Shown piece after piece: positions 1 through 64,000 of a DNA stretch of 64,000 nt. Where the stretch lies: positions 8,179 through 72,178 of the forward strand of contig CAYHGV010000001.1 in the NCBI GenBank assembly GCA_964356135.1, given 5' to 3'. Source of the stretch: an uncultured bacterium. GTDB taxonomy: Bacteria > Hydrothermota > Tepidihabitantia > CAYHGV01. The notes under the pieces are model-generated. The model saw nothing but the letters and a program-made list of their open reading frames with translations, made no database searches and had not been told where the DNA came from. Every line of letters begins with the position of its first letter. Positions within the stretch are counted from its first letter, which is position 1. Made by a program: the position numbers and the translations under genes.

Positions 1-68
1 TCCGGCTGTGGACGGTGCATCCGGGGCTGCACTGCCCGCATCGACATCCGAAAGATCATTCAAGCGGT

Positions 69-911
69 ATGATCGACAGACAGAGCAGAGGAGCCGTGAA
101 TCCCTACGAACCGAAGCAGGCGAAACTGCTGACAGTGATTGACGAGACCCCGACGATTAAAACCTTCGGATTAGAGGTTCGGCCGCCGATTGAATTTGAA
201 GCGGGTCAGTTTATTGAACTGACCGTGCCCGGCGTCGGTGAAGCGCCCTTTACCCCTTCATCTTCGCCGTCCGACCGGGATAAACTCGAAGTTACGATCA
301 TGAAGGTCGGCCAGGTTACTTCGAAGTTATTTGAATTAAAACCGGGTGCTTCGTTGGGGATCCGGGGACCGTACGGTAAGCGCTATCCGCTTGAAAAATT
401 CGAGGGCAAAGAGATTCTGATTGTCGGTGGAGGAGTGGGGCTGGCACCGTTACGAGCGCTTTTTTTTGCGTTGATCGCCGAGCCACTGCGGTATAGTAAA
501 ATCGTCGTTCGCTACGGTGCCCGGACGCCGAAGGATATTCTCTTTAAACCGGAGCTGGTCCGGTGGCGAGAACTGGCAGGAGTCGATTTTTTACAGACGG
601 TGGATGTGGCGGATGAGTCCTGGGCGGGAAAGGTGGGAGTGGTGACGACGATTCTCGATGCGGTTCCGATCAAGTCCCTGAACAATAGCGTCGCGGTGGT
701 GTGCGGCCCACCGTTGATGATGAAGTTCGTGACCGAGCGGTTATTAGCGATCGGGTTTCGAGGTTCCAATATTTATTTGTCGATGGAAAAAAACATGTCG
801 TGCGGTGCAGGAAAGTGCGGTCACTGCCGGATGGGAAGTCTGTTTCTCTGTGAAGACGGGCCGGTGGTGACCTGGGATGACGTGAAAGAGATTGAGGACC
901 CGTTCTTATGA
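69..911 (+). CDS. Hydrogenase gamma-subunit-like FAD/NAD(P)-binding oxidoreductase with a C-terminal 2Fe-2S site (HydG/AsrB/PyrK family). The frame is open back to the window edge (ORF track starts at 15), so the true start may lie upstream.
   Basis: Read by eye, it resembles P. furiosus sulfhydrogenase gamma: NPYxP...TFxL near the N-terminus, GIRGPYG, and a C-terminal CGAGKCGHCRMGSLFLCEDGP cysteine cluster. The stop overlaps the first unit of a 14-bp tandem repeat. Confidence 0.7.
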   Translation: MIDRQSRGAVNPYEPKQAKLLTVIDETPTIKTFGLEVRPPIEFEAGQFIELTVPGVGEAPFTPSSSPSDRDKLEVTIMKVGQVTSKLFELKPGASLGIRGPYGKRYPLEKFEGKEILIVGGGVGLAPLRALFFALIAEPLRYSKIVVRYGARTPKDILFKPELVRWRELAGVDFLQTVDVADESWAGKVGVVTTILDAVPIKSLNNSVAVVCGPPLMMKFVTERLLAIGFRGSNIYLSMEKNMSCGAGKCGHCRMGSLFLCEDGPVVTWDDVKEIEDPFL

Positions 912-961
912 AGGTGCCCTTATGAAGGTGCCCTTATGAAGGTGCCCTTATGAAGGTTGCA
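906..961 (+). repeat. 14-bp tandem repeat TTATGAAGGTGCCC: three perfect copies plus one diverged copy. It spans the hydG-like stop codon and the fdhA-like start codon.
   Basis: Direct reading: units at 906-919, 920-933 and 934-947, with a diverged unit at 948-961. Each unit carries an AAGGTG Shine-Dalgarno-like hexamer and an ATG, placed so that the AAGGTG of one unit sits 5 nt upstream of the ATG of the next. Confidence 0.85.
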
Positions 962-2584
962 CCGACGACCTGTCCGTTCTGTCTCTACGGCTGCGAACTG
1001 GGAATCGCCATCGACCAGGGTGCGATCAAAGGGGTTGAGTACCGCAAAGATTCAGAGATAAATCAGGGCCGGCTCTGCGCCCGCGGTAACGGCGCAGCCT
1101 GGCTGTTAGACCATCCCCGGCGGCTGACCGAGCCAATTATTGAAGGACGGAGGACCGATTGGCTGCGGGCGTGGACCGAGATCGAGAAAATTCTCAAAGC
1201 GACCAGGGTGCAGGAGATAGCCGTTACCCTCGATAAAAATCTGACTCAGGAAGAGGCGAGTGTGATTGCAGGATTTGCCCAGGCGTTCGGGATTGAAACC
1301 GTCGGCTCGAGTTATTTAGAACCGGAAGGTTATTTCCAGTATCGGCTGCCAGGGGTCAGATCCGCTCAATTGACTGACATCCGGGAGGCAGACCTTTTTA
1401 TTCTCATCGGCGATGTCCTGAACCAGATGCCGGTGCTGGCAAAGCCGGTGCTCGATGCCCGGTATCGGGAGCGGCAGCACCGGATCGTGGTGATCGATTC
1501 AATTCACACCCGGACCGGTTTTTTTGCAGACCGGTTCATCCGGGTCGAACCCGGCTCCGAGCCGTTGTTGCTGTTAGGGGTTTACGAGCGAGTTCAGGGA
1601 AAGCCCGCGCCGGCGACCGGCGATAAGATTGCCCAGGCATCGGGAGTCCCGATCGAGCAGATCGAAGGACTGTCAGCGATGGTGAATCAAGCCCGGCGGG
1701 TGGTGGTTGCTGCGGGAACGACGCTGGGCAGGGTAGAAATGCCGTTTCTCTTCGCTTTGGCGCCCCAGCTGCTTGCCTCAGTAGCTCCGGGCAAGATTAC
1801 ATTTTTAGCAGCTGGCGAAGCGCGGTGCCTGGTTAGCGGTAAAGGATTCGGGGAGATTATGTCGTTAGTAAAAAACAGAAAGATCAAGGTCCTCTGGAAT
1901 TTTGGCGAATCGTTTCCCTTTGATTATCCCCAGCTGGACCCGATATTGAAAAAATTGGATATGCTGATAACGACCGCAACCTTCATTCCGGGGAAAAAAG
2001 GTGGGGCATTGATTCTACCGGTACCATCCAACCTTGAGAAGACCGGTACGATTCCGACGTTGTGGGGGGAGGGCAGGCTGACCCAGCCGGTGGTGCCGCC
2101 CAGTGGCGTAAAGTCGATCGGCGAGATCCTGAACCAGACCGCTTCCCGGTTGGGCATCGGTTTCAGCCCCCGAGCGACTGAAATGAGCCGGCTGGTTGCG
2201 CCGGACGAGGTCTTGAGGGTTGCGGAGGATTATTTAGATGAACGGTTGAAGCCGAAACGGAGACGAACCTATCCATTTATTCTGGTCGGAGAAAAACCGG
2301 CAATAGAATTTCAGGGATTTTTTGTCGATTCGAAAAATCGGTTGAAGCTGAATCCGGTTGATTGCACCGCTTTAAATCTGAGAACCAGCGAGACGGTAGT
2401 GGTCGATACCGCGGAGGGGACGGAAGAATTCATTGTCGAGCGTTCGCCATCGGTGCCCCGAGCGGTCGTCGCTTGTTCGGTAAACCGGCGAGAGAACCGG
2501 CGGTTATTTGAGCCCGTGATTGACAAGACAACCGGCGATTGTATAATTCCATTCGCCCTTGCTAAGGTATGGAAAAAAATCTGA
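950..2584 (+). CDS. Molybdopterin-oxidoreductase family protein, formate dehydrogenase H (FdhF)-like. It has the N-terminal 4Fe-4S motif but no Cys or Sec at the catalytic position.
   Basis: N-terminal CPFCLYGCEL...C motif (CxxCxxxC...C). The middle domains align to E. coli FdhF by eye (e.g. HRIVVIDSIHTRTG against KIIVCDPRKIETA). There is no Cys and no in-frame TGA between residues 44 and about 290. The protein is 544 aa against about 715 for FdhF. Confidence 0.75.
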   Translation: MKVAPTTCPFCLYGCELGIAIDQGAIKGVEYRKDSEINQGRLCARGNGAAWLLDHPRRLTEPIIEGRRTDWLRAWTEIEKILKATRVQEIAVTLDKNLTQEEASVIAGFAQAFGIETVGSSYLEPEGYFQYRLPGVRSAQLTDIREADLFILIGDVLNQMPVLAKPVLDARYRERQHRIVVIDSIHTRTGFFADRFIRVEPGSEPLLLLGVYERVQGKPAPATGDKIAQASGVPIEQIEGLSAMVNQARRVVVAAGTTLGRVEMPFLFALAPQLLASVAPGKITFLAAGEARCLVSGKGFGEIMSLVKNRKIKVLWNFGESFPFDYPQLDPILKKLDMLITTATFIPGKKGGALILPVPSNLEKTGTIPTLWGEGRLTQPVVPPSGVKSIGEILNQTASRLGIGFSPRATEMSRLVAPDEVLRVAEDYLDERLKPKRRRTYPFILVGEKPAIEFQGFFVDSKNRLKLNPVDCTALNLRTSETVVVDTAEGTEEFIVERSPSVPRAVVACSVNRRENRRLFEPVIDKTTGDCIIPFALAKVWKKI

Positions 2585-3036
2585 TCGTCGATCTCGACTA
2601 CTGCATCGGCTGCCAATCCTGCGAGGCAGCATGTCGGGCTGCGTTTAAAGGTGAGGCGAGAATCCGCTACGGCTGGGTACGGCAGAGCGCATTGATACCT
2701 GCGCCCTGCCGGCACTGCGCAGACCCGCTGTGTGCGAAAGCCTGTCCCGAATCGGCAATGGTAAGAGACGAAACGACCGGTTTCGTCTATCGCCGGAGCT
2801 TTCTCTGTATCGGATGCCATTCTTGTATCTATGCCTGTCCGTTCGGGGTCTTAGAGCCGACGCTGGTGCGGCACGTGGTCATGAAGTGTGACTACTGTAA
2901 AGACCGGCACGAGGGTCCGCGCTGTGCCGCGAGCTGTCCTTCGGGTGCGCTTTCGTTCGTAGCGGCAGAGGAAACTGTCAAGTCACGGGTCGGCGCCCGC
3001 TCTATTTCGCATTCGTCCTTCTGGCGGAGGACCTGA
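2569..3036 (+). CDS. 4Fe-4S ferredoxin-type electron-transfer subunit, like HycB/HyfA/FdhB. It has four CxxCxxCxxxCP-type motifs.
   Basis: The motifs are CIGCQSCEAAC, CRHCADPLCAKACP, CIGCHSCIYACP and CDYCKDRHEGPRCAASCP. The gene overlaps the upstream gene by 16 nt. Confidence 0.8.
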   Translation: MEKNLIVDLDYCIGCQSCEAACRAAFKGEARIRYGWVRQSALIPAPCRHCADPLCAKACPESAMVRDETTGFVYRRSFLCIGCHSCIYACPFGVLEPTLVRHVVMKCDYCKDRHEGPRCAASCPSGALSFVAAEETVKSRVGARSISHSSFWRRT

Positions 3037-3127
3037 TAATGAATCACGGAGGGTCAAGGCGATTGACATGGAGTGACACGGACGAGTGTGCACGGTGGAC
3101 AGTGAACTTTTCATGTGGGGATTCCCG

Positions 3128-4051
3128 ATGGTAGGTTCGGTACTAAAAATACTCTTCTCCTTCCTTATTTTCCCGGGATTTTTATTCGCCGCGATTGTCG
3201 GGTTCTTCTTAACCTGGTTCGACCGGATGGTTTCCGCCCGCATCCAGTGGCGGGTCGGGCCGCCCTGGTTTCAGCCGTTTGCCGATTTTTTCAAGCTGCT
3301 CTTGAAAGAATCGACGATACCGGACGGAGTACCCCGGGTCATTTTTCTCGGTGCACCGATACTCAGTCTTACCGGCATTACGATAGCGGCGGCAATGCTC
3401 GGGTTTATGAATCTCTATCCCCGGAGTTCATTTATCGGGGATCTGGTCGTGGTGGTCTATTTTTTAGCTTTTGTTCCCTTAGGGATAGTTATCGGTGGTT
3501 CAGCTTCCAAGAATCCGTTAGGAGTGGTGGGGGCAATACGGGAGATGAATCTCTATTTCGCCTATGAACTGCCGTTACTGATCTGCGTCGTTCTGGCGAT
3601 AATCAAGACGCACAGCCTCAAAATCGGAGAGATGATTCTCTACCAGCAGGCGCACGGTCCGGTGCTGTATTCAGTATCGGGCGCAATCGCATTCGTTGTT
3701 GTGCTGATAGCGACCCAGGCGAAGCTGGGCTATGCGCCGTTCGATATTCCCGAGGCCGAGCAGGAGATTATGGCCGGACCGTATATTGAGTATTCGGGGG
3801 TGGCGCTGGCGCTGTATAAGCTTACCCGGGCAATCACTTTTTTTGTGATGCCGGTGTTGATGATCACTATTTTCTGGGGCGGCGTGCGCGACCTCTGGGC
3901 AATTCCAAAATTTATTCTCATTGTAGTTCTGGTCATTCTCATAAAAAATACCAATCCTCGACTGCGAATCGACCAGGCACTGAAATTCTTCTGGTTCGGT
4001 TTAGGAACGGCTTCCGCGGTCGGTATGATCCTGGCGTTAACCGGACTATGA
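3128..4051 (+). CDS. Membrane subunit of the NuoH/HycD/MbhM family. The ORF track begins at 3086; the ATG at 3128, which has a GGGGA hexamer upstream, is the more likely start.
   Basis: The protein is polytopic and hydrophobic, with RIQWRVGPPWFQPFADFFKLLLKE, which is the NuoH signature R.GP..G..QP.AD..K. The downstream gene overlaps it by 4 nt. Confidence 0.75.
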   Translation: MVGSVLKILFSFLIFPGFLFAAIVGFFLTWFDRMVSARIQWRVGPPWFQPFADFFKLLLKESTIPDGVPRVIFLGAPILSLTGITIAAAMLGFMNLYPRSSFIGDLVVVVYFLAFVPLGIVIGGSASKNPLGVVGAIREMNLYFAYELPLLICVVLAIIKTHSLKIGEMILYQQAHGPVLYSVSGAIAFVVVLIATQAKLGYAPFDIPEAEQEIMAGPYIEYSGVALALYKLTRAITFFVMPVLMITIFWGGVRDLWAIPKFILIVVLVILIKNTNPRLRIDQALKFFWFGLGTASAVGMILALTGL

Positions 4052-4464
4052 GAGACATCCGACGCTGGGGTTTGAAAAAGTCGCCCTGGGTTTTCCATGT
4101 TTCGGTCAGCTCGTGCAACAACTGCGACATCGAAATTCTCGACGCGCTCACCCCTCGTTTCGACCCGGAACGATTGGGGGTGGTGCTGGTCGGTTCACCC
4201 CGGCATGCGGACGTGCTGTTGGTCACCGGTGTTGTCAATCGGATGTGTGTCGACCGACTGCTGCGGGTTTATACCGAAACGGCAAAACCCTGTCTGGTCG
4301 TTGGGGTTGGAACCTGTGCCTGCGGTATCGGGATTTTCCAGGACGGCTACAATACCGCCGGGCCGTTAGACCGGCATATCCCGGTTGATGTCTACATTCC
4401 GGGCTGTCCCCCAAAACCGGAGGCGATTATTTTAGGGATTGCCAAACTGCTCGCAAAGATATGA
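4048..4464 (+). CDS. [NiFe] hydrogenase small subunit of the NuoB/HycG/MbhJ type, carrying the proximal 4Fe-4S cluster.
   Basis: CNNCDIE...GTCACGIG...CPP(K)P cysteine pattern typical of NuoB-like small subunits; 138 aa. Confidence 0.85.
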   Translation: MRDIRRWGLKKSPWVFHVSVSSCNNCDIEILDALTPRFDPERLGVVLVGSPRHADVLLVTGVVNRMCVDRLLRVYTETAKPCLVVGVGTCACGIGIFQDGYNTAGPLDRHIPVDVYIPGCPPKPEAIILGIAKLLAKI

Positions 4465-4913
4465 TTGTCGAAGAAATCAAACTGCGGTTTCCCGATTTTG
4501 AACTGCATGAGCACGCTGCCCGGCGGCTCTACCTCACCGTTCCCCGGGAACGGCTGGGCGAAGTCGGGCGCTTCCTGTTTCTGGAAAAAGGAGCGCGGCT
4601 CTCGACTGCGACCGGCACCGATACCCGGGCAGGTTTTGAGCTGCTCTACCATTTCTCCTTAGATACCGAGGGGACGTTTGTTTCGGTGCGAACGGTCGTT
4701 CCAAAAGACGATCCGAATGTTGAGTCCCTGGCGAGCTTTATGCCGGCGGCAAACTGGATTGAGCGTGAGATCTTCGACCTCGTCGGCGTGGTTTTTTTGG
4801 GCCATCCGAATCTGAAGCGGCTGCTTTCCGCAGAGGATGTGCCGGAAGACCACCGGCCATTGCGGAGGGATTTTGATGGGAATGACGATAAGATTAAACC
4901 ACCGAGAACATAG
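4461..4913 (+). CDS. NuoC/HycE N-terminal-domain-like subunit (the 30-kDa subunit). Here it is a separate gene rather than fused to the large subunit.
   Basis: NWIEREIFDLVGVVFLGHPNLKRLL matches the NuoC signature ExExxDxxGxxFxGHP. Confidence 0.8.
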   Translation: MIVEEIKLRFPDFELHEHAARRLYLTVPRERLGEVGRFLFLEKGARLSTATGTDTRAGFELLYHFSLDTEGTFVSVRTVVPKDDPNVESLASFMPAANWIEREIFDLVGVVFLGHPNLKRLLSAEDVPEDHRPLRRDFDGNDDKIKPPRT

Positions 4914-5077
4914 AGAAATGGTAATCGAGCAGAGAGAGTCTCCAGGTTATAGGGTAACGGTAACGATGCCCGTCCCGTCAGTCGTTGATGGGCAAGGGTA
5001 TTTACATGCCGTTACCGTAGCCCTGCTCCGAAACGGGCGTCATAACCCTGACCTGGTTATTTATAACTTAAATTCCC

Positions 5078-6268
5078 ATGGAAGTTAGTCGCAGAATCGT
5101 TCCGATCGGACCGTTCCATCCGCTCCAGGAGGAGCCGGAATTTTTCAAGCTGATAGTCGAAGGCGAAAAGGTGGTCGGGCTCGAAATTACTATCGGCTAC
5201 AACCACCGCGGCCATGAGCTGTTATGCCAGAATCGGACCTACGAACAGATTCCCTACGTGGTCGAACGGATCTGCGGGATATGTTCGAACTCCCATCCGT
5301 TGGCGTATGTGCTGGCGGTAGAAGATCTGGCAAAGATTGAGGTGCCGGTCCGTGCCCATTATATCCGAACGGTCATTGATGAGCTCCAGCGTATCCACTC
5401 CCATCTCTTATGGTTGGGTCTGGCCGGACACTTCATCGGCTACAATACGGTCTGGATGTGGTCCTGGCGCTACCGCGAGGATGTGCTCGACATTTTTGAA
5501 CTCATCACCGGTAATCGTCAGAATTATGCGATGAATAAGATCGGTGGTGTGCGCCGGGATATAGTGGAAGAGGATATTCCCAGGATTCATACGATGCTTG
5601 GCGGTCTCGAAGGGAAAATAAAAAGTTTCATCGGGATGGTTCTGGACGACCCGGTTATCCGGGCACGGTTAGAACGGGTTTGCATCCTGACGAAAGAGCA
5701 AGCCCGAGGTTACGGCGTGTTAGGACCGATCGCCCGGGCTTCGGGGATTGCGATTGATGTGCGCCGGGACGACCCCTATGCCGCTTCGGATTGGGTGAAG
5801 TGGGATATGGTGGTTTACAGCGAAGGCGATATTCTGGCGAAGGCAAAGGTCAGGCTGGTCGAGTGTTTGGAGTCAGTGAGAATTGTCAGGCAGTGCCTGG
5901 ACCGGATGGAAGAGGGGCCGATTGAAACGATGGTCACTGAGATCCCGCCGGGCGAAGGTATCGGCCGGGTTGAGGCGCCGCGCGGCGAAGTCTTTCATTA
6001 TGTACGCTCGGACGGTAGCAATATGCCCAGCCGTCATAAGATTCGGGCTCCGAGTTTCATGAATGTTCCTTCCAATGAAGTGGCGGTAGTCGGCTATTCG
6101 ATTGCCGATGCCGCGCTCTGCCTGGCCGCGGTCGACCCCTGCTACTGCTGTACCGAACGGCTGGCGGCATTTGAAAACGGGAACAAGAGATTCAGCTTTC
6201 AGGAGCTGATTAAGCTTTCCTGGGAAAAAACCGAGGAACTTAAAACTAAATTTAGGATATGCAAATAA
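5078..6268 (+). CDS. Group-4 [NiFe] hydrogenase large (catalytic) subunit, HycE/EchE/MbhL-like, with a C-terminal extension of about 35 aa.
   Basis: The N-terminal Ni-binding motif RICGICSNSH is present. The C-terminal motif is DPCYCCTER (DPCxxCxxR). The protein is 396 aa, and the tail after the C-terminal motif implies maturation by a HycI-type protease. Confidence 0.9.
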   Translation: MEVSRRIVPIGPFHPLQEEPEFFKLIVEGEKVVGLEITIGYNHRGHELLCQNRTYEQIPYVVERICGICSNSHPLAYVLAVEDLAKIEVPVRAHYIRTVIDELQRIHSHLLWLGLAGHFIGYNTVWMWSWRYREDVLDIFELITGNRQNYAMNKIGGVRRDIVEEDIPRIHTMLGGLEGKIKSFIGMVLDDPVIRARLERVCILTKEQARGYGVLGPIARASGIAIDVRRDDPYAASDWVKWDMVVYSEGDILAKAKVRLVECLESVRIVRQCLDRMEEGPIETMVTEIPPGEGIGRVEAPRGEVFHYVRSDGSNMPSRHKIRAPSFMNVPSNEVAVVGYSIADAALCLAAVDPCYCCTERLAAFENGNKRFSFQELIKLSWEKTEELKTKFRICK

Positions 6269-6397
6269 TACTAATGACAATGCTACGCGAAGCGTCCGTT
6301 GTTACTCGAAGAGTAGATGCGAGAGCATCACACAGCGAAACGAATGATTCGAATATTACAATATTATTATTCGCTATCATTCGGGTCATTCGCTCAA

Positions 6398-7822
6398 ATG
6401 GATAGACTGCTGGTGCTGCTGATCCTGGTGCCGATTGGCGCCGGGGTGCTGACTCCGCTTTTCGGTAGAATCCATCGGGTCGGCCGGGAAGTATGGGCGC
6501 TCTTGGTGAGCGGTAGCGCGTTCGGACTTTCGATACTGTTGCTGCGCACGGTTTTGATCGGTAAACCGTTATGGGCGTGGCGGCTTCCGGTGATGAGCGT
6601 TCTGCCGGCACCGCTCATGTATATCGACCGGGTGGGCGTATTTTTAGCCGTTCTTTTCAGTTTCGTTTTCTTTTTGACCACGCTCTACTCGACCGGTTAT
6701 CTTAAGGGTTATCCCCACCAGAGCGAGTATTATGGACTGCTCCTGGTTCTGCTGGGCGCGGTCACCGGTATTGTCTTTTCTGCCCATCTTTTGATGCTCT
6801 ATCTTTTTTGGGAACTGGCGACGCTGGGCACCTGGCGGCTGGTTGGATTCTATCGCAACCCCAATGAGATCCGGATTGCGGAAAAGATGTTTCTCTTGAC
6901 TTTTTTCGGGTCGGTTTTGATGCTGTGCGGGTTTGGGGCGTTGTATGTCAAATACCAGACGTTTAACATTTTTGACCTGTCCGGACTGCCGATCGATAGC
7001 TGGGTAGCGTTCTTAATATTAGCCGGAATTTTTGTCAAATCCGCCAGCCTGCCTCTCCATACCTGGCTGGCAGACGCCCATCCCGCCGCACCGTCGCCGA
7101 TGAGCGCGCTACTCTCGGGGATTATCGCCAAGATTGGGTTGGTCGCCTATATCCGAATCTTCATCCAGGGTGTTACGCCCCCTCCTTTTTGGGGCGGGAC
7201 GGTTGCGGCATTGGCAGTTGCCAGCGCAGTCGTGGCAGCGGGCTGTGCGTTGGTCGAAAAAGATTATAAACGGATTCTCGCCTTTTCGACCGTGAGCCAG
7301 TTGGGGTATATCTTTATCGGTTTCAGCCTGGCGACCTACTGGGGGGTGGTGGGCGGGCTGCTCTATCTGGCATCGCATTGCCTGGCAAAAGCCGGGTTGT
7401 TTCTGGCGTTCGGCATTGTCGAGCGGCAAACCCATGAGCGCAATGTCGATCAGCTGGGAGGACTTGTCCATACCTTGCCGGTCACCGGGATTTCGACGTT
7501 TATCCTCGCGTTATCGATAATCGGTATTCCACCGTTGTTTGGATTTTTCAGTAAAGTTGTGGTCGTGATAGCGGCGGCACAAAAGAGCATCATCGTTACC
7601 GCCGGTTTGGTGCTGGTAGCGATTTTCACCCTGCTCTACTTTATTAGAATTTTCAGCAAGGTTTTTTTAGGCCACCCCAAAGGGCGGACGACGGTGCGGG
7701 AGCCGGTGCTCCTGACCAGTGTGGTGGTGGTGCTGGCGGCGGTTTCGCTCGTGTTCGGGCTGGGGATCGGCTATCTGGTCGGTTTCTTTAACCAGGGTCA
7801 GGCGATATGCTCAATGTTCTAA
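6398..7822 (+). CDS. Antiporter-like membrane subunit (NuoN/MrpD/HyfB family). The ORF track begins at 6317; the start at MDRLLVLL (6398) is the more likely one.
   Basis: HTWLADAHPAAPSPMSALLSG motif typical of NuoL/M/N and MrpA/D; polytopic membrane protein. Confidence 0.75.
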   Translation: MDRLLVLLILVPIGAGVLTPLFGRIHRVGREVWALLVSGSAFGLSILLLRTVLIGKPLWAWRLPVMSVLPAPLMYIDRVGVFLAVLFSFVFFLTTLYSTGYLKGYPHQSEYYGLLLVLLGAVTGIVFSAHLLMLYLFWELATLGTWRLVGFYRNPNEIRIAEKMFLLTFFGSVLMLCGFGALYVKYQTFNIFDLSGLPIDSWVAFLILAGIFVKSASLPLHTWLADAHPAAPSPMSALLSGIIAKIGLVAYIRIFIQGVTPPPFWGGTVAALAVASAVVAAGCALVEKDYKRILAFSTVSQLGYIFIGFSLATYWGVVGGLLYLASHCLAKAGLFLAFGIVERQTHERNVDQLGGLVHTLPVTGISTFILALSIIGIPPLFGFFSKVVVVIAAAQKSIIVTAGLVLVAIFTLLYFIRIFSKVFLGHPKGRTTVREPVLLTSVVVVLAAVSLVFGLGIGYLVGFFNQGQAICSMF

Positions 7823-9708
7823 CCTTACCGATTCTGATTCCGACCGCGGCCGCGCTGTTGGGTTTTCTGATCAAGCGGCTGCGGAACGAGTTCGGGTTTG
7901 TCGGCGCTTTATTTACCCTCTACTATGCGGTCCGGCTCTTTTTGGTTTCCCGCTCGGCTACCCTCAGCTACGAGATTGTCCGCATCAAATCCCTCTCCTT
8001 CAGTCTGTTTGTCGATGGGTTCTCGGGTTTGATCATTCTCGCCTGTTCGTTCTTTGGTCTGTTGGTTCTCCTCTATTCATTCCGGTCGATGCGCATCTAT
8101 GCCCGGCTCAAAGGCTATTACGCCTATCTGCTGCTCACCCTTGCCTGCGCCAACGGTGTTAGCCTGGCGCACGATCTTCTGCTGTTACTCTTTTTCTGGG
8201 GGTTCCTCCTGGCACTGCTCTACGGGCTGCTCTCGATCGGCAAGGGTGAAACCGGTGATGCCGCGAATAAGGCGTTTACGGTCATCGGCATTTCCGATTT
8301 TCTTCTGCTCTTTGGCATTGCTCTGCTCGTGGCAAAGACCGGCAAAGCCGATATTGTCCTCGAATCGAAACTGGTGTTCACCGATCCCGTGCTTGTTGCC
8401 AGTTACATTCTGTTAGCCCTCGGGTGTTTCGGTAAAGCCGGGGCATATCCTTTCCATACCTGGATTCCGGAAGCGGCAAAAGTTGCGCCGGCAACAACGA
8501 TGGCGTTCATCCCGGCGAGCCTCGATAAACTGTTGGGGATCTATCTCCTGGCTCGGGTGAGCTACTCGATTTTCGATCTTACCACATCGCTTGCCCTGCG
8601 AATCTTTTTATTGAGCGTCGGTGCGGTCACCATTCTGGCTCCGGTGCTGATGGCGCTGGTGCAGAAGGAAGCGATGCGGCTCTTATCGTTCCATGCAGTT
8701 TCGCAGGTGGGCTACATGATTTTAGGAATCGGCACCGGCACGCCGATCGGTATTGCCGGTGCGATTTTTCATATGCTCAACAATTCGATTTACAAGTGCA
8801 GTTTGTTTTTGACTGTCGGTTCGGTTGAAGACCGGGCCAAGACCACCGACCTGGATAAGCTCGGTGGTCTTGGCCGGCAGATGCCGATTACGCTCTTTTC
8901 TTTTATTATTGCGGCGTTCGCCATCTCCGGGGTTCCTCCCCTCAACGGGTTCTTTTCTAAGTGGATGGTCTATCAGGGGATTTTAGAAACGGCGAAAGAT
9001 GGTAATAAAATTTATCCGATATTTTTAATTGTTGCTCTGTTCGGCAGTGTCCTGACTCTGGCTTCATTTCTCAAGCTGCTTCATTCGCTTTTCTTAGGCG
9101 AGCGGCCGTCCGGGCTGGCACGGGTCCGGGAATCGGGTTTTGTGATGTGGATTGTTACGGTCCTATTGGCGGCGATATGTATCCTCTTTGGCGTTTGGGT
9201 GCGGGTGCCGCTTAACCTGTTCATTTACCCCGCCATCGGATTCATAAAACCCGCGTTTATCGGCTTCTGGTCGCCTTCATTAGCCACCGGCATTATCATT
9301 ATCGGAATTGTGCTCGGGCTCGTCATCTACCTTCTCGGGACGGCATGGAAACCGATGCGCCGTCACGTATTTACCGGTGGCGAGCTGCTCGCACCGGACG
9401 AGGGTCACATTACCGGTCCCCATTTTTATAGTCCGGTAAAGGAACTCTTCGCAAAAAGCTATGAGTTTGGGGAGGGTGGAGCCTTTGACTTTTACAACTA
9501 TTCTACCGGTATCATTCGGGCGGTCAGTATGGTTTTTTCGCGGTTGATTGACCGCGGGTTTGACCGATTCTACGAATTCCTCGCCCGGTTAGGAAATCTC
9601 TTCGGAAGCGCGCTTTCGTTCGTTCATTCCGGAGAATTGCCGACCTATTTAGGCTGGATCTTTTTAGGAATGGCGGTAATTTTGATCGTGCTCATGTTCG
9701 GCGGTTAG
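7807..9708 (+). CDS. MrpA/NuoL-like antiporter subunit with a C-terminal extension.
   Basis: 633 aa, highly hydrophobic, with an HTWIPEAAKVAP...LGGL core. It overlaps the upstream gene by 16 nt. Confidence 0.75.
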   Translation: MLNVLTLPILIPTAAALLGFLIKRLRNEFGFVGALFTLYYAVRLFLVSRSATLSYEIVRIKSLSFSLFVDGFSGLIILACSFFGLLVLLYSFRSMRIYARLKGYYAYLLLTLACANGVSLAHDLLLLLFFWGFLLALLYGLLSIGKGETGDAANKAFTVIGISDFLLLFGIALLVAKTGKADIVLESKLVFTDPVLVASYILLALGCFGKAGAYPFHTWIPEAAKVAPATTMAFIPASLDKLLGIYLLARVSYSIFDLTTSLALRIFLLSVGAVTILAPVLMALVQKEAMRLLSFHAVSQVGYMILGIGTGTPIGIAGAIFHMLNNSIYKCSLFLTVGSVEDRAKTTDLDKLGGLGRQMPITLFSFIIAAFAISGVPPLNGFFSKWMVYQGILETAKDGNKIYPIFLIVALFGSVLTLASFLKLLHSLFLGERPSGLARVRESGFVMWIVTVLLAAICILFGVWVRVPLNLFIYPAIGFIKPAFIGFWSPSLATGIIIIGIVLGLVIYLLGTAWKPMRRHVFTGGELLAPDEGHITGPHFYSPVKELFAKSYEFGEGGAFDFYNYSTGIIRAVSMVFSRLIDRGFDRFYEFLARLGNLFGSALSFVHSGELPTYLGWIFLGMAVILIVLMFGG

Positions 9709-9709
9709 G

Positions 9710-10234
9710 ATGCTGCTCTTTTCGCTCTTTCTGGTTTTTATAATTATTGCCGCGATCGTGGCAATCGAAATCAAAGACCTCCTGGCGGCGACGATTGCAG
9801 TGGGTGCCGTGGGCTTCGGGGTGGCGATTATGTTTATCCTCACCCAGGCTCCGGATCTGGCGATTGTCCAGATTGTCGTCGAGGTTTTAACCGTCATCGT
9901 CTTTGTCGCGGTTGTGCTGCAGACGACCCACGAGGATACGACCGTCGGGATGAATCGAGGAATGATATTCCCCCTCGTTTCCTATCTGGCGTTCGGTTTC
10001 GTTTTTATTACGCTTGTGCTCTATACGTTCAAAGAGCTTCCACGGTTTGGCGAGCCACTGATCAAGGTTGCACAGTTCTACATCGCTGAGGGTCTTGCGA
10101 AAACCGGCGCGGCGAATATCGTTGCGGCGGTGATTCTTGATTTTCGGGGTTATGATACCCTGGGCGAAGCAACGGTGCTGTTCACCGCAGTAATCGGAGT
10201 ACTAACTATATTAAGAAAGGTAGGACGAAAGTGA
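9710..10234 (+). CDS. MrpB/MnhB-related small membrane subunit (N-terminal domain type).
   Basis: A protein of 174 aa with 4-5 transmembrane helices, placed between the MrpA-like gene and the MnhB-domain gene. The assignment rests on position and hydrophobicity. Confidence 0.55.
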   Translation: MLLFSLFLVFIIIAAIVAIEIKDLLAATIAVGAVGFGVAIMFILTQAPDLAIVQIVVEVLTVIVFVAVVLQTTHEDTTVGMNRGMIFPLVSYLAFGFVFITLVLYTFKELPRFGEPLIKVAQFYIAEGLAKTGAANIVAAVILDFRGYDTLGEATVLFTAVIGVLTILRKVGRK

Positions 10235-10268
10235 ACAATCTCCGCGTTCGTCCGCGTCCTTCCTCGCT

Positions 10269-10712
10269 TTGGCAGAAATGAGCGGAATGACCGTGATTGT
10301 TAAAACGATGGCGCGGATTACGAGCGGGCTGATTTTCCTCTTTGGCTGCTATATCGTGCTCCACGGCCACCTGACGCCGGGCGGAGGATTCGCGGGCGGG
10401 GTGATCATTGCTGCGAGTTTTGTTCTTTTGATATTAGCCTTCGGCAGCCGGGAATCGGGCGAGCGGCGTTCGTATACGGTCGCTTCAATTATGGAAAGTG
10501 TCGGCGGAATTCTCTTTTTAGCGATTGCCGTTTTGGGTTTGTTTGTCGGGAGCTGGTTCTTTTTGAATCTGTTGCCCCATGGCACGCCGTTACGCATCTG
10601 GAGTTCGGGGATTATTTTGCCCGCCAATATCGCGATCGGCATCAAGGTCGGCGCAGGCTTGGTTAGTATCTTTCTTGCGTTTGCCGCTACCAAACACGTC
10701 ACGAAGGAGTAG
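10269..10712 (+). CDS. MrpB/MnhB-domain subunit.
   Basis: LHGHLTPGGGFAGG matches the MnhB signature (GH..PGGGFQ.G). Confidence 0.7.
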   Translation: MAEMSGMTVIVKTMARITSGLIFLFGCYIVLHGHLTPGGGFAGGVIIAASFVLLILAFGSRESGERRSYTVASIMESVGGILFLAIAVLGLFVGSWFFLNLLPHGTPLRIWSSGIILPANIAIGIKVGAGLVSIFLAFAATKHVTKE

Positions 10713-10820
10713 CATTGATGAAAACTGAGAACAATCGATGGAGAGGTAAAGAATTCAGTTTACCTCGGTATCTATCTCAGTCTCAATCAATGCTCAATTC
10801 CTTTTTGAGCACGGGATAAG

Positions 10821-11159
10821 ATGCTCTTCTTTGTTGCATGCATTGTGCTGTTTCTGATCGGTCTCTATGCGGTCATAACCAAGAAGAACCTGATCAAGAT
10901 TGCGATCGGGTTCTCGATTATGGAGTATGCGGTCAATCTGCTGTTTGCCCTGATCGGCTTCAAAAAAGGCGCAATCCCTCCGATTATAACCTCGCTCTCC
11001 GCACCGAAGAATTTTGTCGACCCTCTTCCCCAGGCACTGGTCCTGACCGCGATCGTCATCGGTTTGTGCACAACCGCACTGTTGCTTGCGATTGCCCTCC
11101 GGCTCTACCAGCGGTACAAGACATTCGATATCACCGAAATCAAAAAACTACGTGGCTGA
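10821..11159 (+). CDS. MrpC/NuoK-like small membrane subunit.
   Basis: 112 aa with 3 transmembrane helices. The reading is based on position within the Mrp gene order and on NuoK-like hydropathy. Confidence 0.7.
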   Translation: MLFFVACIVLFLIGLYAVITKKNLIKIAIGFSIMEYAVNLLFALIGFKKGAIPPIITSLSAPKNFVDPLPQALVLTAIVIGLCTTALLLAIALRLYQRYKTFDITEIKKLRG

Positions 11160-11326
11160 TAATGGAACCACAGATGCACACAGATAGACACAGATTAAAC
11201 GAAAATGAATAAGGGAAATTCTTACCGATTGACTGTAGATCGAGTACTATTTAACCATTATGGCTCGTGCGGACCGCTTCGGTCCGAGCGAGCCGAACCA
11301 TTTAACCAATTTTTGGACTGTTTTTA

Positions 11327-12823
11327 ATGTCTAATATCTTTCTTCCGCTTTTTATTGCGCTGCCGTTAGCCGGTGCGTTTCTCATTCCGCTCGTAGCCCG
11401 GCTGTGGCATGGGCTGGCCGATATTATCGCCAATCTCATCACCGCCGCCCTGGTCGGGCTCTCGATTTACGCGCTCACGGTCCTCGCCTATCAGCCGATG
11501 GTGGTCTATAAACTCGGCGGCTGGCCGCCGCCGATCGGCATCGTTATGGGTTTTGATGCCCTCTCCGGGCTGATGGTTGTAACGATTGCGGTTATCAGTT
11601 TTGCCGCGAGTCTGTTTTCGATTCGCTATCTCGATTCCTATACCGGGCGCTGGAAGTTCTATACTTTGTTCATGCTGATCATTGCCGGATTGAACGGAGT
11701 CGCCATTACCGGCGATATCTTTAATCTGTTCGTTTTTGTTGAGATTACTTCGGTCGCATCCTATGCCCTGGTTGCATTCGGCACCAGAGACGAGGAGCTC
11801 GAAGCCGGATTTAAGTACATGGTGATCAGTGAGGTTGGCGGTATGACCCTGTTGCTGGCGTTGGCGCTCATCTATGCCAAGGCATCAACCCTGAATATGG
11901 CAGACCTTGCCCGGATAATTAGCCTGCACGGCATGAGCCCGTTCTTCTGGTTTGTGCTTGGATTGTTGGTCATCACGTTCGCGATTAAAGCCGCGTTAGT
12001 GCCGTTCCACTCCTGGCTGCCTGATGCCCACCCCGCCGCACCGACGCCGGTGTCGGCGATTCTCTCCGGGGTTTATATCAAGGTTTTAGGAGTCTATGCC
12101 CTGAGCCGGATTGTTTTCAATGTTTTCGGGCTCCACCGTGCCAATGCTCCGGTCTTCTTCAATCTCCTTTTGATACTCGGGCTGGTTTCAATCGTCGTCG
12201 GGGCATTTCTGGCGTTATCCCAGAAGGATTATAAGCGATTGTTGGCGTATTCGAGCATCAGCCAGGTCGGTTACATTATCGTCGGGTTCGGGATTGGTAA
12301 CTACTGGGGGGTGTTGGGAGCCCTCTTCCATATTCTCGCCCATGCGTTGAACAAAAGCTTGTTGTTTTTGACTTCGGGTTCAGTCGACCGCGCACTGCGA
12401 ACGCGCGACCTGGACAAGATGGGTGGTCTGGAAAAGAAGATGCCCGTAACGGCATGGAGTTTTATTGTCGGTTCGACTTCGCTTGCCGGTTTACCGCCGC
12501 TGGTCGGATTCTTCTCCAAGCTGCTGATCGTGCTCGGAGCACTGGCGGCGAAGATGTATCTGGTGGCGGTGGCGGTGGTTCTGTTGAGTGTCGTCACCCT
12601 CGGCTATTTTCTGAAGATCATCAAACAGGCGTTCTTTGGTAAAGAGGCGACCGAGGGAGCGCACGAAGCGCCACTGGCGATGGCACTGCCGATGATTATG
12701 CTTGCGGTGCTGGCGGTTGCCTGCGGTCTCGGATATTTTTGGCTTACTAAATTCGTAGTCGGTCCAGCCGCCGATGCACTGTTACGGGGAATCGACTATG
12801 CACGACTCATCTTCGGTGGATAA
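11327..12823 (+). CDS. MrpD/NuoN-like antiporter subunit.
   Basis: HSWLPDAHPAAPTPVSAILSG motif; 498 aa, polytopic. Confidence 0.8.
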   Translation: MSNIFLPLFIALPLAGAFLIPLVARLWHGLADIIANLITAALVGLSIYALTVLAYQPMVVYKLGGWPPPIGIVMGFDALSGLMVVTIAVISFAASLFSIRYLDSYTGRWKFYTLFMLIIAGLNGVAITGDIFNLFVFVEITSVASYALVAFGTRDEELEAGFKYMVISEVGGMTLLLALALIYAKASTLNMADLARIISLHGMSPFFWFVLGLLVITFAIKAALVPFHSWLPDAHPAAPTPVSAILSGVYIKVLGVYALSRIVFNVFGLHRANAPVFFNLLLILGLVSIVVGAFLALSQKDYKRLLAYSSISQVGYIIVGFGIGNYWGVLGALFHILAHALNKSLLFLTSGSVDRALRTRDLDKMGGLEKKMPVTAWSFIVGSTSLAGLPPLVGFFSKLLIVLGALAAKMYLVAVAVVLLSVVTLGYFLKIIKQAFFGKEATEGAHEAPLAMALPMIMLAVLAVACGLGYFWLTKFVVGPAADALLRGIDYARLIFGG

Positions 12824-12943
12824 TATGATACCAAATACTGACCGCAGATGGACGCAGATAGACACAGATAAGAATAACACGAAGTGCTTGGTAACCGGGG
12901 GTGGTTTGTTATTTTACCGATTACCATTTAACCATTTTTTAGT

Positions 12944-13426
12944 ATGATTATCGTCTACTTCATCTTCGGCTACGGTCTCTGGCTGCTGCTGACTTGGACG
13001 GTCTACTACCAGTCGCTCATCGCCGGTGTGCTGGTGACCGTTCTCGCGACCGTTGTTTTTGGCAATTACTTCACCGGCAGCCCGAAAAAATTCTTAGACC
13101 CGCGCCGCTATTTCTGGGTGCTGGTTTATATTCCGGTGTTTATCTACTACATGCTCCGGGCAAATCTCGATGTCGCATTCCGGGCGTTGCATCCCCAACG
13201 GCCGATACGTCCCGGGATTGTCAAAATTCGGACCACCCTCAAAACCGATCTGGCAAAGACCTTTTTGGCTAACTCCATCACCCTCACCCCGGGTACGATG
13301 ACGGTCGAGATTGACGGCGAGTATCTCTATATTCATTGGATTTTCGTCGAGACGACCGACATCGAAGAAGCGTCGAAGGTAATTGCCCGACCATTTGAAC
13401 CGTATCTCCGGAGAATATTCGAATGA
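12944..13426 (+). CDS. MrpE/MnhE-like subunit.
   Basis: SITLTPGTMTVEIDGEYLYIHW resembles the MnhE family, and the gene sits in the MrpE position. It overlaps mrpF by 4 nt. Confidence 0.65.
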   Translation: MIIVYFIFGYGLWLLLTWTVYYQSLIAGVLVTVLATVVFGNYFTGSPKKFLDPRRYFWVLVYIPVFIYYMLRANLDVAFRALHPQRPIRPGIVKIRTTLKTDLAKTFLANSITLTPGTMTVEIDGEYLYIHWIFVETTDIEEASKVIARPFEPYLRRIFE

Positions 13427-13677
13427 CCGGTTTAATGGTGGTCTTGGCGGTTGCGGCATTTCTCTGTTTGTACCGGATTTTCCAGGGGCCGACCATTTCC
13501 GACCGGTCAGTCGGAGTCGATATTATGGGGATTATTTTCGTCGGCATTACCGCGCTCACCGCCGTGATCTTTAACCTCTCCTATTTATTGGATTTAGCGA
13601 TTGCCCTGGCGATGCTCAGTTTTATCGGCGTTCTGGCACTCGCAAAATATTTGGAAAAGCGGAATTTAGATGATTAA
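13423..13677 (+). CDS. MrpF/MnhF-like subunit.
   Basis: 84-aa two-helix membrane protein in the MrpF position. Confidence 0.65.
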   Translation: MTGLMVVLAVAAFLCLYRIFQGPTISDRSVGVDIMGIIFVGITALTAVIFNLSYLLDLAIALAMLSFIGVLALAKYLEKRNLDD

Positions 13678-14023
13678 ATTCTTCGGCTGGTTTTTTATCT
13701 GGCTGGGTGTGTTTTTCGACCTCTTGGGCTGTATCGGCTTGGTCCGCTTCCCGGATGTCTATAACCGGCTCCAGGCAGCGACGAAATCCGTAACCCTGGG
13801 GACCTTAGGGATCATGTTCGGGATTTTTCTCCTGCATGGTTTCAGTCCGATGGGAATCAAGGCTCTGATCTGCGGTATGTTTATCCTGTTGACCGCGCCG
13901 GTTTCAGCGCACGCGTTAGCCCGGGGTTCGCTCATCTTCCGGTCGAAGATGTGGAAAGGTTCAACGGTCGATAGGTTCGGTGAAGATAAACTCGGCGGCC
14001 CGCAAATCGAGGATAAGGAATGA
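13670..14023 (+). CDS. MrpG/MnhG-like subunit.
   Basis: A 117-aa protein with LLGCIGLVRFPDVYNRLQAATKS..LG, which resembles the MnhG family. Confidence 0.7.
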   Translation: MIKFFGWFFIWLGVFFDLLGCIGLVRFPDVYNRLQAATKSVTLGTLGIMFGIFLLHGFSPMGIKALICGMFILLTAPVSAHALARGSLIFRSKMWKGSTVDRFGEDKLGGPQIEDKE

Positions 14024-14052
14024 AACCTTTAATTGTAAGATTGAACCACAAA

Positions 14053-14073
14053 TCCGCCAAGATTCATGGCGGA
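14053..14073. promoter_or_regulatory. Palindrome TCCGCCA-N7-TGGCGGA, copy 1. Other copies lie at 14841-14861, 24802-24822 (degenerate), 35155-35175, 44244-44264 and 44316-44336.
   Basis: Read directly: 7-bp perfect inverted arms with an invariant 7-nt spacer length, in six copies, all in non-coding DNA. Confidence 0.6.
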
Positions 14074-14164
14074 CACAAAAAGCACAAAGAAGATAATTAT
14101 TTAGGTGTCAAAGAAATTTTCTTAAACTTTGTGTCCTTTGTATCCTTTGTGGTAAAAATTTCAA

Positions 14165-14773
14165 ATGAAAAAACCTAAACTCCGTGAGTTAGCCGAAGCT
14201 CTGCGGGCGATCTTCACCGGTCCCTATACCCGGAAGTTTCCCAGGGAGCCTTCACCCGCATTCCCCCGCTATCGGGGAATAATCGCCTTTGATAAAGATA
14301 AGTGTCTTGGCTGCGGCGCATGCGTTGAGGTCTGCCCGGCTTTAGCCCGGGAAATGGTCGACGATAAAAAAAAGAAAATCAGGAGGAATATCCACTATCA
14401 GGACCGGTGCGTCTACTGCGGTCAGTGTGTCGCCTACTGCACCAATAAGTATGCCATCGTTCATACGCCGGAATACGATCTGGCAAATCTCGACCGCAGC
14501 CACTACGATAATTCTATCGAATTAGAGCTGGTGATGTGCGAGGTCTGCGGAGGGGTGATAACCACCCGGAATCACCTGCGCTGGATCGCCAACAAGGTCG
14601 GTGAACTGGCGTATGCCAATCCGACGTTGATGTTAATAAAATTGGGCGAGCTGGGTTTAGTCGAGGAAACTGTACCCCGAACCGAACCCGCGCCCTACCG
14701 TTCCGACACCCAGAGATTGCTCTGCCCCCGATGCCGCCGGGAGATTCATCTCACCGAGGTATGGGGGTATTGA
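14165..14773 (+). CDS. 2x[4Fe-4S] ferredoxin subunit (NuoI/HycF/MbhN-like).
   Basis: The motifs are CLGCGACVEVCP and CVYCGQCVAYC, with extra Cys pairs (CEVCGG, CPRCRRE). The protein ends EVWGY*, and the last codons are duplicated at 18598-18630. Confidence 0.75.
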   Translation: MKKPKLRELAEALRAIFTGPYTRKFPREPSPAFPRYRGIIAFDKDKCLGCGACVEVCPALAREMVDDKKKKIRRNIHYQDRCVYCGQCVAYCTNKYAIVHTPEYDLANLDRSHYDNSIELELVMCEVCGGVITTRNHLRWIANKVGELAYANPTLMLIKLGELGLVEETVPRTEPAPYRSDTQRLLCPRCRREIHLTEVWGY

Positions 14774-14861
14774 CGTTTTTTTCCCGAGAGATAAAATAAT
14801 ACCAGCGAACTAACATAGAACTTGAATTCTGACATAACCATCCGCCACGAGGTATGGCGGA

Positions 14862-15045
14862 CACACGAAGAAACACGAACGGGCACGAAAGGAATATTGG
14901 TAGTGAGCGAAATTCAATTTTCACCAATGAGGTGGAAAACAAAGAATGGTTGGTGGCGCTTCGCTCCACCTACTCTTCGAGTTTCGTGTCAATTCGCAAT
15001 CGTTCGTGTAAATTCGTGGTTTCTTATTTTAGGACTTGGGATAAA
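14862..15045. repeat. CACGAA-box element: a left arm with several ACACGAA/GCACGAA repeats and a right arm with matching TTCGTG repeats. Related copies lie at 23800-23910, 24620-24680, 44040-44200, 16640-16700 (partial) and 14074-14140 (a CACAAA variant).
   Basis: Read directly. The copies at 23800 and 44040 share a core of about 45 nt: GAAATTCG.AGAATAGAG.GA.TG.AAGGA.CTCAAA. Their termini are inverted (TTATCACG...CGTGATAA). Confidence 0.55.
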
Positions 15046-15065
15046 ACTTTAACTACAGGAGGCAG

Positions 15066-16551
15066 TTACATGAAACGAGTTTTTTTCGGATTGGCGATAG
15101 TAGTGGTTTCGCTTTTCGCCCAGACCGCGATCGAAGGTGCCTGGGAAGGAACAATTGTCGTTCTCGAGCAAGAGCTTGCGACCACGGTCAGTTTTTCAAA
15201 ATCGGGAGATAGCCTAACCGCAACCATCGATATTCCGCAGCAGAACGCAAGCAATCTCAAACTTGAGAAGGTGAGTTTTGATGGAACCAGGGTCCATTTC
15301 GAGCTTGCTGCTCAAACCAGGGTTATTTTTGACGGTAAGCTCGATACGGGAAAGATAACCGGTGATTTTACCCAGGCAGGGTTCAAGGGAACATTCGAGC
15401 TTGCGCCAGCCAAAAGAGTGGCAACCGGACCACCGCCGTATCGGGAAGAAGAAGTTTCGATAAAAGTAAACGCAGAAGTTACTCTTGCCGGGACGCTATC
15501 GCTGCCGCCCGATTCGGCGAAGCACCGGGCGGTGATACTTATCACCGGCAGCGGCCAGCAGGATCGCGATGAAAACGTCTTCGGGTTCAAAGTGTTCAAG
15601 GTTCTGGCAGACAGTCTTACCCGCGCCGGCATCGTAGTTCTGCGTTGCGACGACCGCGGCTTCGGCAAGTCGAAGGGCGGCGAAGGAGGGTGGAACAAGA
15701 ATACCTCCCGGGATTTTGCTCAGGATGTGCTTGCCCAGGTCGATTACTTGAAGACCCGTCCGGAGGTTGATACCGTTCAGCTCGGACTGCTCGGTCACAG
15801 CGAAGGTGCGCTCATTGCCGGTATGGTTGCGGTTGCTTCTCCGAGCGTTGCTTTTGTTGTTTTAATGGCGGGGTCGGCGGTTCGCGGTGACCAACTGCTG
15901 CTTGCCCAGCTTGAAGCGGTGATGCGGGCGGATAGTGTTTCCGAGAAAAAAATCGCTCGCCAGCGTGATATCCAGCGACGGATATTTGAGTTTGCTCGCA
16001 CCGGCAAAGGCGAAGAGGCGCTGCGCAAGGATATCGGCACATTGATGCTCGCCGATATCAGCGAGCTGCCCGCGGAGCAGCGCAAGGTAATAAGTAATAC
16101 GGAAGAGATTGTGAAAAAACAGGTCGATGGCCAGATTGCGGCCGTCACCAGCCCCGGTTTTCGGTTCTTTCTCGATTACGACCCCCGGTCCGACCTCGGC
16201 CGGATGCAGACTCCGATGCTGGCACTGTTCGGGAAGTTCGATGTTCAGGTTCCGGCCGAGATGAACGCCCGGGCGATGGAGGAGACGTTCAAAAAGGCGG
16301 GGAAGATCAACTACACCATCAAGACCTGCTGCCAGGCGAATCATCTGTTCCAGTCGGCGAAGACCGGCGGTATCTCGGAATACGGCAAGCTGCCGAAAGA
16401 GTTCACTCCCTGTTTCCTGCCGACCATCATCAACTGGATTCTGGGAAAGCCGATTCCGGAGAAGTGCGAGGGGGAGCAAGGTAATCCCCACGAGGGCTGT
16501 CCGAAGGCAGAGACCGGTAACTGCGCCGGCTGCCCGTATCACCAGAAATAG
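15066..16551 (+). CDS. Secreted alpha/beta-hydrolase (GHSEG nucleophile elbow) with a Cys-rich C-terminal tail.
   Basis: There is a signal peptide (MKRVFFGLAIVVVSLFAQTAIEG), then GLLGHSEGALIAG (GxSxG) with later Asp and His. The ORF track begins at 14854, but that upstream stretch is a repeat element and not coding. Confidence 0.7.
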
Positions 16552-16595
16552 ATTCGGGTTGTTATATTGAAATTTGTAAATGCGAATTAAAGAAA

Positions 16596-16625
16596 CCAAC
16601 AGGTTTTATTTTACACCTGTTTGGT
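16596..16625 (+). terminator. Hairpin (ACCAACAGGT...ACCTGTTTGGT) followed by a weak T-tract, lying 45 nt after the hydrolase stop.
   Basis: Inverted repeat read directly. Its core AACAGGT/ACCTGTT is the same palindrome found at 16797 and 18767. Confidence 0.4.
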
Positions 16626-16796
16626 GAATTTCGGAGTTGCTTAATTCTAAAATTCCCTTCGTGCCTATTCGGGTCTCTTCGTGTCAATTCGTGGTTAAGA
16701 CTGGATTCGGGTTGAACTAAGGATACTGAGTAGGTTCTCCAAGCGTTTTTTTGTCATTGCGCGCAATCTCAAGTGTAAATATCTCAAGACGATTGT

Positions 16797-16818
16797 AGCA
16801 ACAGGTCTTTAGACCTGT
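16797..16818. promoter_or_regulatory. Near-perfect 20-bp palindrome AACAGGTCTTTAGACCTGTT, about 75 bp upstream of the -35 box of the 16952 operon. A degenerate second copy lies at 18767-18788, upstream of the HNH gene.
   Basis: Read directly. Both copies sit within a conserved ~40-nt context (TGTAG.AACAGGTCTTT(T)AGAC.TGT...). Confidence 0.5.
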
Positions 16819-16951
16819 TGATGAGTTTGTAGGGTTAGAACGCGTCGCCAACTTTGTTTAATTTCACTAGGCTGTGCGTCGTCTTGACAAAAAGAGAAAA
16901 ATGGGTTATTAGTTAGTATGGGGTTAAAAGAAGGCCTGCCGAGAGGCGAAT

Positions 16952-17389
16952 ATGAATAGACCAAATCTAAAAAACAGAGCTCACGACCGGCAGGACAGGG
17001 TCGCGGTCTGGAGGATTACGGTCGATGAGAAACTGTCCGAGGATTATATCCGGCTGTTAGTCAGTCCATTAGACTCCGGCGTAAAAGACTTTTCCGACGA
17101 GAAGGATAATTGGGGTAGAGAGACGATAATGTTTGTCCAGTCCGAAAATTACGCCCAGATAATGAAAATACCGGCAAAATTTTCTAAAAAGATTCTGTGG
17201 TCGGACTTATGGGAAGGGCAGGTCTTTCTTGCTGGCAGATTCCGAATCGTGGGTAATAAAAAAACACCAGTGAAGTTTAGGGTTGACTCAAAACAGCAAA
17301 ATTTTCTTTCAATTTATGAATTGGCGAAGAAACAGATGAAACGCATCTATTTCCGCACGCTCGAGGGGAAGAGTGATGTCCCGAGTTAG
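16952..17389 (+). CDS. Hypothetical 145-aa protein encoded immediately upstream of, and overlapping, the MBL-fold gene.
   Basis: ORF with a sigma70-like promoter upstream (TTGACA at 16884). It overlaps the next gene by 17 nt, which suggests translational coupling. No recognisable motif. Confidence 0.5.
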   Translation: MNRPNLKNRAHDRQDRVAVWRITVDEKLSEDYIRLLVSPLDSGVKDFSDEKDNWGRETIMFVQSENYAQIMKIPAKFSKKILWSDLWEGQVFLAGRFRIVGNKKTPVKFRVDSKQQNFLSIYELAKKQMKRIYFRTLEGKSDVPS

Positions 17390-18461
17390 AATTGAGCCCC
17401 AAGACTTGGTCATTCATATCCTCAATGTCGGTTTCGGTGATACGATCCTGATCGGATTTCCAGCTCAGAACCTGAGCGCGCGGGCATACGGCTTGGTCGA
17501 TTGTAACGATGCCCGGAAGACGCTCGGCTATTTAAATAATTTGATACCGAAGCCAACCGAGAGGAAGCATCTGGCGTTTGTCTGTGCCACCCACCCGCAT
17601 ATGGACCATATCAGCGGTATCCAGGAAGTGCTTAAAGACCCTACGTATAAACCGTCTGAGTTCTGGGACAGCGGTTTCCGGCATAATTCACTCACTTATC
17701 GGGATAGCTTACTTGCAGTTTCAAGTGAAGGGATTAAGATGATTCAGGTTTCTTCAGGAATGGAATGGTATTTTGGCAGTGTTCGGATAACGGTATTGTC
17801 GCCGTCGGTGGCGCTTCGTAACCGATATGCGACCTATGGTGTTGATATGAATAACGCTTCGGTCGTTCTCCGGCTTGAGCATCACAGCGATGATATTTTG
17901 CTCACGACCTCGAGAGAATATAGCGGTAAGGCAAGCGAGGCGGTGGAACGGAATGCCGGTCAGTCGGTCGTTATACTCGCGGGTGACGCAGAATTCGACA
18001 GTTGGGCACAGATAGCTCAGGATTTTCCCAGGCTCGAACGGACGAGCGGTCATGACCCGCTCGTGAAGAAGATGATTAACTACCTCGCATGTTCGGCGGT
18101 GAAGGTTGCACATCACGGCAGCATGCACAGCGCACCCCTCGATATATATGAAAAGATGAAGCCCCAAACCGCAATTATATCGACCAAACAGGAAGTTAGT
18201 ACGAAACGAGGAACGGAGCAGGACTTACGTCGAGGATTATTTCCTCATTCCGCAACTACCATTGCCTTAGAAGAGTGCGATGCTCGGGTATTGACGACCG
18301 ACGGTAGTCATGAAGGGGAAGAAATCGGCGGCAAAATGAGGGCGCAGGAATTGAGCCATGAGGGGAGTGTCATACTGGTGGTGCCGCCGGCAGGCAAACT
18401 GCGCTGGTGCAAGCTCAATGATAAAGCCGATGAGATTCCTGAGCCGCCGACCGAGGTCTAA
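17373..18461 (+). CDS. Metallo-beta-lactamase-fold hydrolase of the ComEC/Rec2 type.
   Basis: ILNVGFGDTILI...VDCNDA...ATHPHMDHISG (HxHxDH)...VKVAHHGS are characteristic of the ComEC-type MBL domain. There is no membrane domain. Confidence 0.75.
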   Translation: MMSRVRIEPQDLVIHILNVGFGDTILIGFPAQNLSARAYGLVDCNDARKTLGYLNNLIPKPTERKHLAFVCATHPHMDHISGIQEVLKDPTYKPSEFWDSGFRHNSLTYRDSLLAVSSEGIKMIQVSSGMEWYFGSVRITVLSPSVALRNRYATYGVDMNNASVVLRLEHHSDDILLTTSREYSGKASEAVERNAGQSVVILAGDAEFDSWAQIAQDFPRLERTSGHDPLVKKMINYLACSAVKVAHHGSMHSAPLDIYEKMKPQTAIISTKQEVSTKRGTEQDLRRGLFPHSATTIALEECDARVLTTDGSHEGEEIGGKMRAQELSHEGSVILVVPPAGKLRWCKLNDKADEIPEPPTEV

Positions 18462-18836
18462 ATATGGACTGCGACTCATTTATTTAGAGATTTGATTCCA
18501 CTTTTGCGAAAAAGTGAAACAGGGAAGCTGAAAGTACAGAGGGCGGTGATGTAGGATGGTTCAGCATCAGCGATTATTGTATCCTCCGCTACCGGAGCGA
18601 AATTCACCTAACCCAGGTATGGGGGTATTAGGTTTCCGAGTTTGATAATTTTGAGTAAGGTAGCGGTGCGCTCGGACTGCTACAGTCCGCTATCGCACAC
18701 AGTAAAAGCAAATCTTGGTTTTTTCTCTTTCGTTAGGCGGTGGGAACTCTTCCAGAAAGCTGTAGAAACAGGTCTTTTAGACTTGTAGATTGTTTTGGGT
18801 ATCGTTTGGCTTGACAAATCTCCGATTCAAGGGTAA

Positions 18837-19616
18837 ATGTTACCTATGGAGGCTGAAGTAAAAGCTCCAAAAGAAGAAAAAGAAAACTGGTCAGAGCAAG
18901 AACTCGTTGTCGCCTTTAATTTGTACTGCAAGCTTCCTTTTGGTCAGTATCATAAACACAATAAAAAGGTAATTGAAATTGCTAAAATTCTTGGAAGAAC
19001 ACCGAGTGCGGTTGCGCTAAAATTATGTAATTTTGCAAGACTCGACCCGGTTCATCAAAAGCGTGGTATCAGGGGAATGAAACACGGGAGCAAACTTGAT
19101 GAGAAAATCTGGAATGAATTCAATCAAAACTGGGGTGGACTTTCATATCAGAGTGAAATTGCACTTGCCCAATTAAAAGGTCTTAAACATTACGGTTTGA
19201 TAAAAGACACGGAGAAGTTTCCCCCAGGTAAAGAAAAAGAAGCACTTGTTAAGGCGAGGATAAATCAGAATTTTTTTCGTGAGATGATATTGGCAGGTTA
19301 CAGAAATAGGTGCGCGATATGTTCTTTACCTGAAGTAAATTTATTAGTGGCTAGCCATATTATACCATGGTCTGAGAATGCGGATTTACGAATGAATCCA
19401 AGAAACGGAATTTGTATGTGTGTTTTACATGATAAAGCTTTCGATAAGGGTTTAATCACGATCAATGGTGATTATAAATTATTACTTTCGAAAATACTCA
19501 AAAGACTTTCTAAAGAACCAGCTATTCAAAGGGGATTCATTTTTTACGAGAGTTTTAAAATAAGACTACCTGATAAATTTATTGAATTCCATCGAAATGA
19601 GGTATTTATCGGATGA
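18837..19616 (+). CDS. HNH endonuclease-domain protein (restriction-enzyme-like HNH_2 type) with an N-terminal domain of unknown function.
   Basis: C-terminal RCAICSL...LVASHIIPWS...NGICMCVLHDKAFDKG (Cys pair plus the H-N-H core). Confidence 0.7.
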   Translation: MLPMEAEVKAPKEEKENWSEQELVVAFNLYCKLPFGQYHKHNKKVIEIAKILGRTPSAVALKLCNFARLDPVHQKRGIRGMKHGSKLDEKIWNEFNQNWGGLSYQSEIALAQLKGLKHYGLIKDTEKFPPGKEKEALVKARINQNFFREMILAGYRNRCAICSLPEVNLLVASHIIPWSENADLRMNPRNGICMCVLHDKAFDKGLITINGDYKLLLSKILKRLSKEPAIQRGFIFYESFKIRLPDKFIEFHRNEVFIG

Positions 19617-19763
19617 TAATCAGTACTTAACAATTCGATGCTGATTGAAGAGGAAGATATGAGGCAAGGTGGTCTTGACGAGATGTTGTTTTTAATTACA
19701 CTTATATCTAAGGAAACAAGTAATGAATTCCTATGCCTGTCGAAATGATTTCAAAGGATTATT

Positions 19764-20771
19764 ATGACAAAATTTGAGGTTAACCTGAACGAGAAATTTG
19801 CTTTGATTGCTGTCAGTACGTATGTTGACCGTGAATTACCATCTGAAAGACAGTATGCTCATGACCTTTGGGCAGTAAAGCTGCTACCTATCGGTGTCGG
19901 TAATCTCTGGGAGAAATGGCTGGGAAGTATCCTGATGGATCGATTAAAAAAAAGCAGTTTGTTTTTTATTGCCAAAGGCCCTTCGACCAATCCGGAACTT
20001 CTTGATGGAGACAACAAGAAATATATGAATCGAGTTTTTAATTTTTATAGGGGTTTGTTACTAAGTGGATTTCATATCGTAGATTCACCTATTCAATTAA
20101 CAGGGGTCAATAATGACCAAATAATAGATGTCCGAGAGATTGGCGAGCTTCCGAATCCTCGTTCTATCAGTGGTGAACATAACCAAAATGTCGATTCCAT
20201 ACAACTTATAGATGCTGCAAAGGTTGCCGATGCCATCAGGGATTTGCCAGGTCGAGGGAAGCTCTCGCGGTTTAAACGGATTTTGAATGCCTTTTTAGGC
20301 GGTATTGAAAGTTATTATGTGGAAGACAAAATTCATCAATTCTGTCGATGTATCGAAGGTTTCATCTACCCAGAGGTAGGGAAGACAAAGAGCCGATTCT
20401 GTTCACGAACTGAGTTGTTTCTCGGCCCACGCAATCATACGCTGATGGATCATTTGTATGATATTCGCAGTGCGGTAGAGCATATGCATAACCCACTGGA
20501 TGCAATTAGTGGCAGAAGTGGGAAGGAAAAGCGTCTTCTACTGTTACAGCGAAGCATCGAGGCAGAAGCGGTCGCTCGCTATTGCATTCGTCATCTGTTG
20601 CTGAATCGAAATTTATGGCAATATTTTGAAAATGAAAGCACACTAAATGACTTTTGGAAGAATAAGACAAATGCTGAACGGCAAAATATTTGGGGTGAGC
20701 CGTTTGATATCGGTGCTGTCTCAACCGGGTTCGATCCTACTATTTATAATGATGCGGACCTTGGTTTTTAA
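19764..20771 (+). CDS. Hypothetical protein with an Rx4H motif (RSAVEH); possibly a HEPN-like abortive-infection or RNase-type effector.
   Basis: The ORF contains YDIRSAVEHMHN (Rx4H), lies between the HNH and methyltransferase genes, and has lower GC than the flanking core genes. Confidence 0.45.
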   Translation: MTKFEVNLNEKFALIAVSTYVDRELPSERQYAHDLWAVKLLPIGVGNLWEKWLGSILMDRLKKSSLFFIAKGPSTNPELLDGDNKKYMNRVFNFYRGLLLSGFHIVDSPIQLTGVNNDQIIDVREIGELPNPRSISGEHNQNVDSIQLIDAAKVADAIRDLPGRGKLSRFKRILNAFLGGIESYYVEDKIHQFCRCIEGFIYPEVGKTKSRFCSRTELFLGPRNHTLMDHLYDIRSAVEHMHNPLDAISGRSGKEKRLLLLQRSIEAEAVARYCIRHLLLNRNLWQYFENESTLNDFWKNKTNAERQNIWGEPFDIGAVSTGFDPTIYNDADLGF

Positions 20772-20836
20772 AGGGAGCTTAGTAGGTGAGGGTGAAGAGT
20801 AAATGGATAATTTTGTGAATATTGAATTTAATAGGA

Positions 20837-22120
20837 ATGAATACATTACATAAAATAATCATCGGGGATTCGAGGGTAATGAAAGAGGTGGTGGATGAGT
20901 CGGTTCATCTGATCGTTACCTCTCCGCCTTACTGGCAGCTTAAGGATTATGGCAATGGGAAGCAGATAGGGTTTAATGATACCTACGAGGAATATATCAA
21001 TAATCTCAATCTTGTCTGGAATGAATGCCATCGGGTTCTGCATAAGGGCTGTCGTTTGTGTGTGAATATCGGCGACCAATTTGCCCGTTCGGTTTATTAT
21101 GGAAGATATAAGGTTATTCCAATAAGAACTGAAATAATCAAGTTTTGCGAAACGGCCGGTTTTGATTATATGGGTGCAATCATCTGGCAGAAGGTGACGA
21201 CCTGTCACACTACCGGCGGAGCAACGGTGATGGGTTCTTTTCCTTATCCAAGAAGTGGAATTCTTAAGCTTGATTATGAGTTTATTTTAATTTTAAAAAA
21301 ATATGGGGGTGGTCCGAAAGTTGGCAAAGAAGTCAAAGAACAATCGAGGTTAACACAAGAGGAATGGAATCAGTATTTTACTGGCCACTGGAATTTTGCC
21401 GGTGAAAAGCAGGATAAACACCTGGCGATGTTCCCGGAAGAACTGCCGAGGCGGCTTATCAAGATGTTTAGCTTTGTCGGAGATACCGTTTTAGACCCAT
21501 TTCTCGGCAGCGGCACGACCTCTTTAGCTGCTAAAAAGCTGAATCGTAATTCTATCGGCTACGAAATAAACGGCAGTTTTCTCAAAGTCATTAAAGAAAA
21601 GTTGGAAATAAGGCAGGGGTTAATCTTTCAAAACTCTCAATCTGAGATAATCGAGCAAGCGAAGTCTAAAACAGATTTCGCTGAAAGGATAAAAAGACTG
21701 CCCTATATCTTTAAGGACCCGATTAAATTCGATAAAATGGTTGACCCAAGAAAGTTAAAATTTGGCTCAAAGATTGATAATACCCATGCTGAACGGGAAA
21801 AGTATTATACGGTTAAAGAGATTGTCAGCCCGGAAATACTGGTTTTAAGCAACGGTTTAAAAATCAGGTTGATTGGAATAAGAGCGAAATCGGCAAAGAA
21901 TGAAGAAGCGATTCAATTTTTAAGAGAAAAAACCCGAGGGCAAAGGGTATTTATGAGGTTCGACGCTGTCAAATATGACGATAAAAATAACTTGTTGTGT
22001 TATTTGTACTTATGGAATAAAACCTTCATAAATGCTCACCTGATTAAAAATGGTCTGGTTGATGTCGATACGACTTTTGACTATAAATATAAGGCAAAAT
22101 TTTTATCGAAAGGAATGTAA
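20837..22120 (+). CDS. Beta-class DNA methyltransferase (N4-cytosine or N6-adenine) with a C-terminal degenerate SNase/OB-like domain.
   Basis: Motif IV (IVTSPPY) precedes motif I (VLDPFLGSGTT), which gives the beta-class order. The C-terminal ~150 aa fit the thermonuclease fold pattern (KIRLIGI...VFMRFD...NAHLIKNGLVDVD) but lack the DGD and D-PE catalytic residues. The ORF track begins at TTG 20822. Confidence 0.8.
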   Translation: MNTLHKIIIGDSRVMKEVVDESVHLIVTSPPYWQLKDYGNGKQIGFNDTYEEYINNLNLVWNECHRVLHKGCRLCVNIGDQFARSVYYGRYKVIPIRTEIIKFCETAGFDYMGAIIWQKVTTCHTTGGATVMGSFPYPRSGILKLDYEFILILKKYGGGPKVGKEVKEQSRLTQEEWNQYFTGHWNFAGEKQDKHLAMFPEELPRRLIKMFSFVGDTVLDPFLGSGTTSLAAKKLNRNSIGYEINGSFLKVIKEKLEIRQGLIFQNSQSEIIEQAKSKTDFAERIKRLPYIFKDPIKFDKMVDPRKLKFGSKIDNTHAEREKYYTVKEIVSPEILVLSNGLKIRLIGIRAKSAKNEEAIQFLREKTRGQRVFMRFDAVKYDDKNNLLCYLYLWNKTFINAHLIKNGLVDVDTTFDYKYKAKFLSKGM

Positions 22121-22122
22121 TA

Positions 22123-22827
22123 ATGCCAAAGGAATGGATAAAAGGCGTTGAGGGCTGCGCTCTAAAGTTCAAAAGAGAGGGTTTGTTAAACGCTGCGATG
22201 AACCGTTGGGGTCTTAATAAGGCGCACAGCGTTGATACGACTTCAGAACTGATACGACAATGTTCTCCTCGATCTTTTGCAGAATGGGAAAGGTTTTATT
22301 TTAGCAATGCGAAACAAAAGAAGCGGGACGGGGTTAGGATTACAAAAAAATATTTGAAAGATTTAGGAAGGAAGCTCTATATTAAATTAACGGAAGTTGT
22401 TCAGAGTGAAATAGAATCTATTACAGAGGAAGAATGCATAGATTATGTTTTTAATCTTGTATTGAATCGAACATTTGAGGGTTATCGGTCTGAAATCCGG
22501 ACCGTTTATGGACAATTGCAGGATGCCTTGGGAGTCAGTGTCGAACCCGCTCCCGATGAGTGGGATCGGGGTTATAATGTGGATTTTTTCATTAAGGTTA
22601 AGGATAAATACATTGGCCTTCAGATCAAGCCCGCAGGATTCGCTTACATTCCGCAAATCATTAATGAATTGGGGTTTCAGAAAAAGACCCATGAAAAATT
22701 TATTGCTAAATATGGTGGTAAAGTATTCTATATAATTTCAGTCAAGGAGGGTAAACAGAAAAAAATCCATAATACCGAAGTTATTGAAAAAATTAGGAAA
22801 GAGATTCAGAGGTTGGAAAAATTATAA
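22123..22827 (+). CDS. Hypothetical protein; candidate PD-(D/E)xK-type restriction endonuclease partner of the adjacent methyltransferase.
   Basis: It begins 3 nt after the methyltransferase stop, is 234 aa, and contains GYNVDFFIKVKDKYIGLQIKP, which may be a D...K/ExK-like core. There is no firm family match. Confidence 0.4.
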   Translation: MPKEWIKGVEGCALKFKREGLLNAAMNRWGLNKAHSVDTTSELIRQCSPRSFAEWERFYFSNAKQKKRDGVRITKKYLKDLGRKLYIKLTEVVQSEIESITEEECIDYVFNLVLNRTFEGYRSEIRTVYGQLQDALGVSVEPAPDEWDRGYNVDFFIKVKDKYIGLQIKPAGFAYIPQIINELGFQKKTHEKFIAKYGGKVFYIISVKEGKQKKIHNTEVIEKIRKEIQRLEKL

Positions 22828-22892
22828 TATTACCACTTCGCTTAGGGAGGTATAGCGGGTTACAAAGCCCTCAACCAAAAGGAGGCTATTCT

Positions 22893-23768
22893 ATGGTCAG
22901 AATTAAGCTGGTAGCCGTTGTGCTAATTTTACTGCTCAATGCCGGGTTGTGTGCCAAGCCGGCTCAGGATATTTCGGTGATAACCAAGCAGTTGGAGAAA
23001 TACGACTTGACCGATGTCAATTCGATCGGGACGGCGCTGGAGTTTGTCAAGAGTACCATCAACCGGTTGTCGCCGGCAGACCGGGATTCGGCGTTTTTCG
23101 CATTCTCCACCTTTTACTATACGACCATGAATGAGTTTAATGAAAAACAACTCTGGAGTAACGATAGTCTTACGAATAAGCTCTATGCCGATACGCTCAA
23201 TACTGACCCGGCAGTAAAGGCGCTCAAGCAGAAACTGGCAGCCAACGGCCTCGGTCTCTATATGACCGAAGGCAATTACTATGTCGATGCCCTGCCCGAT
23301 TACCTGTACGATAACTTTTCGCGCTCGGTTTCTCCTTCGGTTAAGGAATTTCTTCGAATCAGAAAAGGCGAACTGGCAGCCGGTTTCTCGGAGGATGCCG
23401 GTCTGGTAATCAGTTTCGAGGAGTTGGGGAAACGGGTCATTGCCTGGGAAAATTTTATTGATACCTTCCCCGATTCCCCATTAGTCGGCGAAGCAAAATC
23501 GAACTGGGATTTATATCTGTCAACCTTGCTCTCGGGAATGGACAATTCGAGGATTTTTGATTTTGACAGCAACCAGTTGATACCGGCAGTAAAGCAAGTC
23601 TATAATACCTTCCTTGAGAAATATCCGCAAACCAGGAGCGGGAAATTAATAGCAAAATTCTATAACTTCCTGAAAGAAAATAATTTCGAATATTCGGAGG
23701 CGGTGGAGGAGTTTTATGAAACAAATAAAATCCATTCAATGTTAGGAGTCCAGCCGCCGACGCGATAG
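22893..23768 (+). CDS. Secreted hypothetical protein.
   Basis: N-terminal signal peptide (MVRIKLVAVVLILLLNAGLCA); 291 aa. Confidence 0.5.
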   Translation: MVRIKLVAVVLILLLNAGLCAKPAQDISVITKQLEKYDLTDVNSIGTALEFVKSTINRLSPADRDSAFFAFSTFYYTTMNEFNEKQLWSNDSLTNKLYADTLNTDPAVKALKQKLAANGLGLYMTEGNYYVDALPDYLYDNFSRSVSPSVKEFLRIRKGELAAGFSEDAGLVISFEELGKRVIAWENFIDTFPDSPLVGEAKSNWDLYLSTLLSGMDNSRIFDFDSNQLIPAVKQVYNTFLEKYPQTRSGKLIAKFYNFLKENNFEYSEAVEEFYETNKIHSMLGVQPPTR

Positions 23769-23995
23769 CCGGACAAATTTGAGTAAGAAAAAGATTTCAT
23801 CACGAAAGTTATGAAATCACGAAAACACGAAATTCGTAGAATAGAGCGACTGGAAGGAGCTCAAATTCGCCAAGAAGTATTGCTGATTTCGTGGTAATTT
23901 TTATACTCGTCAGGGCTGTCCTTGAGCACTTGACAATCGACTTTTAAAGGGCACAATGGATTAATGAAACCACAAATAAAAAATTTTAAGGAGGT

Positions 23996-24592
23996 ATGAA
24001 AATGAAACTACGGTTCATAACAGCTGCGCTCCTCTTGGTCGGTTTGGTTTTCTTCGCCGGCTGCGGCGGCAGCAAAGCAAAACAGGAACAGTCGGCAACA
24101 CCGAAACCGGAGATACTCGAGATGCCGGCGCAAACGATGGCGGTGGCTTACACGAAAGGCGACCCGAATATGGTCGCCGGGCAGGCAGCGGCGGCGCTTT
24201 ACGCCTCGGTTTCGGCTTTGAGCGGTGAGCTTAAAAAGAAAGGTATCGATTTCCCGGTCGGAGTTTTGCGTGCACGCTGGCCGGATGTCGCGGGTACACC
24301 GAAAGACCAGTGGACCGGTATCTGGGGGCTGCCGATTCCGGATGATGTCGATTCGATTCCCAAAAAAGTTCCGGGCGTGGATGTTACGATCGAACGGTGG
24401 AACTACGGCACGATCGCGCAGATTCTCCACATCGGGCCCTATGATGCTGAACCGGCTACGATCCAGCGGTTGATGGATTTTATTGCCAAATCGGGATACG
24501 AAATCGCAGGCAGTCACGAAGAAGAATATCTGACGCCACCCGGGGTTCCGGAACAAAAGACGATGATTCGGTATCCGGTCCGAAAGAAGTAG
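23996..24592 (+). CDS. Lipoprotein with a GyrI-like small-molecule-binding domain.
   Basis: AAGGAGG ribosome-binding site, lipobox FFAGCGG, and a C-terminal HIGPYDAEPATIQRLMDFIAKSGYEIAGSHEEEYLT stretch typical of the GyrI-like fold. Confidence 0.6.
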   Translation: MKMKLRFITAALLLVGLVFFAGCGGSKAKQEQSATPKPEILEMPAQTMAVAYTKGDPNMVAGQAAAALYASVSALSGELKKKGIDFPVGVLRARWPDVAGTPKDQWTGIWGLPIPDDVDSIPKKVPGVDVTIERWNYGTIAQILHIGPYDAEPATIQRLMDFIAKSGYEIAGSHEEEYLTPPGVPEQKTMIRYPVRKK

Positions 24593-24885
24593 GATAATGT
24601 AAACTCGAATCCAGACGTAACCACGAATGGGCACGAAGAGAAACGAAGTAACACGAACGCCTCGTTTCGAGGCGAAATATTAGACTTGAAATGCGAAGCA
24701 TAAGTGGAGTGAAACGATACCTGCAAAACCCGATATTGACTAAATAGGTGAAAAATAAAAAATATTTTTCTTTAATTCGCAATCATTCGAGTAATCTGTC
24801 ACTCGCCATACAGAGTGGCGGGTAAGGCGGACGTGGTTTTTTATCGCTGGATTGAGGGTAAATAATAATTAAGGAGGTGTTGAAT

Positions 24886-25203
24886 ATGGCTTTTAAAGTC
24901 GCTTTTATCGCTCATGCGCCGGATGCCGAGCCGGATAAGCACCGATGCGTGATCGAAACCGGGAAATATAAACTGACGGTGGTGGTCGTCTCGAGCCAGG
25001 CACAAGCGGTGCTGGTTTGTAAAAACCTCGTCCAAACCGAAGGTGTGCACTCAATTCTCCTCTGCCCGGGTTTTACCCACAACGATGTCGCCGAAATAGC
25101 GGCGGCGGTTGGACCGGACGTCGGGGTGACGGTCGCACGCGGCGATGGCCCGTCGAGCCGGGCAACGAGTGAAGTAATGAAACGCGAAGGGTGGTTTTCA
25201 TGA
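24886..25203 (+). CDS. Hypothetical 105-aa protein.
   Basis: AAGGAGG lies 8 nt upstream of the ATG at 24886. The stop overlaps the next start (ATGA). Confidence 0.45.
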   Translation: MAFKVAFIAHAPDAEPDKHRCVIETGKYKLTVVVVSSQAQAVLVCKNLVQTEGVHSILLCPGFTHNDVAEIAAAVGPDVGVTVARGDGPSSRATSEVMKREGWFS

Positions 25204-25766
25204 ACACTAAGAGAATCGTCGATTTTTTTGTTGCCGGCTCAGGATTGTTGCTGGGTATCGTTCTGGGTGCGGGCTGCATCGGCAGAGGACCCCAACCGGC
25301 TAAAATTCGAGAGCCGATGCCGGCGGATTATCCGACGAGAATTGATCAGTTCGTTCACAACGGCTGGAATTTTAAAATGGGGAAAACGGCTGCCGAAATC
25401 AAAAAGAATTTAGGTCGACCGCTTCTGTCTTCAAGAAGAGCAGTCGAAAATATTCACTACCCGGAACGGACCGATGAAATTTATGAATTGGGTTACAGCG
25501 GTCTCGCGGTGACGATCTATAGAGTAACCGAAACACAGAAAGAAATCATAACCGATGTTGCTGTTACCAGTGGTCGGTATCGTTTAAAATGGGGAATAAA
25601 GGTAGGTAGTCCAATCGAGGATATCCAGAAAAATTTCGGCTATCCGACCGAAGAGCACGAGGGTGTTATCAGCTATGAAACCGGTGAAGAGGCACCGAGC
25701 TCGGTCAGTTTCTTTTTTAGAAACGGCGTCGTCTATAAAATCAGCTGGAGTTTTTACATCGATTGA
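25200..25766 (+). CDS. Hypothetical lipoprotein.
   Basis: Signal peptide plus lipobox LGAGC; 188 aa. Confidence 0.5.
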   Translation: MNTKRIVDFFVAGSGLLLGIVLGAGCIGRGPQPAKIREPMPADYPTRIDQFVHNGWNFKMGKTAAEIKKNLGRPLLSSRRAVENIHYPERTDEIYELGYSGLAVTIYRVTETQKEIITDVAVTSGRYRLKWGIKVGSPIEDIQKNFGYPTEEHEGVISYETGEEAPSSVSFFFRNGVVYKISWSFYID

Positions 25767-25798
25767 TATCGAGCCGGTGGAAGGAGGGGAAACGCCTG

Positions 25799-26827
25799 AT
25801 GGTTTACTGGTGGCAACAGGTAGCAGATGAATCAACGACCGAGACCATGAAGCACCGGGAAAAGAAGAACGAACCAGTGGCTTCGGAAGATGAGGCGGCA
25901 GTGCTCGATGCCTATTCACAGGTCGTGGTCGGGGTAGCCGAAAAGCTCAGCCCGGCGGTGGTGCATATCAATGTTAGCCAGCGCGACCGGGAACAGCGGG
26001 GAAGCGGTTCGGGGCTGATTGTTACACCCGACGGCTATGTGCTCACCAACCGGCATGTGGTTCATAACGCAAAAATCATCGAGGTCAATCTTAACGACGG
26101 CCGGGCATTTCCCGCCGAGCTGGTAGGCGAAGACGCCGCAACCGACGTCGCGGTGATCAGAAGTTCAGGTTCCGACCTTCCTGTCGGCAAACTGGGTGAT
26201 TCACAGACTTTAAGGGTTGGACAGCTGGTGGTGGCAATTGGTAATCCGCTGGGATTCCAGTGCACGGTAACCGCCGGGGTGATTAGTGCCGTCGGGCGTT
26301 CGATGCGCACCGAATCCGGTCGTCTGATTGAAAATATTATTCAGACCGATGCGGCGCTCAATCCGGGCAGTTCGGGAGGACCCTTGGTGAATTCACAAGG
26401 GTTGGTGATCGGAATCAACACGGCAATCATCTACCCGGCGCAAGGTCTCTGCTTTGCCATTCCGGTTAACACGGTCAAACGGGTGGCAGGGATGCTGATC
26501 ACCGTGGGCAAGGTCAGACGCGGCTACCTGGGTATCACCGCGCAGGTCGTTTCGCTTCATCCCCGCATCATCCGGGCATTGGAGCTCGCGCAGGCAGGCG
26601 GTATCGGGGTAGGGGATGTGGTCAGAGAGAGTGCGGCAGACCGAGCCGGTCTTCAGTCACGGGATATTATTTTGAAAATTGGCGGCAATCCGATTGCGAG
26701 TGTCGACGACCTGTACCGGTTTTTGGATGAACATCCAGTCGGCGAGCGTTACGAGATGGTCGTTCTGCGGAGTGGGTCGGTGAAGACACTCGTCGTCCAA
26801 CCGGACGAGGCGCCGACTTCGGAGTAA
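25799..26827 (+). CDS. HtrA/DegP-family trypsin-like serine protease with a PDZ domain.
   Basis: The catalytic triad appears in the contexts TNRHVV, ATDVAV and GSSGGPL. The PDZ-like domain reads GIGVGDV...ILKIGGNPI. GGAGG sits upstream of the ATG at 25799; the ORF track starts at TTG 25763. Confidence 0.8.
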   Translation: MVYWWQQVADESTTETMKHREKKNEPVASEDEAAVLDAYSQVVVGVAEKLSPAVVHINVSQRDREQRGSGSGLIVTPDGYVLTNRHVVHNAKIIEVNLNDGRAFPAELVGEDAATDVAVIRSSGSDLPVGKLGDSQTLRVGQLVVAIGNPLGFQCTVTAGVISAVGRSMRTESGRLIENIIQTDAALNPGSSGGPLVNSQGLVIGINTAIIYPAQGLCFAIPVNTVKRVAGMLITVGKVRRGYLGITAQVVSLHPRIIRALELAQAGGIGVGDVVRESAADRAGLQSRDIILKIGGNPIASVDDLYRFLDEHPVGERYEMVVLRSGSVKTLVVQPDEAPTSE

Positions 26828-26866
26828 AGAGTGGACAATTATACTATAAAGAGGAGGGGGTTATAA

Positions 26867-28621
26867 ATGAAGGATCGAAACCTGGTTATCAAGGTTTTCA
26901 TGGTGATATTTTTTATTGCGGGGGGTTCTTTTATCTACGCCGCCAGACGAAGCGACGAGCGGCCGGTCAGATTTGCGATTATCGGCGACCGAACCGGCAG
27001 TCATGTATCAGGAATTTACGAACAGATCATCGCCGAGGTCGAACGGCTGAAACCGGATTTTGTTATCACGGTCGGCGATATGATCGAAGGCTACACCGGC
27101 GATACGGTTGAGCTCGGTCGGCAGTGGAGAGAATATAAATCACTCGTCGCTCCGCTGACGATGCCTATCCATTTAACGCCGGGCAATCACGATATTACAA
27201 CCGACTCGGCACTTTCTTCCTATCAGCAGTATGCCGGCAAACCGTATTATTCATTTGATTACGGTACTCTCCATTTGATTGTTCTCGATGTCAGCCGTTG
27301 GGAGGCGAGTGATTCTCTCCCTGGAAAACAGCTGGAGTGGCTGATAACGGATCTGAAAAATAATCGACGAGCTACCTCTACCTTTGTTTTTTTTCACAAG
27401 CCTTTCTGGTTCGGAACGGTTGCCAATAACCAACCGGATACTCTGCACAGTTTATTTCGAAATTTCGGCGTCGATGCGGTGTTTAACGGCCATGTCCATA
27501 GCTATTTCAGCGGAAACTATGAGGGTATCGTCTATACCGCAGTGGGGAGTTCAGGCGGAGGCGCCGATCCCGGCATAACCGGTGTGCAGTACCATTTTAC
27601 CTGGGTAACGGTCGATAAGGATGGTATTTCGATTGCACCGATAAAGATCGGCAGCGTCTTATCCTGGGATGAGGTGACCGCAGCCGATATAAAAACGGTT
27701 AATAGAATCTATCTTACCGGAGTAGACTTTTCAAAATCGGTGCCGGTGGATGAAGATCTTATGCTGGGAGACACTACGGTTGCTTTAAAATTGAGAAATC
27801 TCAGTACGGAGATTGGAATTGAGGATACGGTGCACTGGGAAGTTCCGACGGGCTGGGCGGTGGAGCCAAATATTGTCCCGGTAAAAATCGAGCCGGGCGA
27901 CAGCAGCGAGATGAGATTTCGGGTAAAAAGAACCGGAAGTCTCTATCCGACACCGACGCTTGCAGTTCGTCTGCCCTATGCACAGGGTAAAAAATACGAG
28001 ATTAAGAAACCGCTGCCGATTGAGCGTCAAGTGGTATGTCAGCGAGCGAATGTGAAGCCGGTTATTGACGGCACCATAACCGAATCGTTCTGGCAGCATC
28101 CGGTTTCTCTGCTTTTCGCACCCGACGGCAGCCTAAGGAGCATTGATTCGGTCAGTTTTTACTTCGCCTACGATGAGCAGAATCTTTATCTTGCTGTCTA
28201 TTGTCGAGAATCGAAAATCGACTCGGTTGTAGCAAAGGTTACTGAACCGGACGGACCGGTTTATGGCGAAGACTGCGTCGGATATTTCCTCCAGCCAGAC
28301 CCCGGGCAAAGGATTTTCTATCAGATTTATTTTAATCCGTTAGGCACACCGTTCGACATGAAAATAACGATCGACCCGAAAGATCAAATTAATGCCGACC
28401 GAGCCTGGAACGGAAATTACGATGTCAAGACGACCAAAGGCGGCAACTTCTGGAGTATCGAAGCACGGATTCCGCTCGATCAATTCGGTATAATCGCACA
28501 ACCCGGACAGGAATGGAAGCTCAATTTCCGGCGAAAGCAGAAGCGGCTCAACAGTTCGGCCGACTGGCAAGTTCCGATCAGTTATGACCCCAAGCTGTTC
28601 GGGGTTTTGAAAATGAAATAA
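26867..28621 (+). CDS. Calcineurin-like metallophosphoesterase with a C-terminal CBM9-like domain.
   Basis: The phosphoesterase motifs are GDRTG, GDMIEG, GNHD and GHVHSY. The C-terminal VKPVIDGTITESFWQ stretch is typical of the CBM9/DOMON-like fold. There is a membrane anchor or signal peptide. Confidence 0.7.
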   Translation: MKDRNLVIKVFMVIFFIAGGSFIYAARRSDERPVRFAIIGDRTGSHVSGIYEQIIAEVERLKPDFVITVGDMIEGYTGDTVELGRQWREYKSLVAPLTMPIHLTPGNHDITTDSALSSYQQYAGKPYYSFDYGTLHLIVLDVSRWEASDSLPGKQLEWLITDLKNNRRATSTFVFFHKPFWFGTVANNQPDTLHSLFRNFGVDAVFNGHVHSYFSGNYEGIVYTAVGSSGGGADPGITGVQYHFTWVTVDKDGISIAPIKIGSVLSWDEVTAADIKTVNRIYLTGVDFSKSVPVDEDLMLGDTTVALKLRNLSTEIGIEDTVHWEVPTGWAVEPNIVPVKIEPGDSSEMRFRVKRTGSLYPTPTLAVRLPYAQGKKYEIKKPLPIERQVVCQRANVKPVIDGTITESFWQHPVSLLFAPDGSLRSIDSVSFYFAYDEQNLYLAVYCRESKIDSVVAKVTEPDGPVYGEDCVGYFLQPDPGQRIFYQIYFNPLGTPFDMKITIDPKDQINADRAWNGNYDVKTTKGGNFWSIEARIPLDQFGIIAQPGQEWKLNFRRKQKRLNSSADWQVPISYDPKLFGVLKMK

Positions 28622-28649
28622 AAACCGGGAGGGTAGCTTTCATACGAAG

Positions 28650-29552
28650 ATGAAACTCTCGGGCGTGCATCTCCTTGTGACCTACCGGTGTGACCTTGAG
28701 TGCGACCACTGTTTTGTTTTTGGTAGCCCCGGGCAGAGCGGCACGATGACGCTTGACCAGATCCGACAAATGCTGGGGCAGGCTAAAAAATTGGGAACGG
28801 TCGAATGGATTTACTTTGAAGGCGGCGAGCCTTTTCTTTTTTATCCGGTTATGCTCCGGGGAGTGGAAGAAGCCGCCCGCTTAGGTTTTAAAGTCGGAAT
28901 CGTTTCGGATTGTTACTGGGCGACAACGGTGGAGGATTCCCTCGAATGGCTGAAACCTTTTAGTGGATTGATTCATGACCTTGCACTGAGCGGTGATTGG
29001 TATCACGGGAATGAAGAGCCCAAGCCGGAAGTGAAAAACGCTTGTATGGCTGCAGAAAAACTGGGTATACCGGTCGGGGTCATCAGTATTGCTCGGCCGG
29101 AAAGAGGGGCAGCATCGGTGGTTGGGCAGCTGCCTCCGGGCAAATCCCGGGTTATGTACCGGGGACGGGCGGCAGAGAAACTCGTTTGCAGTGCAGTGCT
29201 TCGTCCCTGGACCGAGTTCACCGAATGTCCTTATGAAGACCTGCGCTCTCCAAAGCGGGTGCACATTGACCCGTTTGGAAATCTGCATATCTGCCAGGGG
29301 ATTGTGCTGGGAAATGTATTTGAACAAAGTTTGAGCGAGGTCTGCGCTGCGTATAACGCAGATACGCATCCCATTATCGGGCCGCTGCTTAAAGGCGGAC
29401 CAGCTGAGCTGGTGCGTTTGAATGGATTGGGTCACGAAGAAAAACATGCTGATGCCTGTCATTTGTGCTATGAAGCGCGCCGGATTTTACGGAGTCGATT
29501 CCCCGAAATCCTCAAACCCGACCAGATGTATGGGGTCACGGAACAACAGTGA
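28650..29552 (+). CDS. Radical SAM protein with an N-terminal CDLECDHC (Cx3Cx2C) motif and extra C-terminal cysteines.
   Basis: YRCDLECDHC at residues 13-21, plus further Cys residues (CPYE, CQG, CHLCYE) that could be an auxiliary cluster. Confidence 0.65.
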   Translation: MKLSGVHLLVTYRCDLECDHCFVFGSPGQSGTMTLDQIRQMLGQAKKLGTVEWIYFEGGEPFLFYPVMLRGVEEAARLGFKVGIVSDCYWATTVEDSLEWLKPFSGLIHDLALSGDWYHGNEEPKPEVKNACMAAEKLGIPVGVISIARPERGAASVVGQLPPGKSRVMYRGRAAEKLVCSAVLRPWTEFTECPYEDLRSPKRVHIDPFGNLHICQGIVLGNVFEQSLSEVCAAYNADTHPIIGPLLKGGPAELVRLNGLGHEEKHADACHLCYEARRILRSRFPEILKPDQMYGVTEQQ

Positions 29553-29577
29553 GATGGTTCAACGGACTTGACAAAAT

Positions 29578-29606
29578 TAAAAATTGTTTTATATTTCTGA
29601 CATGCA
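29578..29606 (+). promoter_or_regulatory. Sigma70-like promoter (TTGACA, 16-17 nt, TATATT) upstream of the nuoE-like gene.
   Basis: Read directly: cTTGACAaaattaaaaattgtttTATATTtc. Two direct CGGTTAAT repeats follow at about 29640 and 29690. Confidence 0.5.
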
Positions 29607-29674
29607 GAATCCTGATTACGTCTTAAAAATTCGATGCCGGTTAATCGACTTCGAGTTACATAAACTAAAGGTCA

Positions 29675-30151
29675 TTGTTGGACGCATCGGTTAATATATC
29701 CCAGATCAGGGAATTAGAAAAAACCCTCGGTAAATACAAAAACCCGAGTTCGAGTATTATTCAGATATTACAGGATATTCAGGCGGAATACAATTATCTA
29801 CCTCTCGAAGGATTAGAGTATCTTAGTTGGAAATTGCACATTCCGTTAAGCCATATTTACAGCATCGCTACTTTCTATTCCGCATTCAGCCTCAAACCGA
29901 AAGGTAAGCACATTTGCACGATATGCATGGGAACCGCCTGCCATGTCCGCGGTGCGCCGACAATCCTGAATGAATTTGAACGTCGCCTCGGCATTACCGC
30001 CGGTGAGAATACCGCGGATATGGAATATACCCTGGAAACCGTCAACTGCCTCGGCTGCTGTGCAGTCGGACCGATTGTGGTCTTTGACGGGACCTATCAC
30101 GGCGAATTCGAGCTCAAAGATGTGCCGCGGTTGTTAAAGGGTGAGCGATGA
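29675..30151 (+). CDS. NuoE/HoxE/HndA-like thioredoxin-fold 2Fe-2S subunit.
   Basis: CTICMGTAC...CLGCCAVGP cysteine pattern of the 24-kDa subunit family. Confidence 0.85.
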   Translation: MLDASVNISQIRELEKTLGKYKNPSSSIIQILQDIQAEYNYLPLEGLEYLSWKLHIPLSHIYSIATFYSAFSLKPKGKHICTICMGTACHVRGAPTILNEFERRLGITAGENTADMEYTLETVNCLGCCAVGPIVVFDGTYHGEFELKDVPRLLKGER

Positions 30152-31959
30152 AACCGACACTCATCATCTCGGCCGGAACCTGCGGATTGGCACGCGGGGC
30201 AGGGGCGATTGTCAAAACCGCCCGGAGTTACCAGCGAGAGAAACGACTAACCGATAAATTCAGCATTAAAATCACCGGCTGTCACGGCCTGTGCGAAGCG
30301 GAACCAAACATTGTCGCGGTCGTAGACAAGAAAAAAATATTCTACCAGAAGTTAAAGCCGGATGATGTAAAAGAGATTATCGATGCGACCATGCTCGAGG
30401 GTAAGATCGTCGAGCGATTGCTGTACCGTGACCCAAAGACCGACACAAGCTATACCGAGATTGACGAGGTGCCGTTTTATCGGAAACAGAAACGGCTCTT
30501 ACTCGGCAACAATCTCTGGGTTGACCCGAAATCAATCGGCGATTATCTTGCGATCGACGGCTATCAGGGTTTGAAAAAGGTGCTGAACGGGCTCGCACCG
30601 GAAGCGGTGATCACGCTGATAAAAGATTCGGGTTTGCGCGGTCGGGGCGGAGCGGGCTTTCCCGCCGGGAAAAAATGGGAGCTGTGCCGTCAGGCACGAT
30701 CGGATATAAAATATATTATCTGTAATGCGGATGAAGGAGACCCGGGTGCGTACATGGACCGGAGTCTGCTCGAAGGTAATCCGCACAGCGTGATCGAAGG
30801 CATGATTATCGGCGGCTATGCAATCGGTGCCGGCGAAGGCATTATCTATGTCCGCAACGAGTATCCGCTGGCGGTAGAGAATGTTGGCCAGGCGCTTGAG
30901 CAGGCATACAAAAAGGGATTTTTGGGTAAGAATATTCTGAAGAGTAAATTTAGTTTCGATATCCGGGTGGTGCGGGGGGCGGGTGCCTTCGTGTGCGGCG
31001 AGGAAACGGCACTGATCGCTTCGATTGAAGGGTCGGTCGGCAGACCGAGGCCGCGGCCGCCGTATCCGGTGGAGAAGGGTTTGTGGAACAAGCCGACGAA
31101 TAACAATAACGTCGAAACCTGGGCGAATGTACCGCTGATCGTCAACCAGGGTAATGATTGGTATCGTCAGATCGGAACCGCGGGAAGCAAAGGAACAAAG
31201 ATATTTTCGCTCGTCGGTAAGATCAGAAATACCGGTCTGGTTGAGGTGCCGATGGGGATTACGCTCCGAGAGATAATTTACGATGTCGGCGGCGGGATTC
31301 CGGGCGATAAAGAGTTCAAAGCGGTCCAGACCGGCGGGCCGTCGGGCGGTTGTATTTCGAAGGATTTTCTCGACCTGCCGATCGATTACGAAAGCCTGGC
31401 GGCAGCGGGTTCGATCATGGGGTCAGGGGGAATGATCGTGATGGATAACGAAACCTGCATGGTCGATGTCGCACGATACTTTTTGAATTTCACCCAGCAG
31501 GAATCATGCGGCAAATGTCCGCCCTGCCGCCTCGGAACCAAGCAGATGGTCGAGGTTCTCAATCGAATTACCGGCGGCAGCGGGAAGGCGGGCGATATCG
31601 AGATTTTGGAGGAGATGGGAATGAATATCAAGGAAGCGTCGCTCTGCGGCTTGGGCCAGACCGCACCCAATCCGGCATTGACCACCATCCGTTATTTCCG
31701 GGATGAGTATGCCGCCCATATCGAAGAGAAGCGCTGTCCGGCGCTGGTCTGCAAAAACTTGATTTCGTATGTCGTTATACCCGAGCGCTGCACCGGCTGC
31801 GTCGTCTGCGCCAAGAATTGTCCGACCGGTGCGATCGTCGGTGAACCGAAAAAGATCTATGCCATCCACCAGGATAAGTGTATCAAGTGTGGGATTTGCA
31901 TCTCGGTCTGCCCGCCGAAATTTCGGGCGGTAGCAAAGGTATCACCGGTAATACAATGA
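30148..31959 (+). CDS. NuoF/HoxF/HndC-like NAD(P)H- and FMN-binding 51-kDa subunit with C-terminal 2x[4Fe-4S] ferredoxin domains.
   Basis: GRGGAGFPAGKKWE; ESCGKCPPCRLG (the N3 cluster); C-terminal CTGCVVCAKNCP and CIKCGICISVCP. Confidence 0.9.
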   Translation: MKPTLIISAGTCGLARGAGAIVKTARSYQREKRLTDKFSIKITGCHGLCEAEPNIVAVVDKKKIFYQKLKPDDVKEIIDATMLEGKIVERLLYRDPKTDTSYTEIDEVPFYRKQKRLLLGNNLWVDPKSIGDYLAIDGYQGLKKVLNGLAPEAVITLIKDSGLRGRGGAGFPAGKKWELCRQARSDIKYIICNADEGDPGAYMDRSLLEGNPHSVIEGMIIGGYAIGAGEGIIYVRNEYPLAVENVGQALEQAYKKGFLGKNILKSKFSFDIRVVRGAGAFVCGEETALIASIEGSVGRPRPRPPYPVEKGLWNKPTNNNNVETWANVPLIVNQGNDWYRQIGTAGSKGTKIFSLVGKIRNTGLVEVPMGITLREIIYDVGGGIPGDKEFKAVQTGGPSGGCISKDFLDLPIDYESLAAAGSIMGSGGMIVMDNETCMVDVARYFLNFTQQESCGKCPPCRLGTKQMVEVLNRITGGSGKAGDIEILEEMGMNIKEASLCGLGQTAPNPALTTIRYFRDEYAAHIEEKRCPALVCKNLISYVVIPERCTGCVVCAKNCPTGAIVGEPKKIYAIHQDKCIKCGICISVCPPKFRAVAKVSPVIQ

Positions 31960-32094
31960 TTACTATAAATTCTAAATTCGAAGTTCGAAATTCGAAACAA
32001 GCACGCATAATCAAAATACAAAATTCAAAACTGCACTATTCAAATTTTGAGCACTTAGAATTTGGGTATTGTTCTGAATTGAACAGAGCGAGAA

Positions 32095-34266
32095 ATGGTT
32101 ACATTAAAAATTGACGATAAAGAGATAACCGCCCAGACTGGCGAGACGGTTTTAGCGGTCTGCGAGCGGGAAGGTATCTATATACCGAAGCTCTGCTATC
32201 ATAAAGAACTCGAACCCTACGGCGGCTGTCGGCTGTGCCTGGTGGAAGTGGCGGGGATGAAGAATCCGTTAGCGGCCTGCACCCTTTTTGTTCGAGATGG
32301 AATGGTGATAAAAACCGATACCCCCGAGCTTAAGCGGCTGCGCACGTTCAGTTTACAATTGATTTTATCCGAGCATCCCCATGCCTGCCTCGTCTGTACC
32401 AAAAAGGATGAGTGCGCTCAGTACCAGGAATGTATCCAGAAGTCGGCAGTCACCGTCGGATGTAAATTCTGCACCCGGAACGGCAACTGCGAATTGCAGA
32501 AATTAGTGGAGTATTTGGGCATTAAAGAAATTTCGGTTGCGGTCAGCTACCGCGGTCTCGGGGTTGAACGGTCAGACCCGTTCTTTGACCGGGACTACAA
32601 CCTCTGTATTCTCTGCGGCCGCTGTGTGCGGATGTGCGAGCAAGTGCGAGGGGCGGCAGTCCTGGCCTTCAGCAGTCGGGGTCCGGAAACCCGGGTCGGA
32701 ACCGCGTTCGGGCTCGACCATCTCGATGCCGACTGCCAGTTCTGCGGTGCCTGTGTTGATGTCTGCCCGACCGGTGCCTTGAGCGAGCGGTTCAACCGCT
32801 GGGAAGGGGCTGCGGATAGTTCGGTCAATACTGTCTGTCCTTTGTGCAGTATTGGCTGTGCGATCAATCTTAATATTAAAGAAAAGAAGGCGGTCAGCGT
32901 AACTCCGAATGAAAACCATATCTGTGTGCGGGGACGATTTGGTGTGGTTCCGCTCATCTATCATCCGAAACGGGCGACCACGCCATTATTGAAAAAAGCT
33001 AACCGCATGGTCTCGGTTGGCTGGGACGAGGCTCTCGGTTTTGCCCGAACAACCCTGAATGAAAACAGGGAAAAAACTGGCATCATCGTATCACCCCAGG
33101 TGACGGCGGAAACAATTGATGGACTTGTGAGACTGGCGCAGACGCTCGGCTGTGCAATAGCTTCTACCGGCACGAGTCACGGTACTCCGCTCCGGGTCGA
33201 ACAACTGGACCGGGATGGTGTTTATCTTTGTGTCAATACCGACATGGTCAGTGATTACTCGGTGCTCTGGTTGCAACTTCGGCACAAAGGCGGAAACCCG
33301 AAACTGGTCGTGATCGATTCGGTCGCGAACCGGAGTGCAAAGAAAGCCGACCTCTGGTTACGGCCGAAACCCGGCCAGGCAGCGGTGCTGGTCGAGTTGA
33401 TCATGAGCCGGCAAGAGAAGGTCAATAAAACCGGGGTGGCAAAAACCGATATTGAACGAGCCAAAAAATTGTTAGCCGGAAAAAAAATCTATCTCGTCAG
33501 TGATCCCGAGACGGCAGCCGGGATCAAGCTGCCAAAAACGGTTGAGCGTGTTTCCCTGGTCAGCCACATTAACGCATTTAAGATCGAACAGTCCGGCATC
33601 ACGGCGACGGTTGATGAACTGTTGAACAACCGGTCGATCAACTGTCTCTACGTGGTGGGAGGGATGCCGAAACTGAGACGACCGTACCCGACGGTCATTG
33701 TTCAGGACCTGTTTCCCGACGCCGGCCAGTGTGATCTGTTTCTGCCGGCGGCAAGCTTTGCCGAAGTGAACGGCAGTTTCGTCGATATGACCGGTGGGTC
33801 AAAAAAGCTCAGCCCGGCGATTGACCCGAGAGGTAACGTCAAGCCGGACGACTGGATAGTTAATGAAATCGCCAAGGGGCTCGGCACCAAACCGACTGAG
33901 ACCCGCATCGAAAAAAAGAAACGGACTACCCAGGCTGCACCGGTGGCGATTAAGCCCACGAAGAAATTTCCCTTTTATCTTGTGGTTCGGCCCAATGCGT
34001 ATAGCTATCGGAACCGACCGCTCGCTTCTCTGCTTCGAGGGTTTTCCCGGCTCCGTAACGATGACCGGCTCTGGATGAGCCCCAGGGATGCAAAAAAACT
34101 GGGCGTCAAGGATGGAGACCGGGTGACGGTCGAGAACGGTACTCTTAATTGCGTGCTGCCGGTAAAAATAACTGATGCGGTTTTGGAAGGAATGCTCCGT
34201 GCCGGCGAAGATGTAACGCTGGGGCTGACGCATGACGCAGCGGTGAGGGTGAAATGTATCGGGTGA
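32095..34266 (+). CDS. NuoG-like subunit. It has an N-terminal 2Fe-2S site, a His-ligated 4Fe-4S site and further 4Fe-4S sites, followed by a molybdopterin-oxidoreductase-like domain with no Cys or Sec at the active-site position.
   Basis: The iron-sulfur motifs are CYHKELEPYGGCRLC, HPHACLVCTKKDEC, CILCGRCVRMC, CQFCGACVDVCP and CPLCSIGCAINLN...CVRGRF. No [FeFe] H-cluster motifs are present. The position of the FdsA active-site Cys reads TSHG here. Confidence 0.75.
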   Translation: MVTLKIDDKEITAQTGETVLAVCEREGIYIPKLCYHKELEPYGGCRLCLVEVAGMKNPLAACTLFVRDGMVIKTDTPELKRLRTFSLQLILSEHPHACLVCTKKDECAQYQECIQKSAVTVGCKFCTRNGNCELQKLVEYLGIKEISVAVSYRGLGVERSDPFFDRDYNLCILCGRCVRMCEQVRGAAVLAFSSRGPETRVGTAFGLDHLDADCQFCGACVDVCPTGALSERFNRWEGAADSSVNTVCPLCSIGCAINLNIKEKKAVSVTPNENHICVRGRFGVVPLIYHPKRATTPLLKKANRMVSVGWDEALGFARTTLNENREKTGIIVSPQVTAETIDGLVRLAQTLGCAIASTGTSHGTPLRVEQLDRDGVYLCVNTDMVSDYSVLWLQLRHKGGNPKLVVIDSVANRSAKKADLWLRPKPGQAAVLVELIMSRQEKVNKTGVAKTDIERAKKLLAGKKIYLVSDPETAAGIKLPKTVERVSLVSHINAFKIEQSGITATVDELLNNRSINCLYVVGGMPKLRRPYPTVIVQDLFPDAGQCDLFLPAASFAEVNGSFVDMTGGSKKLSPAIDPRGNVKPDDWIVNEIAKGLGTKPTETRIEKKKRTTQAAPVAIKPTKKFPFYLVVRPNAYSYRNRPLASLLRGFSRLRNDDRLWMSPRDAKKLGVKDGDRVTVENGTLNCVLPVKITDAVLEGMLRAGEDVTLGLTHDAAVRVKCIG

Positions 34267-35078
34267 TCGAACGGCGAGAGCTGGTTCCCAATATCCATCT
34301 TTTGGTTATCGAATCGGGATTTATTCATGCCAATGCCCGGGCGGGTGAGTTCGTGGTGGTGCGGGCAGATGAGCCGGGCGAACGCATTCCCCTTAATCTG
34401 GTCGATTGGAATGATACGAGCGTGAGTACGGTTTTTATGGAGGTTGGAACATCAACCCGCAAGCTCGCCAGTCTCAATCCGGGTGATGCGATTCCGACGC
34501 TGGTCGGTCCGTTGGGTAAACCGACCGAGATTCCCGAGGGGAAGAACATTGTCTGCGTGGGGGGTTGCTACGGGATTGGAGCTCTCGCGCCGGTGGTTCG
34601 TGCTTTCAAAGAGAAAGGGAATCGAGTGAGGACGGTCATTGAAGCGAGAAGCAAATTCCTTCTCTATTGGCAGGACAAGCTGAAAAAATCCAGCGACGAG
34701 TTTTACGAAATTACCCGCGATGGTTCCGCCGGCAGGAAAGGGCATATCGACAGCTTTTTGACCGAGTATCTTTCTCGCGAGCAAACTGATCTGGTCTATG
34801 CCCAGGGCTGTACCTATCTTACCTACCTTGTTTCCGAGACGACCCGGCCGCTGAATGTCAAAACGATCGTCGGCTTGAACCCGGTGATGGTTGATGCTAC
34901 CGGTATGTGCGGGGTCTGCCGGGTGGTTGTTGACGGTCAGTTAAAATTTGCCTGCGTTGACGGTCCGGAATTTAACGGTCATCAGGTTGACTGGCCGAAT
35001 CTGCTTGCCCGGCGGCACACGTATATTGACGAAGAACGGATTTCATTAAGTTTCTACGAGTGTGAGCGCTATGGCTAA
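34254..35078 (+). CDS. NfnA/SudB-like FAD plus 2Fe-2S subunit (PyrK family).
   Basis: C-terminal MCGVCRVVVDGQLKFACVDGPEF cysteine cluster with a ferredoxin-reductase-type FAD/NAD fold. It overlaps the nuoG-like gene by 13 nt. Confidence 0.8.
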   Translation: MYRVIERRELVPNIHLLVIESGFIHANARAGEFVVVRADEPGERIPLNLVDWNDTSVSTVFMEVGTSTRKLASLNPGDAIPTLVGPLGKPTEIPEGKNIVCVGGCYGIGALAPVVRAFKEKGNRVRTVIEARSKFLLYWQDKLKKSSDEFYEITRDGSAGRKGHIDSFLTEYLSREQTDLVYAQGCTYLTYLVSETTRPLNVKTIVGLNPVMVDATGMCGVCRVVVDGQLKFACVDGPEFNGHQVDWPNLLARRHTYIDEERISLSFYECERYG

Positions 35079-35206
35079 GCATACTATAAAAACCACGGAA
35101 TACACTGAAAGCACTGAACAACAGATTCGGATAGTTCATTATTTTCCTTCCGTGTCCGCCATAGATCGTGGCGGATCCGTGGTTACATTATTTGTCCGGG
35201 GACTTG

Positions 35207-36607
35207 ATGGCTAACATCGTTCCGAAAAAGACCGCGATGCGGGAACAGCCGGCCCAGGAACGGGTCAAAAACTTCGAAGAGGTTCCGTACGGCTACAGCC
35301 CGGAGGAGGCAATATTCGAAGCCAAGCGGTGTCTGTTGTGCAAGCGGTCAACCTGTATTGGAGGCTGTCCGGTAGAAATTGATATTCCCGGTTTTATTCA
35401 ATTGATTGCCGAAGGGGATTTCAAAGGCGCGATCAAGAAATTGAAGGAAAAGAATGTCCTGCCGGCGGTGTGCGGGCGGGTCTGTCCGCAGGAGGACCAG
35501 TGTGAAAAGGTCTGCGCCCTGGCAAAAAAATTCGAACCGGTTGCCATTGGTCGATTAGAACGATTCGCCGCGGACTGGGAAGCTGCCCAGGGCGAGTCGC
35601 CCGTTCCTGAAAAGCCGGCCCCCACCGGGAAAAAGGCGGCGGTGATCGGCGCAGGTCCGGGCGGTTTGACGGTTGCCGGCGATTTAATCCGACTCGGACA
35701 TGCAGTAACTATTTTCGAAGCTCTGCACAAACCGGGCGGGGTGCTGGTGTATGGCATCCCCGAATTCCGTCTGCCCAAGGCGATCGTCTACCGGGAAGTA
35801 GATTACCTCGTTCGGTCCGGGGCGAAGCTCGTCCTCGATTTTGTCGTCGGCAAAACGGCGACGATTGACCAGCTGTTAAAAGAATTCGACGCGGTCTATA
35901 TCGGTACCGGTGCCGGCCTTCCCTGGTTTATGAATATTCCGGGTGAAAACCTGAACGGAGTCTATTCGGCAAATGAATACCTGACCCGCTCCAATTTGAT
36001 GAAAGCCTATCTCTTTCCGGAGTATGATACTCCGATTGTGCGCGGAAAGAATGTCGCAGTGGTCGGCGGCGGAAATGTAGCGATGGACTGTGCTCGGACG
36101 GGATTGCGGCTCGGTGCGGATGAAGTCCGGATAGTCTATCGCCGCTCGAAAACCGAGATGCCGGCTCGGATCGAGGAGATTCACCATGCGGAAGGAGAAG
36201 GAATAATCTTTGAATGGTTAACGTTACCGGTGAAATACTTCGGCGATGAAAAAGGCTGGATCAAGAGGATGGAGTGCATCAAGATGGAGCTGGGTGAGCC
36301 CGATTCATCGGGTCGAAGAAGGCCGGTGCCGATTGAAGGTTCCAATTTCATAACCGAGGTGGATACGGTGGTGTGTGCAATCGGCCAGAGTCCTAATCCA
36401 CTCATTCCCCAAACGACTCCGGATTTGAAGATTGGCAAATGGGGTAATATTGAAGTTGATCCAAAGACCAACCGCACGGCTAAAAAGGGTTGCTTTGCCG
36501 GTGGTGATGTTGTGCGGGGTGGGGCGACGGTGATTCTGGCAATGGGTGATGCCCGAGTCGCGGCGCGGTCAATGGATGAGTATATGAGAACCGGTATCTG
36601 GAAATAG
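35207..36607 (+). CDS. NfnB/SudA/GltD-like NAD(P)H-dependent FAD oxidoreductase with an N-terminal 2x[4Fe-4S] domain.
   Basis: CLLCKRSTCIGGCP and CGRVCPQEDQCEKVC motifs. The dinucleotide-binding sites are AAVIGAGPGG and VAVVGGGNVAMDCART. The ORF track begins at GTG 35168, inside a palindrome; the ATG at 35207 is the more likely start. Confidence 0.85.
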   Translation: MANIVPKKTAMREQPAQERVKNFEEVPYGYSPEEAIFEAKRCLLCKRSTCIGGCPVEIDIPGFIQLIAEGDFKGAIKKLKEKNVLPAVCGRVCPQEDQCEKVCALAKKFEPVAIGRLERFAADWEAAQGESPVPEKPAPTGKKAAVIGAGPGGLTVAGDLIRLGHAVTIFEALHKPGGVLVYGIPEFRLPKAIVYREVDYLVRSGAKLVLDFVVGKTATIDQLLKEFDAVYIGTGAGLPWFMNIPGENLNGVYSANEYLTRSNLMKAYLFPEYDTPIVRGKNVAVVGGGNVAMDCARTGLRLGADEVRIVYRRSKTEMPARIEEIHHAEGEGIIFEWLTLPVKYFGDEKGWIKRMECIKMELGEPDSSGRRRPVPIEGSNFITEVDTVVCAIGQSPNPLIPQTTPDLKIGKWGNIEVDPKTNRTAKKGCFAGGDVVRGGATVILAMGDARVAARSMDEYMRTGIWK

Positions 36608-36707
36608 GCTCAACAAAAACAATCGGCAGTTTTATCCACGAAGTGCTTTTAGAAAAACCCGGATTAAAAAATTAAATATCCCCGCGCCGACGCCGGGCGG
36701 AACTTTT

Positions 36708-37826
36708 CTACGATCCTCCTGCCCGTCCGGAATTCCTGTTATCGCGGCGGAATTTAGGCCAGGGACTCGAGGCGAGGGTGCCTGACCCGACCAGAGCGTA
36801 GAGGTAACTATCATACGAGCCGACATAGACGGTTCCATCCAGACCGAGAGCTGGTGACGACCAGATTTCATCGCCCGTTTTGTGTTTCCATTTCAGGCTG
36901 CCATCCGATTTGAGTGCATAGAGGTAGGTATCGCCGGACCCGACATAGATGGTGCCATCCGAACCGACCGCCGGTGATGACCAGATCGAACCACCGGTCG
37001 CATATTTCCACTTGAGCGTGCCGGTCGGGTTTATTGCATACAGGCAGTTATCCTCAGAGCCGACATAGATGGTTCCATCCGGACCAATCGAAGGAGCAGA
37101 CCAGATCCCTTTGCCGGTTGCGAAGCTCCATTGTAAGGTGCTGTCCGGGTTGAGCGCATAGAGGTTTTTATCCTCCGAGCCGAAATAGATGGTTCCAGCC
37201 GAGCCGATTGCGGGCGAAGAGATCAACTTATCGCCGGTTTGATATCGCCATTTCAAGTATCCGTCGGGCTGAAGGGCATAGAGACAGCTGTCCTCGGAGC
37301 AAAAATAAATTGTTCCATCCGAACCGATTGCCGGCGAAGACCGTATCCAGCCATTGGTTCTGAATTTCCATTTGGGACTCCCATCACCGGCTATGGCATA
37401 GAGGGCGTTATCAAGTGAGCCGAAATAGACGGTGCCGTCAGGACCGAGGGCGGGCGATGAACGGACCCAGCCGCCGGTTTTGTATTTCCATTTCAGTGTG
37501 CCGTTGGGGTTGAGCGCATAGAGGTAATCATCATCCGAACCGATATAAATCGTTCCATCCGGTCCGATGAGCGGAGAAGAGACGATCGAATAGTTTGTCC
37601 CGTATTCCCATAGTTTATTTCCGTCAGCCTTCAGTGCATAGAACTTGGAATTGATCGAGCCCACATAGACCGATCCATCGGGCGCGATTGCGGGAGATGA
37701 CGAAACCTGCCCGACTGTCCAGAATCTCCACTTCAGCTTCGATGATTTTTCCGTGCAGCCGAACATAAAAACTCCTGCCATCAAGATTCCGATGCAGGAG
37801 CCAACGAACAATTTATGCCTCAACAC
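36708..37826 (-). CDS. Lipoprotein with about 8 PQQ-like beta-propeller repeats (BamB-like fold).
   Basis: Lipobox MFGCTEK, then repeats of the form G.LKWKY.TGG.I.SSPA.G.DGTIY.GS.D..LYA. Confidence 0.75.
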   Translation of the reverse strand: MLRHKLFVGSCIGILMAGVFMFGCTEKSSKLKWRFWTVGQVSSSPAIAPDGSVYVGSINSKFYALKADGNKLWEYGTNYSIVSSPLIGPDGTIYIGSDDDYLYALNPNGTLKWKYKTGGWVRSSPALGPDGTVYFGSLDNALYAIAGDGSPKWKFRTNGWIRSSPAIGSDGTIYFCSEDSCLYALQPDGYLKWRYQTGDKLISSPAIGSAGTIYFGSEDKNLYALNPDSTLQWSFATGKGIWSAPSIGPDGTIYVGSEDNCLYAINPTGTLKWKYATGGSIWSSPAVGSDGTIYVGSGDTYLYALKSDGSLKWKHKTGDEIWSSPALGLDGTVYVGSYDSYLYALVGSGTLASSPWPKFRRDNRNSGRAGGS

Positions 37827-37996
37827 GCACCCCCTTTGGATAGTTTTTATAGATGCCCATAATCGAATTAAAATTACTAAAACCTCCTAAAATAGGTACA
37901 ATACACATTGTAAAATATATTATGTTATTTGTTCTGGTTTGTCAAGGGAGAAAATTGAAAGGTTCTATTTGAAGTAGCGCCTACCAAGGGTAGGCG

Positions 37997-38563
37997 CTAT
38001 CTGCGGTAGGTGGCTTTAATTACTCCCCAATCGGTAGTATCTTCTTTTAAATCTTCCCAGACCCGGATATACCAGAAATTATCAATTTTGACCAGGCTGA
38101 GCTTTAACTTGCCGGTGGCATATTGATAGACCGAAAGGTCCAGTCGGAGTTCGTACTGCTGATAAAAACTGGCACTGTCCGAGGACGAATCCTGGGAAAC
38201 AGGCGAGAGCTGCAAAAATAAAGGGGGTAGCAGCGAGGAAGTATCCAGAGCGGAAAAGATAGAGAGCGTGACCGATTCCTCGGCGGCAAAATTCCAATTG
38301 CGCAACCGACTGCCAAGATTGGGATCTAAAGTATCAACCGGATCGGCGTAGAAGACAAAAAGTTCCCGGTCAAAGCAGTCCCGATAGTTGTCGATGTTCC
38401 GGGCATTGTAGGCGGAGACGAAATTCTTAATGACAATGCCGGGGGATATCGGGGCTTGGAAATCGCCACCGCCACCTCCAGGTTGGGGCTCGCGAGGTCT
38501 AAAAAAGTCGCAGCTAAAAACGGTAATTAATAGAAATATTGACCAGCCAGTTTTCTTCGCCAT
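37997..38563 (-). CDS. Hypothetical lipoprotein.
   Basis: Signal peptide with a VFSCDF lipobox after the MAKKTG start, and a Gly-rich linker. It overlaps the upstream outer-membrane protein gene by about 50 nt. Confidence 0.45.
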   Translation of the reverse strand: MAKKTGWSIFLLITVFSCDFFRPREPQPGGGGGDFQAPISPGIVIKNFVSAYNARNIDNYRDCFDRELFVFYADPVDTLDPNLGSRLRNWNFAAEESVTLSIFSALDTSSLLPPLFLQLSPVSQDSSSDSASFYQQYELRLDLSVYQYATGKLKLSLVKIDNFWYIRVWEDLKEDTTDWGVIKATYRR

Positions 38564-40187
38564 AGCTCCTCCTGACATTTTTGATATCTCCGACTAATTC
38601 ACTCTGGTTGCCGGGTTTCCAGTTGATAGAAATTCCACCCGTCTTGTCCCACCAGGGTAACCGGCCCTGGGTATAGGGGTTGTAGTTTTCATTTTGAGAG
38701 AGTTCAAAGCTGGGCGTCAGTGAAAGATGCTGGGTCGGCAGATAGAGGATTGAGACGCCGAGTTGCTTTCTCAAAACTCCCAAGCTGAGTGCATACCGTC
38801 CCTCCTCGTGGCTGAAATAGTCTTCCCAGATTGCTCCGACCGTCAATTTGGGTAAGAGTATCGGATTGTCTTCGTAGATGGTGGTGAGACTGTAATCCTG
38901 AATTTGGGAATAGCTGTTACGTCTCGAACTAAACCGAAAGAAAAGGTAATCGAATTTACTTGAGAGGTTAGCAATAAATCGCACCGGTGACAAACCCCAG
39001 TCTACTTCCCCGTCCAGATTGTAAAAACGAGTGGTTCGGGTATTGCCGCTCATAAAACGTTCGACATAGATGAGGTCTTCGCTTGAACTCGAGAACTGGA
39101 GCCGGGACGAGAGATTGTTGCGAACGTTAAGTTGGAAATCAAGGTTCATCCGGTCGGTGAGAATATCGCGGTCATTTTTATTCAACGCATAGGGAGTGAC
39201 GACCGTTTCGAGCGAAAGGCTGCGCTTGAACGAGAGATGACCGCGGCGATACTGATAGTTGAACAGAGCGTTGAAGAGTTTTTTGTCCCGATTTTCGTCG
39301 CCGCGCCCCACCATCTTCGCTTCCAGGGTATAACTCCGCTCTAAATTTAATTTCAATTCGGTATGGGCAGACGGGTTTAAGTGGAGGCCGGTGCGCAACC
39401 GCCGATTGTTCGATGCGATATCATTCGAGGTAATGAGCCGATAGCGGGCATTGGAGAACGATGTTGCTTCTTCAAAATTGATGCTGCCGATATTGAAGAT
39501 CGGGTACTGGAGTTTAACGGAGCCGGCTAACCCAGCGAGGTTTTTATCCTCAAGATTTTGAGCTAACGGATAGGATTCGCGGTTTGTCTCGCCGTTAACC
39601 GTGAAACCGAGTCGGAGTTTTTCCCAGCTGATTTCCTGGACCGGTTCGATGCCGAAATAAGCTCTTCGGTTCATCGACTGGGCAAGGGAGTAATTGGTCA
39701 ACCCGCCGATGAAGAGAACATTACCGAACTGACCCTTCAGCTCGTGTTCTTCTTCAATCCCGCTGCCCGGGATGTCGAGAGCTTTGAAGATCCGCTGGCC
39801 AAGGCTGTTTCGAAAATAAAAATTCTGGTTCTGGAGGATGAGTTCGCCGGCTAAGAGACTATTTTCGGTTTTGAGGAGATAGGCGCCAGCCTGATAGCGA
39901 TTCAAACCGCCGTTGGAGACGAGATTAAAACTGAGGAACGGCAGCGGATTGAAATAGAATTTCAAATTATAACCGGAATCTTTTATTAGCTGATTGAAAA
40001 CTCGATTCTCCCGGTCGGTCCGAATAATCTCCACATCGAGGCGGTGTTTGCCGATTTTGAATCCGGAGAGATAGAAATGATGGTTTAAGAAGGCGACATC
40101 TCTATATGATGAATAGGAAGAAGTGAAATTTCCTAATCCCCAAACGCTGCTATAAACGGAGACGAGCCAGAGCGTCAGCGAGCGCAC
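38514..40187 (-). CDS. Putative outer-membrane beta-barrel protein.
   Basis: N-terminal signal-like sequence, alternating beta-strand pattern, and a C-terminal aromatic residue (..INYRF), which is the outer-membrane-protein signature. Confidence 0.5.
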   Translation of the reverse strand: MRSLTLWLVSVYSSVWGLGNFTSSYSSYRDVAFLNHHFYLSGFKIGKHRLDVEIIRTDRENRVFNQLIKDSGYNLKFYFNPLPFLSFNLVSNGGLNRYQAGAYLLKTENSLLAGELILQNQNFYFRNSLGQRIFKALDIPGSGIEEEHELKGQFGNVLFIGGLTNYSLAQSMNRRAYFGIEPVQEISWEKLRLGFTVNGETNRESYPLAQNLEDKNLAGLAGSVKLQYPIFNIGSINFEEATSFSNARYRLITSNDIASNNRRLRTGLHLNPSAHTELKLNLERSYTLEAKMVGRGDENRDKKLFNALFNYQYRRGHLSFKRSLSLETVVTPYALNKNDRDILTDRMNLDFQLNVRNNLSSRLQFSSSSEDLIYVERFMSGNTRTTRFYNLDGEVDWGLSPVRFIANLSSKFDYLFFRFSSRRNSYSQIQDYSLTTIYEDNPILLPKLTVGAIWEDYFSHEEGRYALSLGVLRKQLGVSILYLPTQHLSLTPSFELSQNENYNPYTQGRLPWWDKTGGISINWKPGNQSELVGDIKNVRRSYGEENWLVNISINYRF

Positions 40188-41001
40188 AGAATTCCTGTAT
40201 GGAAAGGGTTTCCGCCCGGCGGCTTAAACTGATGCCGGTCGCCGATTCGACCTCGACAAGCTTCGATTTATCGATTGCCAGGTTTCGGGCGAGACTGTTG
40301 GCTAAGGTCTTACGCCGCTGAGCAAATGAAGCCCGGACGACGCGGAAGAAAAAATCTTCGTTCGCGGGGATCGTCGGACTTTTCGTTCTTTCCACCCGGA
40401 TGGCGGCAGATGAAACCTTAGGACGAGGCGAGAAAAACCGGGGCGGAATTGAGAAGAGCGGTTTCCGCCGGGTATAGAGCTCAAAAACAACCGTAATTGA
40501 GCCGTACTCCTTGGTTCCCGGCCGGGCACAGAGCCGCCGGGCGAATTCTCTTTGCAGGGTTAAGACGGCACAATCCCAGTAATCCCGATAGTGCAAGAGG
40601 TGAAAGAGAATCGGGGTCGACAGGGAATAGGGGAGATTGCCGATAATTTTTAGCGGTCCAAAGGTCGAGAGGTCAACCTTCAGTATATCTTCATTTATAT
40701 TTAGAACATTTGCAAACTCTTCGGTCGCATCGATGAGGGCGGCGAACAAGAACCGGTCAATTTCGACCGCATAGACCTGCTTCGCTTTTCTGGCTAAGCG
40801 CCGGGTAAGCATCCCTTTGCCGGCACCAATTTCTAACACAACATCATCGGATTCAATCCCCACTGCTTCGACCAAACGGTCGGCAATTCGATTCGAAGTG
40901 AGAAAAACCTGACCCCAGCGCTTCTTGGGATGGAATTTAACCCCGATTTCCCGGACTCGCGCTTCACCAGCCGGCACAGCACCAGGGTAAGGGTAGTTCA
41001 T
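40150..41001 (-). CDS. rsmA: 16S rRNA (adenine1518/1519-N6)-dimethyltransferase.
   Basis: WGQVFL (the FGQNFL motif), LEIGAGKGMLT, and IIGNLPYSLSTPILF. Confidence 0.9.
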   Translation of the reverse strand: MNYPYPGAVPAGEARVREIGVKFHPKKRWGQVFLTSNRIADRLVEAVGIESDDVVLEIGAGKGMLTRRLARKAKQVYAVEIDRFLFAALIDATEEFANVLNINEDILKVDLSTFGPLKIIGNLPYSLSTPILFHLLHYRDYWDCAVLTLQREFARRLCARPGTKEYGSITVVFELYTRRKPLFSIPPRFFSPRPKVSSAAIRVERTKSPTIPANEDFFFRVVRASFAQRRKTLANSLARNLAIDKSKLVEVESATGISLSRRAETLSIQEFCALADALARLRL

Positions 41002-41061
41002 GTGAATTACTGGTTAAATTCCGCAGTTATCGAAACCCCGATCGGCGATGAATACTCGGGG

Positions 41062-41838
41062 TTAACTGATGCTGAAGCACCGTTTGCCATTTTCACAGGT
41101 AACCTGCGCAAGTTCGCCGCTCGCGATCCCACGTGCCTGCGCCATCGCCTCCACGACAAAGCTGACAAACCGGGGTTCATTCCGTTTGCCGCGCTCGGGT
41201 TGGGGTACGAGATAGGGGCAGTCGGTCTCGGCAAGAAGCCGGTCGATGGGCGCAGTTTTAATAATTGATTTGAGTTCCAGACCGTTGAATGTTATCGAAC
41301 CGGAAAAGGAAAGGAAGAAGCCGAGGTTGAGAGCTTCCCGGGCAAACGGCTGGTCGCCGGAGAAGCAGTGCATTACGCCGCTACAATAGTTTTCCGCTTT
41401 CAAGATCTTGAGCGCTTCACTGTGGCCGTTGCGGATGTGGATAATGAGCGGCAGGTTCAATTCTTGGGCTAACCGAATCTGGTGTGTGAATGCCCGGTGC
41501 TGGTTTTCCGGTTTTGAATAGTTGCGATAGAAGTCAAGGCCGGTCTCGCCAATCGCTTTGACCTTCGGATGGCGGGCAAGCTTTTTCAGGTCTTCGATAG
41601 TTTCTTCGGTCCAGGAATCGGCGTCATGGGGGTGAACCCCGACTGCGCCGTAGATCTGAGGATACCGGCTGGCGAGTTCAATCGCGCTCCGGCTCGTTGG
41701 CAGGTCATAGCCGACACAGAGGATATAGGCGATTCCTTGTTCAAGGGCTCGATTGATGACCGCATCCCGGTCATGGTCGAATGCTCGGTCGGTTAGATGG
41801 GCGTGAGTGTCGAAAAGGCAGGGATCAGGGGTGAGCAT
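41062..41838 (-). CDS. tatD: TatD-family metal-dependent DNase/hydrolase.
   Basis: N-terminal LFDTHAHL, an internal GETGLD stretch, and a C-terminal ETDCPYL stretch. Confidence 0.85.
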   Translation of the reverse strand: MLTPDPCLFDTHAHLTDRAFDHDRDAVINRALEQGIAYILCVGYDLPTSRSAIELASRYPQIYGAVGVHPHDADSWTEETIEDLKKLARHPKVKAIGETGLDFYRNYSKPENQHRAFTHQIRLAQELNLPLIIHIRNGHSEALKILKAENYCSGVMHCFSGDQPFAREALNLGFFLSFSGSITFNGLELKSIIKTAPIDRLLAETDCPYLVPQPERGKRNEPRFVSFVVEAMAQARGIASGELAQVTCENGKRCFSIS

Positions 41839-41992
41839 TTAGGAGTTAGGAGACATCAGTAAGATGCAGTGTATCCGCGTTATTCAGTGTCAAACTCCGT
41901 GGTTATCTGCGTTTTCGATAAAGTTGTGGGATTTTCTACTTCGTGAGACATAGATGTCGAAGAAACAGGAAGTTGAGTTTCAACATTGAGGG

Positions 41993-43978
41993 TCAGGAGA
42001 CCGGGGTGCCGGGTGGTGCCTCTCGATCCAGTGTCACCAGGGAGATATCTTTGCCATCGGTTGCAGCCAAGAGCATGCCGTGCGAAACCAGGCCGCGGAT
42101 CTTTGCCGGTGCGAGATTGGCAACGAGGACAATGCTTCTGCCGACCAGACTTTCCGGGCTGTAAGCCTGTGCGATACCCGCGACGATCTCGCGCGTTTCC
42201 GTGCCCAGGTCGACCTCGAGGTGCAGCAGCTTGTCCGCGCCTTCGACCTTTACCGCCGAGATGATTTTGGCGACCTTGAGTTCTAACTTTTTGAATTCGT
42301 CAAACGATAGTTCCACCGTTACCTCCTGCGGTTTAGTTAATTTGGCGATCTGGACGTCGATTTTTTCGTCGTCAATTTTATTAAAAAGAATTTTTATCGG
42401 ACCGACCTCGGTGGGCAGAGCCGGGTCTTCGGACTGGTCCCAGTTCCGCTTGCCGAAACAGAGCATCTCGTTGATTGTCCCGGCGGTAAAAGGGAGATAG
42501 GGTTGGGCAAGAATGCCGAGCGCAGAGATTAATTTGAAACAGCAGCTGATCGTCCGCTCACAGGCTTCGGGGTCGGTCTTGATCGTCGACCAGGGCGCCT
42601 GGTAATCGAAGTAGCGGTTGCCCTCCGCCGCAAGCTTCATAATTTCTTTCAAGCCGTTTTTCAATTCGAAGCGCTCAATCAGGGTAGTGAGATTTTTTGA
42701 CGTCTCTCGAATCATGCCCGTAATCCGCTGGTCGACCTCACGGTCGGGATGATGCTTTGGTACTCTGCCGCCGTAGTATTTCTTGGTAAAAAGCACTACC
42801 CGGTTGATAAAATTGCCCAGGATATCGGCAAGCTCATTATTGTTGCGGGCTTGAAAATCCTTCCAGGTGAAATCGACATCCCGGTTTTCGGGGAGGTTTG
42901 CCGCCAGGGTGTAGCGCAGCGGGTCGGGTTCAAATTCGGTTAAATACTCCGGCAGCCAGACCGCCCAGTTACGGGAGGTGGAAAGCGGTCGGCCCTCAAG
43001 GTTCAAAAACTCGTTAGCGGGGATCTCGGCGGGCAATATATAGTCGCCATACGCCATCAGCATTGCCGGCCAGACCATGGCATGAAAGACGATATTGTCC
43101 TTACCGATAAAATGGACGAGCTTTGTGTCCGGGCTCTGCCAGTATTCCTTCCATGCATCCGGTGTGCCCCTTTTTTCCGCCCACTCGATGGTCGACGAGA
43201 TATAACCGATGGGTGCGTCAAACCAGACATACAAAACTTTACCCCGGGCTTCGGCTAACGGCACCGGTACGCCCCAGTTCAGGTCCCGGGTTATCGCTCG
43301 CGGCTCTAATCCTTCTTTGAACCATCCGGCACAGAATTTTAAGACATTATCTTTCCAATCGGTTTTGGTCTGTAGCCAGTCGGCTAACGGTTTCTGGAAT
43401 CGGTCTAAGAGGAAAAACCAGTGGGTGGTCTCGCGTTTTTCCGGGGTGGTCGAGCAGATTTTGCAGCGGGGGTCTTTCAGCTCGAAAGGCTCGAGCCACC
43501 TTCCGCAGGTTTCGCACTGGTCGCCCCGGGCACCGGCTGTTTCACAATGGGGACAGGTCCCTTCGACGTAGCGGTCGGGCAGGAATCGGGAACATTTCGG
43601 GCAGTAGAACTGGGTGAGGGTTTTCGGTTGAATGTAACCTTTCCCGTAGATTTTAAGAAAGAAATCTTGGGCGAGTTTATAGTGGAGGGCGAGGGTGGTG
43701 CGGGAGAAATTGTCGAAGCTGATGCCGAACCGCTCAAAGCTTTCTTTGATGCTCTTATGATAGCGGTCGACGACTGCGCGCGGGGTTGTCTTTTCGGCTT
43801 CGGCTTTTAAGGTTGCGGGTACGCCGTGTTCGTCGGTGCCGCCGATATGAATTACCTCCCGTCCTTTCAGTCGTTGATAGCGGGTATAGATGTCGGCGGG
43901 TAGGTAGCAGCCGGCAAGGTGTCCTAAGTGGATTTCGCCATTGGCATAGGGTAAGGCGCTCGTAACGAGAATTTTCAT
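41993..43978 (-). CDS. metG: Methionyl-tRNA synthetase with a C-terminal EMAP/tRNA-binding domain.
   Basis: N-terminal PYANGEIHLGHL (the HIGH motif), a Zn knuckle CPKC...CPHC, and a C-terminal AKIRGLVSHGMLLAA tRNA-binding domain. Confidence 0.9.
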   Translation of the reverse strand: MKILVTSALPYANGEIHLGHLAGCYLPADIYTRYQRLKGREVIHIGGTDEHGVPATLKAEAEKTTPRAVVDRYHKSIKESFERFGISFDNFSRTTLALHYKLAQDFFLKIYGKGYIQPKTLTQFYCPKCSRFLPDRYVEGTCPHCETAGARGDQCETCGRWLEPFELKDPRCKICSTTPEKRETTHWFFLLDRFQKPLADWLQTKTDWKDNVLKFCAGWFKEGLEPRAITRDLNWGVPVPLAEARGKVLYVWFDAPIGYISSTIEWAEKRGTPDAWKEYWQSPDTKLVHFIGKDNIVFHAMVWPAMLMAYGDYILPAEIPANEFLNLEGRPLSTSRNWAVWLPEYLTEFEPDPLRYTLAANLPENRDVDFTWKDFQARNNNELADILGNFINRVVLFTKKYYGGRVPKHHPDREVDQRITGMIRETSKNLTTLIERFELKNGLKEIMKLAAEGNRYFDYQAPWSTIKTDPEACERTISCCFKLISALGILAQPYLPFTAGTINEMLCFGKRNWDQSEDPALPTEVGPIKILFNKIDDEKIDVQIAKLTKPQEVTVELSFDEFKKLELKVAKIISAVKVEGADKLLHLEVDLGTETREIVAGIAQAYSPESLVGRSIVLVANLAPAKIRGLVSHGMLLAATDGKDISLVTLDREAPPGTPVS

Positions 43979-44470
43979 AGATGAGAGTAACGGTTTTTAT
44001 CACAACTGTCAAGTTAAGCCATTGAGAGCTCTGCGAAACTACAAAAATTATCACGAAAGCACGAAAGGACGAAATTCGAAGAATAGAGTGATTGCAAGGA
44101 ACTCAAAGCCACGAAAAAATAAGCGTAGTATTTTCAAAAAGTTAGAACCTTTCGTGTTTTCCGGATTTCGTGGTTCACGTGATAAAAAGGACTTTTTCAG
44201 GGGTCTCCCATTAGAACTATGATTAACCACAGAAGACACTGAATCCGCCATAGTGCGTGGCGGAACGGAAGGGTAATTGTTTGTATTTCATTATAATTAT
44301 TCGGTGAGTTCCGTGTCCGCCATGTTGCGTGGCGGATCAGTGGTTAAAAATGATTTTTCCAGGGTGGCCATTTGTTTCGCAGCGTGTAGCAGAAGCAAGA
44401 ATCTACGAGTTCGTATAATCAGTCTTATCAGGACTGGATAAAAATCAGGTCTGTCCCGTGCAACGAGGGA

Positions 44471-45151
44471 TTACTTAAAAACTATAACCTTCTTCACGCT
44501 CCTTAACTTTCCGGCAGTAAGGTTGATAAAATAGACCCCCTGCGCATTACCGGTCATATCCAGTTGGAGATGATAATTTCCGCGTTCCTGCACGCCATCC
44601 GCCAGCCTCTTGATTTCTCGTCCGGCTATATCGTAGACGCTTAATGCAACCTCACCTCTTGCAGGTATTTGATAGCTGATTGTCGTTGTCGTGGAGGTTG
44701 GATTTTGACCAAGACGCAGATTTGGACTCTCTACTGTGAGATTTGAATTTTCCTCCACACCTCCTTCCGGACCTAATCTGATGAGATAAACATCAGCCCC
44801 ACCTGCCCCGTAAGAAGTAGTCATGCCTGCGATGATATAACCGCCATCATCGGTCTGCACCACTGAATTGCCCCTATCTCCACCACTGCCGCCACAGGCT
44901 TTTGTCCAGAGTGTATCGCCATTGGCATCAGTCCTGATGAGATAAACATCACCACTACCTTTGGTGTAATACCCGATCATACCCGCTATAATATATCCAC
45001 CATCACCCGTCTGCGCCACTGAATGGCCTGCATCCCAATCACCGCCGCCATATGTTTTTGTCCAGAGCGTATCTGGTGGTTGGGCAGGTACCGTGTTCGG
45101 AAATAGCACTGCTACCATTACCACTAAACCTAATATTTTTATTCTCTTCAT
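44471..45151 (-). CDS. Secreted beta-propeller-repeat protein with a type IX secretion C-terminal sorting domain. It is a paralogue of 49403..50392.
   Basis: Signal peptide MKRIKILGLVVMVAVLF. Repeats of the form DTLWTKTYGG..D.G.SV.QT.DGGYIIAG. A C-terminal NPTSTTTTISYQIP...GVYFINL...KKVIVFK, which is typical of the T9SS sorting domain. The ORF track extends to 45328, but that stretch is unlikely to be coding. Confidence 0.7.
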   Translation of the reverse strand: MKRIKILGLVVMVAVLFPNTVPAQPPDTLWTKTYGGGDWDAGHSVAQTGDGGYIIAGMIGYYTKGSGDVYLIRTDANGDTLWTKACGGSGGDRGNSVVQTDDGGYIIAGMTTSYGAGGADVYLIRLGPEGGVEENSNLTVESPNLRLGQNPTSTTTTISYQIPARGEVALSVYDIAGREIKRLADGVQERGNYHLQLDMTGNAQGVYFINLTAGKLRSVKKVIVFK

Positions 45152-45552
45152 TTTTCCTCCATGTTTTTGCTCATTTTGGTTATTGCCCATTAAGTGCGGT
45201 GTTCCCCTGAGACCTTCCTTTGAATCCTCTGTTTGGGACAAACCATCATCACCGATACTTGTTCTGTAACCCATATAATTCCTTGCCTTACGACAAATTA
45301 AGCCGTAAAGCGGTTTTGCCAAGCACAATATTTGGTAGGTTTTTCAATGGCTTTTTTATAACTTCCTGGTTATAGACGGCTACCTCAACCTCAACCGGTA
45401 AGTCTTTTTACGGAATATTTGACATAGTGCGAATCGAGCCCTAGATTAGAGCGCAGGACGTCAAATAGATTACCTACAATTTAATGAGAAAATTCTCAGG
45501 AACTTTTTCCGAGTTGTGGCTTCAGCGCAATCTTAAATCTGTCAATTAAATT

Positions 45553-45757
45553 TTAAGCAATCTGTACTACTGATGCTGAAACAAGACAATTGCCGGAAAT
45601 ATCGTAGGTCTTCAAGGAAACCGTCGTCGCAGTCGGAGGCTGATACTCGAGGGTGGTCGTCGTGAAGAACGGATTGGGCGCGATTCCGTTAATGCCAAAG
45701 GTAAAAAAGGGGACCGCCTGGATAAACTCCACGCGGCCCCCGGAATTTAAAAATTCG
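45553..45757 (-). pseudogene. Orphan, truncated T9SS C-terminal-domain fragment, out of frame and downstream of the 1066-aa gene.
   Basis: The translation ...APNPFFTTTTLEYQPPTATTVSLKTYDISGNCL matches the start of a T9SS sorting domain, but it ends after about 45 aa and there is no upstream body in frame. Confidence 0.4.
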
Positions 45758-48700
45758 TCAGCGAATAAGAGTGAACTTTCTTGTGGCAGTATAGTGCGAC
45801 GTCTCCATCCGAACGAAGTAAATGCCCATTGCCACCGCTTGCCCCTTGTCATCAATACCACTCCAGGTGATGGTTCTATAACCCGGGTCGTGATTGATTC
45901 CCTCCTCCAAAGTTCGAACCTGTTTACCGGTGATGTCATAAATCCCGAGCCGCACCACGGTTCGATGAGGCAACCCATAGCGAATCTCAACCGTGCCCGG
46001 GCTTGGGTTAGACTGAAGCAAAGTCATAGAGAAACTTTTCGGGACCTCGTCGCTCTGCTCCTCTACGCCCACAGCAGTCAACCAGACCGACTTCGAATCG
46101 TTCGCCGAAGCTGTATCGCCACTCCACTGAGTTGTGACGGTCATCTGGAATAACCCCCGACCGGATACAGTCCAATTTGGAAAAGAAATCTTCTGAGTTG
46201 TATCAGCACCGAGTGTAGCTACTGAAACAGTGTCGTCATAAACCGATGTTACGCCTTTGACAATTTTACACGTAACATCGAAACTGACTGGGGAGGTACC
46301 GTAGTTTTTAACCGTTGCTTGTGGAATATAACTACGGTTAACCTGGACTGGTGAAGTGGGGACGTCAATCGAAACAACCCCCACATCGCCTTTATTGTCT
46401 ACCGCAACGACATCCCATGATAGTTGGTCATCACTCGCGTCCTGGTCATTGGGCAGTGAAGTCCAGGCGGTGATGATATAGGTCGTGCCTGCCGGCGGCT
46501 CGACCGTCCACGTTTCGAAGCTCTGGCTTTTCACTTCGCTTCCGTTCAATCCAGCACAGTCCTCGCTCACGAGGTAGATGACCGTGCTGCCGTCTTCTAT
46601 CTTCAACGAACACGGAAAACTTTCGGTCGCACCCGGTGTCATATTAGTCAATTCGACTGTCGGCGTATAGTCATTGCCGACAACGACTGTGTCCAGGGGC
46701 TCAAGCGGATTTGTAACCGCAACCCCGCCCGTCGTATAGTAAGTTTTCGCCTGCCAATTATTACTCGGGTCGACATCGTTGGTGATGGTCGTGTAGACCG
46801 AATCACGATAGATGACACCGATGCGCTTAAATGTTGTCCACGGAGAAAAAGTAACTTCCCGGCTTTCGCCTGGAGCGAGGTTTTTGACGAGAGTTGGAAA
46901 CCTATGCACGGACACGCTGTTAGTATCGACCTGCCAAATTAGAGTAAAACTCTGGGGAGTCGTGCCGAGATTCACAACAGTCGCCTTCGGGTCATACTTA
47001 TAACCGGTCCAGAGGGTATCCTTGGTGGGATTAGTGATAGCGGTCACGGCGATATCGATCGGTGGAGCCGCCCCAGTAAAGCGCAGTACCCAGAGTCCAG
47101 CATGCCCGGCCGCGAGGTAGATTAAGGTATCCTGCACCACATCAATCCCCCAAGCATGATCGGTTGTTATATAAAAACCGGCGCCGAGAAACGAACCCGG
47201 TGTCGTGACATCAAAAACAAACAATCCATTGTATGCTGCCAGGTAAGCATAATCTCCCGCGACAATAACATCATGAGCAGGGCCGGTGCCTTCACTCCCG
47301 ACATCCGAAGGGCTCGCTGGATTAGAGACATCGAAGCAATGGATGCCGGTCGCTCCTCCATAGTCCGCGATATACGCGTAGTTGCCACTAACCCAGACCC
47401 CTTGCGCATCATCTAATCCGCTGCCTGAGCCCACCAGCGTCGGACTCGCCGGGTTAGCCATATTTAGAATCTCGAGTCCGCCGGTGCCGTCCGCGACATA
47501 GAGCAGCGTATCCCGGCAAAACAGCCCGGATGCCTGACCGGGCGTGTCATAAAAACCAATTTCGGTGAATGGCGCCCGGTAATCAATCACCCGTACGCCG
47601 TTATCGCCTGCCGCCACAATCATGAGCGAGTCATTGTAGTGAATTACATCGTTTGCCCGACCCGCCGTTACCAGACGACCCAATTCCAGTGGCACCCCTG
47701 GGATGGTAATATTGTAAGTCGCAACCCCGGAATCTCCATCCGCGGCAAAGAGCGTATCTAAGTAGGTATTGACACCAGTGAGGTCACCCGGGGTATTCGA
47801 ATAACTATAGATAGGCAGGTTTACCGGGTCCGAGCCATCAAATATAACCAAACCGTAAACCCCGTCCGCCAAGCACGCCAAGGGTGGCGAAAAAGCGGTT
47901 TCGACTGTAACATCCCTGGCAATATCCGGTGTTACATGGACTCCTACTTGAACAGGATAACCAGGGTTCGACATGACATCGAAAATTCGCAGCCCCCCTT
48001 CTTCGGCTGCGACATAACCATAATTGGCATCAGCCCACACCCGGTCTGCACTCCCGACCGTCGCAACGGTAGAAACCACCGAAGGATTGGAGGGATTCGA
48101 TACATTGACCGTAACCAGCCCGGCCGTTCCATCGGCGACATAGGCAAGTGAGCCGACTACATAGATATCGTTCACCCCTGCGGTCAGGGTAGTACGCCCT
48201 ACCCGAGTGGGTGCGGTCGGGTCGGAAATATTGATAACATCGAAAGTCTGGGAACCAAATGGCACATACCCACCAGTGTAAGCATAATTACCCGAAACAA
48301 AAATACAAGAGCTGTTATCACTATAAGTCCCGACTTTAGTGGGAGCTGCTGGGTTTGAGATGTCAAAAATAACGAGACTGGTGGGACCTGCCACATAGAC
48401 ATAATTACTCTGGACAGCAACCCCGATTGCTTCGACGGGCTCGGTTGTCGAAGCGACCTCGGTCGGGTTCGTAGGGTCCGAAATATCGACGACCCGGAGA
48501 TGGCCAGACTTATCGGCAATATACGCGTAGTTGCCGGCGATATCAATTCCTACTGCTTCCCCCGGTGTATCGAGTCCCCCAAGCACCACCGGATTCGACG
48601 GCGTTGAGATATCGTAAATAACAATCCCATTCAATCCGTCAGCCAAAAAGGCAGTATTGCCAACGACCTTGAGGTCATATATCACACCCGATGTTGGCGA

Positions 48701-48958
48701 TTGCCCGGTTAGCGTCGGGCTCGCTGGATTGGATACATTGACCGCCTGAAATCCACCCCAGGCTCCAGTATAGGCATAACCGTTGGCTGCCCAGACTGAA
48801 CGACAAGGGCCGTAAGACCATCGACCAATCGAATAGACATTCAAGGAATCCGCGCCGACGGTCCAGAAGAGCGCCGAGGAGAAAACCATACCCACCATTA
48901 ACGCCATCTCTCCCCAACTCTTTTTTATAATATTATTTTTCTTCATTCGATCGATCAT
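45758..48958 (-). CDS. Large secreted T9SS cargo protein with N-terminal LVIVD beta-propeller repeats, CARDB-like domains and a T9SS C-terminal sorting domain.
   Basis: The protein is 1066 aa. It carries repeated blocks of the form YAY(I/V)AD..GL.I(F/V)DISNP..P. The C-terminal ...GIYFVRMETSHYTATRKFTLIR is the sorting domain. Confidence 0.7.
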   Translation of the reverse strand: MIDRMKKNNIIKKSWGEMALMVGMVFSSALFWTVGADSLNVYSIGRWSYGPCRSVWAANGYAYTGAWGGFQAVNVSNPASPTLTGQSPTSGVIYDLKVVGNTAFLADGLNGIVIYDISTPSNPVVLGGLDTPGEAVGIDIAGNYAYIADKSGHLRVVDISDPTNPTEVASTTEPVEAIGVAVQSNYVYVAGPTSLVIFDISNPAAPTKVGTYSDNSSCIFVSGNYAYTGGYVPFGSQTFDVINISDPTAPTRVGRTTLTAGVNDIYVVGSLAYVADGTAGLVTVNVSNPSNPSVVSTVATVGSADRVWADANYGYVAAEEGGLRIFDVMSNPGYPVQVGVHVTPDIARDVTVETAFSPPLACLADGVYGLVIFDGSDPVNLPIYSYSNTPGDLTGVNTYLDTLFAADGDSGVATYNITIPGVPLELGRLVTAGRANDVIHYNDSLMIVAAGDNGVRVIDYRAPFTEIGFYDTPGQASGLFCRDTLLYVADGTGGLEILNMANPASPTLVGSGSGLDDAQGVWVSGNYAYIADYGGATGIHCFDVSNPASPSDVGSEGTGPAHDVIVAGDYAYLAAYNGLFVFDVTTPGSFLGAGFYITTDHAWGIDVVQDTLIYLAAGHAGLWVLRFTGAAPPIDIAVTAITNPTKDTLWTGYKYDPKATVVNLGTTPQSFTLIWQVDTNSVSVHRFPTLVKNLAPGESREVTFSPWTTFKRIGVIYRDSVYTTITNDVDPSNNWQAKTYYTTGGVAVTNPLEPLDTVVVGNDYTPTVELTNMTPGATESFPCSLKIEDGSTVIYLVSEDCAGLNGSEVKSQSFETWTVEPPAGTTYIITAWTSLPNDQDASDDQLSWDVVAVDNKGDVGVVSIDVPTSPVQVNRSYIPQATVKNYGTSPVSFDVTCKIVKGVTSVYDDTVSVATLGADTTQKISFPNWTVSGRGLFQMTVTTQWSGDTASANDSKSVWLTAVGVEEQSDEVPKSFSMTLLQSNPSPGTVEIRYGLPHRTVVRLGIYDITGKQVRTLEEGINHDPGYRTITWSGIDDKGQAVAMGIYFVRMETSHYTATRKFTLIR

Positions 48959-49141
48959 TTAATTCAACTCGGCTTGCCATAAAACCATTATTGTCAAATT
49001 AAACAAAGTTAACTTTTTGTCAAGGTGCAAAATGTGCGGTGTCCAAGACATACTATACACTTTATGAGATTTGGGTATTCATAATATGTCAGAAAAGCCT
49101 TACAATTGGCACGGGTTGGCTAATCCAGGAGGTGAAACACC

Positions 49142-49387
49142 GTGCAGTGTGGAACCCGTATCAGTTATAAGCAGCTCCGAAAGATCAATCCCGAGGCGGC
49201 CCGGCTGGCAGTCAGGGAGTACCTCAGGACCAATGGTCATAACATCGCACACACGGCTCGGGCCTTCGGCATTACCCGGCCGGTCATCTATGATATCATC
49301 AGGAAAGAGCACGAAGGCAATTACGAGATCGCTCCAGCGTTCCCCATCACCAACCCCGCAAGACATACAACCTTTCAAGCAAATTAG
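49142..49387 (+). mobile_element. Remnant of an IS481-family transposase N-terminal helix-turn-helix domain (81 codons, no catalytic domain).
   Basis: Compared by eye with IS481 transposase N-terminal HTH domains: KINPEAARLAVREYLRTNGHNIAHTARAFGITRPVIYDIIRKEHEG resembles ARLTP.GR..LV.R....G.SV..AA..FGVS..TVYKW. It lies between two paralogous minus-strand genes. Confidence 0.4.
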
Positions 49388-49402
49388 CAATCAGAAATTC
49401 AA

Positions 49403-50392
49403 CTACTGCAAAACTATAACCTTCTTCACGCTCCTTAACTTTCCGGCAGTAAGGTTGATAAAATAGACCCCTTGAGCATAACCGGTCAGATTTAGTTGCA
49501 GATGATAATCACCACGCTCCTGCACATTAGCCACCAACCTCTTGATTTCACTTCCGCTTATATCGTAGACGCTTAATGAAACCTCGCTCCTTACAGGTAT
49601 TTGATAACTGATTGTCGTTGTCGTGGAGATTGGATTTTGACCGAGACGCAGATTTGGACTCTCTAATGTGAGATTTGAATTTTCCTCAACGCCTGTTTCA
49701 GGGCCTAACCGGATGAGATAAACATCCCGATCACCTGCTCCGAAAGACTCGGTATAGCCTGCAATGATATAACCCCCATCACTGGTCTGGGCCACTGAAC
49801 GGCCCCCATCATTATCACTCCCGCCGTAGGTTTTTGTCCAGAGCGTGTCGCCATTGGTATCGGTCCTGATGATATAAACATCAACATCCCCTGCCCCGAA
49901 AGAACCGGTCTCGCCAGCGATGATATAGCCGCCATCATCAGTCTGCACCACAGACCAGCCATATTCATCGCCCTCACCGCCATAGGTTTTTGTCCAGACG
50001 GAATCGCCATTGCCATCGGTCTTGATGAGATAAACATTTCCGTTATTTTCTACGTAAGGCCGAGTCCGACCAGCAATGATATAGCCTCCATCACTTGTCT
50101 CGACCATTGAGTATGCCTTATCTATATAACTACCACCATAGATTTTTGTCCAGCACATGTCTCCAAGGCTATCGGTCTTGATTAGATAAATATCACTACC
50201 CTCTGCCCCGTAAGATGTATAACCTGCGATGATATAGCTGCCATCTGCGGTTACTTCCACTGTATACCCCATATCATTTGCGCTACCTCCGTAGGTTCTT
50301 GTCCAGAGCGTGTCCGGTGGTTGAGCAGGGGCCATGTTCGATAATAGCACCACTGCCAATACCACTAACCCTAATATTTTTATTCTCGTCAT
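49403..50392 (-). CDS. Secreted beta-propeller-repeat protein with a T9SS C-terminal sorting domain (5 repeats). It is a paralogue of 44471..45151.
   Basis: Signal peptide MTRIKILGLVVLAVVLL; five repeats; a sorting domain that is nearly identical at the nucleotide level to that of the 44471 gene (about 85 nt around 49403-49490 against 44471-44560). Confidence 0.7.
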   Translation of the reverse strand: MTRIKILGLVVLAVVLLSNMAPAQPPDTLWTRTYGGSANDMGYTVEVTADGSYIIAGYTSYGAEGSDIYLIKTDSLGDMCWTKIYGGSYIDKAYSMVETSDGGYIIAGRTRPYVENNGNVYLIKTDGNGDSVWTKTYGGEGDEYGWSVVQTDDGGYIIAGETGSFGAGDVDVYIIRTDTNGDTLWTKTYGGSDNDGGRSVAQTSDGGYIIAGYTESFGAGDRDVYLIRLGPETGVEENSNLTLESPNLRLGQNPISTTTTISYQIPVRSEVSLSVYDISGSEIKRLVANVQERGDYHLQLNLTGYAQGVYFINLTAGKLRSVKKVIVLQ

Positions 50393-50822
50393 TTTTTCCT
50401 CCCTTCCCTGCACATTTTGGGTCTTAAACATTGATTGTGGAGTTGCGTTGAGGTCGTCGCATAAATTCCCCACTTTCGATAATCCAATACTCCCTGTAGT
50501 TTTTCTGTAACCCATTTCGCTCCTTACGACAAAATAAGCTATAAAACGGTTGTGTCAAGTGCAAATTATTATCTTAATGGCTCGTCTGTTAATGAATGGT
50601 GGAGATTGACTTTGAGAACACAAAAATCAAAAAGTTATGAGTTCGTATAATCCCTCTTATCAGGACTGGATAAAATTCTTTCAATAGACCGCTCTGCTCC
50701 ATTCTCTATCCGGTCCAGGGCGTGGACATGGGTCGAGTGGTGGTCAATCGGATTTATTCGACTTTCCCGGCTATTGGTTTAACATTGACAAGGCCAGTAT
50801 TTTCAATGAGAATGTAATCACA

Positions 50823-51803
50823 ATGATTAAAATAATGGCAGGGTTGCTCTTGATACTATTGTTGATGCCGAATTGCAGCAAAAAAGAAGATATCGATTAC
50901 GAACAGGCGATGGTTGATTTTGTCGTCGGCATCGCCGATTCAGCACGTGCTCAAAATCTGGATTTCGGCATCTTCCCCCAGAATGGTTCGGCATTGGGAA
51001 GTCATCCTGAGTATTTGTCGGTCGTAACCGGCATCGGCCAGGAGGATGTATACTATGGCTACGATGGCGATGGTATCGCTACTCCGGCAGCGGTAACGGC
51101 TGAGCTTGAAACCAATCTCGATGTTTTTCACAACGCCGGGAAATTGGTGCTAACGATTGACTATCCTTTTCCGCCGGGTTCACACTTCCCGGTTTTTGAT
51201 GCGCCGACCCGGGCGAAAATCGATAGTGCCTATTCCCGGGCCGAGACCAAAGGGTATGTCTCTTACTGCACGGTTCGGGATTTGGATTATCTTGTGGTTA
51301 ATCCCGGCCATGAGCCTACCTCCAACATTCCTGCCGTCACTCAATGGGATGAAGTCAAAGAATTTGCCTACCAGCTACAACCGACCGAAGGGGTGAGCCG
51401 GCAGGCACACCTTGCCGCCTTAGCCCAGTCGAAATTCGATTTGATTGTTATCGATTATTCGTTCGATGGGTCGGATGAGCAGGCATATACGAACGGCGAG
51501 ATTGCCTCGCTGAAACAGAGTCTGGGTGGAAAGATTCTCGCTTATCTTTCGATTGGCGAAGCGGAGAATTATCGCTGGTTCTGGCAGGAGAGCTGGGATG
51601 AAAACCAGGACGGAAAACCGGATGCCGGCGCGCCGGACTGGCTTCGTAACCAGAATCCGGACTGGCCGGGTAATTATAAAGTGCAATACTGGGAGCCGGA
51701 ATGGCAGGCTATCATCTTTCAGTATCTTAATAAAATCATTGATGCCGGTTTTGACGGAGTCTATTTAGACCTGATTGATGCCTACGAATACTTCGCCCAA
51801 TAA
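50823..51803 (+). CDS. Lipoprotein of the GH114/TM1410-like TIM-barrel glycosidase family.
   Basis: Lipobox LMPNCSK. LAYLSIGEAENYRWFW and DGVYLDLIDAYEYF resemble the GH114 (PelA-like) family. Confidence 0.6.
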   Translation: MIKIMAGLLLILLLMPNCSKKEDIDYEQAMVDFVVGIADSARAQNLDFGIFPQNGSALGSHPEYLSVVTGIGQEDVYYGYDGDGIATPAAVTAELETNLDVFHNAGKLVLTIDYPFPPGSHFPVFDAPTRAKIDSAYSRAETKGYVSYCTVRDLDYLVVNPGHEPTSNIPAVTQWDEVKEFAYQLQPTEGVSRQAHLAALAQSKFDLIVIDYSFDGSDEQAYTNGEIASLKQSLGGKILAYLSIGEAENYRWFWQESWDENQDGKPDAGAPDWLRNQNPDWPGNYKVQYWEPEWQAIIFQYLNKIIDAGFDGVYLDLIDAYEYFAQ

Positions 51804-51968
51804 TAAGTTATTATACACAGAGAGATACAGAGGATTAAATTCTAAATCCCAAATTCTATACCCTAAACAATTTTTAAATCTCAATTTCTTAAATTCCAAA
51901 AGGGTTTGGATATTGATAATTTTTGATTTGTTTAGGATTTCGGATTTAGAAATTAGAATTTATTAAAG

Positions 51969-52766
51969 ATGTATTTAGTCGATTGCCACATCCATTCCCA
52001 GTTCTCCAAGGACTCGAAAATGTCGGCGGAAGAGGTCTGTGAAACGGCCAAACGGATTGGGATAAAAGAACTCTGTTTCCTGGAGCACCTGGATTTTGAC
52101 CCCAACGATGTCAGCTACGGTTATTACAATTACGAAAAGGCGATGGCGGAAACGGAACGGTTGAAGACCGTCTATAAAAATTCGTTAAAAATCTACGGCG
52201 GCGTGGAGGTGAGCTATCAAGAGGAATATTACGACCAGATCACAGATTATTTAAAAAATAAGGTTTTTGACCTGATCGTCGGGTCGGTTCATTTCGTTCA
52301 AAGAACGTTTCTTGCCGATTGGATTCCTGCAAGAGAATCCTCAAATCAGGAGAAACCTTATCTGCCCTATTTCCAGGAGTTAAAAAAGACGGCGGCGAGC
52401 GGAATCTTCGACGTTATCGGCCATTTCGATTACTTCCGGCGCTATTCGACAAACCCGGGTACGATCAAGCTCAACGATTATTACGGCGAGATTGCCGACA
52501 TTTTAGATGTTATGGTCGAAAACAATATCGGGCTTGAGGTCAACACCTCGGGCCTGCGCCATCCCAATCAGACGATTTTTCCGGAAGCGGAGGTTGTCAG
52601 AAAATTTAAAGAACGCGGCGGCACAATCGTGACGATCGGTTCAGATGCCCACCGTACCTCCCACCTCGGCATCGGTTTCACCCAGGCGTTTGCGCTGCTC
52701 AAACAGGCAGGCTTTAATTCAATCGCAGTCTTCGAGAGGCGAAATCCGAGATTTGTTAAGTTGTAA
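51969..52766 (+). CDS. PHP-family histidinol-phosphatase (HisK-type).
   Basis: DCHIHSQFSKDS N-terminal metal site, with GSVHF and GSDAHR motifs. Confidence 0.8.
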   Translation: MYLVDCHIHSQFSKDSKMSAEEVCETAKRIGIKELCFLEHLDFDPNDVSYGYYNYEKAMAETERLKTVYKNSLKIYGGVEVSYQEEYYDQITDYLKNKVFDLIVGSVHFVQRTFLADWIPARESSNQEKPYLPYFQELKKTAASGIFDVIGHFDYFRRYSTNPGTIKLNDYYGEIADILDVMVENNIGLEVNTSGLRHPNQTIFPEAEVVRKFKERGGTIVTIGSDAHRTSHLGIGFTQAFALLKQAGFNSIAVFERRNPRFVKL

Positions 52767-52779
52767 AAAAATAGAACCT

Positions 52780-52808
52780 TGACAACTATTTTCAAAATCG
52801 TTAAACTT
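52780..52808 (+). promoter_or_regulatory. Sigma70-like promoter (TTGACA, 17 nt, TAAACT) for the vapBC operon.
   Basis: Read directly; an AAGGAGG ribosome-binding site follows at 52826. Confidence 0.5.
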
Positions 52809-52838
52809 TTTTAATATTTGTAAAACTAAGGAGGAATT

Positions 52839-53093
52839 ATGGCAGTAGTCAAGGTATCATCTAAGGGTCAGGTCGTTATCCCAAAGGAACTCCGGAAAAA
52901 GTATGGAATAAAACCTGAGACCGAAGTCCTGATTTCGGACGTCAACGGAAAGATTGTTGTCGCTCCGTTGTTGGAAGACGCGGTCCGCCAGTCGAAAGGA
53001 GTTTTAAAAGGTGGAAGGTCTTTGACTAAGGCATTGCTTGCAGCAAGAAAATTAGAGCGCGAACAGGATGGGAAAAAGATACGTTATAGATAG
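52839..53093 (+). CDS. vapB: AbrB/MazE/SpoVT-type antitoxin.
   Basis: SKGQVVIPKELRKKYGIKP swapped-hairpin motif. It overlaps vapC by 26 nt. Confidence 0.8.
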   Translation: MAVVKVSSKGQVVIPKELRKKYGIKPETEVLISDVNGKIVVAPLLEDAVRQSKGVLKGGRSLTKALLAARKLEREQDGKKIRYR

Positions 53094-53460
53094 CTTTGCT
53101 TTGCTTGCCTATCTTCAAGGCGAAGCCGGAGCTGAGTTGGTGGAAAAAGTCCTTAAGGATAAAGATTGCGAGGTGTTCCTGTGCACTATCAATTTAGGCG
53201 AGGTCTATTATGTCATCGCTAAAGAGCGGGGTGAGGACGAGGCTGAAAAGGCGCTTCTGATTATCGAGCAGCTGCCCATAAGACAAGAGGATTCGACCAA
53301 AGAATTGACTTTGAAGGCGGCAAGGATTAAAGCGAAATTCCCAGTTGCGTATGCCGATGCGTTTGTAGCAGCAATGGCGCAAGAGAAGGGTGCTGTCATT
53401 CTTACCGGTGACCCGGATTTTGAGAAAATCGAAGGGATTAAAATTGAATGGCATAGGTGA
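53068..53460 (+). CDS. vapC: PIN-domain ribonuclease toxin.
   Basis: YVIDSFALLAYL (D4), E..., ADAFVAA and GDPDF acidic residues of the PIN fold. Confidence 0.85.
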   Translation: MGKRYVIDSFALLAYLQGEAGAELVEKVLKDKDCEVFLCTINLGEVYYVIAKERGEDEAEKALLIIEQLPIRQEDSTKELTLKAARIKAKFPVAYADAFVAAMAQEKGAVILTGDPDFEKIEGIKIEWHR

Positions 53461-53503
53461 CAGGCGCCAGTTGACAAATCGATAAAAACCGGTAGATTTA
53501 ATC

Positions 53504-54805
53504 ATGCAACGGATTTTAACATCCCAGGTTAAAGATTTCGTCGGTAAAGAGGTGTTCCTCCAGGGCTGGATTCATCAGATCCGCGCTCTGGGCAAGATGA
53601 CGTTTATCCTCCTGCGCGACCGTGCCGGCATCGCCCAGGGGATCGTGCTTGACCCGAATATCAAAACAGCGGATTTGGAACGGGAAACGGTGGTCGGCAT
53701 TCGGGGACTGGTAAAAGCCGAACAGCAGGCGCGGGGTGGGGTGGAAGTTGAAATTAAAGAGATTCAATCTATCTCCCGGCCGGTGGCACCGGTTCCGTTC
53801 GAGGTGAATCGGAGTCTGGAGAAACTAAATATCAAGCTCGACACGATTCTCAATCACCGTGCGTTCTCGCTGCGCCATCCTGAAATCGGTAAGGTTTTCA
53901 AAGTTCAGGCAGAGATTGTTAATGCCTTCCGGGAATACCTGCGCACGAACGGTTTTTTAGAAATCCACACCTCGAAGATTGTCGCAACCGGCACCGAAGG
54001 CGGGACCGCTCTCTTCCCGATTCAGTATTTTGACGAGAAGGCATACCTGGCGCAGAGTCCCCAATTCTACAAAGAGATGCTGGTCGGCGCCGGCTATGAG
54101 CGGGTGTTCGAAATCGGTTTCGTCTATCGGGCGGAAGACCATGCCACCGCCCGGCACATCAACGAGTATCTAAGCCTCGACTACGAAATGGGATTCATCG
54201 ATTCGGTCCAGGACGTGATTAAGATGGAAATCGGGTTTTTGAAATATCTATTTGAAGTGCTCAGACAAAACTGCGCGGATGAGCTTGCCCAATACAAGGT
54301 TACGCTGCCCGAGATAAAAACCGTTCCCCAGCTTACGATCAGCGAGGCAAAGGCGATCTTAAAAAAAGAGTTTAATAAAGAACTGGCGATGGATGATGAC
54401 CTCGACCCGGAAGGCGAGCGGCTGATCTGCGAATATTCGAAGAAGACCTTCGATTCCGATTTTATCTTTATTACCCACTATCCGACTGCGGTGCGGCCGT
54501 TTTATACGATGGCCGACCCGACCGACGGCAGGTTCACCCTGAGCTTCGACCTTTTATATAAAGGTCTGGAAGTGACGACCGGCAGCCAGCGTATCCATGA
54601 TTATGAGATGCTCGTGAATAATATTAAAAAAGCGGGATTGAATCCGGAGAATTTCGAATTCTATGTAGAGATTTTCCGGTATGGGATGCCGCCCCACGGC
54701 GGTCTGGCGATCGGCACCGAACGGTTGACCCAGCAGATTCTGGGATTAAAGAATGTCCGCGAGGCGAGCTTTTTCCCGCGCGACCGGTTTCGGCTGACAC
54801 CCTGA
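53504..54805 (+). CDS. aspS: Class IIb aspartyl- (or asparaginyl-) tRNA synthetase, short archaeal/non-discriminating type.
   Basis: N-terminal OB-fold domain, FRAEDHATARHINEYLSLDYEM (motif 2) and GMPPHGGLAIGTERL (motif 3). Confidence 0.85.
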   Translation: MQRILTSQVKDFVGKEVFLQGWIHQIRALGKMTFILLRDRAGIAQGIVLDPNIKTADLERETVVGIRGLVKAEQQARGGVEVEIKEIQSISRPVAPVPFEVNRSLEKLNIKLDTILNHRAFSLRHPEIGKVFKVQAEIVNAFREYLRTNGFLEIHTSKIVATGTEGGTALFPIQYFDEKAYLAQSPQFYKEMLVGAGYERVFEIGFVYRAEDHATARHINEYLSLDYEMGFIDSVQDVIKMEIGFLKYLFEVLRQNCADELAQYKVTLPEIKTVPQLTISEAKAILKKEFNKELAMDDDLDPEGERLICEYSKKTFDSDFIFITHYPTAVRPFYTMADPTDGRFTLSFDLLYKGLEVTTGSQRIHDYEMLVNNIKKAGLNPENFEFYVEIFRYGMPPHGGLAIGTERLTQQILGLKNVREASFFPRDRFRLTP

Positions 54806-54840
54806 GAACAACCATCATATTCGGACTACTCGTTCTACCG

Positions 54841-55215
54841 ATGGTATTTTCGAATTGCTGCCTGATTCCGGAGCCATCCTCTTGTATACTGGGTTGCTGT
54901 CTTACGAGCGGGGTTGGTATTGGGGGAACCAGCTACGGCTACGCCACCTGGTATGGCAGAGAGTTCAACGGCAGGAAAACCGCTTCCGGTGAAATCTACG
55001 ATATGCACGGATTGACCGCCGCCCACCGGACTTTGTCGTTTGGGTCCAAGGTAAAAGTCACCAATTTAGAGAACAATCGGAGCGTTACCGTGCGCATCAA
55101 CGACCGCGGTCCGGTGCCGAGAAAATACTGCATCGATTTATCCTACGGTGCGGCAAAGCAAATCGGCTTGGTCGAGCGGGGAGTGGTGAAAGTCCGACTG
55201 GAGATTCTGCCGTAG
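54841..55215 (+). CDS. rlpA: RlpA-like double-psi beta-barrel lytic-transglycosylase-domain protein.
   Basis: YATWYGREFNGRKTASGEIYDMHGLTAAHRTLSFGSKVKVTNLENNRSVTVRINDRGP matches the RlpA family. Confidence 0.75.
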   Translation: MVFSNCCLIPEPSSCILGCCLTSGVGIGGTSYGYATWYGREFNGRKTASGEIYDMHGLTAAHRTLSFGSKVKVTNLENNRSVTVRINDRGPVPRKYCIDLSYGAAKQIGLVERGVVKVRLEILP

Positions 55216-55344
55216 AGTAATGCCCGCTGAAAATCGGAGCGGGATCACAATCGGGCTCGCGAGATTTCATTGATAATTTATAGCCAATTAACCTATCTTG
55301 ACAGACAATTATTTCTCCCGTATAACTAAAACAAGGGGGTGTAT

Positions 55345-56172
55345 ATGGAAATAAAGCCATTAAGTGAGAGAGCATTATTGAATGAAGCTTTGTGCGGGAG
55401 CGGTGAGCTGCTCGTTAAATCCAAACTGACCAACCAGGAACAAATGAGACTGAGTGCGGCAGAAATAAAAGTAAAATGGCTCAAAAAGATGATGCCCGAA
55501 GGGCTTGCCGCTCAAATCGCCTATGATGGAGGAACGCAGATCGGCTTCATCGAATATATGCCGATCGAGCTGTCAAGCTTTTATAAAGGAAAAGACCTCT
55601 ATATCCTAAACTGTCTGGATGCACCCCACACCCCGCCGTGGGCGAAAACCAAGAGCAGGAGAATGCCCGGTTGTGGGAGTGCGTTAGTCAACGCAATGAT
55701 CGATGATATCAAGAATAAATGCAACGGGATTGTAGGAGCTTACGCCATCGCCTACACCAGCAATCTTCAAAAGTTTTTTGCTAAATTCGGATTTGAAGAA
55801 TTTGAGAGCAAAGGAATAAAAAAATTAATTAAAAAATTTGCACCGTTTGAATTCCCGGAACGGGTAGAATACGAAAACAAATACCGGTTCCAACCGGTCC
55901 CGGGTAAAGTAGTTGTCGATGCGTTCTGGCGTTCGTTCTGTCCGTCCGGTCCTCTCTCCTTGCTCAATCTGCGGGAAGTATGCAAGGAGTTCGGCGAGCG
56001 GGTCGTTTTAAACGAATTTAGCGTCGATGATACAAAGGAATTGGAGAAGAATGGGGTGGAGGGTGTAACCTATTTTGATGGTTCAACTGCTAAGTATTCG
56101 TATGAACTGCATGAAAAGGAAAATGTTCGGGAGATTCTGAGAAATTGCCTGGAAGAATGTCCTGAATGTTAA
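55345..56172 (+). CDS. Hypothetical protein with a possible GNAT-like N-terminal half and a Cys-containing C-terminal half.
   Basis: AAGGGGG ribosome-binding site 6 nt before the ATG at 55345. Low-confidence GNAT-like stretch (GTQIGFIEY...GSALVNAMI). Confidence 0.4.
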   Translation: MEIKPLSERALLNEALCGSGELLVKSKLTNQEQMRLSAAEIKVKWLKKMMPEGLAAQIAYDGGTQIGFIEYMPIELSSFYKGKDLYILNCLDAPHTPPWAKTKSRRMPGCGSALVNAMIDDIKNKCNGIVGAYAIAYTSNLQKFFAKFGFEEFESKGIKKLIKKFAPFEFPERVEYENKYRFQPVPGKVVVDAFWRSFCPSGPLSLLNLREVCKEFGERVVLNEFSVDDTKELEKNGVEGVTYFDGSTAKYSYELHEKENVREILRNCLEECPEC

Positions 56173-56205
56173 GCCTGACTCCATTCCTACAATGTAAGTG
56201 TTGGG

Positions 56206-56676
56206 TTATCGATGTAATTCTTCAACGAATTTTTTTGCCTTTTCCGAATAATTTTCTCCGAGAACTTCTTTGTTGGTCAGTCCGAGTAAAGCGAGGGGCT
56301 TTTTCCCGCAGAAATCTTCCATGTCGGCGAGCAGTCCCTCGTGGTTCGAACCGCCCGAGGTGCAGAAGAGCGCTATTTTTTGAAAACGGTCTTTATTTTT
56401 AGCAATGTAGGTCCGGGTCGCGGCAGCCATCTTCGAACCGAAGTTCGGCGTTCCAAGGATGACGATATCGTACCGCGCCGGGTCGAGCTGTGTTTCTTTG
56501 ATGACGGTCAACCGTTTACGCATCGCATCCCGGCCGGAGGTCAACCAGCCCCACAGACCTTTCCGATTTTTGGTATCGATGATTTCTTCGCTGTCGCATT
56601 TGAGTGCAGCGGAAATTGTTTCCGCGACTTTTTTTGTCGTTCCGCTTCGGGAATAAAATGCAACTAATGCTTTCAT
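56206..56676 (-). CDS. Flavodoxin-like fold FMN-binding protein (NADPH-dependent FMN reductase/WrbA-like).
   Basis: N-terminal KALVAFYSRSGTTKKVAE (FMN phosphate-binding loop) and LGTPNFG. Confidence 0.7.
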   Translation of the reverse strand: MKALVAFYSRSGTTKKVAETISAALKCDSEEIIDTKNRKGLWGWLTSGRDAMRKRLTVIKETQLDPARYDIVILGTPNFGSKMAAATRTYIAKNKDRFQKIALFCTSGGSNHEGLLADMEDFCGKKPLALLGLTNKEVLGENYSEKAKKFVEELHR

Positions 56677-56721
56677 TGATATTCCTCCTTGGTCAAAGTT
56701 ATTCGATTATTTCTTATATTG

Positions 56722-56982
56722 TCAAATACTTTCAGTCTCGGGTTCGAGATTATAGTAGTTTGTCCAGAAAACGACGGTTTTGTGTGCTAACCCACGTTTG
56801 GCTTTAACCACCTGTTTCAGGTTAGTATCGGAATAGGTCCGGCGCAACCAGTTGAGTGCACGCACATCACCGAAATCGAGCACCCGCCGGATGATGAATT
56901 GAGAATGGCGGTCGATGTCAACCGTTTCCTTTCGGACATCCCAGAAGAGACGCTGGACATAGGAGGGGATGAGCCGTTTCAT
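56722..56982 (-). CDS. Hypothetical 86-aa protein. It is about 90% identical to the product of 57703..57969.
   Basis: ORF. The paralogue pair was noted by direct comparison. No family is recognised. Confidence 0.45.
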   Translation of the reverse strand: MKRLIPSYVQRLFWDVRKETVDIDRHSQFIIRRVLDFGDVRALNWLRRTYSDTNLKQVVKAKRGLAHKTVVFWTNYYNLEPETESI

Positions 56983-56985
56983 TAA

Positions 56986-57207
56986 TTAAATGCTCAGTTC
57001 CACCATTTCTGCATTTGGTTTTGCCCGGATGAAACCTGCCAGAACTTCACCGAGGAACCTACTCGCATTTAATATCTCAACTTCGATCGGTTGGTTTTTG
57101 TCGTCATAGTTGATGATTATTTGACCGAAGTCTTCGCCGTGGTGAATTTGTCCATCGTTTAAAAGGAGATCTAATGTATCTCCTTGAGCGTCATATCTTA
57201 TCTTCAT
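56986..57207 (-). CDS. DUF2283-family small protein (putative antitoxin partner of DUF4258).
   Basis: MKIRYDAQGDTLDLLL...IIINYDDKNQPIEVEILNAS matches the DUF2283 pattern. Confidence 0.7.
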   Translation of the reverse strand: MKIRYDAQGDTLDLLLNDGQIHHGEDFGQIIINYDDKNQPIEVEILNASRFLGEVLAGFIRAKPNAEMVELSI

Positions 57208-57447
57208 ATCTCCTCCTTTCAGCTGGATATAATGTTACTATAATTTTATCACCAGCCTTCTCTTCGTATATTACTCTTAATACCAAATCATCAGTCAGTA
57301 CAGTTTGGGCAATCTTGCGCCCCAAGTAGCCATCGGCAATCTTCTCTGGTTTTTCAATTACCTTGACGACCTTCTCCTTCGTAATCCCGATTTCCTTCAG
57401 ACGAGATAGTTTATCTTCGGCATGGGGGGGGTAAATTTAACAGCCAT
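57191..57447 (-). pseudogene. DUF4258-family (toxin-like) gene interrupted by a C8 homopolymer tract (G8 on the plus strand at 57424-57431). Adding one C restores an 85-codon ORF.
   Basis: Minus strand: ATGGCTGTTAAATTTACC then C8 then ATGCCGAAG... With 9 C's it reads MAVKFTPPHAEDKLSRLKEIGITKEKVVKVIEKPEKIADGYLGRKIAQTVLTDDLVLRVIYEEKAGDKIIVTLYPAERRRYEDKI*. With 8 C's it reads MAVKFTPPMPKINYLV*. Confidence 0.55.
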
Positions 57448-57702
57448 TGAACAATGGTAACTAAAGACAAATAGGTGTCAAGTTTTGGTTTAAAAACTGG
57501 CCGGTGCATAGGAATTCAAAAATAAATAAGTGATTTGGTCTTTATTGCGCCGATCCGTTTCTGCGGTGCCGACCTCCTGCCCGTGTCAACTCGATACTCG
57601 TTCAAGGTGATATAGAACCAACTCTTGGGCGAAAAGCGGTATTACTTCTTTACTTATGCCTGACCCCATTAACCTGACCCTGGTTCTTGGGAAAGGACTT
57701 CG

Positions 57703-57969
57703 TCAAACACTTTGGGTTTCGGGTTCGAGGTTATAGTAGTTTGTCCAGAAGACAACGGTTTTGTGTGCTAACCCGCGCTTGGTTTCGACAATGTTTTTTA
57801 ACTTAGTATCAGAATAGGTCCGGCGAAGCCAGTTGAGTGCACGCGCATCACCAAAATCGAGCACCCGCCGGATGATGAATTGAGAATGGCGGTCCGGGTC
57901 AACCGTTTCTTTGCGGACATCCCAGAAGAGACGCTGGACATAGGAGGGAATTGACCGTTTCATAGCCAC
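57703..57969 (-). CDS. Hypothetical 88-aa protein, paralogue of 56722..56982.
   Basis: ORF with about 90% amino-acid identity to the 86-aa paralogue. It is preceded by a ~120-bp repeat that is also found at 57545-57665. Confidence 0.45.
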   Translation of the reverse strand: MAMKRSIPSYVQRLFWDVRKETVDPDRHSQFIIRRVLDFGDARALNWLRRTYSDTKLKNIVETKRGLAHKTVVFWTNYYNLEPETQSV

Positions 57970-58261
57970 ACTATAAATCGGATATCACCAAAGTCAAGTT
58001 TTCGATCGGTTTTTGACCGTTTACTGAATTTGGGTCAAAAAAAGGGGAGTTTATTCTACCGATCCGTCCTTATGGCACCGATCGGTTGCCCGTGTCCACC
58101 CGATACTCATTCAAGGCGGTTTAGACCCACCTTTTGGGCGAAAAGTTGTTATATTTCTTTACTTGTCCTGCCACAGGATTTCCCTTGGGAAAAAAGGTCG
58201 CTTTTCCCATTTTCCTGTCCCAAAAAATAGTCACTGCTTCCTATCAGCCCCAAAGTCAAAA

Positions 58262-59290
58262 CTATTTCTGTGATTTAATAAGTTTGAGCGAACGATTCAA
58301 CTGTAAAAGGAGAATAGCTTGAATCCCTTTGGGAGTTATGTAAAAATGATTAGCAACTTTCGCTAAAAACTCTAATTCACAGGCATAATTTGAGAAAATA
58401 TAAGTAGCAGTCTCTCGTGCTCTGTCTGTTTTCCAGGTTTCACCTTTACCGACGGATTTCACGAAATAATCTTGGACGGCATCCTTGGGTACTGGATAAA
58501 CGTTTTTCGCTAATACAAAGACAGACTCAACAATGGAAAAAATGGTATAAGTTATTGAAGAATGGAATGGATTTTCTTTTACAAAATCTGATAATAATTC
58601 AATCTGTTTATCATTTAATCTATCATCTACCATTCCACCACCTGCGTCTAAAAGGGCATTCCCAAGATCTGTTAAAAAATATTCCTGCTTAAATTTAGCG
58701 ACAAGGCCCAGTAATGTCGCTACTGATAAACGATTTCTGACAGTCTTTTCTGATCTGTTTTCAATGGTGCAAATATCTTTAATGTTTTTGCCTTGAGCCA
58801 ATATTTGTAATATAGGATTAAGTAGACCGAGTCTGACCATACCATAGTCGCCAGATTGTATTTTCAGAAAATACGAAAGCTCTTTGAAATTTTCATAGTA
58901 TTTCGAGAGAACGAATTCGGGTTTATAGGTTAGAAGTGTAATAGAGTTTTCTTTACATCTTTCAATATCTTCAGTTCTAGCCTCTGTTACCAGTATAAAT
59001 TTTCTGATTTCTACATTTATTAATTTATGTTGGGTTTGTAAATCTTGTAGATCCTTGAAATACGCGTTAATTTGACAAATTATATCACTGCAAAAAGCAC
59101 CGATTTTCAATTCAATGAGAAGTAATTCATCTTCATGCAGATAGATTAGGTCAAGTTTCCCAGTTTTTAAGATTTTTTGACGGGCTATAAAACTTAAGTT
59201 AGCAGGATTTGCCGAAAGAATTTCCGCTAAAATGGATTTATCGGCGCTCAAAATATCCTCAATCATTTTTTCTGAAATCAAATCATTCAT
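58262..59290 (-). CDS. Hypothetical protein with an N-terminal PD-(D/E)xK nuclease-like motif, encoded in an AT-rich island.
   Basis: GKLDLIYLHEDELLLIELKIG (D...ExK). GC content is about 33%, against about 55% for the flanks. Confidence 0.55.
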   Translation of the reverse strand: MNDLISEKMIEDILSADKSILAEILSANPANLSFIARQKILKTGKLDLIYLHEDELLLIELKIGAFCSDIICQINAYFKDLQDLQTQHKLINVEIRKFILVTEARTEDIERCKENSITLLTYKPEFVLSKYYENFKELSYFLKIQSGDYGMVRLGLLNPILQILAQGKNIKDICTIENRSEKTVRNRLSVATLLGLVAKFKQEYFLTDLGNALLDAGGGMVDDRLNDKQIELLSDFVKENPFHSSITYTIFSIVESVFVLAKNVYPVPKDAVQDYFVKSVGKGETWKTDRARETATYIFSNYACELEFLAKVANHFYITPKGIQAILLLQLNRSLKLIKSQK

Positions 59291-59511
59291 TCTTCGATAT
59301 ATGGGTAAAAATTTTGCTCGTCGGTAATTTTAAGCCCTTCGACTAACCATTCTCTTATTATATCTCTAATCTCTCCAATCATTTCTATGTCCCATTCGAT
59401 ATTTTTCTTGGTAGGATTTACCATTAGAATAAGTTGATAAATAGCATTATCAACAAAATCTTGTCTATCAATTTGTTCACGCGTCAATTTTTTCATGTCG
59501 TTTCTACTCAT
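59287..59511 (-). CDS. Hypothetical 74-aa protein. It overlaps the start of the PD-(D/E)xK gene (ATGA) within the same AT-rich island.
   Basis: ORF with a 4-nt overlap to the downstream gene and matching low GC. Confidence 0.4.
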   Translation of the reverse strand: MSRNDMKKLTREQIDRQDFVDNAIYQLILMVNPTKKNIEWDIEMIGEIRDIIREWLVEGLKITDEQNFYPYIEE

Positions 59512-59846
59512 AGGTAGAGAATTGCTTTGCTGTTAGGGTCCAATTTCGCCGAATTTCTTTAAGCCAAGTTGACCTCACATTCTCTGTTTCATCAATCTGG
59601 TTCATTATTCAGTCCCTTTTTTAACTCTCATAGCTGTAATATACAGAAAACATCTGAGTTGTCAACTAAAAAAATGGGGATTTCTGAAAAAGTCATCAGA
59701 AATCTTGATTACTCGGCACCAAAGGTGCCGCGCGATTATATGACGATGCCGGTGATACAATCCCTTGAATTTCCATCGCTGCAATCGTTTCCCTCATCGC
59801 CGGAATCAATGAGAGCGAGTTTTTCAGAGCTCTCGAAGGTTTCCCT

Positions 59847-59874
59847 TGACAAAATTCTTGAATTTGCTATACTT
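59847..59874 (+). promoter_or_regulatory. Sigma70-like promoter (TTGACA, 16 nt, TATACT) for the cold-shock protein gene.
   Basis: Read directly; an AAGGAGG ribosome-binding site follows at about 59914. Confidence 0.55.
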
Positions 59875-59931
59875 AGTTAAGTCTGAACCTTATGGTTAAA
59901 TCTTAGGCTTGCAAGGAGGATTGATAATCCT

Positions 59932-60132
59932 ATGTTTGGTAAAGTCAAATGGTTCGATGGAAAGAAGGGCTATGGTTTCGTCGAACTGGAAGACGGTAGT
60001 GGCGATGTATTCGTTCACTTTCAGGATATAGTGGGTGAAGGATATAAAACCCTTAATGAAGGCGAAAAAGTTAGTTTTGATATAACTGACAGCCCGAAAG
60101 GTAAGAAAGCCACAAACGTTGCACGGGCGTAA
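59932..60132 (+). CDS. cspA: Cold-shock protein (CspA family, S1-like cold-shock domain).
   Basis: GKVKWFDGKKGYGFVELEDGSGDVFVHF contains the RNP1 and RNP2 motifs. Confidence 0.9.
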   Translation: MFGKVKWFDGKKGYGFVELEDGSGDVFVHFQDIVGEGYKTLNEGEKVSFDITDSPKGKKATNVARA

Positions 60133-60153
60133 AAAACCCAGTTAGCCCACAAT

Positions 60154-60187
60154 GCCCCTCTGCTCAAAGCGGAGGGGCTTTCTTTTT
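60154..60187 (+). terminator. Rho-independent terminator (GCCCCTC...GAGGGGC plus TTTCTTTTT).
   Basis: 7-bp GC-rich stem with an 11-nt loop, followed immediately by a T-tract, 22 nt after the cspA stop. Confidence 0.7.
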
Positions 60188-60257
60188 ACCGGTAGTGATA
60201 GAGGCAAGACATAGGTTGCTTCACGACCGATAGCTTAACCCGCCTCCCCGACTTTCT

Positions 60258-60590
60258 TTAACCATAGATAACATTCCCTTCGTCTTTAGCCGCGTTGATT
60301 ATTATAGAATCGCCTTGCTCCCATTCGGTATCCGAATAATACATAATGTCAAACGGTTTTTCGGTCTTTTTTACCAGTTCTCTATTTACGCCGGTTGTCA
60401 TATCCACCCTTTCAAATATGTCTTTATTCCGAAAATCTTTAGAAACAATTATTATATCGATATCACTATTTTTGTTATGATTGCCTTTTGCGTATGAGCC
60501 GAAAACGATTATCTTTGAAACCCGGATGCTTCGGTCTTTGAGCAATTTTAATAAGAGGTCGGTTATTTTTATCTTCTTTGTTCTAACCAT
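60258..60590 (-). CDS. Minimal nucleotidyltransferase (MNT-type, Pol-beta superfamily) without an adjacent HEPN partner.
   Basis: IIVFGSYAKGNHNKNSDIDIIIV shows the GS...DxD nucleotidyltransferase motif. Confidence 0.7.
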   Translation of the reverse strand: MVRTKKIKITDLLLKLLKDRSIRVSKIIVFGSYAKGNHNKNSDIDIIIVSKDFRNKDIFERVDMTTGVNRELVKKTEKPFDIMYYSDTEWEQGDSIIINAAKDEGNVIYG

Positions 60591-60646
60591 GAAAGCAACT
60601 CCTTTGTTTCAATATCAAAATTCAAACCTGACCGCTGTGACCTCGC

Positions 60647-62770
60647 TCAAAAATAAACGAGGTATTTTATCTTTATCGCTCCAACCTGGTTCTGGAGTGC
60701 GAGCCGACCGTCGGAGGCTTGCTGCCGGTAGTCGGTAATGGCTATGTAGAACCAGGACTTAGGTCGAAAGTTCCATGAAAAGAGCAGACCGAAACGGTTG
60801 GCGGTAAAATCGACCTCGCCTAAGTTGGTTTGGGGAATGGAAAAGACGAGCTGGTCAAAGATGCCGATACTCATCGTATTGGTTATAATAAAATCGACCC
60901 GCGGAGTCGCGGTCGGGGTCAGCGCCAGAACTGAATTCAGTGTATCCCACTCAACCCAGAGGTTGGAAGCGAGGGAAAGGTTCAACAGCGAGATTGTGTA
61001 ATTCATCGATAACCACTGTGAACCCTGGTAGGCAAGAAATCCCCGGAGCCAGTTGTAACCGTACCACACGGTGCCACCAAAATTGGCATTAAATTTTGAG
61101 CTGCTTGCCCAGACTACCAGATTGGCGCTGCGGCTCACGTAATGGGTGTCCGCTTCATAATAATCGCCTGCCCCGCCATCGAGATTGAAACCCCAGTTGC
61201 TGCGGAAATTGACATTGACCACACCAAAAGCCGTTTTCGACCAGTTCGCCGAGCCCGGTTCTTGAACGATTCCGGCACCCGGACCGAACCAGAAACTCCG
61301 GACTGCGCCCTGGGGGTAGATGGTGAACGGTCCGGTTAATGTCTTAAACGTTTTTCTTCCTGCCCAGGGAACATAACCGATATCGCTGACGTCAAAGGAA
61401 TCGTCGATAACTTCAGCACTCGCCATCAAGAGAAAGTTCTTGATGAAACCATTGTAGCCGGATGAGAACGCCCAGCCGGGTTTACGGTTTTTATCGCTCA
61501 CCGCCGCCTGGGCAATGAGCTGGTTCGCACCGGAATGGTAGACACCATCCAGACCGAGGGCGTAATTGTAGTTGTCCCGGTCAACCGCAGTAGCGCTGGA
61601 TAAAAGCCCGAGGTCGAGTGTCGGCAGAAGCTTGTGCCGGGCACGGACAACGGCAAACGCCCGTTCGGGTTCGACCGTTGTCTGTAAGGTATCGTCAATC
61701 AATTCATGAACCCGACCGGTGTAAGCGCCGAAGCCGCCGAGATTCCAGGTTTCGGTTTTACCCGTGATTTTAAGGCCTCCAATGATCGGTACCGCGGAAT
61801 TACCAATCGACTTTCCGATCCGGCGCGAATAGAAAATTGACAGCGGTGAATAGAATTCGCTTTCGTCGCCAAAATCTGACATTCGGAAGATGTCTTTTCC
61901 CTCAAGAAAGAATGGACGCCGTTCAGAAAGGTAGGTTTCGTAGCGCGACAGGTTGATGGTGTAGGGGTCGGATTCGATCTGGGCAAAATCAGGCAAAACG
62001 GTGCCGTTAAGGGTGACCTCGGGGGTTATATCCCATTTGACATTTAAACTTGCGCTTGCTTTAACCTTGCCCCGTTGTTCTTCTATTCGGTCAGCGCGCA
62101 CAAAACCTTCGGGGTAGAGTTCAAAATAGTAACCGGTGGATTGGGGTTGTATCGACCGCAGGACTCCAAATTTTGAGACCAGGAATCCTTCTTTTTGGTC
62201 GTATTCGGTCCAGAAGGTATTCTCCTGGTTCTCGGCAAAATACCGGCGAAAATTTATTCCCCATTCGGACAGGTTCTTTTTATAACGGATCGACTTGAAC
62301 GGAATTTTGAATTCGACTTCATACCGGTCATCATAGACCTTGACCGCATAGAACCATACCCCATCCCAGGAATCATCCGAAGTCCGGCCATCGTCCAGTA
62401 TCCAGCCATCCTGAGCGCAGCCGGTCGGGGTTAATCGAAAGTAGTAGGCGGTTGTCTTGCTGCCAAAGGGGTCAATGAAGAGGACTACCCGGTCTTCATA
62501 CGCGCTGAGCGAGACGACCGGTTTGAGCTTCTTCGCCCAGCATCGGAATGCGACATAGAGATTGTGCCTGTCCTGTAAGAGATAGACGACGGTTGGGTCA
62601 GAGGCTGGGACCTTTTCATACGGTTGGTGCTGGATAAAATCGAACGCCGAGTCCGCTGCCTGCCAGATTTCTTCAATAAAGCCATCGATGACGGGCGGCG
62701 TGTCGGCAATCCGCATCTCGACCGATTTGGGACTGCCTATAATGAAAAAACACAGTGCTAAATAATTCAT
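60647..62770 (-). CDS. Outer-membrane protein with an N-terminal CBM9/DOMON-like domain and a C-terminal beta-barrel (DUF5916-like).
   Basis: TPPVIDGFIEEIWQ resembles the CBM9-like fold. The protein is 707 aa and ends KYLVYF, a C-terminal aromatic. Confidence 0.6.
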   Translation of the reverse strand: MNYLALCFFIIGSPKSVEMRIADTPPVIDGFIEEIWQAADSAFDFIQHQPYEKVPASDPTVVYLLQDRHNLYVAFRCWAKKLKPVVSLSAYEDRVVLFIDPFGSKTTAYYFRLTPTGCAQDGWILDDGRTSDDSWDGVWFYAVKVYDDRYEVEFKIPFKSIRYKKNLSEWGINFRRYFAENQENTFWTEYDQKEGFLVSKFGVLRSIQPQSTGYYFELYPEGFVRADRIEEQRGKVKASASLNVKWDITPEVTLNGTVLPDFAQIESDPYTINLSRYETYLSERRPFFLEGKDIFRMSDFGDESEFYSPLSIFYSRRIGKSIGNSAVPIIGGLKITGKTETWNLGGFGAYTGRVHELIDDTLQTTVEPERAFAVVRARHKLLPTLDLGLLSSATAVDRDNYNYALGLDGVYHSGANQLIAQAAVSDKNRKPGWAFSSGYNGFIKNFLLMASAEVIDDSFDVSDIGYVPWAGRKTFKTLTGPFTIYPQGAVRSFWFGPGAGIVQEPGSANWSKTAFGVVNVNFRSNWGFNLDGGAGDYYEADTHYVSRSANLVVWASSSKFNANFGGTVWYGYNWLRGFLAYQGSQWLSMNYTISLLNLSLASNLWVEWDTLNSVLALTPTATPRVDFIITNTMSIGIFDQLVFSIPQTNLGEVDFTANRFGLLFSWNFRPKSWFYIAITDYRQQASDGRLALQNQVGAIKIKYLVYF

Positions 62771-62943
62771 ACCAGACCTCCCCGGCTATGCCGGTTTTAG
62801 CGATGAATCTACGATAACTGGTTTTAGTGATAATAATGTAATTATTGTGAAGGTCAAGAAAAAATTAATGGCGGTGTTACGTTTAATTCCTTTTTACCGT
62901 TCTTCGGTTTTTGTCCTTGGGAAATAAATTTTACGAGATCCGT

Positions 62944-62971
62944 TTGACATCTTCGGCTCAGCGTCTATAAT
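62944..62971 (+). promoter_or_regulatory. Consensus sigma70 promoter (TTGACA, 16 nt, TATAAT).
   Basis: Read directly. An AAAGGAGG ribosome-binding site at 62984 precedes the ATG at 62996. Confidence 0.6.
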
Positions 62972-62995
62972 AATTGGAACCTTAAAGGAGGCATC

Positions 62996-64000
62996 ATGAA
63001 TAACCCAAATGATTTGCGTACATCGAAGAAACTCTTCCAAATGTCGGGCTGTTTGCTTCCATTGGTGCTGCTCATCATCGGAATTTTTTGCACCAAAGCC
63101 TACGGCATTGAAATGGAACGGGCTGCGGTCATGGAAATGGGATATGTCGGTGTTGGGACTGTCCCGTTTGAAAAAGAAGGGATAAAGGCAGTGCAGATAA
63201 TGACAATAAGACCAGGGAGTCCTGCCGAAAAAGCCCGGTTCCAGGTTGACGATATCGTCCTTGAAATCGATGGCCAGGGTATTGACAGCCCGGCTGCATT
63301 CACCGAATACATGAACCAGACCAAAGCCGGACAAAAATTGACCTTTACAATCCTGCGGGACGGCAAAAAGAAAAAAATCAGTGTCGTTCCATCCCGGCTG
63401 GCGCCCGTATCCCTGCGGGCTAAGCTAAGAAACCGACTCGGGGTTTCGCTGCGGGACCAAGCAGAAGCGGCACGTGCAAAAAAAGAATTCGACCGTGCGA
63501 TTGAATATTACCAGCAGTGGTTGGCTGCCGACCCCTTGGATAAGAACTCCTGGTATAACCTTGCCTGTGCCTATGCGCAAAAAGGAGAAACGGATAAAGC
63601 CCTTGAAGCATTCGAGAGTGCGGTCGATGCCGGCTGGGATGATGTCAGCCGGTTCCAACAAGACAGCAGCCTTGTTTTGATCCGGGTAGAAAAGAGGTTC
63701 AAAGCAGCTCTGGAGCAGGCTGCTGAAAACAAAGCTTTCGACGAACCCGAAGGATATACCCGGCACTTCATCCAGATGAACAGCCTGGGGACGTACATCG
63801 TTATGCTCCCGCCCGATTATGAAACATCCGAAAAAAAATATCCGCTGTGTTTAATTCTCCACGGGCACGGGTCAACTGAAACCAGTCATGGGAAACTGGC
63901 AGACGAATTGAACCGGGAGGGTGTTATTTATGTTGCGCCGCGCGATCCCTACCCGCACACCGAAGTCTTCATGGATATGCGACAACCGGGCTGGACCGCA
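62996..64000 (+). CDS. Partial CDS running off the window: signal-anchored PDZ-domain, TPR and alpha/beta-hydrolase (esterase/S9-like) protein.
   Basis: Open frame from the ATG at 62996 to the window end, translated by eye: signal/TM; PDZ-like (GIKAVQIMTIRPGSPAEKARFQVDDIVLEIDG); TPR-like (YYQQWLAADP...YNLACAYAQKGE); esterase (LCLILHGHGS). It is absent from the ORF track because no stop falls inside the window. Confidence 0.6.
   Translation, partial: MNNPNDLRTSKKLFQMSGCLLPLVLLIIGIFCTKAYGIEMERAAVMEMGYVGVGTVPFEKEGIKAVQIMTIRPGSPAEKARFQVDDIVLEIDGQGIDSPAAFTEYMNQTKAGQKLTFTILRDGKKKKISVVPSRLAPVSLRAKLRNRLGVSLRDQAEAARAKKEFDRAIEYYQQWLAADPLDKNSWYNLACAYAQKGETDKALEAFESAVDAGWDDVSRFQQDSSLVLIRVEKRFKAALEQAAENKAFDEPEGYTRHFIQMNSLGTYIVMLPPDYETSEKKYPLCLILHGHGSTETSHGKLADELNREGVIYVAPRDPYPHTEVFMDMRQPGWTA

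What the first reader, a model, noticed from the sequence alone, without database searches (positions are those of the whole stretch)
10713..12943. Unusually long, sequence-related structured spacers inside the mrp gene array
Three gaps (10713-10820, 11160-11326, 12824-12943) interrupt an otherwise tightly packed operon. The gaps at 11160 and 12824 share a 3x tandem decamer, CACAGATGCACACAGATAGACACAGATT against CGCAGATGGACGCAGATAGACACAGATA (iteron-like). Both also end with CCATTTAACCA(T/A)TTTTT just before the next start codon. The 10713 gap carries a long-range inverted repeat (GCATTGATGAAAACTGAG ... CTCAGTCTCAATCAATGC) that encloses a small hairpin (GGTAAA...TTTACC). Inference: these may be binding arrays for a regulator, RNA processing or stability sites that set subunit stoichiometry, or relics of small mobile elements.
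Basis: seen in the sequence. Interest (0 to 1): 0.5.

Follow-up and report, generated by a model that had tools for sequence, protein, structure and literature searches.

The report
Translated selfish inserts between operon genes
The long spacers in this respiratory-complex operon are insertions of small selfish repeat elements found across many bacterial phyla, and each is crossed by a tiny reading frame that seems to pass ribosomes from one gene to the next.

Summary
In detail: the three gaps, the shared 3x decamer and the shared tail are real and non-random.

- **Host operon.** It is an Mbh/Mrp-type operon of a candidate division WOR-3 bacterium. Four related operons have junctions of -40 to +12 nt throughout, so the spacers are lineage-specific insertions.
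- **The decamer array.** It is not an operon-specific iteron. It is one arm of a repeat family, (A)ACCACAGAT-RRA-CACAGAT..., found in many phyla. These arrays usually occur as inverted pairs and sometimes enclose a GxxExxY (PDDEXK_3) gene. Similar arms flank 23S-rRNA-IVS-type four-helix-bundle genes. The closest described relative is the Coxiella 23S IVS, which carries GACAGAT repeats.
- **The window copies.** Both are gene-less and one-armed. The operon holds two more inserted hairpin elements, at 4914-5077 and 14024-14164.
- **Unexpected result.** ATG-started mini-ORFs run from the upstream stop to the downstream start in 11 of 12 spacers in five genomes. Shuffles predict 2.05 (P about 4e-10). 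Controls give 1 of 18 and 0 of 10.

My reading, which is inferred and not shown: the inserts survive because these relay ORFs keep translational coupling. The regulator-binding reading is not supported. RNA processing remains untested.

The parts
10713..10820 (+). Gap 1 (MnhB|MnhC). An inserted hairpin element spans 10714-10791, followed by a short hairpin at 10792-10810. It has no tandem units, and no relatives were found.
   Evidence: (z = -3.9). Orthologous junctions are -4 to +2 nt.
10718..10819 (+). Relay ORF of 33 aa. Its ATG lies 5 nt after the MnhB stop. Its TAA lies 1 nt before the MnhC ATG.
   Evidence: P = 0.05 with the ATG kept
11160..11326 (+). Gap 2 (MnhC|MnhD). A one-armed decamer-array element carrying a nested hairpin insertion.
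11167..11195 (+). Decamer array ACCACAGATGCACACAGATAGACACAGAT: three CACAGAT units at a 10-nt period, in sense orientation, with no inverted partner.
   Evidence: (97% identical over 32 nt to an arm in L034, Planctomycetota)
11222..11257 (+). Tail part 1: TTACCGATT ... CTATTTAACCA. These are 8-nt units of a different type (TTACCGAT / TAACCATT).
11262..11294 (+). Nested GC-rich hairpin GGCUCGUGCGGACCGCUUCGGUCCGAGCGAGCC, flanked by the direct repeat ATTTAACCA (11248 and 11299). The 51-nt offset between the copies keeps the reading frame.
   Evidence: z = -4.0; single copy in the window
11298..11326 (+). Tail part 2: CCATTTAACCAATTTTTGGACTGTTTTTA, running up to the MnhD ATG.
11162..11212 (+). Relay ORF 1 of 16 aa. 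Its ATG lies 2 nt after the MnhC stop. It reads through the array, where unit 3 is TTA instead of TRR in this frame.
11205..11327 (+). Relay ORF 2 of 40 aa. Its start overlaps the stop of ORF 1, and its TAA overlaps the MnhD ATG (TAATG).
   Evidence: P = 0.06
12824..12943 (+). Gap 3 (MnhD|MnhE). A one-armed decamer-array element that is unstructured.
   Evidence: z = +1.3
12841..12869 (+). Decamer array ACCGCAGATGGACGCAGATAGACACAGAT, followed by AAGAATAACACGAAG.
   Evidence: (100% identical over 30 nt to L069, Latescibacterota; also L005)
12914..12940 (+). Tail TTACCGATTACCATTTAACCATTTTTT, shared with gap 2.
12825..12947 (+). Relay ORF of 40 aa. Its ATG lies 1 nt after the MnhD stop, and its TGA overlaps the MnhE ATG (ATGA). 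The other two sense frames hold 4 stops each.
14024..14164 (+). Gap 4 (MnhG|Fer4), not in the finding. This is a complete two-armed element: AACCACAAAT..CACAAAAAGCACAAAG ... CTTTGTGTCCTTTGTATCCTTTGTGGTAAA. A nested TCCGCCA-N7-TGGCGGA hairpin lies at 14053-14073.
   Evidence: (z = -3.7). Orthologues have an ATGA overlap at this junction.
14020..14178 (+). Relay ORF of 52 aa. Its ATG overlaps the MnhG stop (ATGA), and it ends 13 nt past the Fer4 ATG.
4914..5077 (+). Gap 0 (30-kDa subunit|49-kDa subunit), not in the finding. An inserted hairpin with GGTAAC-unit arms.
   Evidence: z = -3.6. The orthologous genes overlap by 8-32 nt.
4918..5088 (+). Relay ORF of 56 aa. Its ATG lies 4 nt after the upstream stop, and it ends 10 nt past the next ATG. 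Stops per sense frame are 5, 0, 5.

Best explanation
**What the spacers are.** They are lineage-specific insertions of small gene-less repeat elements into junctions where, in relatives, the stop codon of one gene sits within a few bases of (or overlaps) the start codon of the next. The host is a Mbh/Mrp-type respiratory operon of a WOR-3 bacterium.

**The family behind gaps 2 and 3.**
- Their arms are tandem 10-nt units, CACAGAT-R-R-A, normally beginning (T)TAACCAC.
- The family occurs in many bacterial phyla, mostly as two inverted arms.
- Larger members enclose a GxxExxY / PDDEXK_3 nuclease-fold gene.
- Sister forms with other short units enclose the four-helix-bundle gene of 23S-rRNA intervening sequences.
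- The window copies keep only the left arm, plus a shared tail built from a different 8-nt unit. I read them as decayed or chimeric derivatives.
- Gap 1 is an unrelated hairpin insert.

**How the operon tolerates them (inferred).** Each insert carries one or two ATG-started mini-ORFs. These begin 0-5 nt after the upstream stop and end on, or just past, the downstream start codon. Ribosomes would terminate, restart, cross the insert, melt its structure and restart on the next subunit gene. That would keep translational coupling and avoid transcriptional polarity.

**Status of each step.**
- Shown: the spacers are insertions.
- Shown: the arrays belong to the family, and the family is associated with these small genes.
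- Shown: open frames are in excess.
- Inferred: the frames are actually translated, and this is why the inserts are tolerated.
- Inferred: how the elements move.
For: **Insertion.**
- The operons on the P0007 contig, L122, L123 and L132 are compact throughout, with junctions from -40 to +12 nt.
- L001, L121, L133 and L134 carry other inserts at other junctions.
- L134 and L135 have about 93% identical flanks and differ by a clean 100-nt insert.

**Family.**
- Of 124 genome hits to the 15-mer, 96 complete a second unit (12.5% expected) and 72 have a third.
- About half of the arrays have an inverted partner within 700 nt.
- The window arms are 97-100% identical over 30-32 nt to arms in Planctomycetota and Latescibacterota.

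**Cargo.**
- PDDEXK_3 / TIGR04256 genes lie between perfect inverted CACAGAT or CGCAGAT arms in L078, L010 and L028.
- Of 7 plasmid loci picked by protein similarity alone, 4-5 have such arms, 1 is one-armed and 1 is unclear.
- PF05635 / TIGR02436 genes with array arms occur in L121 (inside this same operon) and in L079.
- The Coxiella 23S IVS has three tandem GACAGAT repeats, a stem of inverted repeats cut by RNase III, and an S23p ORF (PMC4990558).

**Relay ORFs.**
- 11 of 12 spacers in five genomes are bridged, against 2.05 expected from dinucleotide shuffles that keep the first ATG (P = 4e-10).
- Sense-strand stops are not rare overall (76 against 62 antisense), but one frame is cleared: 5,0,5; 4,0,4; 6,1,0.
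- Controls: 1 of 18 other co-directional gaps in the window is bridged. None of 10 arm-bearing gaps around GxxExxY cassettes elsewhere is bridged.
Against: - There are no expression or ribosome data, so translation of the mini-ORFs is inferred.
- Several single-gap probabilities are modest (0.14-0.57). The strength comes from pooling.
- The ORF-chain rule (ATG, links of +/-10 nt) was defined after I saw the pattern.
- Shuffles do not model repeat periodicity.
- The window copies lack a second arm and a clear target-site duplication, so membership rests on about 30 nt of array plus about 20 nt more shared with L005.
- Only two copies occur in 64 kb, and the rest of this genome could not be fetched.
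- The shared tail has almost no relatives: one weak hit, L124.
- The mobility mechanism is unknown. GxxExxY proteins have no demonstrated activity.
Confidence: 0.68

Rival explanations
1. The decamer arrays are DNA binding sites (iteron-like, or OmpR/PhoB-type phased direct repeats) for a regulator that controls internal promoters or subunit ratios of the operon.
For: There are three direct repeats at one helical turn, present at two junctions. The unit core is conserved independently in each arm rather than by pairing between arms, which suggests protein recognition of the unit.
Against: - The arrays are absent from orthologous operons.
- The same array occurs in unrelated contexts and gene orientations across phyla, mostly as inverted pairs.
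- No promoter-like signal is associated with the gaps.
- Any protein that recognises the unit is more likely element-encoded.
Confidence: 0.05
2. The spacers act at the RNA level as processing or stability elements (RNase III or RNase E sites, or 3'-end protective hairpins) that set different subunit mRNA levels. This is an exaptation of the inserts and may coexist with the relay ORFs.
For: - Gaps 0, 1 and 4 and the nested hairpin in gap 2 fold far better than shuffles, with z from -3.6 to -4.0.
- The related 23S IVS stems are RNase III substrates (PMC4990558).
Against: - The two decamer spacers named in the finding have no partner arm and no fold.
- The inserts differ in kind and place among relatives, so no conserved stoichiometric design is visible.
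- Open frames across the hairpins suggest ribosomes melt them.
Confidence: 0.17
3. The spacers are neutral junk. They are decayed repeat insertions with no role, and the open frames are a by-product of repeat composition or of the way I defined the chains.
For: - Some single-gap probabilities are high (0.27-0.57).
- The rule was chosen post hoc.
- Repeats reduce the number of independent codons.
Against: - Pooled P = 4e-10.
- Stops are frequent in the other two sense frames and on the antisense strand of the same, often palindromic, sequences.
- Similar repeat-bearing gaps outside this operon family are not bridged, at 0 of 10 and 1 of 18.
- Starts and stops fall in ATGA / TAATG overlaps.
Confidence: 0.08
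4. The small ORFs encode real peptides, such as extra small subunits or leader peptides with a sensing role.
For: - The ORFs are 33-56 codons long with ATG starts.
- Gaps 2 and 3 share a PFN(H/Q)FL ending.
Against: - The sequences are unrelated between genomes and between gaps, apart from the stretch copied at DNA level.
- They read through repeat units.
- They are not hydrophobic although the complex is membrane-embedded.
- They show no similarity to PDDEXK_3.
Confidence: 0.02

Closest known systems
23S rRNA intervening sequences (IVS) of Coxiella, Leptospira and others
   Same: - Small selfish inserts in transcribed DNA, in sense orientation.
- Bounded by inverted repeats that form a stem.
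- Some carry the four-helix-bundle S23p gene (PF05635 / TIGR02436).
- The Coxiella IVS starts with three tandem GACAGAT repeats whose number varies between strains (PMC4990558).
   Different: - Here the host is an mRNA operon junction, not helix 25 or 45 of 23S rRNA.
- Units are 10 nt, not 7.
- The window copies have one arm and no gene.
- RNase III cutting is untested.
- Mini-ORFs span the insert.
REP / BIME / REPIN elements and MITEs (ERIC, Correia, RUP, Nezha)
   Same: - Short non-coding repeats that settle in intergenic DNA, including inside operons.
- Hairpin-forming and often nested.
- Present or absent between close relatives.
   Different: - Arms are tandem arrays of a short unit rather than one palindrome or a plain terminal inverted repeat.
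- There is no GTAG/CGTC tag and no RAYT or DDE transposase nearby.
- No clear target-site duplication was found.
- The same unit is kept across phyla.
STRR heptamer repeats of heterocystous cyanobacteria (own knowledge: STRR2 = TTGGTCA)
   Same: Tandem short units in intergenic DNA. TTGGTCA / TTGGGAT arrays form the arms around four-helix-bundle genes in L079, L121 and L001.
   Different: STRR were described as fingerprinting repeats, with no link (to my knowledge) to cassette genes. The window arrays use a different unit.
Iterons and OmpR/PhoB-type phased direct repeats
   Same: Three direct repeats with a 10-11 bp period.
   Different: They are not next to a replication or regulator gene, are not conserved at orthologous loci, and are dispersed.
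Translational coupling and synthetic bicistronic designs (own knowledge: a leader cistron ending in ATGA / TAATG on the gene's start)
   Same: A short upstream ORF whose stop overlaps the start codon of the downstream gene. The chains begin at the upstream gene's stop.
   Different: Here the leader cistrons lie inside inserted repeat elements and seem to have been selected after, or during, insertion. This has not been shown experimentally.
Rickettsia palindromic elements (own knowledge)
   Same: A selfish palindromic repeat that is tolerated because it can be translated.
   Different: Rickettsia elements insert in frame into a host protein. Here the insert is read as separate mini-ORFs between genes.

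Membership tests
CACAGAT decamer-array elements (family defined here) | At least two or three units C[AG]C[AG]GAT at a 10-nt period, with the first unit preceded by (A)AC/GC | tested here: met
   Present at 11167-11195 and 12841-12869. 97-100% identical over 30-32 nt to arms elsewhere.
CACAGAT decamer-array elements (family defined here) | An inverted second arm within a few hundred nt | tested here: not met
   The best reverse-complement score is 0.23-0.25 of arm length, at the null mean. About one third to one half of family arrays are also solo.
CACAGAT decamer-array elements (family defined here) | Many dispersed copies in the same genome | tested here: inconclusive
   The window holds two CACAGAT copies plus at least eight arrays of sister unit types in 64 kb. 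The rest of the genome could not be fetched.
MITE | Terminal inverted repeats plus a target-site duplication | tested here: not met
   Gaps 2 and 3 have no second arm. Boundary direct repeats are weak: TAATG, TATGAT (p about 0.09), AATGAAA (p about 0.02). Family pairs show no direct duplication.
MITE | A related autonomous element that encodes a transposase | tested here: inconclusive
   Larger members carry a PDDEXK_3 nuclease-fold gene, not a known transposase.
23S rRNA intervening sequence | Located in a 23S rRNA helix and excised by RNase III | tested here: not met
   The location is between protein genes. Cleavage cannot be tested with these tools.
23S rRNA intervening sequence | Stem of inverted repeats, optional S23p ORF, tandem short repeats at the 5' side | tested here: inconclusive
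   - Tandem repeats: present in gaps 2 and 3.
- Stem: absent in gaps 2 and 3, present in gaps 0, 1 and 4.
- S23p gene: absent from the window, present in the same operon in L121.
REP / REPIN | A 20-40 nt imperfect palindrome with a GTAG/CGTC tag and a RAYT gene in the genome | tested here: not met
   The array units are not palindromic and carry no tag. Presence of a RAYT could not be tested without the genome.
Iterons / response-regulator sites | Conserved at orthologous loci and next to the controlled promoter or origin | tested here: not met
   Absent from four compact orthologous operons. No promoter signal was found.
Rfam families | Match to a curated covariance model | tested here: not met
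   - No hit at gathering score in the window.
- No relevant hit in 18 family loci, only a tRNA and an SRP RNA.
- Only a chance CRISPR-DR hit inside mnhD at E = 0.35.

The most novel reading that the evidence does not exclude
There are two linked claims.

1. A cross-phylum superfamily of tiny cassettes exists whose arms are tandem arrays of a 7-10 nt unit (CACAGAT, CACAGAG, CGCGGAT, TTGGTCA and others). The cassettes carry either a GxxExxY PD-(D/E)XK protein or a four-helix-bundle (Avd/S23p-like) protein. Their gene-less derivatives would include the 23S rRNA IVS and the cyanobacterial STRR. The cassette protein would recognise the unit and drive spread.

2. When such elements land in stop-start junctions of operons for multi-subunit complexes, they persist only if a chain of relay mini-ORFs carries ribosomes across them. 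This would be a general and so far unnamed way for operons to absorb selfish DNA without losing translational coupling.
Probability: 0.4. Interest if true: 0.75.

Novelty: new variant of a known kind. Interest (0 to 1): 0.62.

Why it matters
- **It links several loose observations into one testable element class.** These are the GACAGAT repeats of the Coxiella IVS, the unexplained multi-copy GxxExxY and four-helix-bundle genes, STRR-type repeats, and a decamer conserved from Cyanobacteria to Planctomycetota and WOR-3.
- **The relay-ORF pattern gives a concrete, falsifiable rule.** It says how tightly coupled operons tolerate insertions. It matters for gene calling, because these mini-ORFs are never annotated. 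It matters for reading MAG operons. It is also a natural counterpart of engineered bicistronic couplers.

Tried and rejected
- **Rfam.** At gathering score there was no hit in the window and only a tRNA and an SRP RNA in 18 family loci. The E-value run gave one chance CRISPR-DR hit.
- **Literature search for the array sequences.** No paper holds them. Searches on GxxExxY, S23p and small dispersed repeats found only the Coxiella IVS paper as relevant.
- **A degenerate second arm in gaps 2 and 3.** None found.
- **A decayed PDDEXK_3 gene in the gaps.** None found; hmmsearch E > 1.
- **Target-site duplications.** Weak.
- **'Ghost' start codons matching orthologous N-termini.** Not convincing.
- **Sigma-70 promoters and intrinsic terminators in the gaps.** Nothing above background in the spacers.
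- **DnaA-box resemblance.** The first unit is sometimes TTATCCACA. I judged this coincidental, because the usual form is TTAACCAC / TAGCCAC and the arrays come as inverted pairs.
- **Pairing selection between arms.** Complementarity at variable positions is barely above that between unrelated elements, 0.57 against 0.52.
- **Strand bias of solo arrays relative to genes.** No strict bias.
- **Metagenome scan for array plus TTACCGATT.** One weak relative, L124.
- **Fetching the window's own genome.** Not on record.
- **A permissive relay definition (GTG/TTG starts, +/-20 nt).** Too loose to be informative. I replaced it with the ATG, +/-10 nt rule.
Full report
**1. Observation**

The window region 3086-14773 (+) encodes an Mbh/Mbx-like complex. 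It comprises NuoH-, NuoB-, NuoC- and NuoD-like (NiFe large-subunit-like) subunits, two antiporter-M subunits, MbhD/E, MnhB, C, D, E, F and G, and a ferredoxin. The closest MnhD homologues are from candidate division WOR-3. The nearest is only 64% identical, apart from the window's own record.

- **Decamer array.** It sits at 11167-11195 and 12841-12869. The 15-mer CAGATAGACACAGAT with up to 2 mismatches occurs 4 times in 64 kb, all in these two gaps, against 0.07 expected. TRF reports period 10.
- **Tail.** CCATTTAACCA is exact in both gaps and is preceded in both by TTACCGATT.
- **Gap 1.** It folds into a long hairpin, z = -3.9.
- **Gap 3.** It does not fold, z = +1.3.
- **Gap 2.** Only a nested GC hairpin at 11262-11294 folds, z = -4.0.

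**2. The spacers are insertions**

Four orthologous WOR-3 operons are compact at every junction, from -40 to +12 nt, with ATGA overlaps at MnhG|Fer4. They are the P0007 contig, L122, L123 and L132.

Other relatives carry other inserts at other places.
- L001 has inserts at antiporter|antiporter, D|E (443 nt) and E|F.
- L121 has two 23S_rRNA_IVP genes inside the operon, one of them at the same C|D junction.
- L133 has an insert at E|F. It includes a sense-oriented one-armed CACGGAT/CACAGAT array.
- L134 has an insert at G|Fer4. L135 has about 93% identical flanks and a TAG-ATG junction there, which gives a clean presence/absence pair.

**3. What the decamer array is**

The hits are not chance.
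- 96 of 124 complete a second C[AG]C[AG]GAT unit, against 12.5% expected.
- 72 of 124 have a third unit in phase.

The usual form is (T)TAACCACAGAT-RRA-CACAGAT-RRA-CACAGAT. About half of the arrays have an inverted partner 40-550 nt away. They lie in intergenic DNA in every gene orientation.

Hosts include Acidobacteriota, Planctomycetota, Verrucomicrobiota, Cyanobacteria, Chloroflexota, Latescibacterota, Spirochaetota, Bacteroidota, delta- and gammaproteobacterial MAGs, and a Methanoperedens MAG.

The window arms are 97-100% identical over 30-32 nt to arms in Planctomycetota (L034) and Latescibacterota (L069). Gap 3 also shares the following AAGAATAACACGAAG with L005.

No Rfam model and no searchable paper holds these sequences.

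**4. Cargo genes**

Pairs with long interiors enclose a small gene. In L078, L010 and L028 it is PF13366 PDDEXK_3 / TIGR04256 'GxxExxY', lying between perfect inverted arms.

As an independent test I took seven plasmid loci chosen only by tblastn with that protein.
- Four or five show inverted arms of CAC-type units: CACAGAG in Bernardetia and Bacteroides, CACGGAT in Treponema and Fusobacteria, and CGCGGAT next to the Gemmatirosa gene.
- One is one-armed (Sphingomonas, between fabD and fabG).
- One is unclear.
- Every cassette with an annotated neighbouring gene is co-oriented with it.

PF05635 / TIGR02436 four-helix-bundle genes (L121, L079) are flanked by arrays of other units: TTGGGAT, TTGGTCA and CCCCTGCTCA.

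The only description I found of anything similar is the Coxiella 23S rRNA IVS. It is a selfish element with an inverted-repeat stem cut by RNase III and an S23p ORF. It also has three tandem GACAGAT repeats whose number varies between strains (PMC4990558). PDDEXK_3 is listed as of unknown function, with multiple transfers across divisions (PMC3424549).

Within elements, the variable positions of the two arms are hardly more complementary than between elements, 0.57 against 0.52. Each unit therefore seems constrained on its own. That fits recognition by a protein, but this is inference.

**5. The window copies**

Gaps 2 and 3 have no inverted partner and no PDDEXK_3 remnant. Their shared tail is built from 8-nt units of another type (TTACCGAT, TACCATT, TAACCATT), so they look like one-armed or chimeric derivatives.

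Gap 2 also holds a hairpin flanked by a 9-nt direct repeat, ATTTAACCA. I read this as a nested insertion.

The window contains many sister arrays.
- CACAAAG units at 14024-14164.
- CACGAAG units at 16657-16693 and 24632-24657.
- CACGAAA units at 23800-23900 and 44052-44200.
- CACAGAA / CACGGAA units at 35100-35185 and 44230-44350.

These often carry a nested TCCGCCA-N7-TGGCGGA hairpin, of which the window has 5 copies against 0.02 expected.

Gap 1 has no tandem units and no relatives in what I could search.

**6. Relay ORFs**

Every long spacer in the operon is spanned by ATG-started ORFs. They begin 0-5 nt after the upstream stop and end on, or just past, the next start.

| Spacer | ORF(s) | Length | Junction detail |
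|---|---|---|---|
| Gap 0 | 4918-5088 | 56 aa | ATG 4 nt after the stop; ends 10 nt past the next ATG |
| Gap 1 | 10718-10819 | 33 aa | TAA, then G, then ATG |
| Gap 2 | 11162-11212 and 11205-11327 | 16 aa and 40 aa | TAATG overlap with the MnhD start |
| Gap 3 | 12825-12947 | 40 aa | ATGA overlap with the MnhE start |
| Gap 4 | 14020-14178 | 52 aa | ATGA overlap with the MnhG stop |

The same holds in L001 (three spacers, including 95 + 54 codons across 443 nt), L121 (ATGA at both ends), L133 and L134 (ATGA at the left, TAATG at the right).

- **Pooled test.** With the first ATG kept and the rest shuffled preserving dinucleotides, 11 of 12 spacers are bridged against 2.05 expected. The Poisson-binomial P is 4e-10.
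- **Frame-specific clearing.** Stops are not rare on the sense strand, 76 against 62 on the antisense. One frame is cleared while the other two are full: 5,0,5; 4,0,4; 6,1,0; 3,3,0.
- **Array units.** They depart from T-R-R exactly where that would be a stop in the used frame: TGG in gap 3, TTA and TGC in gap 2.
- **Controls.** One of 18 other co-directional gaps in the window is bridged. That one, 31960-32094, is another array insert, lying between NuoF- and NuoG-like genes. None of 10 arm-bearing gaps around GxxExxY cassettes in other phyla is bridged.

I read this as selection for ribosomes to cross the insert. That would keep termination-reinitiation coupling and avoid polarity in an operon whose ancestral junctions overlap.

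Caveats:
- The chain rule was set after I saw the pattern.
- Some single-gap probabilities are modest.
- There are no expression data.

**7. Verdict**

- Regulator iterons: not supported.
- Relics of small mobile elements: supported, and extended to a cross-phylum IVS-like family.
- RNA processing: open for the hairpin inserts only.
- The relay-ORF pattern is the most interesting result and needs a pre-registered test and experiments.

Noticed in passing
window 905-957: A perfect 14-nt tandem repeat, CTTATGAAGGTGCC x3.8, duplicates the ATGA stop-start junction between a FAD/NAD-binding oxidoreductase gene (15-911) and a molybdopterin oxidoreductase gene (950-2584). Each unit gives a mini-ORF, MKVPL*, that ends in the next unit's ATGA. 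This is a ready-made relay, and copy-number changes might vary the coupling.
   Followed up: partly
window 14024-14164 and 4914-5077: Two further inserted hairpin elements lie in the same operon (MnhG|Fer4 and 30-kDa|49-kDa subunit junctions), with z = -3.7 and -3.6. Both are spanned by single ORFs. Orthologues overlap at these junctions.
   Followed up: yes
window 14053, 14841, 35155, 44244, 44316: A small hairpin family, TCCGCCA-N7-TGGCGGA, has five copies against 0.02 expected. Most are nested inside array arms. The copy at 14841-14861 encloses the ATG of the hydrolase gene at 14854.
   Followed up: partly
window 31960-32094: The spacer between NuoF-like and NuoG/formate-dehydrogenase-like genes holds AAATTCG x4.4 and CAAAATA arrays. 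It folds with z = -2.7 and is spanned by one 52-aa ORF (31956-32114).
   Followed up: partly
window 16657-16693, 23800-23900, 24632-24657, 35100-35185, 41900-41950, 44052-44350: Many other intergenic arrays share the same architecture but use other units (CACGAAG, CACGAAA, CACGGAA, CACAGAA), often ending ...GTGGTTAA. The genome looks heavily colonised.
   Followed up: partly
L121 699-1205 and 2532-2906: In the closest relative's operon, two 23S_rRNA_IVP (four-helix-bundle) genes are inserted between Mbh/Mrp genes. They are co-oriented with the operon and flanked by inverted arrays (CCCCTGCTCA units and TTGGGAT units).
   Followed up: yes
L134 9506-9605 vs L135 10098/10099: A clean presence/absence polymorphism of a 100-nt insert with CGCAGGAAA units, between two operons about 93% identical in the flanks. 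The insert brings a GGAGG 8 nt before the Fer4 ATG.
   Followed up: yes
L131 (Sphingomonas plasmid), L130, L128: GxxExxY genes sit between co-oriented housekeeping genes: fabD|fabG, radA|FAD-dependent protein, and ade|mannose-1-phosphate guanylyltransferase. They look like operon hitch-hikers.
   Followed up: partly
window 36792-37702; 44400-45330 vs 49400-50680; 56720-58165: Other repeats were not examined: a 120-nt tandem repeat inside a minus-strand gene, a duplicated gene segment of about 900 nt with 156-nt internal repeats, and a 262-nt repeat pair at 87% identity.
   Followed up: no
contexts (L021, L042, L062, L110, L117): In several genomes the first array unit reads TTATCCACA, which is identical to the DnaA-box consensus. 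I judged this coincidental but did not test it.
   Followed up: no

What the first reader, a model, noticed from the sequence alone, without database searches (positions are those of the whole stretch)
14053..44336. Six copies of a 21-bp palindrome TCCGCCA-N7-TGGCGGA in intergenic DNA
Read directly, copies lie at 14053, 14841, 24802 (degenerate CTCGCCA...TGGCGGG), 35155, 44244 and 44316. The arm sequence and the spacer length are perfectly conserved while the spacer sequence varies. That is the signature of a dimeric DNA-binding protein site and not of an RNA element. Copies sit 30-100 bp upstream of the ferredoxin gene of the hydrogenase cluster, the alpha/beta-hydrolase gene, the 24886 ORF and the nfnB-like gene. 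The last site lies inside the NuoEFG-NfnAB cluster and overlaps the annotated GTG. Two copies lie in tandem upstream of metG. Three copies are embedded at the 5' end of CACGAA-box repeats, so the palindrome may alternatively be the terminal part of a mobile repeat.
Basis: seen in the sequence. Interest (0 to 1): 0.6.

Follow-up and report, generated by a model that had tools for sequence, protein, structure and literature searches.

The report
Mobile hairpin repeat, not an operator
The 21-bp palindrome is real, but it behaves as a gained-and-lost hairpin module inside small repeat elements of an uncultured WOR-3 bacterium (the same hairpin is also found in Omnitrophota), not as a regulator's binding site.

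Summary
Five exact TCCGCCA-N7-TGGCGGA copies occur where none is expected by chance. All lie in non-coding DNA.

The operator reading does not hold. Every copy sits in the same slot of a larger self-complementary "box-array" element (AACCAC…GTGGTT), between the outermost and next box. Two related WOR-3 genomes lack the palindrome at every orthologous site that could be compared. At nfnA|nfnB the relative has overlapping genes, and the window has a 128-bp insert flanked by an 8-bp duplication. At gyrI|DUF6506 the relative has a 10-nt gap. Downstream of fd the element body is 90% identical, yet the hairpin is replaced by a different one.

The same hairpin is an interspersed repeat in Omnitrophota and Planctomycetota-labelled MAGs. 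There it is often tandem, flanked by direct box repeats, and in places inserted in Moco riboswitch loops. Arm changes are compensatory (C…G for T…A, never one-sided), which argues for a folded single strand.

Best reading: a REP/MITE-like hairpin module. No mobilising enzyme was found, and it lacks the GTAG/CGTC tags of known REPs.

The parts
14053..14073 (.). hp1 copy 1 (TCCGCCA-AGATTCA-TGGCGGA), between box 1 and box 2 of the left arm of element E1
   Evidence: Exact match. Sequence context. RNA -11.3 and DNA -7.9 kcal/mol.
14841..14861 (.). hp1 copy 2 (loop CGAGGTA), directly after AACCA at the left end of element E2
   Evidence: Exact match. In the orthologous R2 element (L116) this slot holds a different hairpin, TTCGCCTCGAAACGAGGCG, while the flanks are 90% identical.
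24802..24822 (+). Degenerate hp1 (CTCGCCA-TACAGAG-TGGCGGG) in the right arm of element E5, before the last box
   Evidence: 3 mismatches to the consensus. The C-G outer pair is compensatory and pair 2 is U.G only on the + strand. DNA fold -6.6 (+) against -4.8 (-) kcal/mol.
35155..35175 (.). hp1 copy (loop TAGATCG) in the right arm of element E6, flanked by direct TCCGTG boxes
44244..44264 (.). hp1 copy (loop TAGTGCG) in the left arm of element E7
44316..44336 (.). hp1 copy (loop TGTTGCG) in the right arm of element E7
23866..23886 (.). Decayed hp1 remnant (TTCGCCAAGAAGTATTGCTGA) in the right arm of box element B3, in the same slot before the last TTTCGTGGT box
   Evidence: 3 mismatches, no longer folds (-1.7 kcal/mol, z = -0.06). 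The R2 orthologue of B3 has other sequence there.
14026..14163 (.). Element E1: CACAAA-box palindrome (AACCACAAA…TTTGTGGT) at the mnhG|fd junction, flanked by AATGAAA (14019 and 14164)
   Evidence: Inverted repeat I4, fold, direct repeat. The other two genomes carry unrelated elements at this junction.
14774..15046 (.). Element E2: CACGAA-box palindrome (core 14836-15021) with outer inverted repeats 14777-14799 and 15024-15046, between fd and the alpha/beta-hydrolase gene
   Evidence: Inverted repeats I5 and I13, fold -68 kcal/mol. 90% identical to R2 against 65% at third codon positions.
24619..24838 (.). Element E5: CACGAA-box palindrome (AACCACGAA…CGTGGTT) between the gyrI-like and DUF6506 genes. 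It also holds hairpin hp2 at 24658-24674.
   Evidence: R1 has only a 10-nt gap at this junction.
35079..35206 (.). Element E6: 128-bp insert between nfnA and nfnB (core AACCACGGA…TCCGTGGTT, 35091-35184), flanked by the 8-bp direct duplication ATGGCTAA (35071-35078 and 35207-35214)
   Evidence: R1 has nfnA and nfnB overlapping as ATGGCTGA with no insert. Duplication found.
44203..44354 (.). Element E7: CACTGA/ACGGAA-box palindrome with two hp1 side hairpins, flanked by TTTTTCAGGG (44193) and TTTTCCAGGG (44355)
44049..44186 (.). Box element B7 (TATCACGAAAG…CACGTGATA) without hp1. It is a paralogue of the hp1-bearing L038:6040-6230 element and of B3.
   Evidence: (I10).
51836..51962 (.). Box element B9 (AAATTC/TAAATC boxes) without hp1. 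The R1 orthologue (L038:7040-7260) carries hp1 at its end.
   Evidence: (I1, I2).
24658..24674 (.). hp2, a second hairpin family (CGCCTCG-TTT-CGAGGCG) that occupies hp1-type slots in related genomes

Best explanation
The palindrome (hp1) is a 21-nt stem-loop module with a 7-bp stem and a 7-nt loop. It belongs to a family of small, non-coding, interspersed repeat elements. It is not a transcription-factor operator.

In this WOR-3 genome hp1 always sits as a side hairpin in one arm of a 100-270-bp self-complementary box-array element, between the outermost box (AACCACNNA / TNNGTGGTT) and the next one.

Shown:
- The composite elements are gained and lost between close relatives. One insertion carries an 8-bp target duplication confirmed by an empty site.
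- The hairpin can be present, absent, decayed or replaced by another hairpin in an otherwise conserved element.
- The same hairpin is a multi-copy repeat in Omnitrophota and in Planctomycetota-labelled MAGs.
- Changes in its arms are compensatory.

Inferred:
- The hairpin forms in single-stranded nucleic acid and is the structure recognised by whatever enzyme spreads or maintains it, by analogy with REP/RAYT and IS200/IS605 ends.
- Its narrow occurrence in WOR-3 against wide occurrence in Omnitrophota suggests horizontal arrival.
- When transcribed it adds a stable hairpin (-11 to -16 kcal/mol) to leaders and intercistronic mRNA. Selection only has to tolerate this.
For: Observation and context:
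- 5 exact copies against 0 expected, all in non-coding DNA.
- All copies lie in box-array palindromes at the same slot.

Comparison of three genomes (W, R1, R2). Third-codon identity to the window is about 0.65 for R2 and about 0.58 for R1.
- nfnA|nfnB: the genes overlap in R1. The window has a 128-bp insert with an ATGGCTAA duplication.
- gyrI|DUF6506: 10-nt gap in R1, 293 nt with E5 in the window.
- mnhG|fd: three unrelated elements in three genomes.
- E2: the body is 90% identical to R2 but the hp1 slot is only 63% identical and holds a different hairpin.
- metG upstream region in R1 has no hp1.
- R1 has hp1 at two sites where the window has none.
- A decayed copy lies at 23866.

Other phyla:
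- Identical arms occur in several Omnitrophota MAGs and in Planctomycetota-labelled MAGs, with a conserved unit of about 60 nt, GTG-[hp][hp]-GAT.
- Unit copy number varies at an orthologous tsaE site.
- Insertions sit in different terminal loops of orthologous Moco riboswitches.
- Flanks are enriched for direct repeats: mean longest 5.28 against 3.57 shuffled, 17 of 50 at 6 nt or more. Inverted repeats are not enriched.

Covariation:
- Pair 1-21 is U-A 39, C-G 8, unpaired 0. Ten cells changed on both sides against 2.3 in shuffles (0 of 500 reached this).
- Internal stem mismatches (pairs 2-6) read by eye in the tandem units are G.T on the GTG-flanked strand, with one C.A exception (L082).
Against: - No transposase or other candidate mobilising gene is in the window.
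- No Y1/HUH transposase was found in about 0.8 Mb of hp1-seeded loci.
- The outer ends of the composite elements are not conserved, and the putative target duplications differ in length (7, 8 and 10 bp). Only one is verified by an empty site.
- At least E2 is under constraint (90% against 65% at synonymous positions), so some elements are functional DNA or RNA rather than pure parasites.
- Identity of the 7-bp arms across phyla could equally reflect a shared host factor that binds them.
- One unrelated contig (L086) has three hp1 copies with no box arrays next to a sigma-54 activator gene, which could be a true protein-binding use.
- Only about 110 kb of this WOR-3 lineage was available.
Confidence: 0.6

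Rival explanations
1. hp1 is kept because of what it does as RNA. It would be a transcribed stem-loop in leaders and between cistrons that stabilises or processes mRNA, tunes translation, or binds a conserved RNA-binding protein. Copies would spread by duplication or gene conversion. This is not exclusive of the best explanation, since REPs do both.
For: - Stable hairpins, z about -4.
- Compensatory arm changes and U.G pairs.
- Copies sit within operons (nfnA-nfnB, mnhG-fd) and within Moco riboswitch loops in the sense orientation.
- The E2 leader is conserved at 90% and a hairpin of some kind is kept in the slot in both genomes.
- The E5 copy folds better on the sense strand.
Against: - The stem sequence is conserved and the loop is not, which is the opposite of most protein-binding RNA hairpins.
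- The orientation of the polar GTG-[hp][hp] unit relative to flanking genes is mixed, roughly 12 sense to 9 antisense by rough gene calls. It is clearly antisense in the tsaE operon.
- Folding energies of whole elements show no sense-strand bias.
- Orthologous genes do without it.
- One copy has decayed.
- No Rfam family matches.
Confidence: 0.2
2. hp1 is the operator of a dimeric transcription factor (the first reader's reading, for example a redox regulator of the hydrogenase and Nfn genes).
For: - Perfect dyad with fixed 7-bp spacing and variable spacer sequence.
- All copies are intergenic and upstream of some gene.
- On one unrelated contig, three copies lie beside a sigma-54 activator gene with an HTH_8 domain.
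Against: - Absent at the orthologous nfnB, metG, DUF6506 and hydrolase sites. Retained at the fd junction only in R1, inside an unrelated element.
- Always inside repeat elements.
- Distances to starts range from 32 to 338 bp. The metG pair lies within 150 bp of the stop of the upstream gene.
- Compensatory rather than independent half-site changes.
- Found inserted in riboswitch loops and as back-to-back tandems in other phyla.
- The downstream genes have no common function: fd, hydrolase, DUF6506, nfnB, metG.
- No regulator gene was found in the window ORFs scanned.
Confidence: 0.06
3. hp1 is not itself mobile. Box-array palindromes are hotspots where short GC-rich hairpins arise and are homogenised by gene conversion or template switching. 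The shared sequence across phyla would then be convergence on a stable stem or on a shared repair or replication factor.
For: - hp1 and hp2 share T(Y)CGCC…GGCG and occupy the same slot. The window's E2 hp1 loop (CGAGG) resembles the 3' arm of R2's hp2.
- Copy number of units varies in place at the tsaE site.
- Flanks are direct box repeats, as expected from slippage.
Against: - 14 of 14 arm positions are identical between WOR-3 and Omnitrophota, which is unlikely by convergence.
- In Omnitrophota a unit of about 60 nt, including loop consensus, recurs at many non-orthologous sites.
- Whole elements appear with a target duplication at a previously overlapping gene junction.
Confidence: 0.12

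Closest known systems
REP / BIME / REPIN elements mobilised by RAYT (Y1 HUH) transposases (Enterobacteria, Pseudomonas, Stenotrophomonas SMAG)
   Same: Short (20-40 nt) GC-rich extragenic palindromes that form stem-loops. They occur singly, in tandem or as inverted pairs. They are mixed with other short motifs in mosaic clusters, lie inside operons, show strand polarity with a short 5' tag, and show compensatory stem changes.
   Different: hp1 has no GTAG or CGTC tag, the feature that defines the two described REP superfamilies (PMC3733652); it has only a frequent GTG. No RAYT was found. The arms are invariant while the loop is free. The identical stem occurs in different phyla. The hairpin is nested as a side branch in variable box-array palindromes.
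MITEs that fold into long hairpins (Neisseria Correia/NEMIS, pneumococcal BOX and RUP, enterobacterial ERIC, cyanobacterial Nezha)
   Same: The 100-270-bp non-coding composite elements have terminal inverted repeats (AACCAC…GTGGTT or TATCAC…GTGATA). They show insertion polymorphism between relatives, a target-site duplication (8 bp verified once) and insertion between co-transcribed genes. They are modular, with a variable number of internal boxes, as in BOX A-(B)n-C.
   Different: Arm and box sequence differs from copy to copy while the two arms stay complementary. The outermost ends are not conserved. No parent IS is known. The one ORF-bearing version found (in R1) encodes a GxxExxY PD-(D/E)XK protein, not a known transposase.
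Neisseria dRS3 / NIME mosaic elements
   Same: A 20-bp repeat with conserved inverted arms and a variable spacer (from memory: ATTCCC-N8-GGGAAT) punctuates blocks of variable intergenic repeats.
   Different: The sequence is unrelated. dRS3 is a duplex target of phage and IS110-type recombinases. For hp1, covariation points to a folded single strand, and no recombinase is linked to it.
Palindromic operators of dimeric repressors (Rex TTGTGAA-N6-TTCACAA, Rrf2/IscR type)
   Same: Perfect dyad symmetry with fixed spacing.
   Different: The sequence is unrelated to these consensus sites (recalled from knowledge, not tested here). There is no conservation at orthologous promoters. hp1 is always embedded in a repeat and its arm changes are compensatory.

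Membership tests
REP (GTAG/CGTC superfamilies) with RAYT | 20-40-nt extragenic palindrome forming a stem-loop | tested here: met
   7-bp stem and 7-nt loop, -11 to -16 kcal/mol as RNA. All copies are non-coding.
REP (GTAG/CGTC superfamilies) with RAYT | Conserved GTAG or CGTC tetranucleotide at one end of the palindrome (PMC3733652) | tested here: not met
   Flanks read. GTG lies 5' in 4 of 8 WOR-3 copies and in the Omnitrophota units. No GTAG or CGTC is present.
REP (GTAG/CGTC superfamilies) with RAYT | Cognate single-copy Y1 (HUH) transposase gene flanked by the repeats | tested here: inconclusive
Whole genomes were not available.
REP (GTAG/CGTC superfamilies) with RAYT | High copy number genome-wide | not testable with these tools
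   5 exact plus 2 degenerate copies in 64 kb; 3 copies in 43 kb of R1. The source genome is not in the searchable collections as a whole.
MITE | Terminal inverted repeats on a short non-coding element | tested here: met
   AACCACNNA…TNNGTGGTT or TATCACGAAA…TTTCGTGATA termini, with arms that pair throughout.
MITE | Target-site duplication and filled/empty site polymorphism | tested here: met
   E6: ATGGCTAA duplicated, and the empty site in R1 is the ATGGCTGA gene overlap. E5: the empty site in R1 is a 10-nt gap. E1 (7 bp) and E7 (10 bp with 1 mismatch) have flanking direct repeats without an empty-site control.
MITE | Parent autonomous element with the same ends encoding a transposase | tested here: inconclusive
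   L122:4055-4520 has the same TIR type plus hp1 and a GxxExxY (TIGR04256, E = 5.6e-42) PD-(D/E)XK ORF. This is one case only, and no transposase function is known for that family.
Transcription-factor operator / regulon | Site conserved upstream of orthologous genes in related genomes | tested here: not met
   Absent at nfnB, metG and DUF6506 in R1, and replaced by another hairpin at the hydrolase leader in R2. At the fd junction R1 does carry hp1, but inside an unrelated ORF-bearing element. Across both relatives, the orthologous-site comparisons outside the fd junction give 0 retained.
Transcription-factor operator / regulon | Half-sites evolve independently (duplex recognition), not by compensatory pairs | tested here: not met
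   Pair 1-21 is 39 U-A, 8 C-G and 0 one-sided. 10 cells changed on both sides against 2.3 in shuffles (0 of 500).
Transcription-factor operator / regulon | Cognate regulator present and co-occurring | not testable with these tools
   No HTH regulator was found among the 30 window ORFs scanned. The rest of the genome is not available.
Described RNA family (Rfam 15) | Match to a curated covariance model | tested here: not met
   No hit at gathering score in the window. Only chance-level hits at E of 2.6 or more in 13950-17000.
Intrinsic terminator | GC-rich hairpin followed by a T/U run | tested here: not met
   Only the minus-strand reading of the 14053 copy passes the scan. The number of terminator-like sites equals the shuffle expectation. 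No T run follows the other copies.

The most novel reading that the evidence does not exclude
hp1 is the recognition hairpin of a repeat system that has not been described and that spans phyla (PVC and FCB lineages). It is not of the GTAG/CGTC-REP type. In this reading a 21-nt stem-loop with a 5' GTG inserts strand-specifically into hairpin loops and box arrays, including the loops of functional riboswitches. It can overwrite a resident hairpin inside an otherwise conserved leader. The flanking 8-10-bp box arrays would be accumulated target duplications or footprints. The mobilising enzyme would be something other than a RAYT. The only lead is the GxxExxY PD-(D/E)XK gene carried inside one such element in R1.
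Probability: 0.2. Interest if true: 0.65.

Novelty: new variant of a known kind. Interest (0 to 1): 0.38.

Why it matters
For annotating this window, the result removes a tempting but wrong regulon linking hydrogenase, Nfn and metG. It also corrects two start codons: nfnB at ATG 35207 and the hydrolase at ATG 15070.

More generally, it shows that uncultured WOR-3 and Omnitrophota genomes carry dense families of REP/MITE-like repeats. These break assemblies: both R2 contigs that carry these elements are under 2 kb. They sit inside operons and riboswitches, and they turn over faster than synonymous sites.

If the enzyme that spreads the hairpin could be found, it would add a non-GTAG/CGTC class to the hairpin-repeat systems. 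It would also give a marker for recent DNA exchange between unrelated sediment and groundwater phyla.

Tried and rejected
- Rfam at gathering score on the whole window, and at E-value threshold on 13950-17000: nothing.
- tRNA/tmRNA scan: none.
- Full-text search for the two arm sequences returned only primers and unrelated hits. Searches for "Omnitrophota + palindromic + intergenic" and "GxxExxY" gave nothing useful.
- Viral contig scans with the tandem and the GTG-flanked patterns: one hit each, which I take as chance level.
- tblastn for Y1 transposases (queries from memory) and for the R1 GxxExxY protein against all fetched loci: no further copies. An ORF-clustering search for a gene family recurrently next to hp1 found only translated repeats and orthologous housekeeping genes such as tsaE.
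- Sense against antisense folding energy of whole elements: no consistent bias.
- Orientation of the polar unit relative to genes, using GC-frame gene calls: mixed and rough.
- Sigma-70 promoter and terminator scan: no enrichment of terminators. One conserved promoter-like site at 14770-14797 belongs to E2, not to hp1.
- The look-up of the window's own MetG failed, so the source contig could not be extended.
- Reading 14854-15069 as an N-terminal extension of the hydrolase was rejected, because R2 has frame-breaking indels there.

Full report
**Observation.** A search for TCCGCCA-N7-TGGCGGA finds five exact copies, at 14053, 14841, 35155, 44244 and 44316. Dinucleotide-preserving shuffles give none.

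Allowing mismatches adds three sites:
It has three mismatches to the consensus but still folds at -13.5 kcal/mol on the + strand.
- A decayed copy at 23866 that no longer folds.
- A chance hit inside a coding ORF at 54940.

A greedy ORF call puts about 88% of the window in coding sequence, and every real copy lies in the remaining 12%. The organism is a candidate division WOR-3 bacterium: its MetG is 100% identical to a protein from an NCBI contig of 75,944 bp, and the named hits in the list are annotated WOR-3.

**Anatomy.** Each copy is embedded in a larger element.
- A left arm begins AACCAC and carries 2-4 short boxes at roughly 8-10-bp spacing.
- A centre follows.
- A right arm carries the complementary boxes and ends GTGGTT.

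The box sequence differs between elements: CACAAA in E1, CACGAA in E2 and E5, CACGGA/CACTGA in E6 and E7. Within each element the two arms stay complementary, and all of them fold as long hairpins.

The palindrome (hp1) always occupies the same slot, between the outermost box and the next one. It sits in the left arm in E1 and E2, in the right arm in E5, E6 and B3, and in both arms in E7. Elements of the same families also exist without hp1, at 44049-44186, 51836-51962 and 16650-16700.

**Comparative test.** Two related genomes were recovered.
- R1 is JGI 3300033061 (loci L038 and L122).
- R2 is JGI 3300002465 (loci L116 and L121).

Both are syntenic with the window. Third-codon identity to the window is about 0.58 for R1 and 0.65 for R2.

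| Site | Window | R1 | R2 |
|---|---|---|---|
| nfnA\|nfnB | 128 bp (35079-35206) with E6 and hp1, flanked by two copies of ATGGCTAA that restore the nfnA stop and the nfnB start | genes overlap as ATGGCTGA, no insert | not available |
| gyrI-like\|DUF6506 | 293 nt with E5 | 10-nt gap | shares the left flank of E5, but has CACAGA boxes and tandem hp2 hairpins (CGCCTCG…CGAGGCG) |
| mnhG\|fd | E1 | a CACGAA-box element of about 480 bp with hp1 and a GxxExxY ORF | an unrelated 135-bp box element without hp1 |
| downstream of fd | E2 with hp1 | lacks E2 and the hydrolase gene | E2 body 90% identical to the window |
| metG upstream | E7 with two hp1 | no hp1 | not available |

At the site downstream of fd, the E2 body in R2 is far more similar to the window than the synonymous sites of fd are. 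Yet the 21 nt of hp1 are only 63% identical, and R2 has a different hairpin there, TTCGCCTCGAAACGAGGCG.

In the other direction, R1 has hp1 in two intergenic regions where the window has none. One of these is the orthologue of the hp1-less element at 51836-51962.

A more distant WOR-3 locus (L117, 20.6 kb) has neither hp1 nor box arrays. An operator of a conserved regulon would not behave like this. A mobile or fast-turnover repeat would.

**Other phyla.** I scanned one genome per GTDB species with the flanked pattern GTG-hp1-T. Most hits were isolated coding-sequence matches in unrelated taxa, which I take as chance. Repeated hits came from several Omnitrophota MAGs and two Planctomycetota-labelled MAGs, and none from WOR-3. 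A scan of JGI metagenome contigs gave many more of the same type.

In these genomes the element is a conserved unit of about 60 nt: box-GTG-[hp1][hp1]-GAT-box. The two hairpins usually lie back to back. Several further properties emerged.
- Flanks are direct repeats far more often than chance: mean longest 5.28 nt against 3.57 shuffled, with 17 of 50 at 6 nt or more. Inverted flanks are at background.
- The hairpins interrupt one arm of a longer box palindrome, exactly as in WOR-3 (L022).
- At an orthologous site upstream of tsaE, three genomes carry one, two or more tandem units, with diverged boxes but identical hp1 arms.
- In Omnitrophota Moco riboswitches (RF01055, up to 60 bits), hp1 singlets or tandems are inserted in terminal loops, and in different loops in different genomes.
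- Viral contigs are essentially free of it.

**Hairpin or duplex site?** I aligned 47 distinct copies taken from element-bearing loci. They were selected only by having at most 2 mismatches to the consensus, except for the 24802 copy, which has 3. That selection favours one-sided changes over two-sided ones.
- Pair 1-21 is U-A 39 times, C-G 8 times and never unpaired.
- Pairs 2-20 and 7-15 also show flips on both sides.
- Overall 10 cells changed on both sides, against 2.3 in shuffles (0 of 500 shuffles reached this).

Internal stem mismatches (pairs 2-6) in the polar tandem units, read by eye, are G.T on the GTG-flanked strand, with one C.A exception in L082. Both results argue for pairing within one strand.

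That strand is not consistently the mRNA strand. It is sense in the riboswitches, antisense in the tsaE operon, and roughly 12 to 9 overall by rough gene calls. Whole-element folding energies show no sense-strand bias either. This fits a single-stranded-DNA step or a strand-biased mutation process at least as well as an RNA function.

**Mechanism.** I commit to the following, with confidence of about 0.6. hp1 is a stem-loop module of REP/MITE-like repeats. The composite box elements insert with a short target duplication; one 8-bp case is verified by an empty site. The hairpin module is itself gained, lost, decayed or overwritten.

What recognises the hairpin is unknown.
- No transposase or regulator turned up among the 30 window ORFs scanned.
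- The only ORF found inside such an element is a GxxExxY PD-(D/E)XK protein in R1, a single case.

That the box arrays are accumulated footprints or slippage products is inference only. An RNA-level role in mRNA stability or processing is a compatible second layer (about 0.2). The operator reading is left at about 0.06.

**Comparison with known systems.** hp1 works most like REP/BIME units, and the composite elements most like hairpin-forming MITEs such as BOX or Correia. It is not a member of the described REP superfamilies, because the defining GTAG or CGTC tag is absent (PMC3733652). It matches no Rfam family.

I rate it a new variant of a known kind. The features that stand out are these:
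- The 14 arm positions are identical in unrelated phyla.
- The hairpin has a fixed slot as a side branch in variable palindromes.
- The hairpin was swapped inside a leader that is otherwise under constraint.

**Verdict.** Interest is moderate to low for the original claim. There is a modest chance (about 0.2) that an undescribed hairpin-repeat system spanning phyla lies behind it.

Noticed in passing
window 24658-24674; L116:1103-1121; L121:1590-1630; L122:1019-1040: A second hairpin family, hp2 = (T)CGCCTCG-N3-5-CGAGGCG(A), occupies the same slots in box elements as hp1. It is tandem in R2 and replaces hp1 in the R2 orthologue of E2.
   Followed up: partly
window 14774-15069: The intergenic region between fd and the alpha/beta-hydrolase gene is 90% identical to R2, while third codon positions of fd are 65% identical. 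R2 has frame-breaking indels there, so the region is non-coding. A promoter-like TTGACG-16-TAAAAT at 14770-14797 is conserved. This is a candidate structured leader or ncRNA. The hydrolase start is ATG 15070, not 14854.
   Followed up: partly
L122:4055-4520 (R1, mnhG|fd junction): A box element with TATCACGAAA…TTTCGTGATA ends carries hp1 and a GxxExxY (TIGR04256 / PF13366 PD-(D/E)XK) ORF. The only ATG of that ORF lies upstream of the left repeat, so hp1 would be translated as part of an N-terminal extension.
   Followed up: partly
L086:3357-3868: On a GC 52% metagenome contig of unknown taxon, three exact hp1 copies lie within 500 bp at the 3' end of a sigma-54 activator (HTH_8) gene and the start of a TPR gene. 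There are no box arrays. This may be a different, protein-binding use of the same palindrome.
   Followed up: partly
L003:691-895, L006:2190-2382 (also L014, L099): Omnitrophota Moco/tungsten riboswitches (RF01055) carry 27-50-nt hp1 insertions in terminal loops, at different loops in different genomes.
   Followed up: partly
window 18837-23768: A low-GC (about 41%) island encodes an HNH_2 endonuclease, an N6_N4 methyltransferase fused to an SNase domain, and an MjaI-like restriction enzyme. The HNH_2 and methyltransferase genes are also present in R1; the MjaI-like restriction enzyme gene is not among the genes called there.
   Followed up: no
window 52839-53460: A PIN-domain (VapC-like) gene with a small upstream ORF sits between the PHP and asnS-like genes. 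R1 has an hp1-bearing CACGAA element at that position instead.
   Followed up: no
window 11165-11200, 31975-32000, 16650-16700: Further box arrays (CACAGA, TTCGAA, TTCGTG) occur without hp1 in other intergenic gaps. Such arrays are a general feature of this genome's non-coding DNA.
   Followed up: no
window ~16795-16825 and L122 ~5235: The palindrome TGTAGCAACAGGTCTTTAGACCTGTTG recurs after the hydrolase gene in the window and directly after fd in R1. This suggests that E2 plus the hydrolase gene (about 14774-16560) is an insertion or deletion difference between the window/R2 lineage and R1.
   Followed up: no
L054:10622-10670, L010:1334: In some Omnitrophota-like contigs the hp1 units lie inside long open frames, where they would read as Ser/Ala…Gly/Gly linker peptides. 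This may be in-frame insertion in coding sequence, as with Rickettsia palindromic elements.
   Followed up: no

Follow-up and report, generated by a model that had tools for sequence, protein, structure and literature searches.

Element e14, a 15-kb defective prophage that excises itself under SOS induction (PMC13626634), is inserted, as is phage 21, in the icd gene of E. coli. In the account of PMC13626634, which cites Hill et al. 1989, icd remains functional with a substitute end that the element brings, and the displaced end, the icdC orphan, lies at the far side as a C-terminal pseudogene fragment; the changes between the icd and icdC ends are described there as mostly synonymous or conservative. 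In streptococci, the 3' ends of three housekeeping genes, fda, rpsI and rpmG, are occupied by CIMEs (cis-mobilizable elements) and microCIMEs, integrase-less modules with att direct repeats at their borders, which stand in tandem arrays, bring adaptive functions and are ~0.13 to 13 kb in size (PMC7563491). By definition a CIME is derived from an ICE or IME by deletion, and CIMEs have been detected in tandem with one. The locus described here, at the 3' end of the gene fdx in an uncultured WOR-3 lineage, is a further example of the insertion-scar type known from e14 with icd and icdC and from CIME accretion. It lies in a 64-kb stretch of DNA, the whole of which is called the window. The features of the locus are as follows.

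14165..14773, + strand: target gene fdx, encoding a 202-aa 2x[4Fe-4S] subunit, NuoI/HycF/MbhN-like
14675..14780, + strand: unit A, the functional, insert-borne fdx end (from codon ~170 through codon 202 and the stop, plus a few nt), from the nhmmer unit profile and alignment
14757..14771, + strand: 15-nt perfect core common to A and A' (codons V-W-G-Y), an exact match
14781..18537, + strand: inserted lineage-specific cargo of 3.76 kb between the units, absent from the relative L110
14840..15021, + strand: CACGAA/TTCGTG box element, leader of the hydrolase gene (repeats D3, D4, I12)
15070..16551, + strand: secreted alpha/beta hydrolase, 493 aa (Pfam Hydrolase_4 / Peptidase_S9)
16599..16620, + strand: C0 hairpin (ACAGGT..ACCTGT) after the hydrolase gene, from a pattern search
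16639..16696, + strand: second TTCGTG half of the box element (repeats D4 and I1)
16791..16822, + strand: C motif/hairpin heading the MBL-pair module, a direct repeat of C', followed by TTGACA at 16884-16889
16952..17389, + strand: 145-aa gene, the conserved partner of the MBL-fold protein
17373..18461, + strand: MBL-fold (ComEC-type) protein, 362 aa, with homologues at 57-68% in several phyla
18538..18637, + strand: orphan unit A', the displaced fdx end, now a pseudogene fragment, from the nhmmer unit profile and alignment
18761..18790, + strand: C' hairpin, a diverged copy of C by alignment to it, followed by TTGACA at 18811-18816
18837..19616, + strand: HNH_2 endonuclease (Pfam, PADLOC), start of the right flank common with L110

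The product of fdx is matched by Pfam Fer4 families, its homologues are named hydrogenase-4 component H or formate hydrogenlyase subunit 6, and by operon context fdx is the final gene of a Mrp/Mbx-type hydrogenase-like operon. The ORF is intact and ends in the family's conserved C-terminus. This terminus, WGY and stop, is kept throughout the protein family; an HLT motif is confined to this lineage among the 120 best fdx homologues, and the orphan copy therefore comes from a close relative of fdx itself.

The end of fdx is repeated 3.86 kb downstream in direct orientation, a recurrence that the earlier note had reported and that core, ungapped, gapped and profile alignments all recover. Exactly two perfect matches to the core, AGGTATGGGGGTATT, are present in the 64 kb (14757-14771 and 18615-18629), and ~0.05 sites with up to two mismatches are expected by chance. 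Without gaps the repeat covers 47 nt at 79% identity (14725-14771 vs 18583-18629), and gapped alignment widens it to ~14700-14794 vs 18559-18648. The 15-nt perfect core that had been described thus stands, but the repeat is ~100 nt long rather than ~45 nt, with unit limits set by a profile made from all copies; this profile finds no third copy in the window. The in-frame terminal reading claimed for the second copy also holds, A' running as ...RYRSEIHLTQVWGY to a TAG stop at 18629-18631. A' is a decaying orphan. Upstream, its reading passes into ..QRLLYP.. only through a 1-nt frameshift, both CxxC cysteines have become Tyr, and no ferredoxin ORF lies upstream of it. The starts of the orphans in the window and in L110 agree within ~10 nt, roughly 100-108 nt before the stop, and inspection by eye of the sequence just to their left, the expected position of an element-side arm, found nothing conserved.

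The genes that had been placed within the bracket, an alpha/beta hydrolase, a 145-aa ORF and an MBL-fold protein, are all present, the first and last with Pfam support. The hydrolase gene is preceded by a box element laid out as a hairpin, three direct boxes, a centre and three inverted boxes, and the 296-nt stretch at 14774-15069 folds at -89 kcal/mol (z = -4.7). The box element is 89.5% identical to that of locus L001, whereas fdx third positions agree at only 65%. The C0 pattern occurs in three places in the window, all at this locus, against 0.07 expected. The alignment of C with C' spans 30 nt and has one indel and three mismatches (score 16; shuffles 8.8 +/- 1.2). Colinear alignment shows the promoter block to be duplicated together with C/C', the order being kept. 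The 145-aa protein has no Pfam match and no PADLOC match, and its counterparts at 45-48% identity are in TA06, Aminicenantes and other contigs. PADLOC matches of the MBL-fold protein are weak (LmuA, RTasMBL, PDC-M48B). Together the two genes form a two-gene module that is found in unrelated phyla with variable neighbourhoods.

The 4-mer correlation of the cargo segment to the core, 0.839, is under that of every same-size core window. The hydrolase gene is compositionally native, with a GC3 of 0.636 that equals that of core genes (the MBL-fold gene has 0.556). The best named homologues of the hydrolase are from WOR-3, at 50-52% and in different genomic contexts. The bracket is thus composite, joining a hydrolase of native composition and WOR-3 homology to an MBL pair that also occurs in other phyla, and within the module the hydrolase block may have a separate history.

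Comparison with a related genome, L110 (equal to L111), separates the variable from the fixed parts of the locus. This relative is ~80% identical, with an fdx at least 90% identical in amino acids and flanks at 75-88% nt. L110/L111 matches the window colinearly to the left and to the right of the segment but has neither the hydrolase nor the 145-aa/MBL pair; in blastn the cargo segment is unmatched except for the 27-nt C motif, 26/27 identical to L110 10693-10719, 84 nt past the L110 fdx stop. The cargo is absent from this colinear relative. The right flank is kept there as HNH, methylase/SNase, 291-aa and GyrI-like genes, the HNH_2 gene with 79% nt identity to L110 12059-12757. A relative without the bracket genes between colinear flanks had been called for and was found; a strictly empty site was not, the slot in L110 being occupied by other modules. 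The order there is fdx, C motif, a DUF4258/MqsA-like pair, orphan O1, a 65-aa ORF, orphan O2 and HNH. Each of these two modules, the smallest being 365 nt, ends in its own ~105-nt orphan fdx end, and the last orphan adjoins the same HNH-methylase flank as A' does in the window. Since the slot holds two different modules, each with its own orphan, the fdx end is a recurrent insertion site, as an att-like reading predicts. An independent case in a distant phylum is provided by L079, in which 27 nt of the fdx end are duplicated at the border of a 647-nt insert with an NYN gene; in its relative L059, fdx runs directly into a terminator.

Differences between the copies bear on which end is the older. 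A and A' differ by 11 synonymous and 5 non-synonymous changes (pS 0.80, pN 0.11), a pattern with P = 0.011 against the decay of a duplicate in situ, and other copy pairs likewise differ mainly synonymously. Between the window and L001, third positions differ at 67/170 sites to the left of the unit boundary and at 5/32 to its right (p = 0.009), in a test resting on 32-35 codons; the window and L110 display no such drop. In the window and L001 the unit and the DNA after it have a later common ancestry than the gene body has, and the left junction runs on colinearly into L001. A single change-point search with no prior boundary was not significant (p = 0.13). The synonymous-dominated differences together with the drop against L001 show that the functional end was brought by the insert, the orphan A' then being the displaced older end. 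By these comparisons the present fdx end has an ancestry separate from that of the gene body.

The reading that we regard as probable is that lineage-specific cargo was inserted into the 3' end of fdx, leaving the new end in use and the old end orphaned, and that the inserts are integrase-less modules mobilised in trans. The 3.76 kb at 14781-18537 would have entered the last ~100 nt of fdx in one or more steps, by what we infer to be Campbell-type (single-crossover) recombination. The incoming DNA would have carried its own version of the fdx end, the unit A now used, so that fdx stayed intact, and the earlier end would have been pushed downstream to decay as A' beside the older HNH-methylase flank. 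The earlier note had likewise proposed insertion into the gene's 3' end with regeneration of that end and an orphaned original, and the L110 comparison, the synonymous pattern and the drop at the L001 boundary support it. The same gene end has been reused repeatedly in the clade, on this reading by CIME-like modules, and homologous recombination of the flanks would help these spread between relatives. The agent, which we infer to be an enzyme encoded elsewhere and acting in trans, is most likely a site-specific recombinase. That no integrase lies inside the bracket agrees with what had been noted, as no recombinase family is present in any bracket ORF; the earlier note had offered a decayed island or one mobilised in trans as the cause, and either may apply. 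A search outside the bracket for a cognate integrase, which that note had advised, or for another recombinase gave nothing in the 30 window ORFs that were tested, nor in the genes called in L110 up to 10 kb from fdx. Likewise, no contig of a viral collection carries the fdx end, no remnants of a relaxase, coupling protein or integrase were detected at the locus, and the fdx site has no ICE or IME in the window or in L110, the two cases with extended sequence.

The same geometry could arise with no dedicated recombinase, a somewhat unlikely course in our judgement. RecA could excise circles between flanking gene-end copies, which would re-enter a relative when one homologous crossover takes place within the ~100-nt end, or linear DNA could enter during transformation by homology-facilitated illegitimate recombination. 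The failure to find an integrase in the window and near fdx in L110 fits such a course, as do modules as small as 365 nt and the WOR-3-like composition and homology of the hydrolase, expected for the DNA of a relative; a circle excised between two flanking copies would in every case bear a unit with identical limits, giving consistent orphan starts. Against it, the unit copies are just 71-92% identical with perfect runs of ~15-20 nt, and identity so low with such short runs makes a poor RecA substrate. Illegitimate joints, moreover, would not repeat one left boundary in three independent events. A further, rather unlikely reading makes the ~100-nt fdx end a portable homology arm or landing pad for integrase-free cassettes, with small defence or toxin-antitoxin modules moving by host recombination only and building an integron-like array behind a conserved operon, a pattern that would recur at fdx in distant phyla (window, L110, L079).

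The other explanations fare worse. Local tandem duplication of the fdx end, or a second paralogue truncated by later insertions, then decaying in place, with no part for mobile DNA in the making of the repeat, is very unlikely. Same-orientation repeats a few kb apart can come from unequal crossing-over, and the C/C' and promoter block is also duplicated in order; the synonymous excess between A and A', however, argues against decay in situ, the hydrolase and the MBL pair have no second copy, no second fdx paralogue occurs within 10 kb at any of 69 loci (0/69), and L110 holds different cargo between its copies. It is still less credible that the bracket is native and that A' is foreign to this chromosome, having arrived from a diverged relative in one import with the low-GC HNH/restriction-modification island on its right. 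Foreign composition does begin right after A' (GC3 0.30-0.43 vs 0.63 in core genes), the hydrolase is native-like and the left junction is common to L001, but L110 has the same HNH-methylase-291aa-GyrI flank at a core-like identity of 75-88%, with an orphan in the same position and no bracket genes. This makes the flank the old part and the bracket the variable one, and refutes this origin of A'. Chance similarity, or convergence on a conserved peptide, has negligible probability: by arithmetic, 64 kb should contain about two perfect direct repeats of 15 nt, but here another 22/32 bases match in the flanks, the frame is kept and the stops coincide, the profile E-value for A' is 5e-22 (A' itself included in the profile), and L110 has the same structure, so that chance is excluded. 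A diversity-generating retroelement was also rejected, as no reverse transcriptase domain occurs in the ORFs tested and the mismatches are of all kinds, mostly synonymous.

The locus offers a clean and datable example of accessory genes entering a fixed chromosomal slot in an uncultured phylum with no mobility gene nearby, and its cargo ranges from a hydrolase to toxin-antitoxin-like pairs and includes a two-gene MBL module that occurs across several phyla. Like fossil layers, the orphans allow the insertions to be put in order. The ~100-nt unit can be used as a search key for the responsible recombinase, or for showing that none is needed, a question of general relevance to the filling of defence-gene hot spots.

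Among described systems, e14 in icd is like this locus in that the insert lies within the 3' end of a protein gene and is flanked by a direct repeat of that end, the gene (here fdx) is kept intact by an insert-borne replacement end, the displaced end persists as a non-functional fragment, and a related genome (L110/L111) is without the insert between the same flanks, though other modules are there. Unlike e14, the inserts here are 0.4-3.8 kb of cargo only with no recombinase gene nearby, no integrase is encoded at the element end, and several inserts are stacked in tandem in L110. That tandem accretion of modules resembles CIME arrays, as does the keeping of repeats with no genes for recombination, mobilisation or conjugation, the whole cargo being, in the window, the hydrolase with the 145-aa/MBL pair and, in L110, the 65-aa ORF with a TA-like pair; no functional partner element was seen beside the L110 modules. 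Unlike CIMEs, no ICE/IME, relaxase or integrase is found at the site in the window or L110, and, unlike the streptococcal cases, the repeat is ~100 nt of coding sequence and the host an uncultured WOR-3 lineage. Homology-facilitated illegitimate recombination likewise places foreign DNA beside a short homologous anchor with no element-encoded enzyme; its joints are random and it usually deletes recipient DNA, whereas here three independent events used one boundary and the recipient end was kept. Integron arrays share with this locus a row of small, mostly promoter-proximal modules, a recurring site of ~60-140 nt and a fixed chromosomal anchor, but here no IntI with an adjacent attI and Pc promoter was found, the anchor is fdx, the recurring site copies coding sequence colinearly and is no attC palindrome, and the modules have promoter-like sites of their own.

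An Mrp/Mbx-type operon ends with a ferredoxin-subunit gene (14165-14773), whose 202-aa product is a 2x[4Fe-4S] protein of NuoI/HycF/MbhN type; the nearest named relatives of this protein belong to candidate division WOR-3. The earlier note had reported that the end of this gene recurs downstream, and the recurrence is confirmed by its core sequence, by alignment and by a unit profile; the length then reported does not stand, the real unit being ~100 nt, about twice as long. The core, AGGTATGGGGGTATT, is found in the window at 14757 and 18615 only, with 0.05 sites expected when up to two mismatches are allowed. Without gaps the repeat covers 47 nt at 79% identity, with gaps it extends to about 95 nt, and a profile of all known copies sets the unit at 14675-14780 (A, the functional gene end) and 18538-18637 (A', the orphan). 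The same profile finds no third copy in the window, and neither it nor blastn-short finds an outer att site beyond the restriction-modification genes on the right. The translation of A' is ..QRLLYP / RYRSEIHLTQVWGY*; it contains a single frameshift and has tyrosine in place of each cysteine of the CxxC motif. The WGY* terminus is common to the whole ferredoxin family; among the 120 best homologues, the HLT motif is limited to this lineage.

Features between A and A' in the window, and after the ferredoxin gene in the relative contig L110
Window, bracket: structured CACGAA/TTCGTG box element
Window, bracket: secreted alpha/beta hydrolase
Window, bracket: second TTCGTG half-element
Window, bracket: 145-aa gene overlapping an MBL-fold gene
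L110, first after the ferredoxin gene: DUF4258 gene and MqsA-like zinc-ribbon partner
L110, 11412-11517, after the DUF4258/MqsA-like pair: orphan ferredoxin end O1
L110, between O1 and O2: 65-aa ORF
L110, 11874-11978, after the 65-aa ORF and before the HNH gene: orphan ferredoxin end O2

Close relatives came from membership of the ferredoxin's 90% cluster; the ferredoxin and the hydrolase, used as queries against genomes and metagenomes, gave distant relatives only. One, L001, is a 1290-nt contig (ferredoxin 90% aa) whose colinearity with the window extends past the stop codon into the box element, so the left junction is common to both. L110 and L111 are long contigs of the same cluster, identical to each other. 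Across the whole operon L110 is 75-88% identical (nt) to the window, and it has no match to 14782-18537 except a 27-nt hairpin motif, C, identical at 26/27 positions and lying 84 nt after its ferredoxin stop. The match resumes at the HNH gene, takes in the methylase/SNase, 291-aa and GyrI-like genes and continues past them. In the profile alignment O1, O2 and A' all start 100-108 nt ahead of the stop position, and O2 and A' are equal in position, just before HNH. In the simplest history, the ferredoxin gene of the ancestor would have been followed by the HNH flank; the window lineage would then have taken up the present bracket at the gene end and the L110 lineage two other modules in succession, each insertion displacing the gene end current at that time. 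An interim model, in which the orphan was imported with the low-GC island, is refuted by the L110 comparison.

The bracket itself is composite. In 4-mer usage and in GC3 (0.636) the hydrolase is indistinguishable from core genes; the MBL pair deviates mildly from them (GC3 0.53-0.56), and the block of HNH, 335-aa, methylase and MjaI-like nuclease genes on the right side of the orphan deviates strongly (GC3 0.30-0.43). The best named homologues of the hydrolase are WOR-3 proteins at 50-52%, in different genomic contexts. Its public annotation (P0241, 565 aa) begins at 14854, within the box element; the true start looks to be 15070, where a signal peptide begins (MKRVFFGLAIVVV..) and GGAGG lies a few bases upstream. 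The 145-aa and MBL genes form a conserved two-gene module, also present in L005, L008 and L011; contigs that carry it come from TA06, Aminicenantes, Omnitrophota and others, with 57-68% identity for the MBL protein and 45-48% for its partner. The neighbourhoods of this module are variable and include toxin-antitoxin and restriction genes; no integrase is present in those of the other contigs. PADLOC matches of the pair (16952-18461) are weak (LmuA N-terminus, RTasMBL, PDC-M48B), and against plasmid and phage collections the MBL protein gives only ComEC-type matches at 24-31%. Possibly the two constitute an undescribed defence pair.

A second, shorter direct repeat has the same order as the first: hairpin C at 16791-16822 and its copy C' at 18761-18790. 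A promoter-like TTGACA comes after each of the two. A 13-codon mini-ORF (MGLKEGLPRGEYE*, 16919-16960) runs into the beginning of the 145-aa gene, and its own first codon corresponds in position to the start codon of HNH in the second unit. Further right, the 335-aa gene of unrecognised family (19764-20771) and the MjaI-like restriction nuclease gene (22123-22827) are absent from L110, while the surrounding HNH and methylase/SNase genes are common to both contigs; the two are further lineage-specific insertions within the restriction-modification block.

The box element belongs to an intergenic family with window copies at 14047-14160, 14840-15021, 16639-16696, 23791-23832 and 24622-24657, and others at L110:9527-9982 and L001:285-419. 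The layout begins with a hairpin, followed by three direct boxes of ~7 nt spaced ~10 nt apart, then a centre and the inverted boxes; box sequences vary by copy (CACGAA/TTCGTG, CACAAA/TTTGTG, CGCAGA-type) and the halves remain complementary. The stretch 14774-15069 has a fold z of -4.7 and is 89.5% identical between the window and L001, compared with just 65% at ferredoxin third positions; Rfam gives no match on 13900-19000. In the mnhG-ferredoxin spacer of L110 a PDDEXK_3 nuclease gene is enclosed between the element's halves, and the window has a box element without the gene in the same place. The family may be transposon/MITE-like or a structured RNA leader. L001 ends in a tandem duplication (1205-1290) of a 33-nt box-element piece (GGTGTCGCTCCGCTCCACCTACTCACGGAGTTT), which probably caused the assembly break.

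A and A' differ by 11 synonymous and 5 non-synonymous changes (pS 0.80, pN 0.11), a pattern unlikely under decay of a dead duplicate beside a constrained copy (P = 0.011), and other copy pairs have the same synonymous bias. Each copy is thus a snapshot of a functional allele. With the unit boundary taken as a prior from the L110 orphans, third-position differences between the window and L001 fall from 67/170 left of it to 5/32 right of it (p = 0.009), and identity is 89.5% over the 200 nt past the stop. Between the window and L110 there is no drop at the boundary (15/32 to the right). An unguided change-point search of the window and L001 places the break at nt 14681, which alone is not significant (p = 0.13). 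Taken together, these comparisons show unit A and the downstream DNA in the window and L001 to be of more recent common ancestry than the gene body, the outcome that an insert carrying its own gene end would give.

Downstream gene-end copies were sought at 63 ferredoxin loci of other phyla, and one clear case was found. In L079 (10001-11320), from an uncultured bacterium with a distant ferredoxin homologue (43% id), a 647-nt insert with one NYN-domain gene and its own promoter-like site (TTGACA..TATATT) lies between the ferredoxin stop and a 27-nt gene-end copy. This orphan keeps the operon terminator, a clean one that follows it; in the nearest relative, L059 (10500-10674), the ferredoxin gene runs directly into such a terminator. 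L079 is a second, independent instance of insertion at the ferredoxin end.

A survey of 1182 gene ends, drawn from 1.3 Mb of fetched DNA, shows strong same-strand gene-end repeats to be rare, and those inspected besides the two ferredoxin cases have other explanations. A 41-nt match is present in L058. The apparent gene-end repeats of L054 (an Anaerolineales MAG) were rejected as an intergenic family overlapped by spurious high-GC ORFs: ~90-nt repeats (GTCATGCTGAGCGAAGCGAAGCATCT...CCCTCAGAATGACA) in both orientations at 1240-1350, 3225-3320 and 5346-5391, in the gaps separating the genes of the same hydrogenase-like operon. In the window, two minus-strand Por_Secre_tail (T9SS sorting) genes 5 kb apart (44471-45328, 49403-50515) have 53-62-nt 3' ends that are 100% identical (44478-44539, 49405-49466), which suggests recent gene conversion or sorting-signal duplication.

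The geometry at the ferredoxin end is that of single-crossover (Campbell-type) insertion, which took place repeatedly, with older ends building up distally. The insertion reading of the earlier note holds in its main points, refined by the ~100-nt repeat, the composite bracket and a cassette slot used recurrently. Chance origin of the repeat and in-situ duplication are disfavoured, as is a truncated paralogue, none occurring within 10 kb in 69 loci. A diversity-generating retroelement is rejected for want of an RT in the ORFs tested, and an integron for want of IntI and attC; an Xer/dif-type reading was dropped on inspection, no dif-like site being seen by eye. The 9-nt CGTTTTTTT was considered a possible target duplication for the hydrolase block and rejected in that role, because the sequence directly after it is also common to A' and O1.

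The main rival to site-specific insertion is an integrase-free, homology-driven cycle. Pfam identifies no integrase in the ORFs of the bracket, in the R-M genes or in ten more ORFs from low-GC stretches of the window, no recombinase domain was found among the called genes of L110 within 10 kb of the ferredoxin gene, and viral contigs give 0 matches to the gene end. One boundary is common to three independent events and the gene-end copies are only 71-92% identical, which together favour a site-specific recombinase that would act in trans; a modest chance is left that the locus represents an integrase-independent cassette system. Among known systems, e14 at icd-icdC is a case of an element-borne replacement gene end (PMC13626634), and the ancestry of unit A follows this pattern. 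With a recombinase in trans, the modules would resemble CIMEs and microCIMEs, which form stacks at the 3' ends of fda, rpsI and rpmG (PMC7563491).
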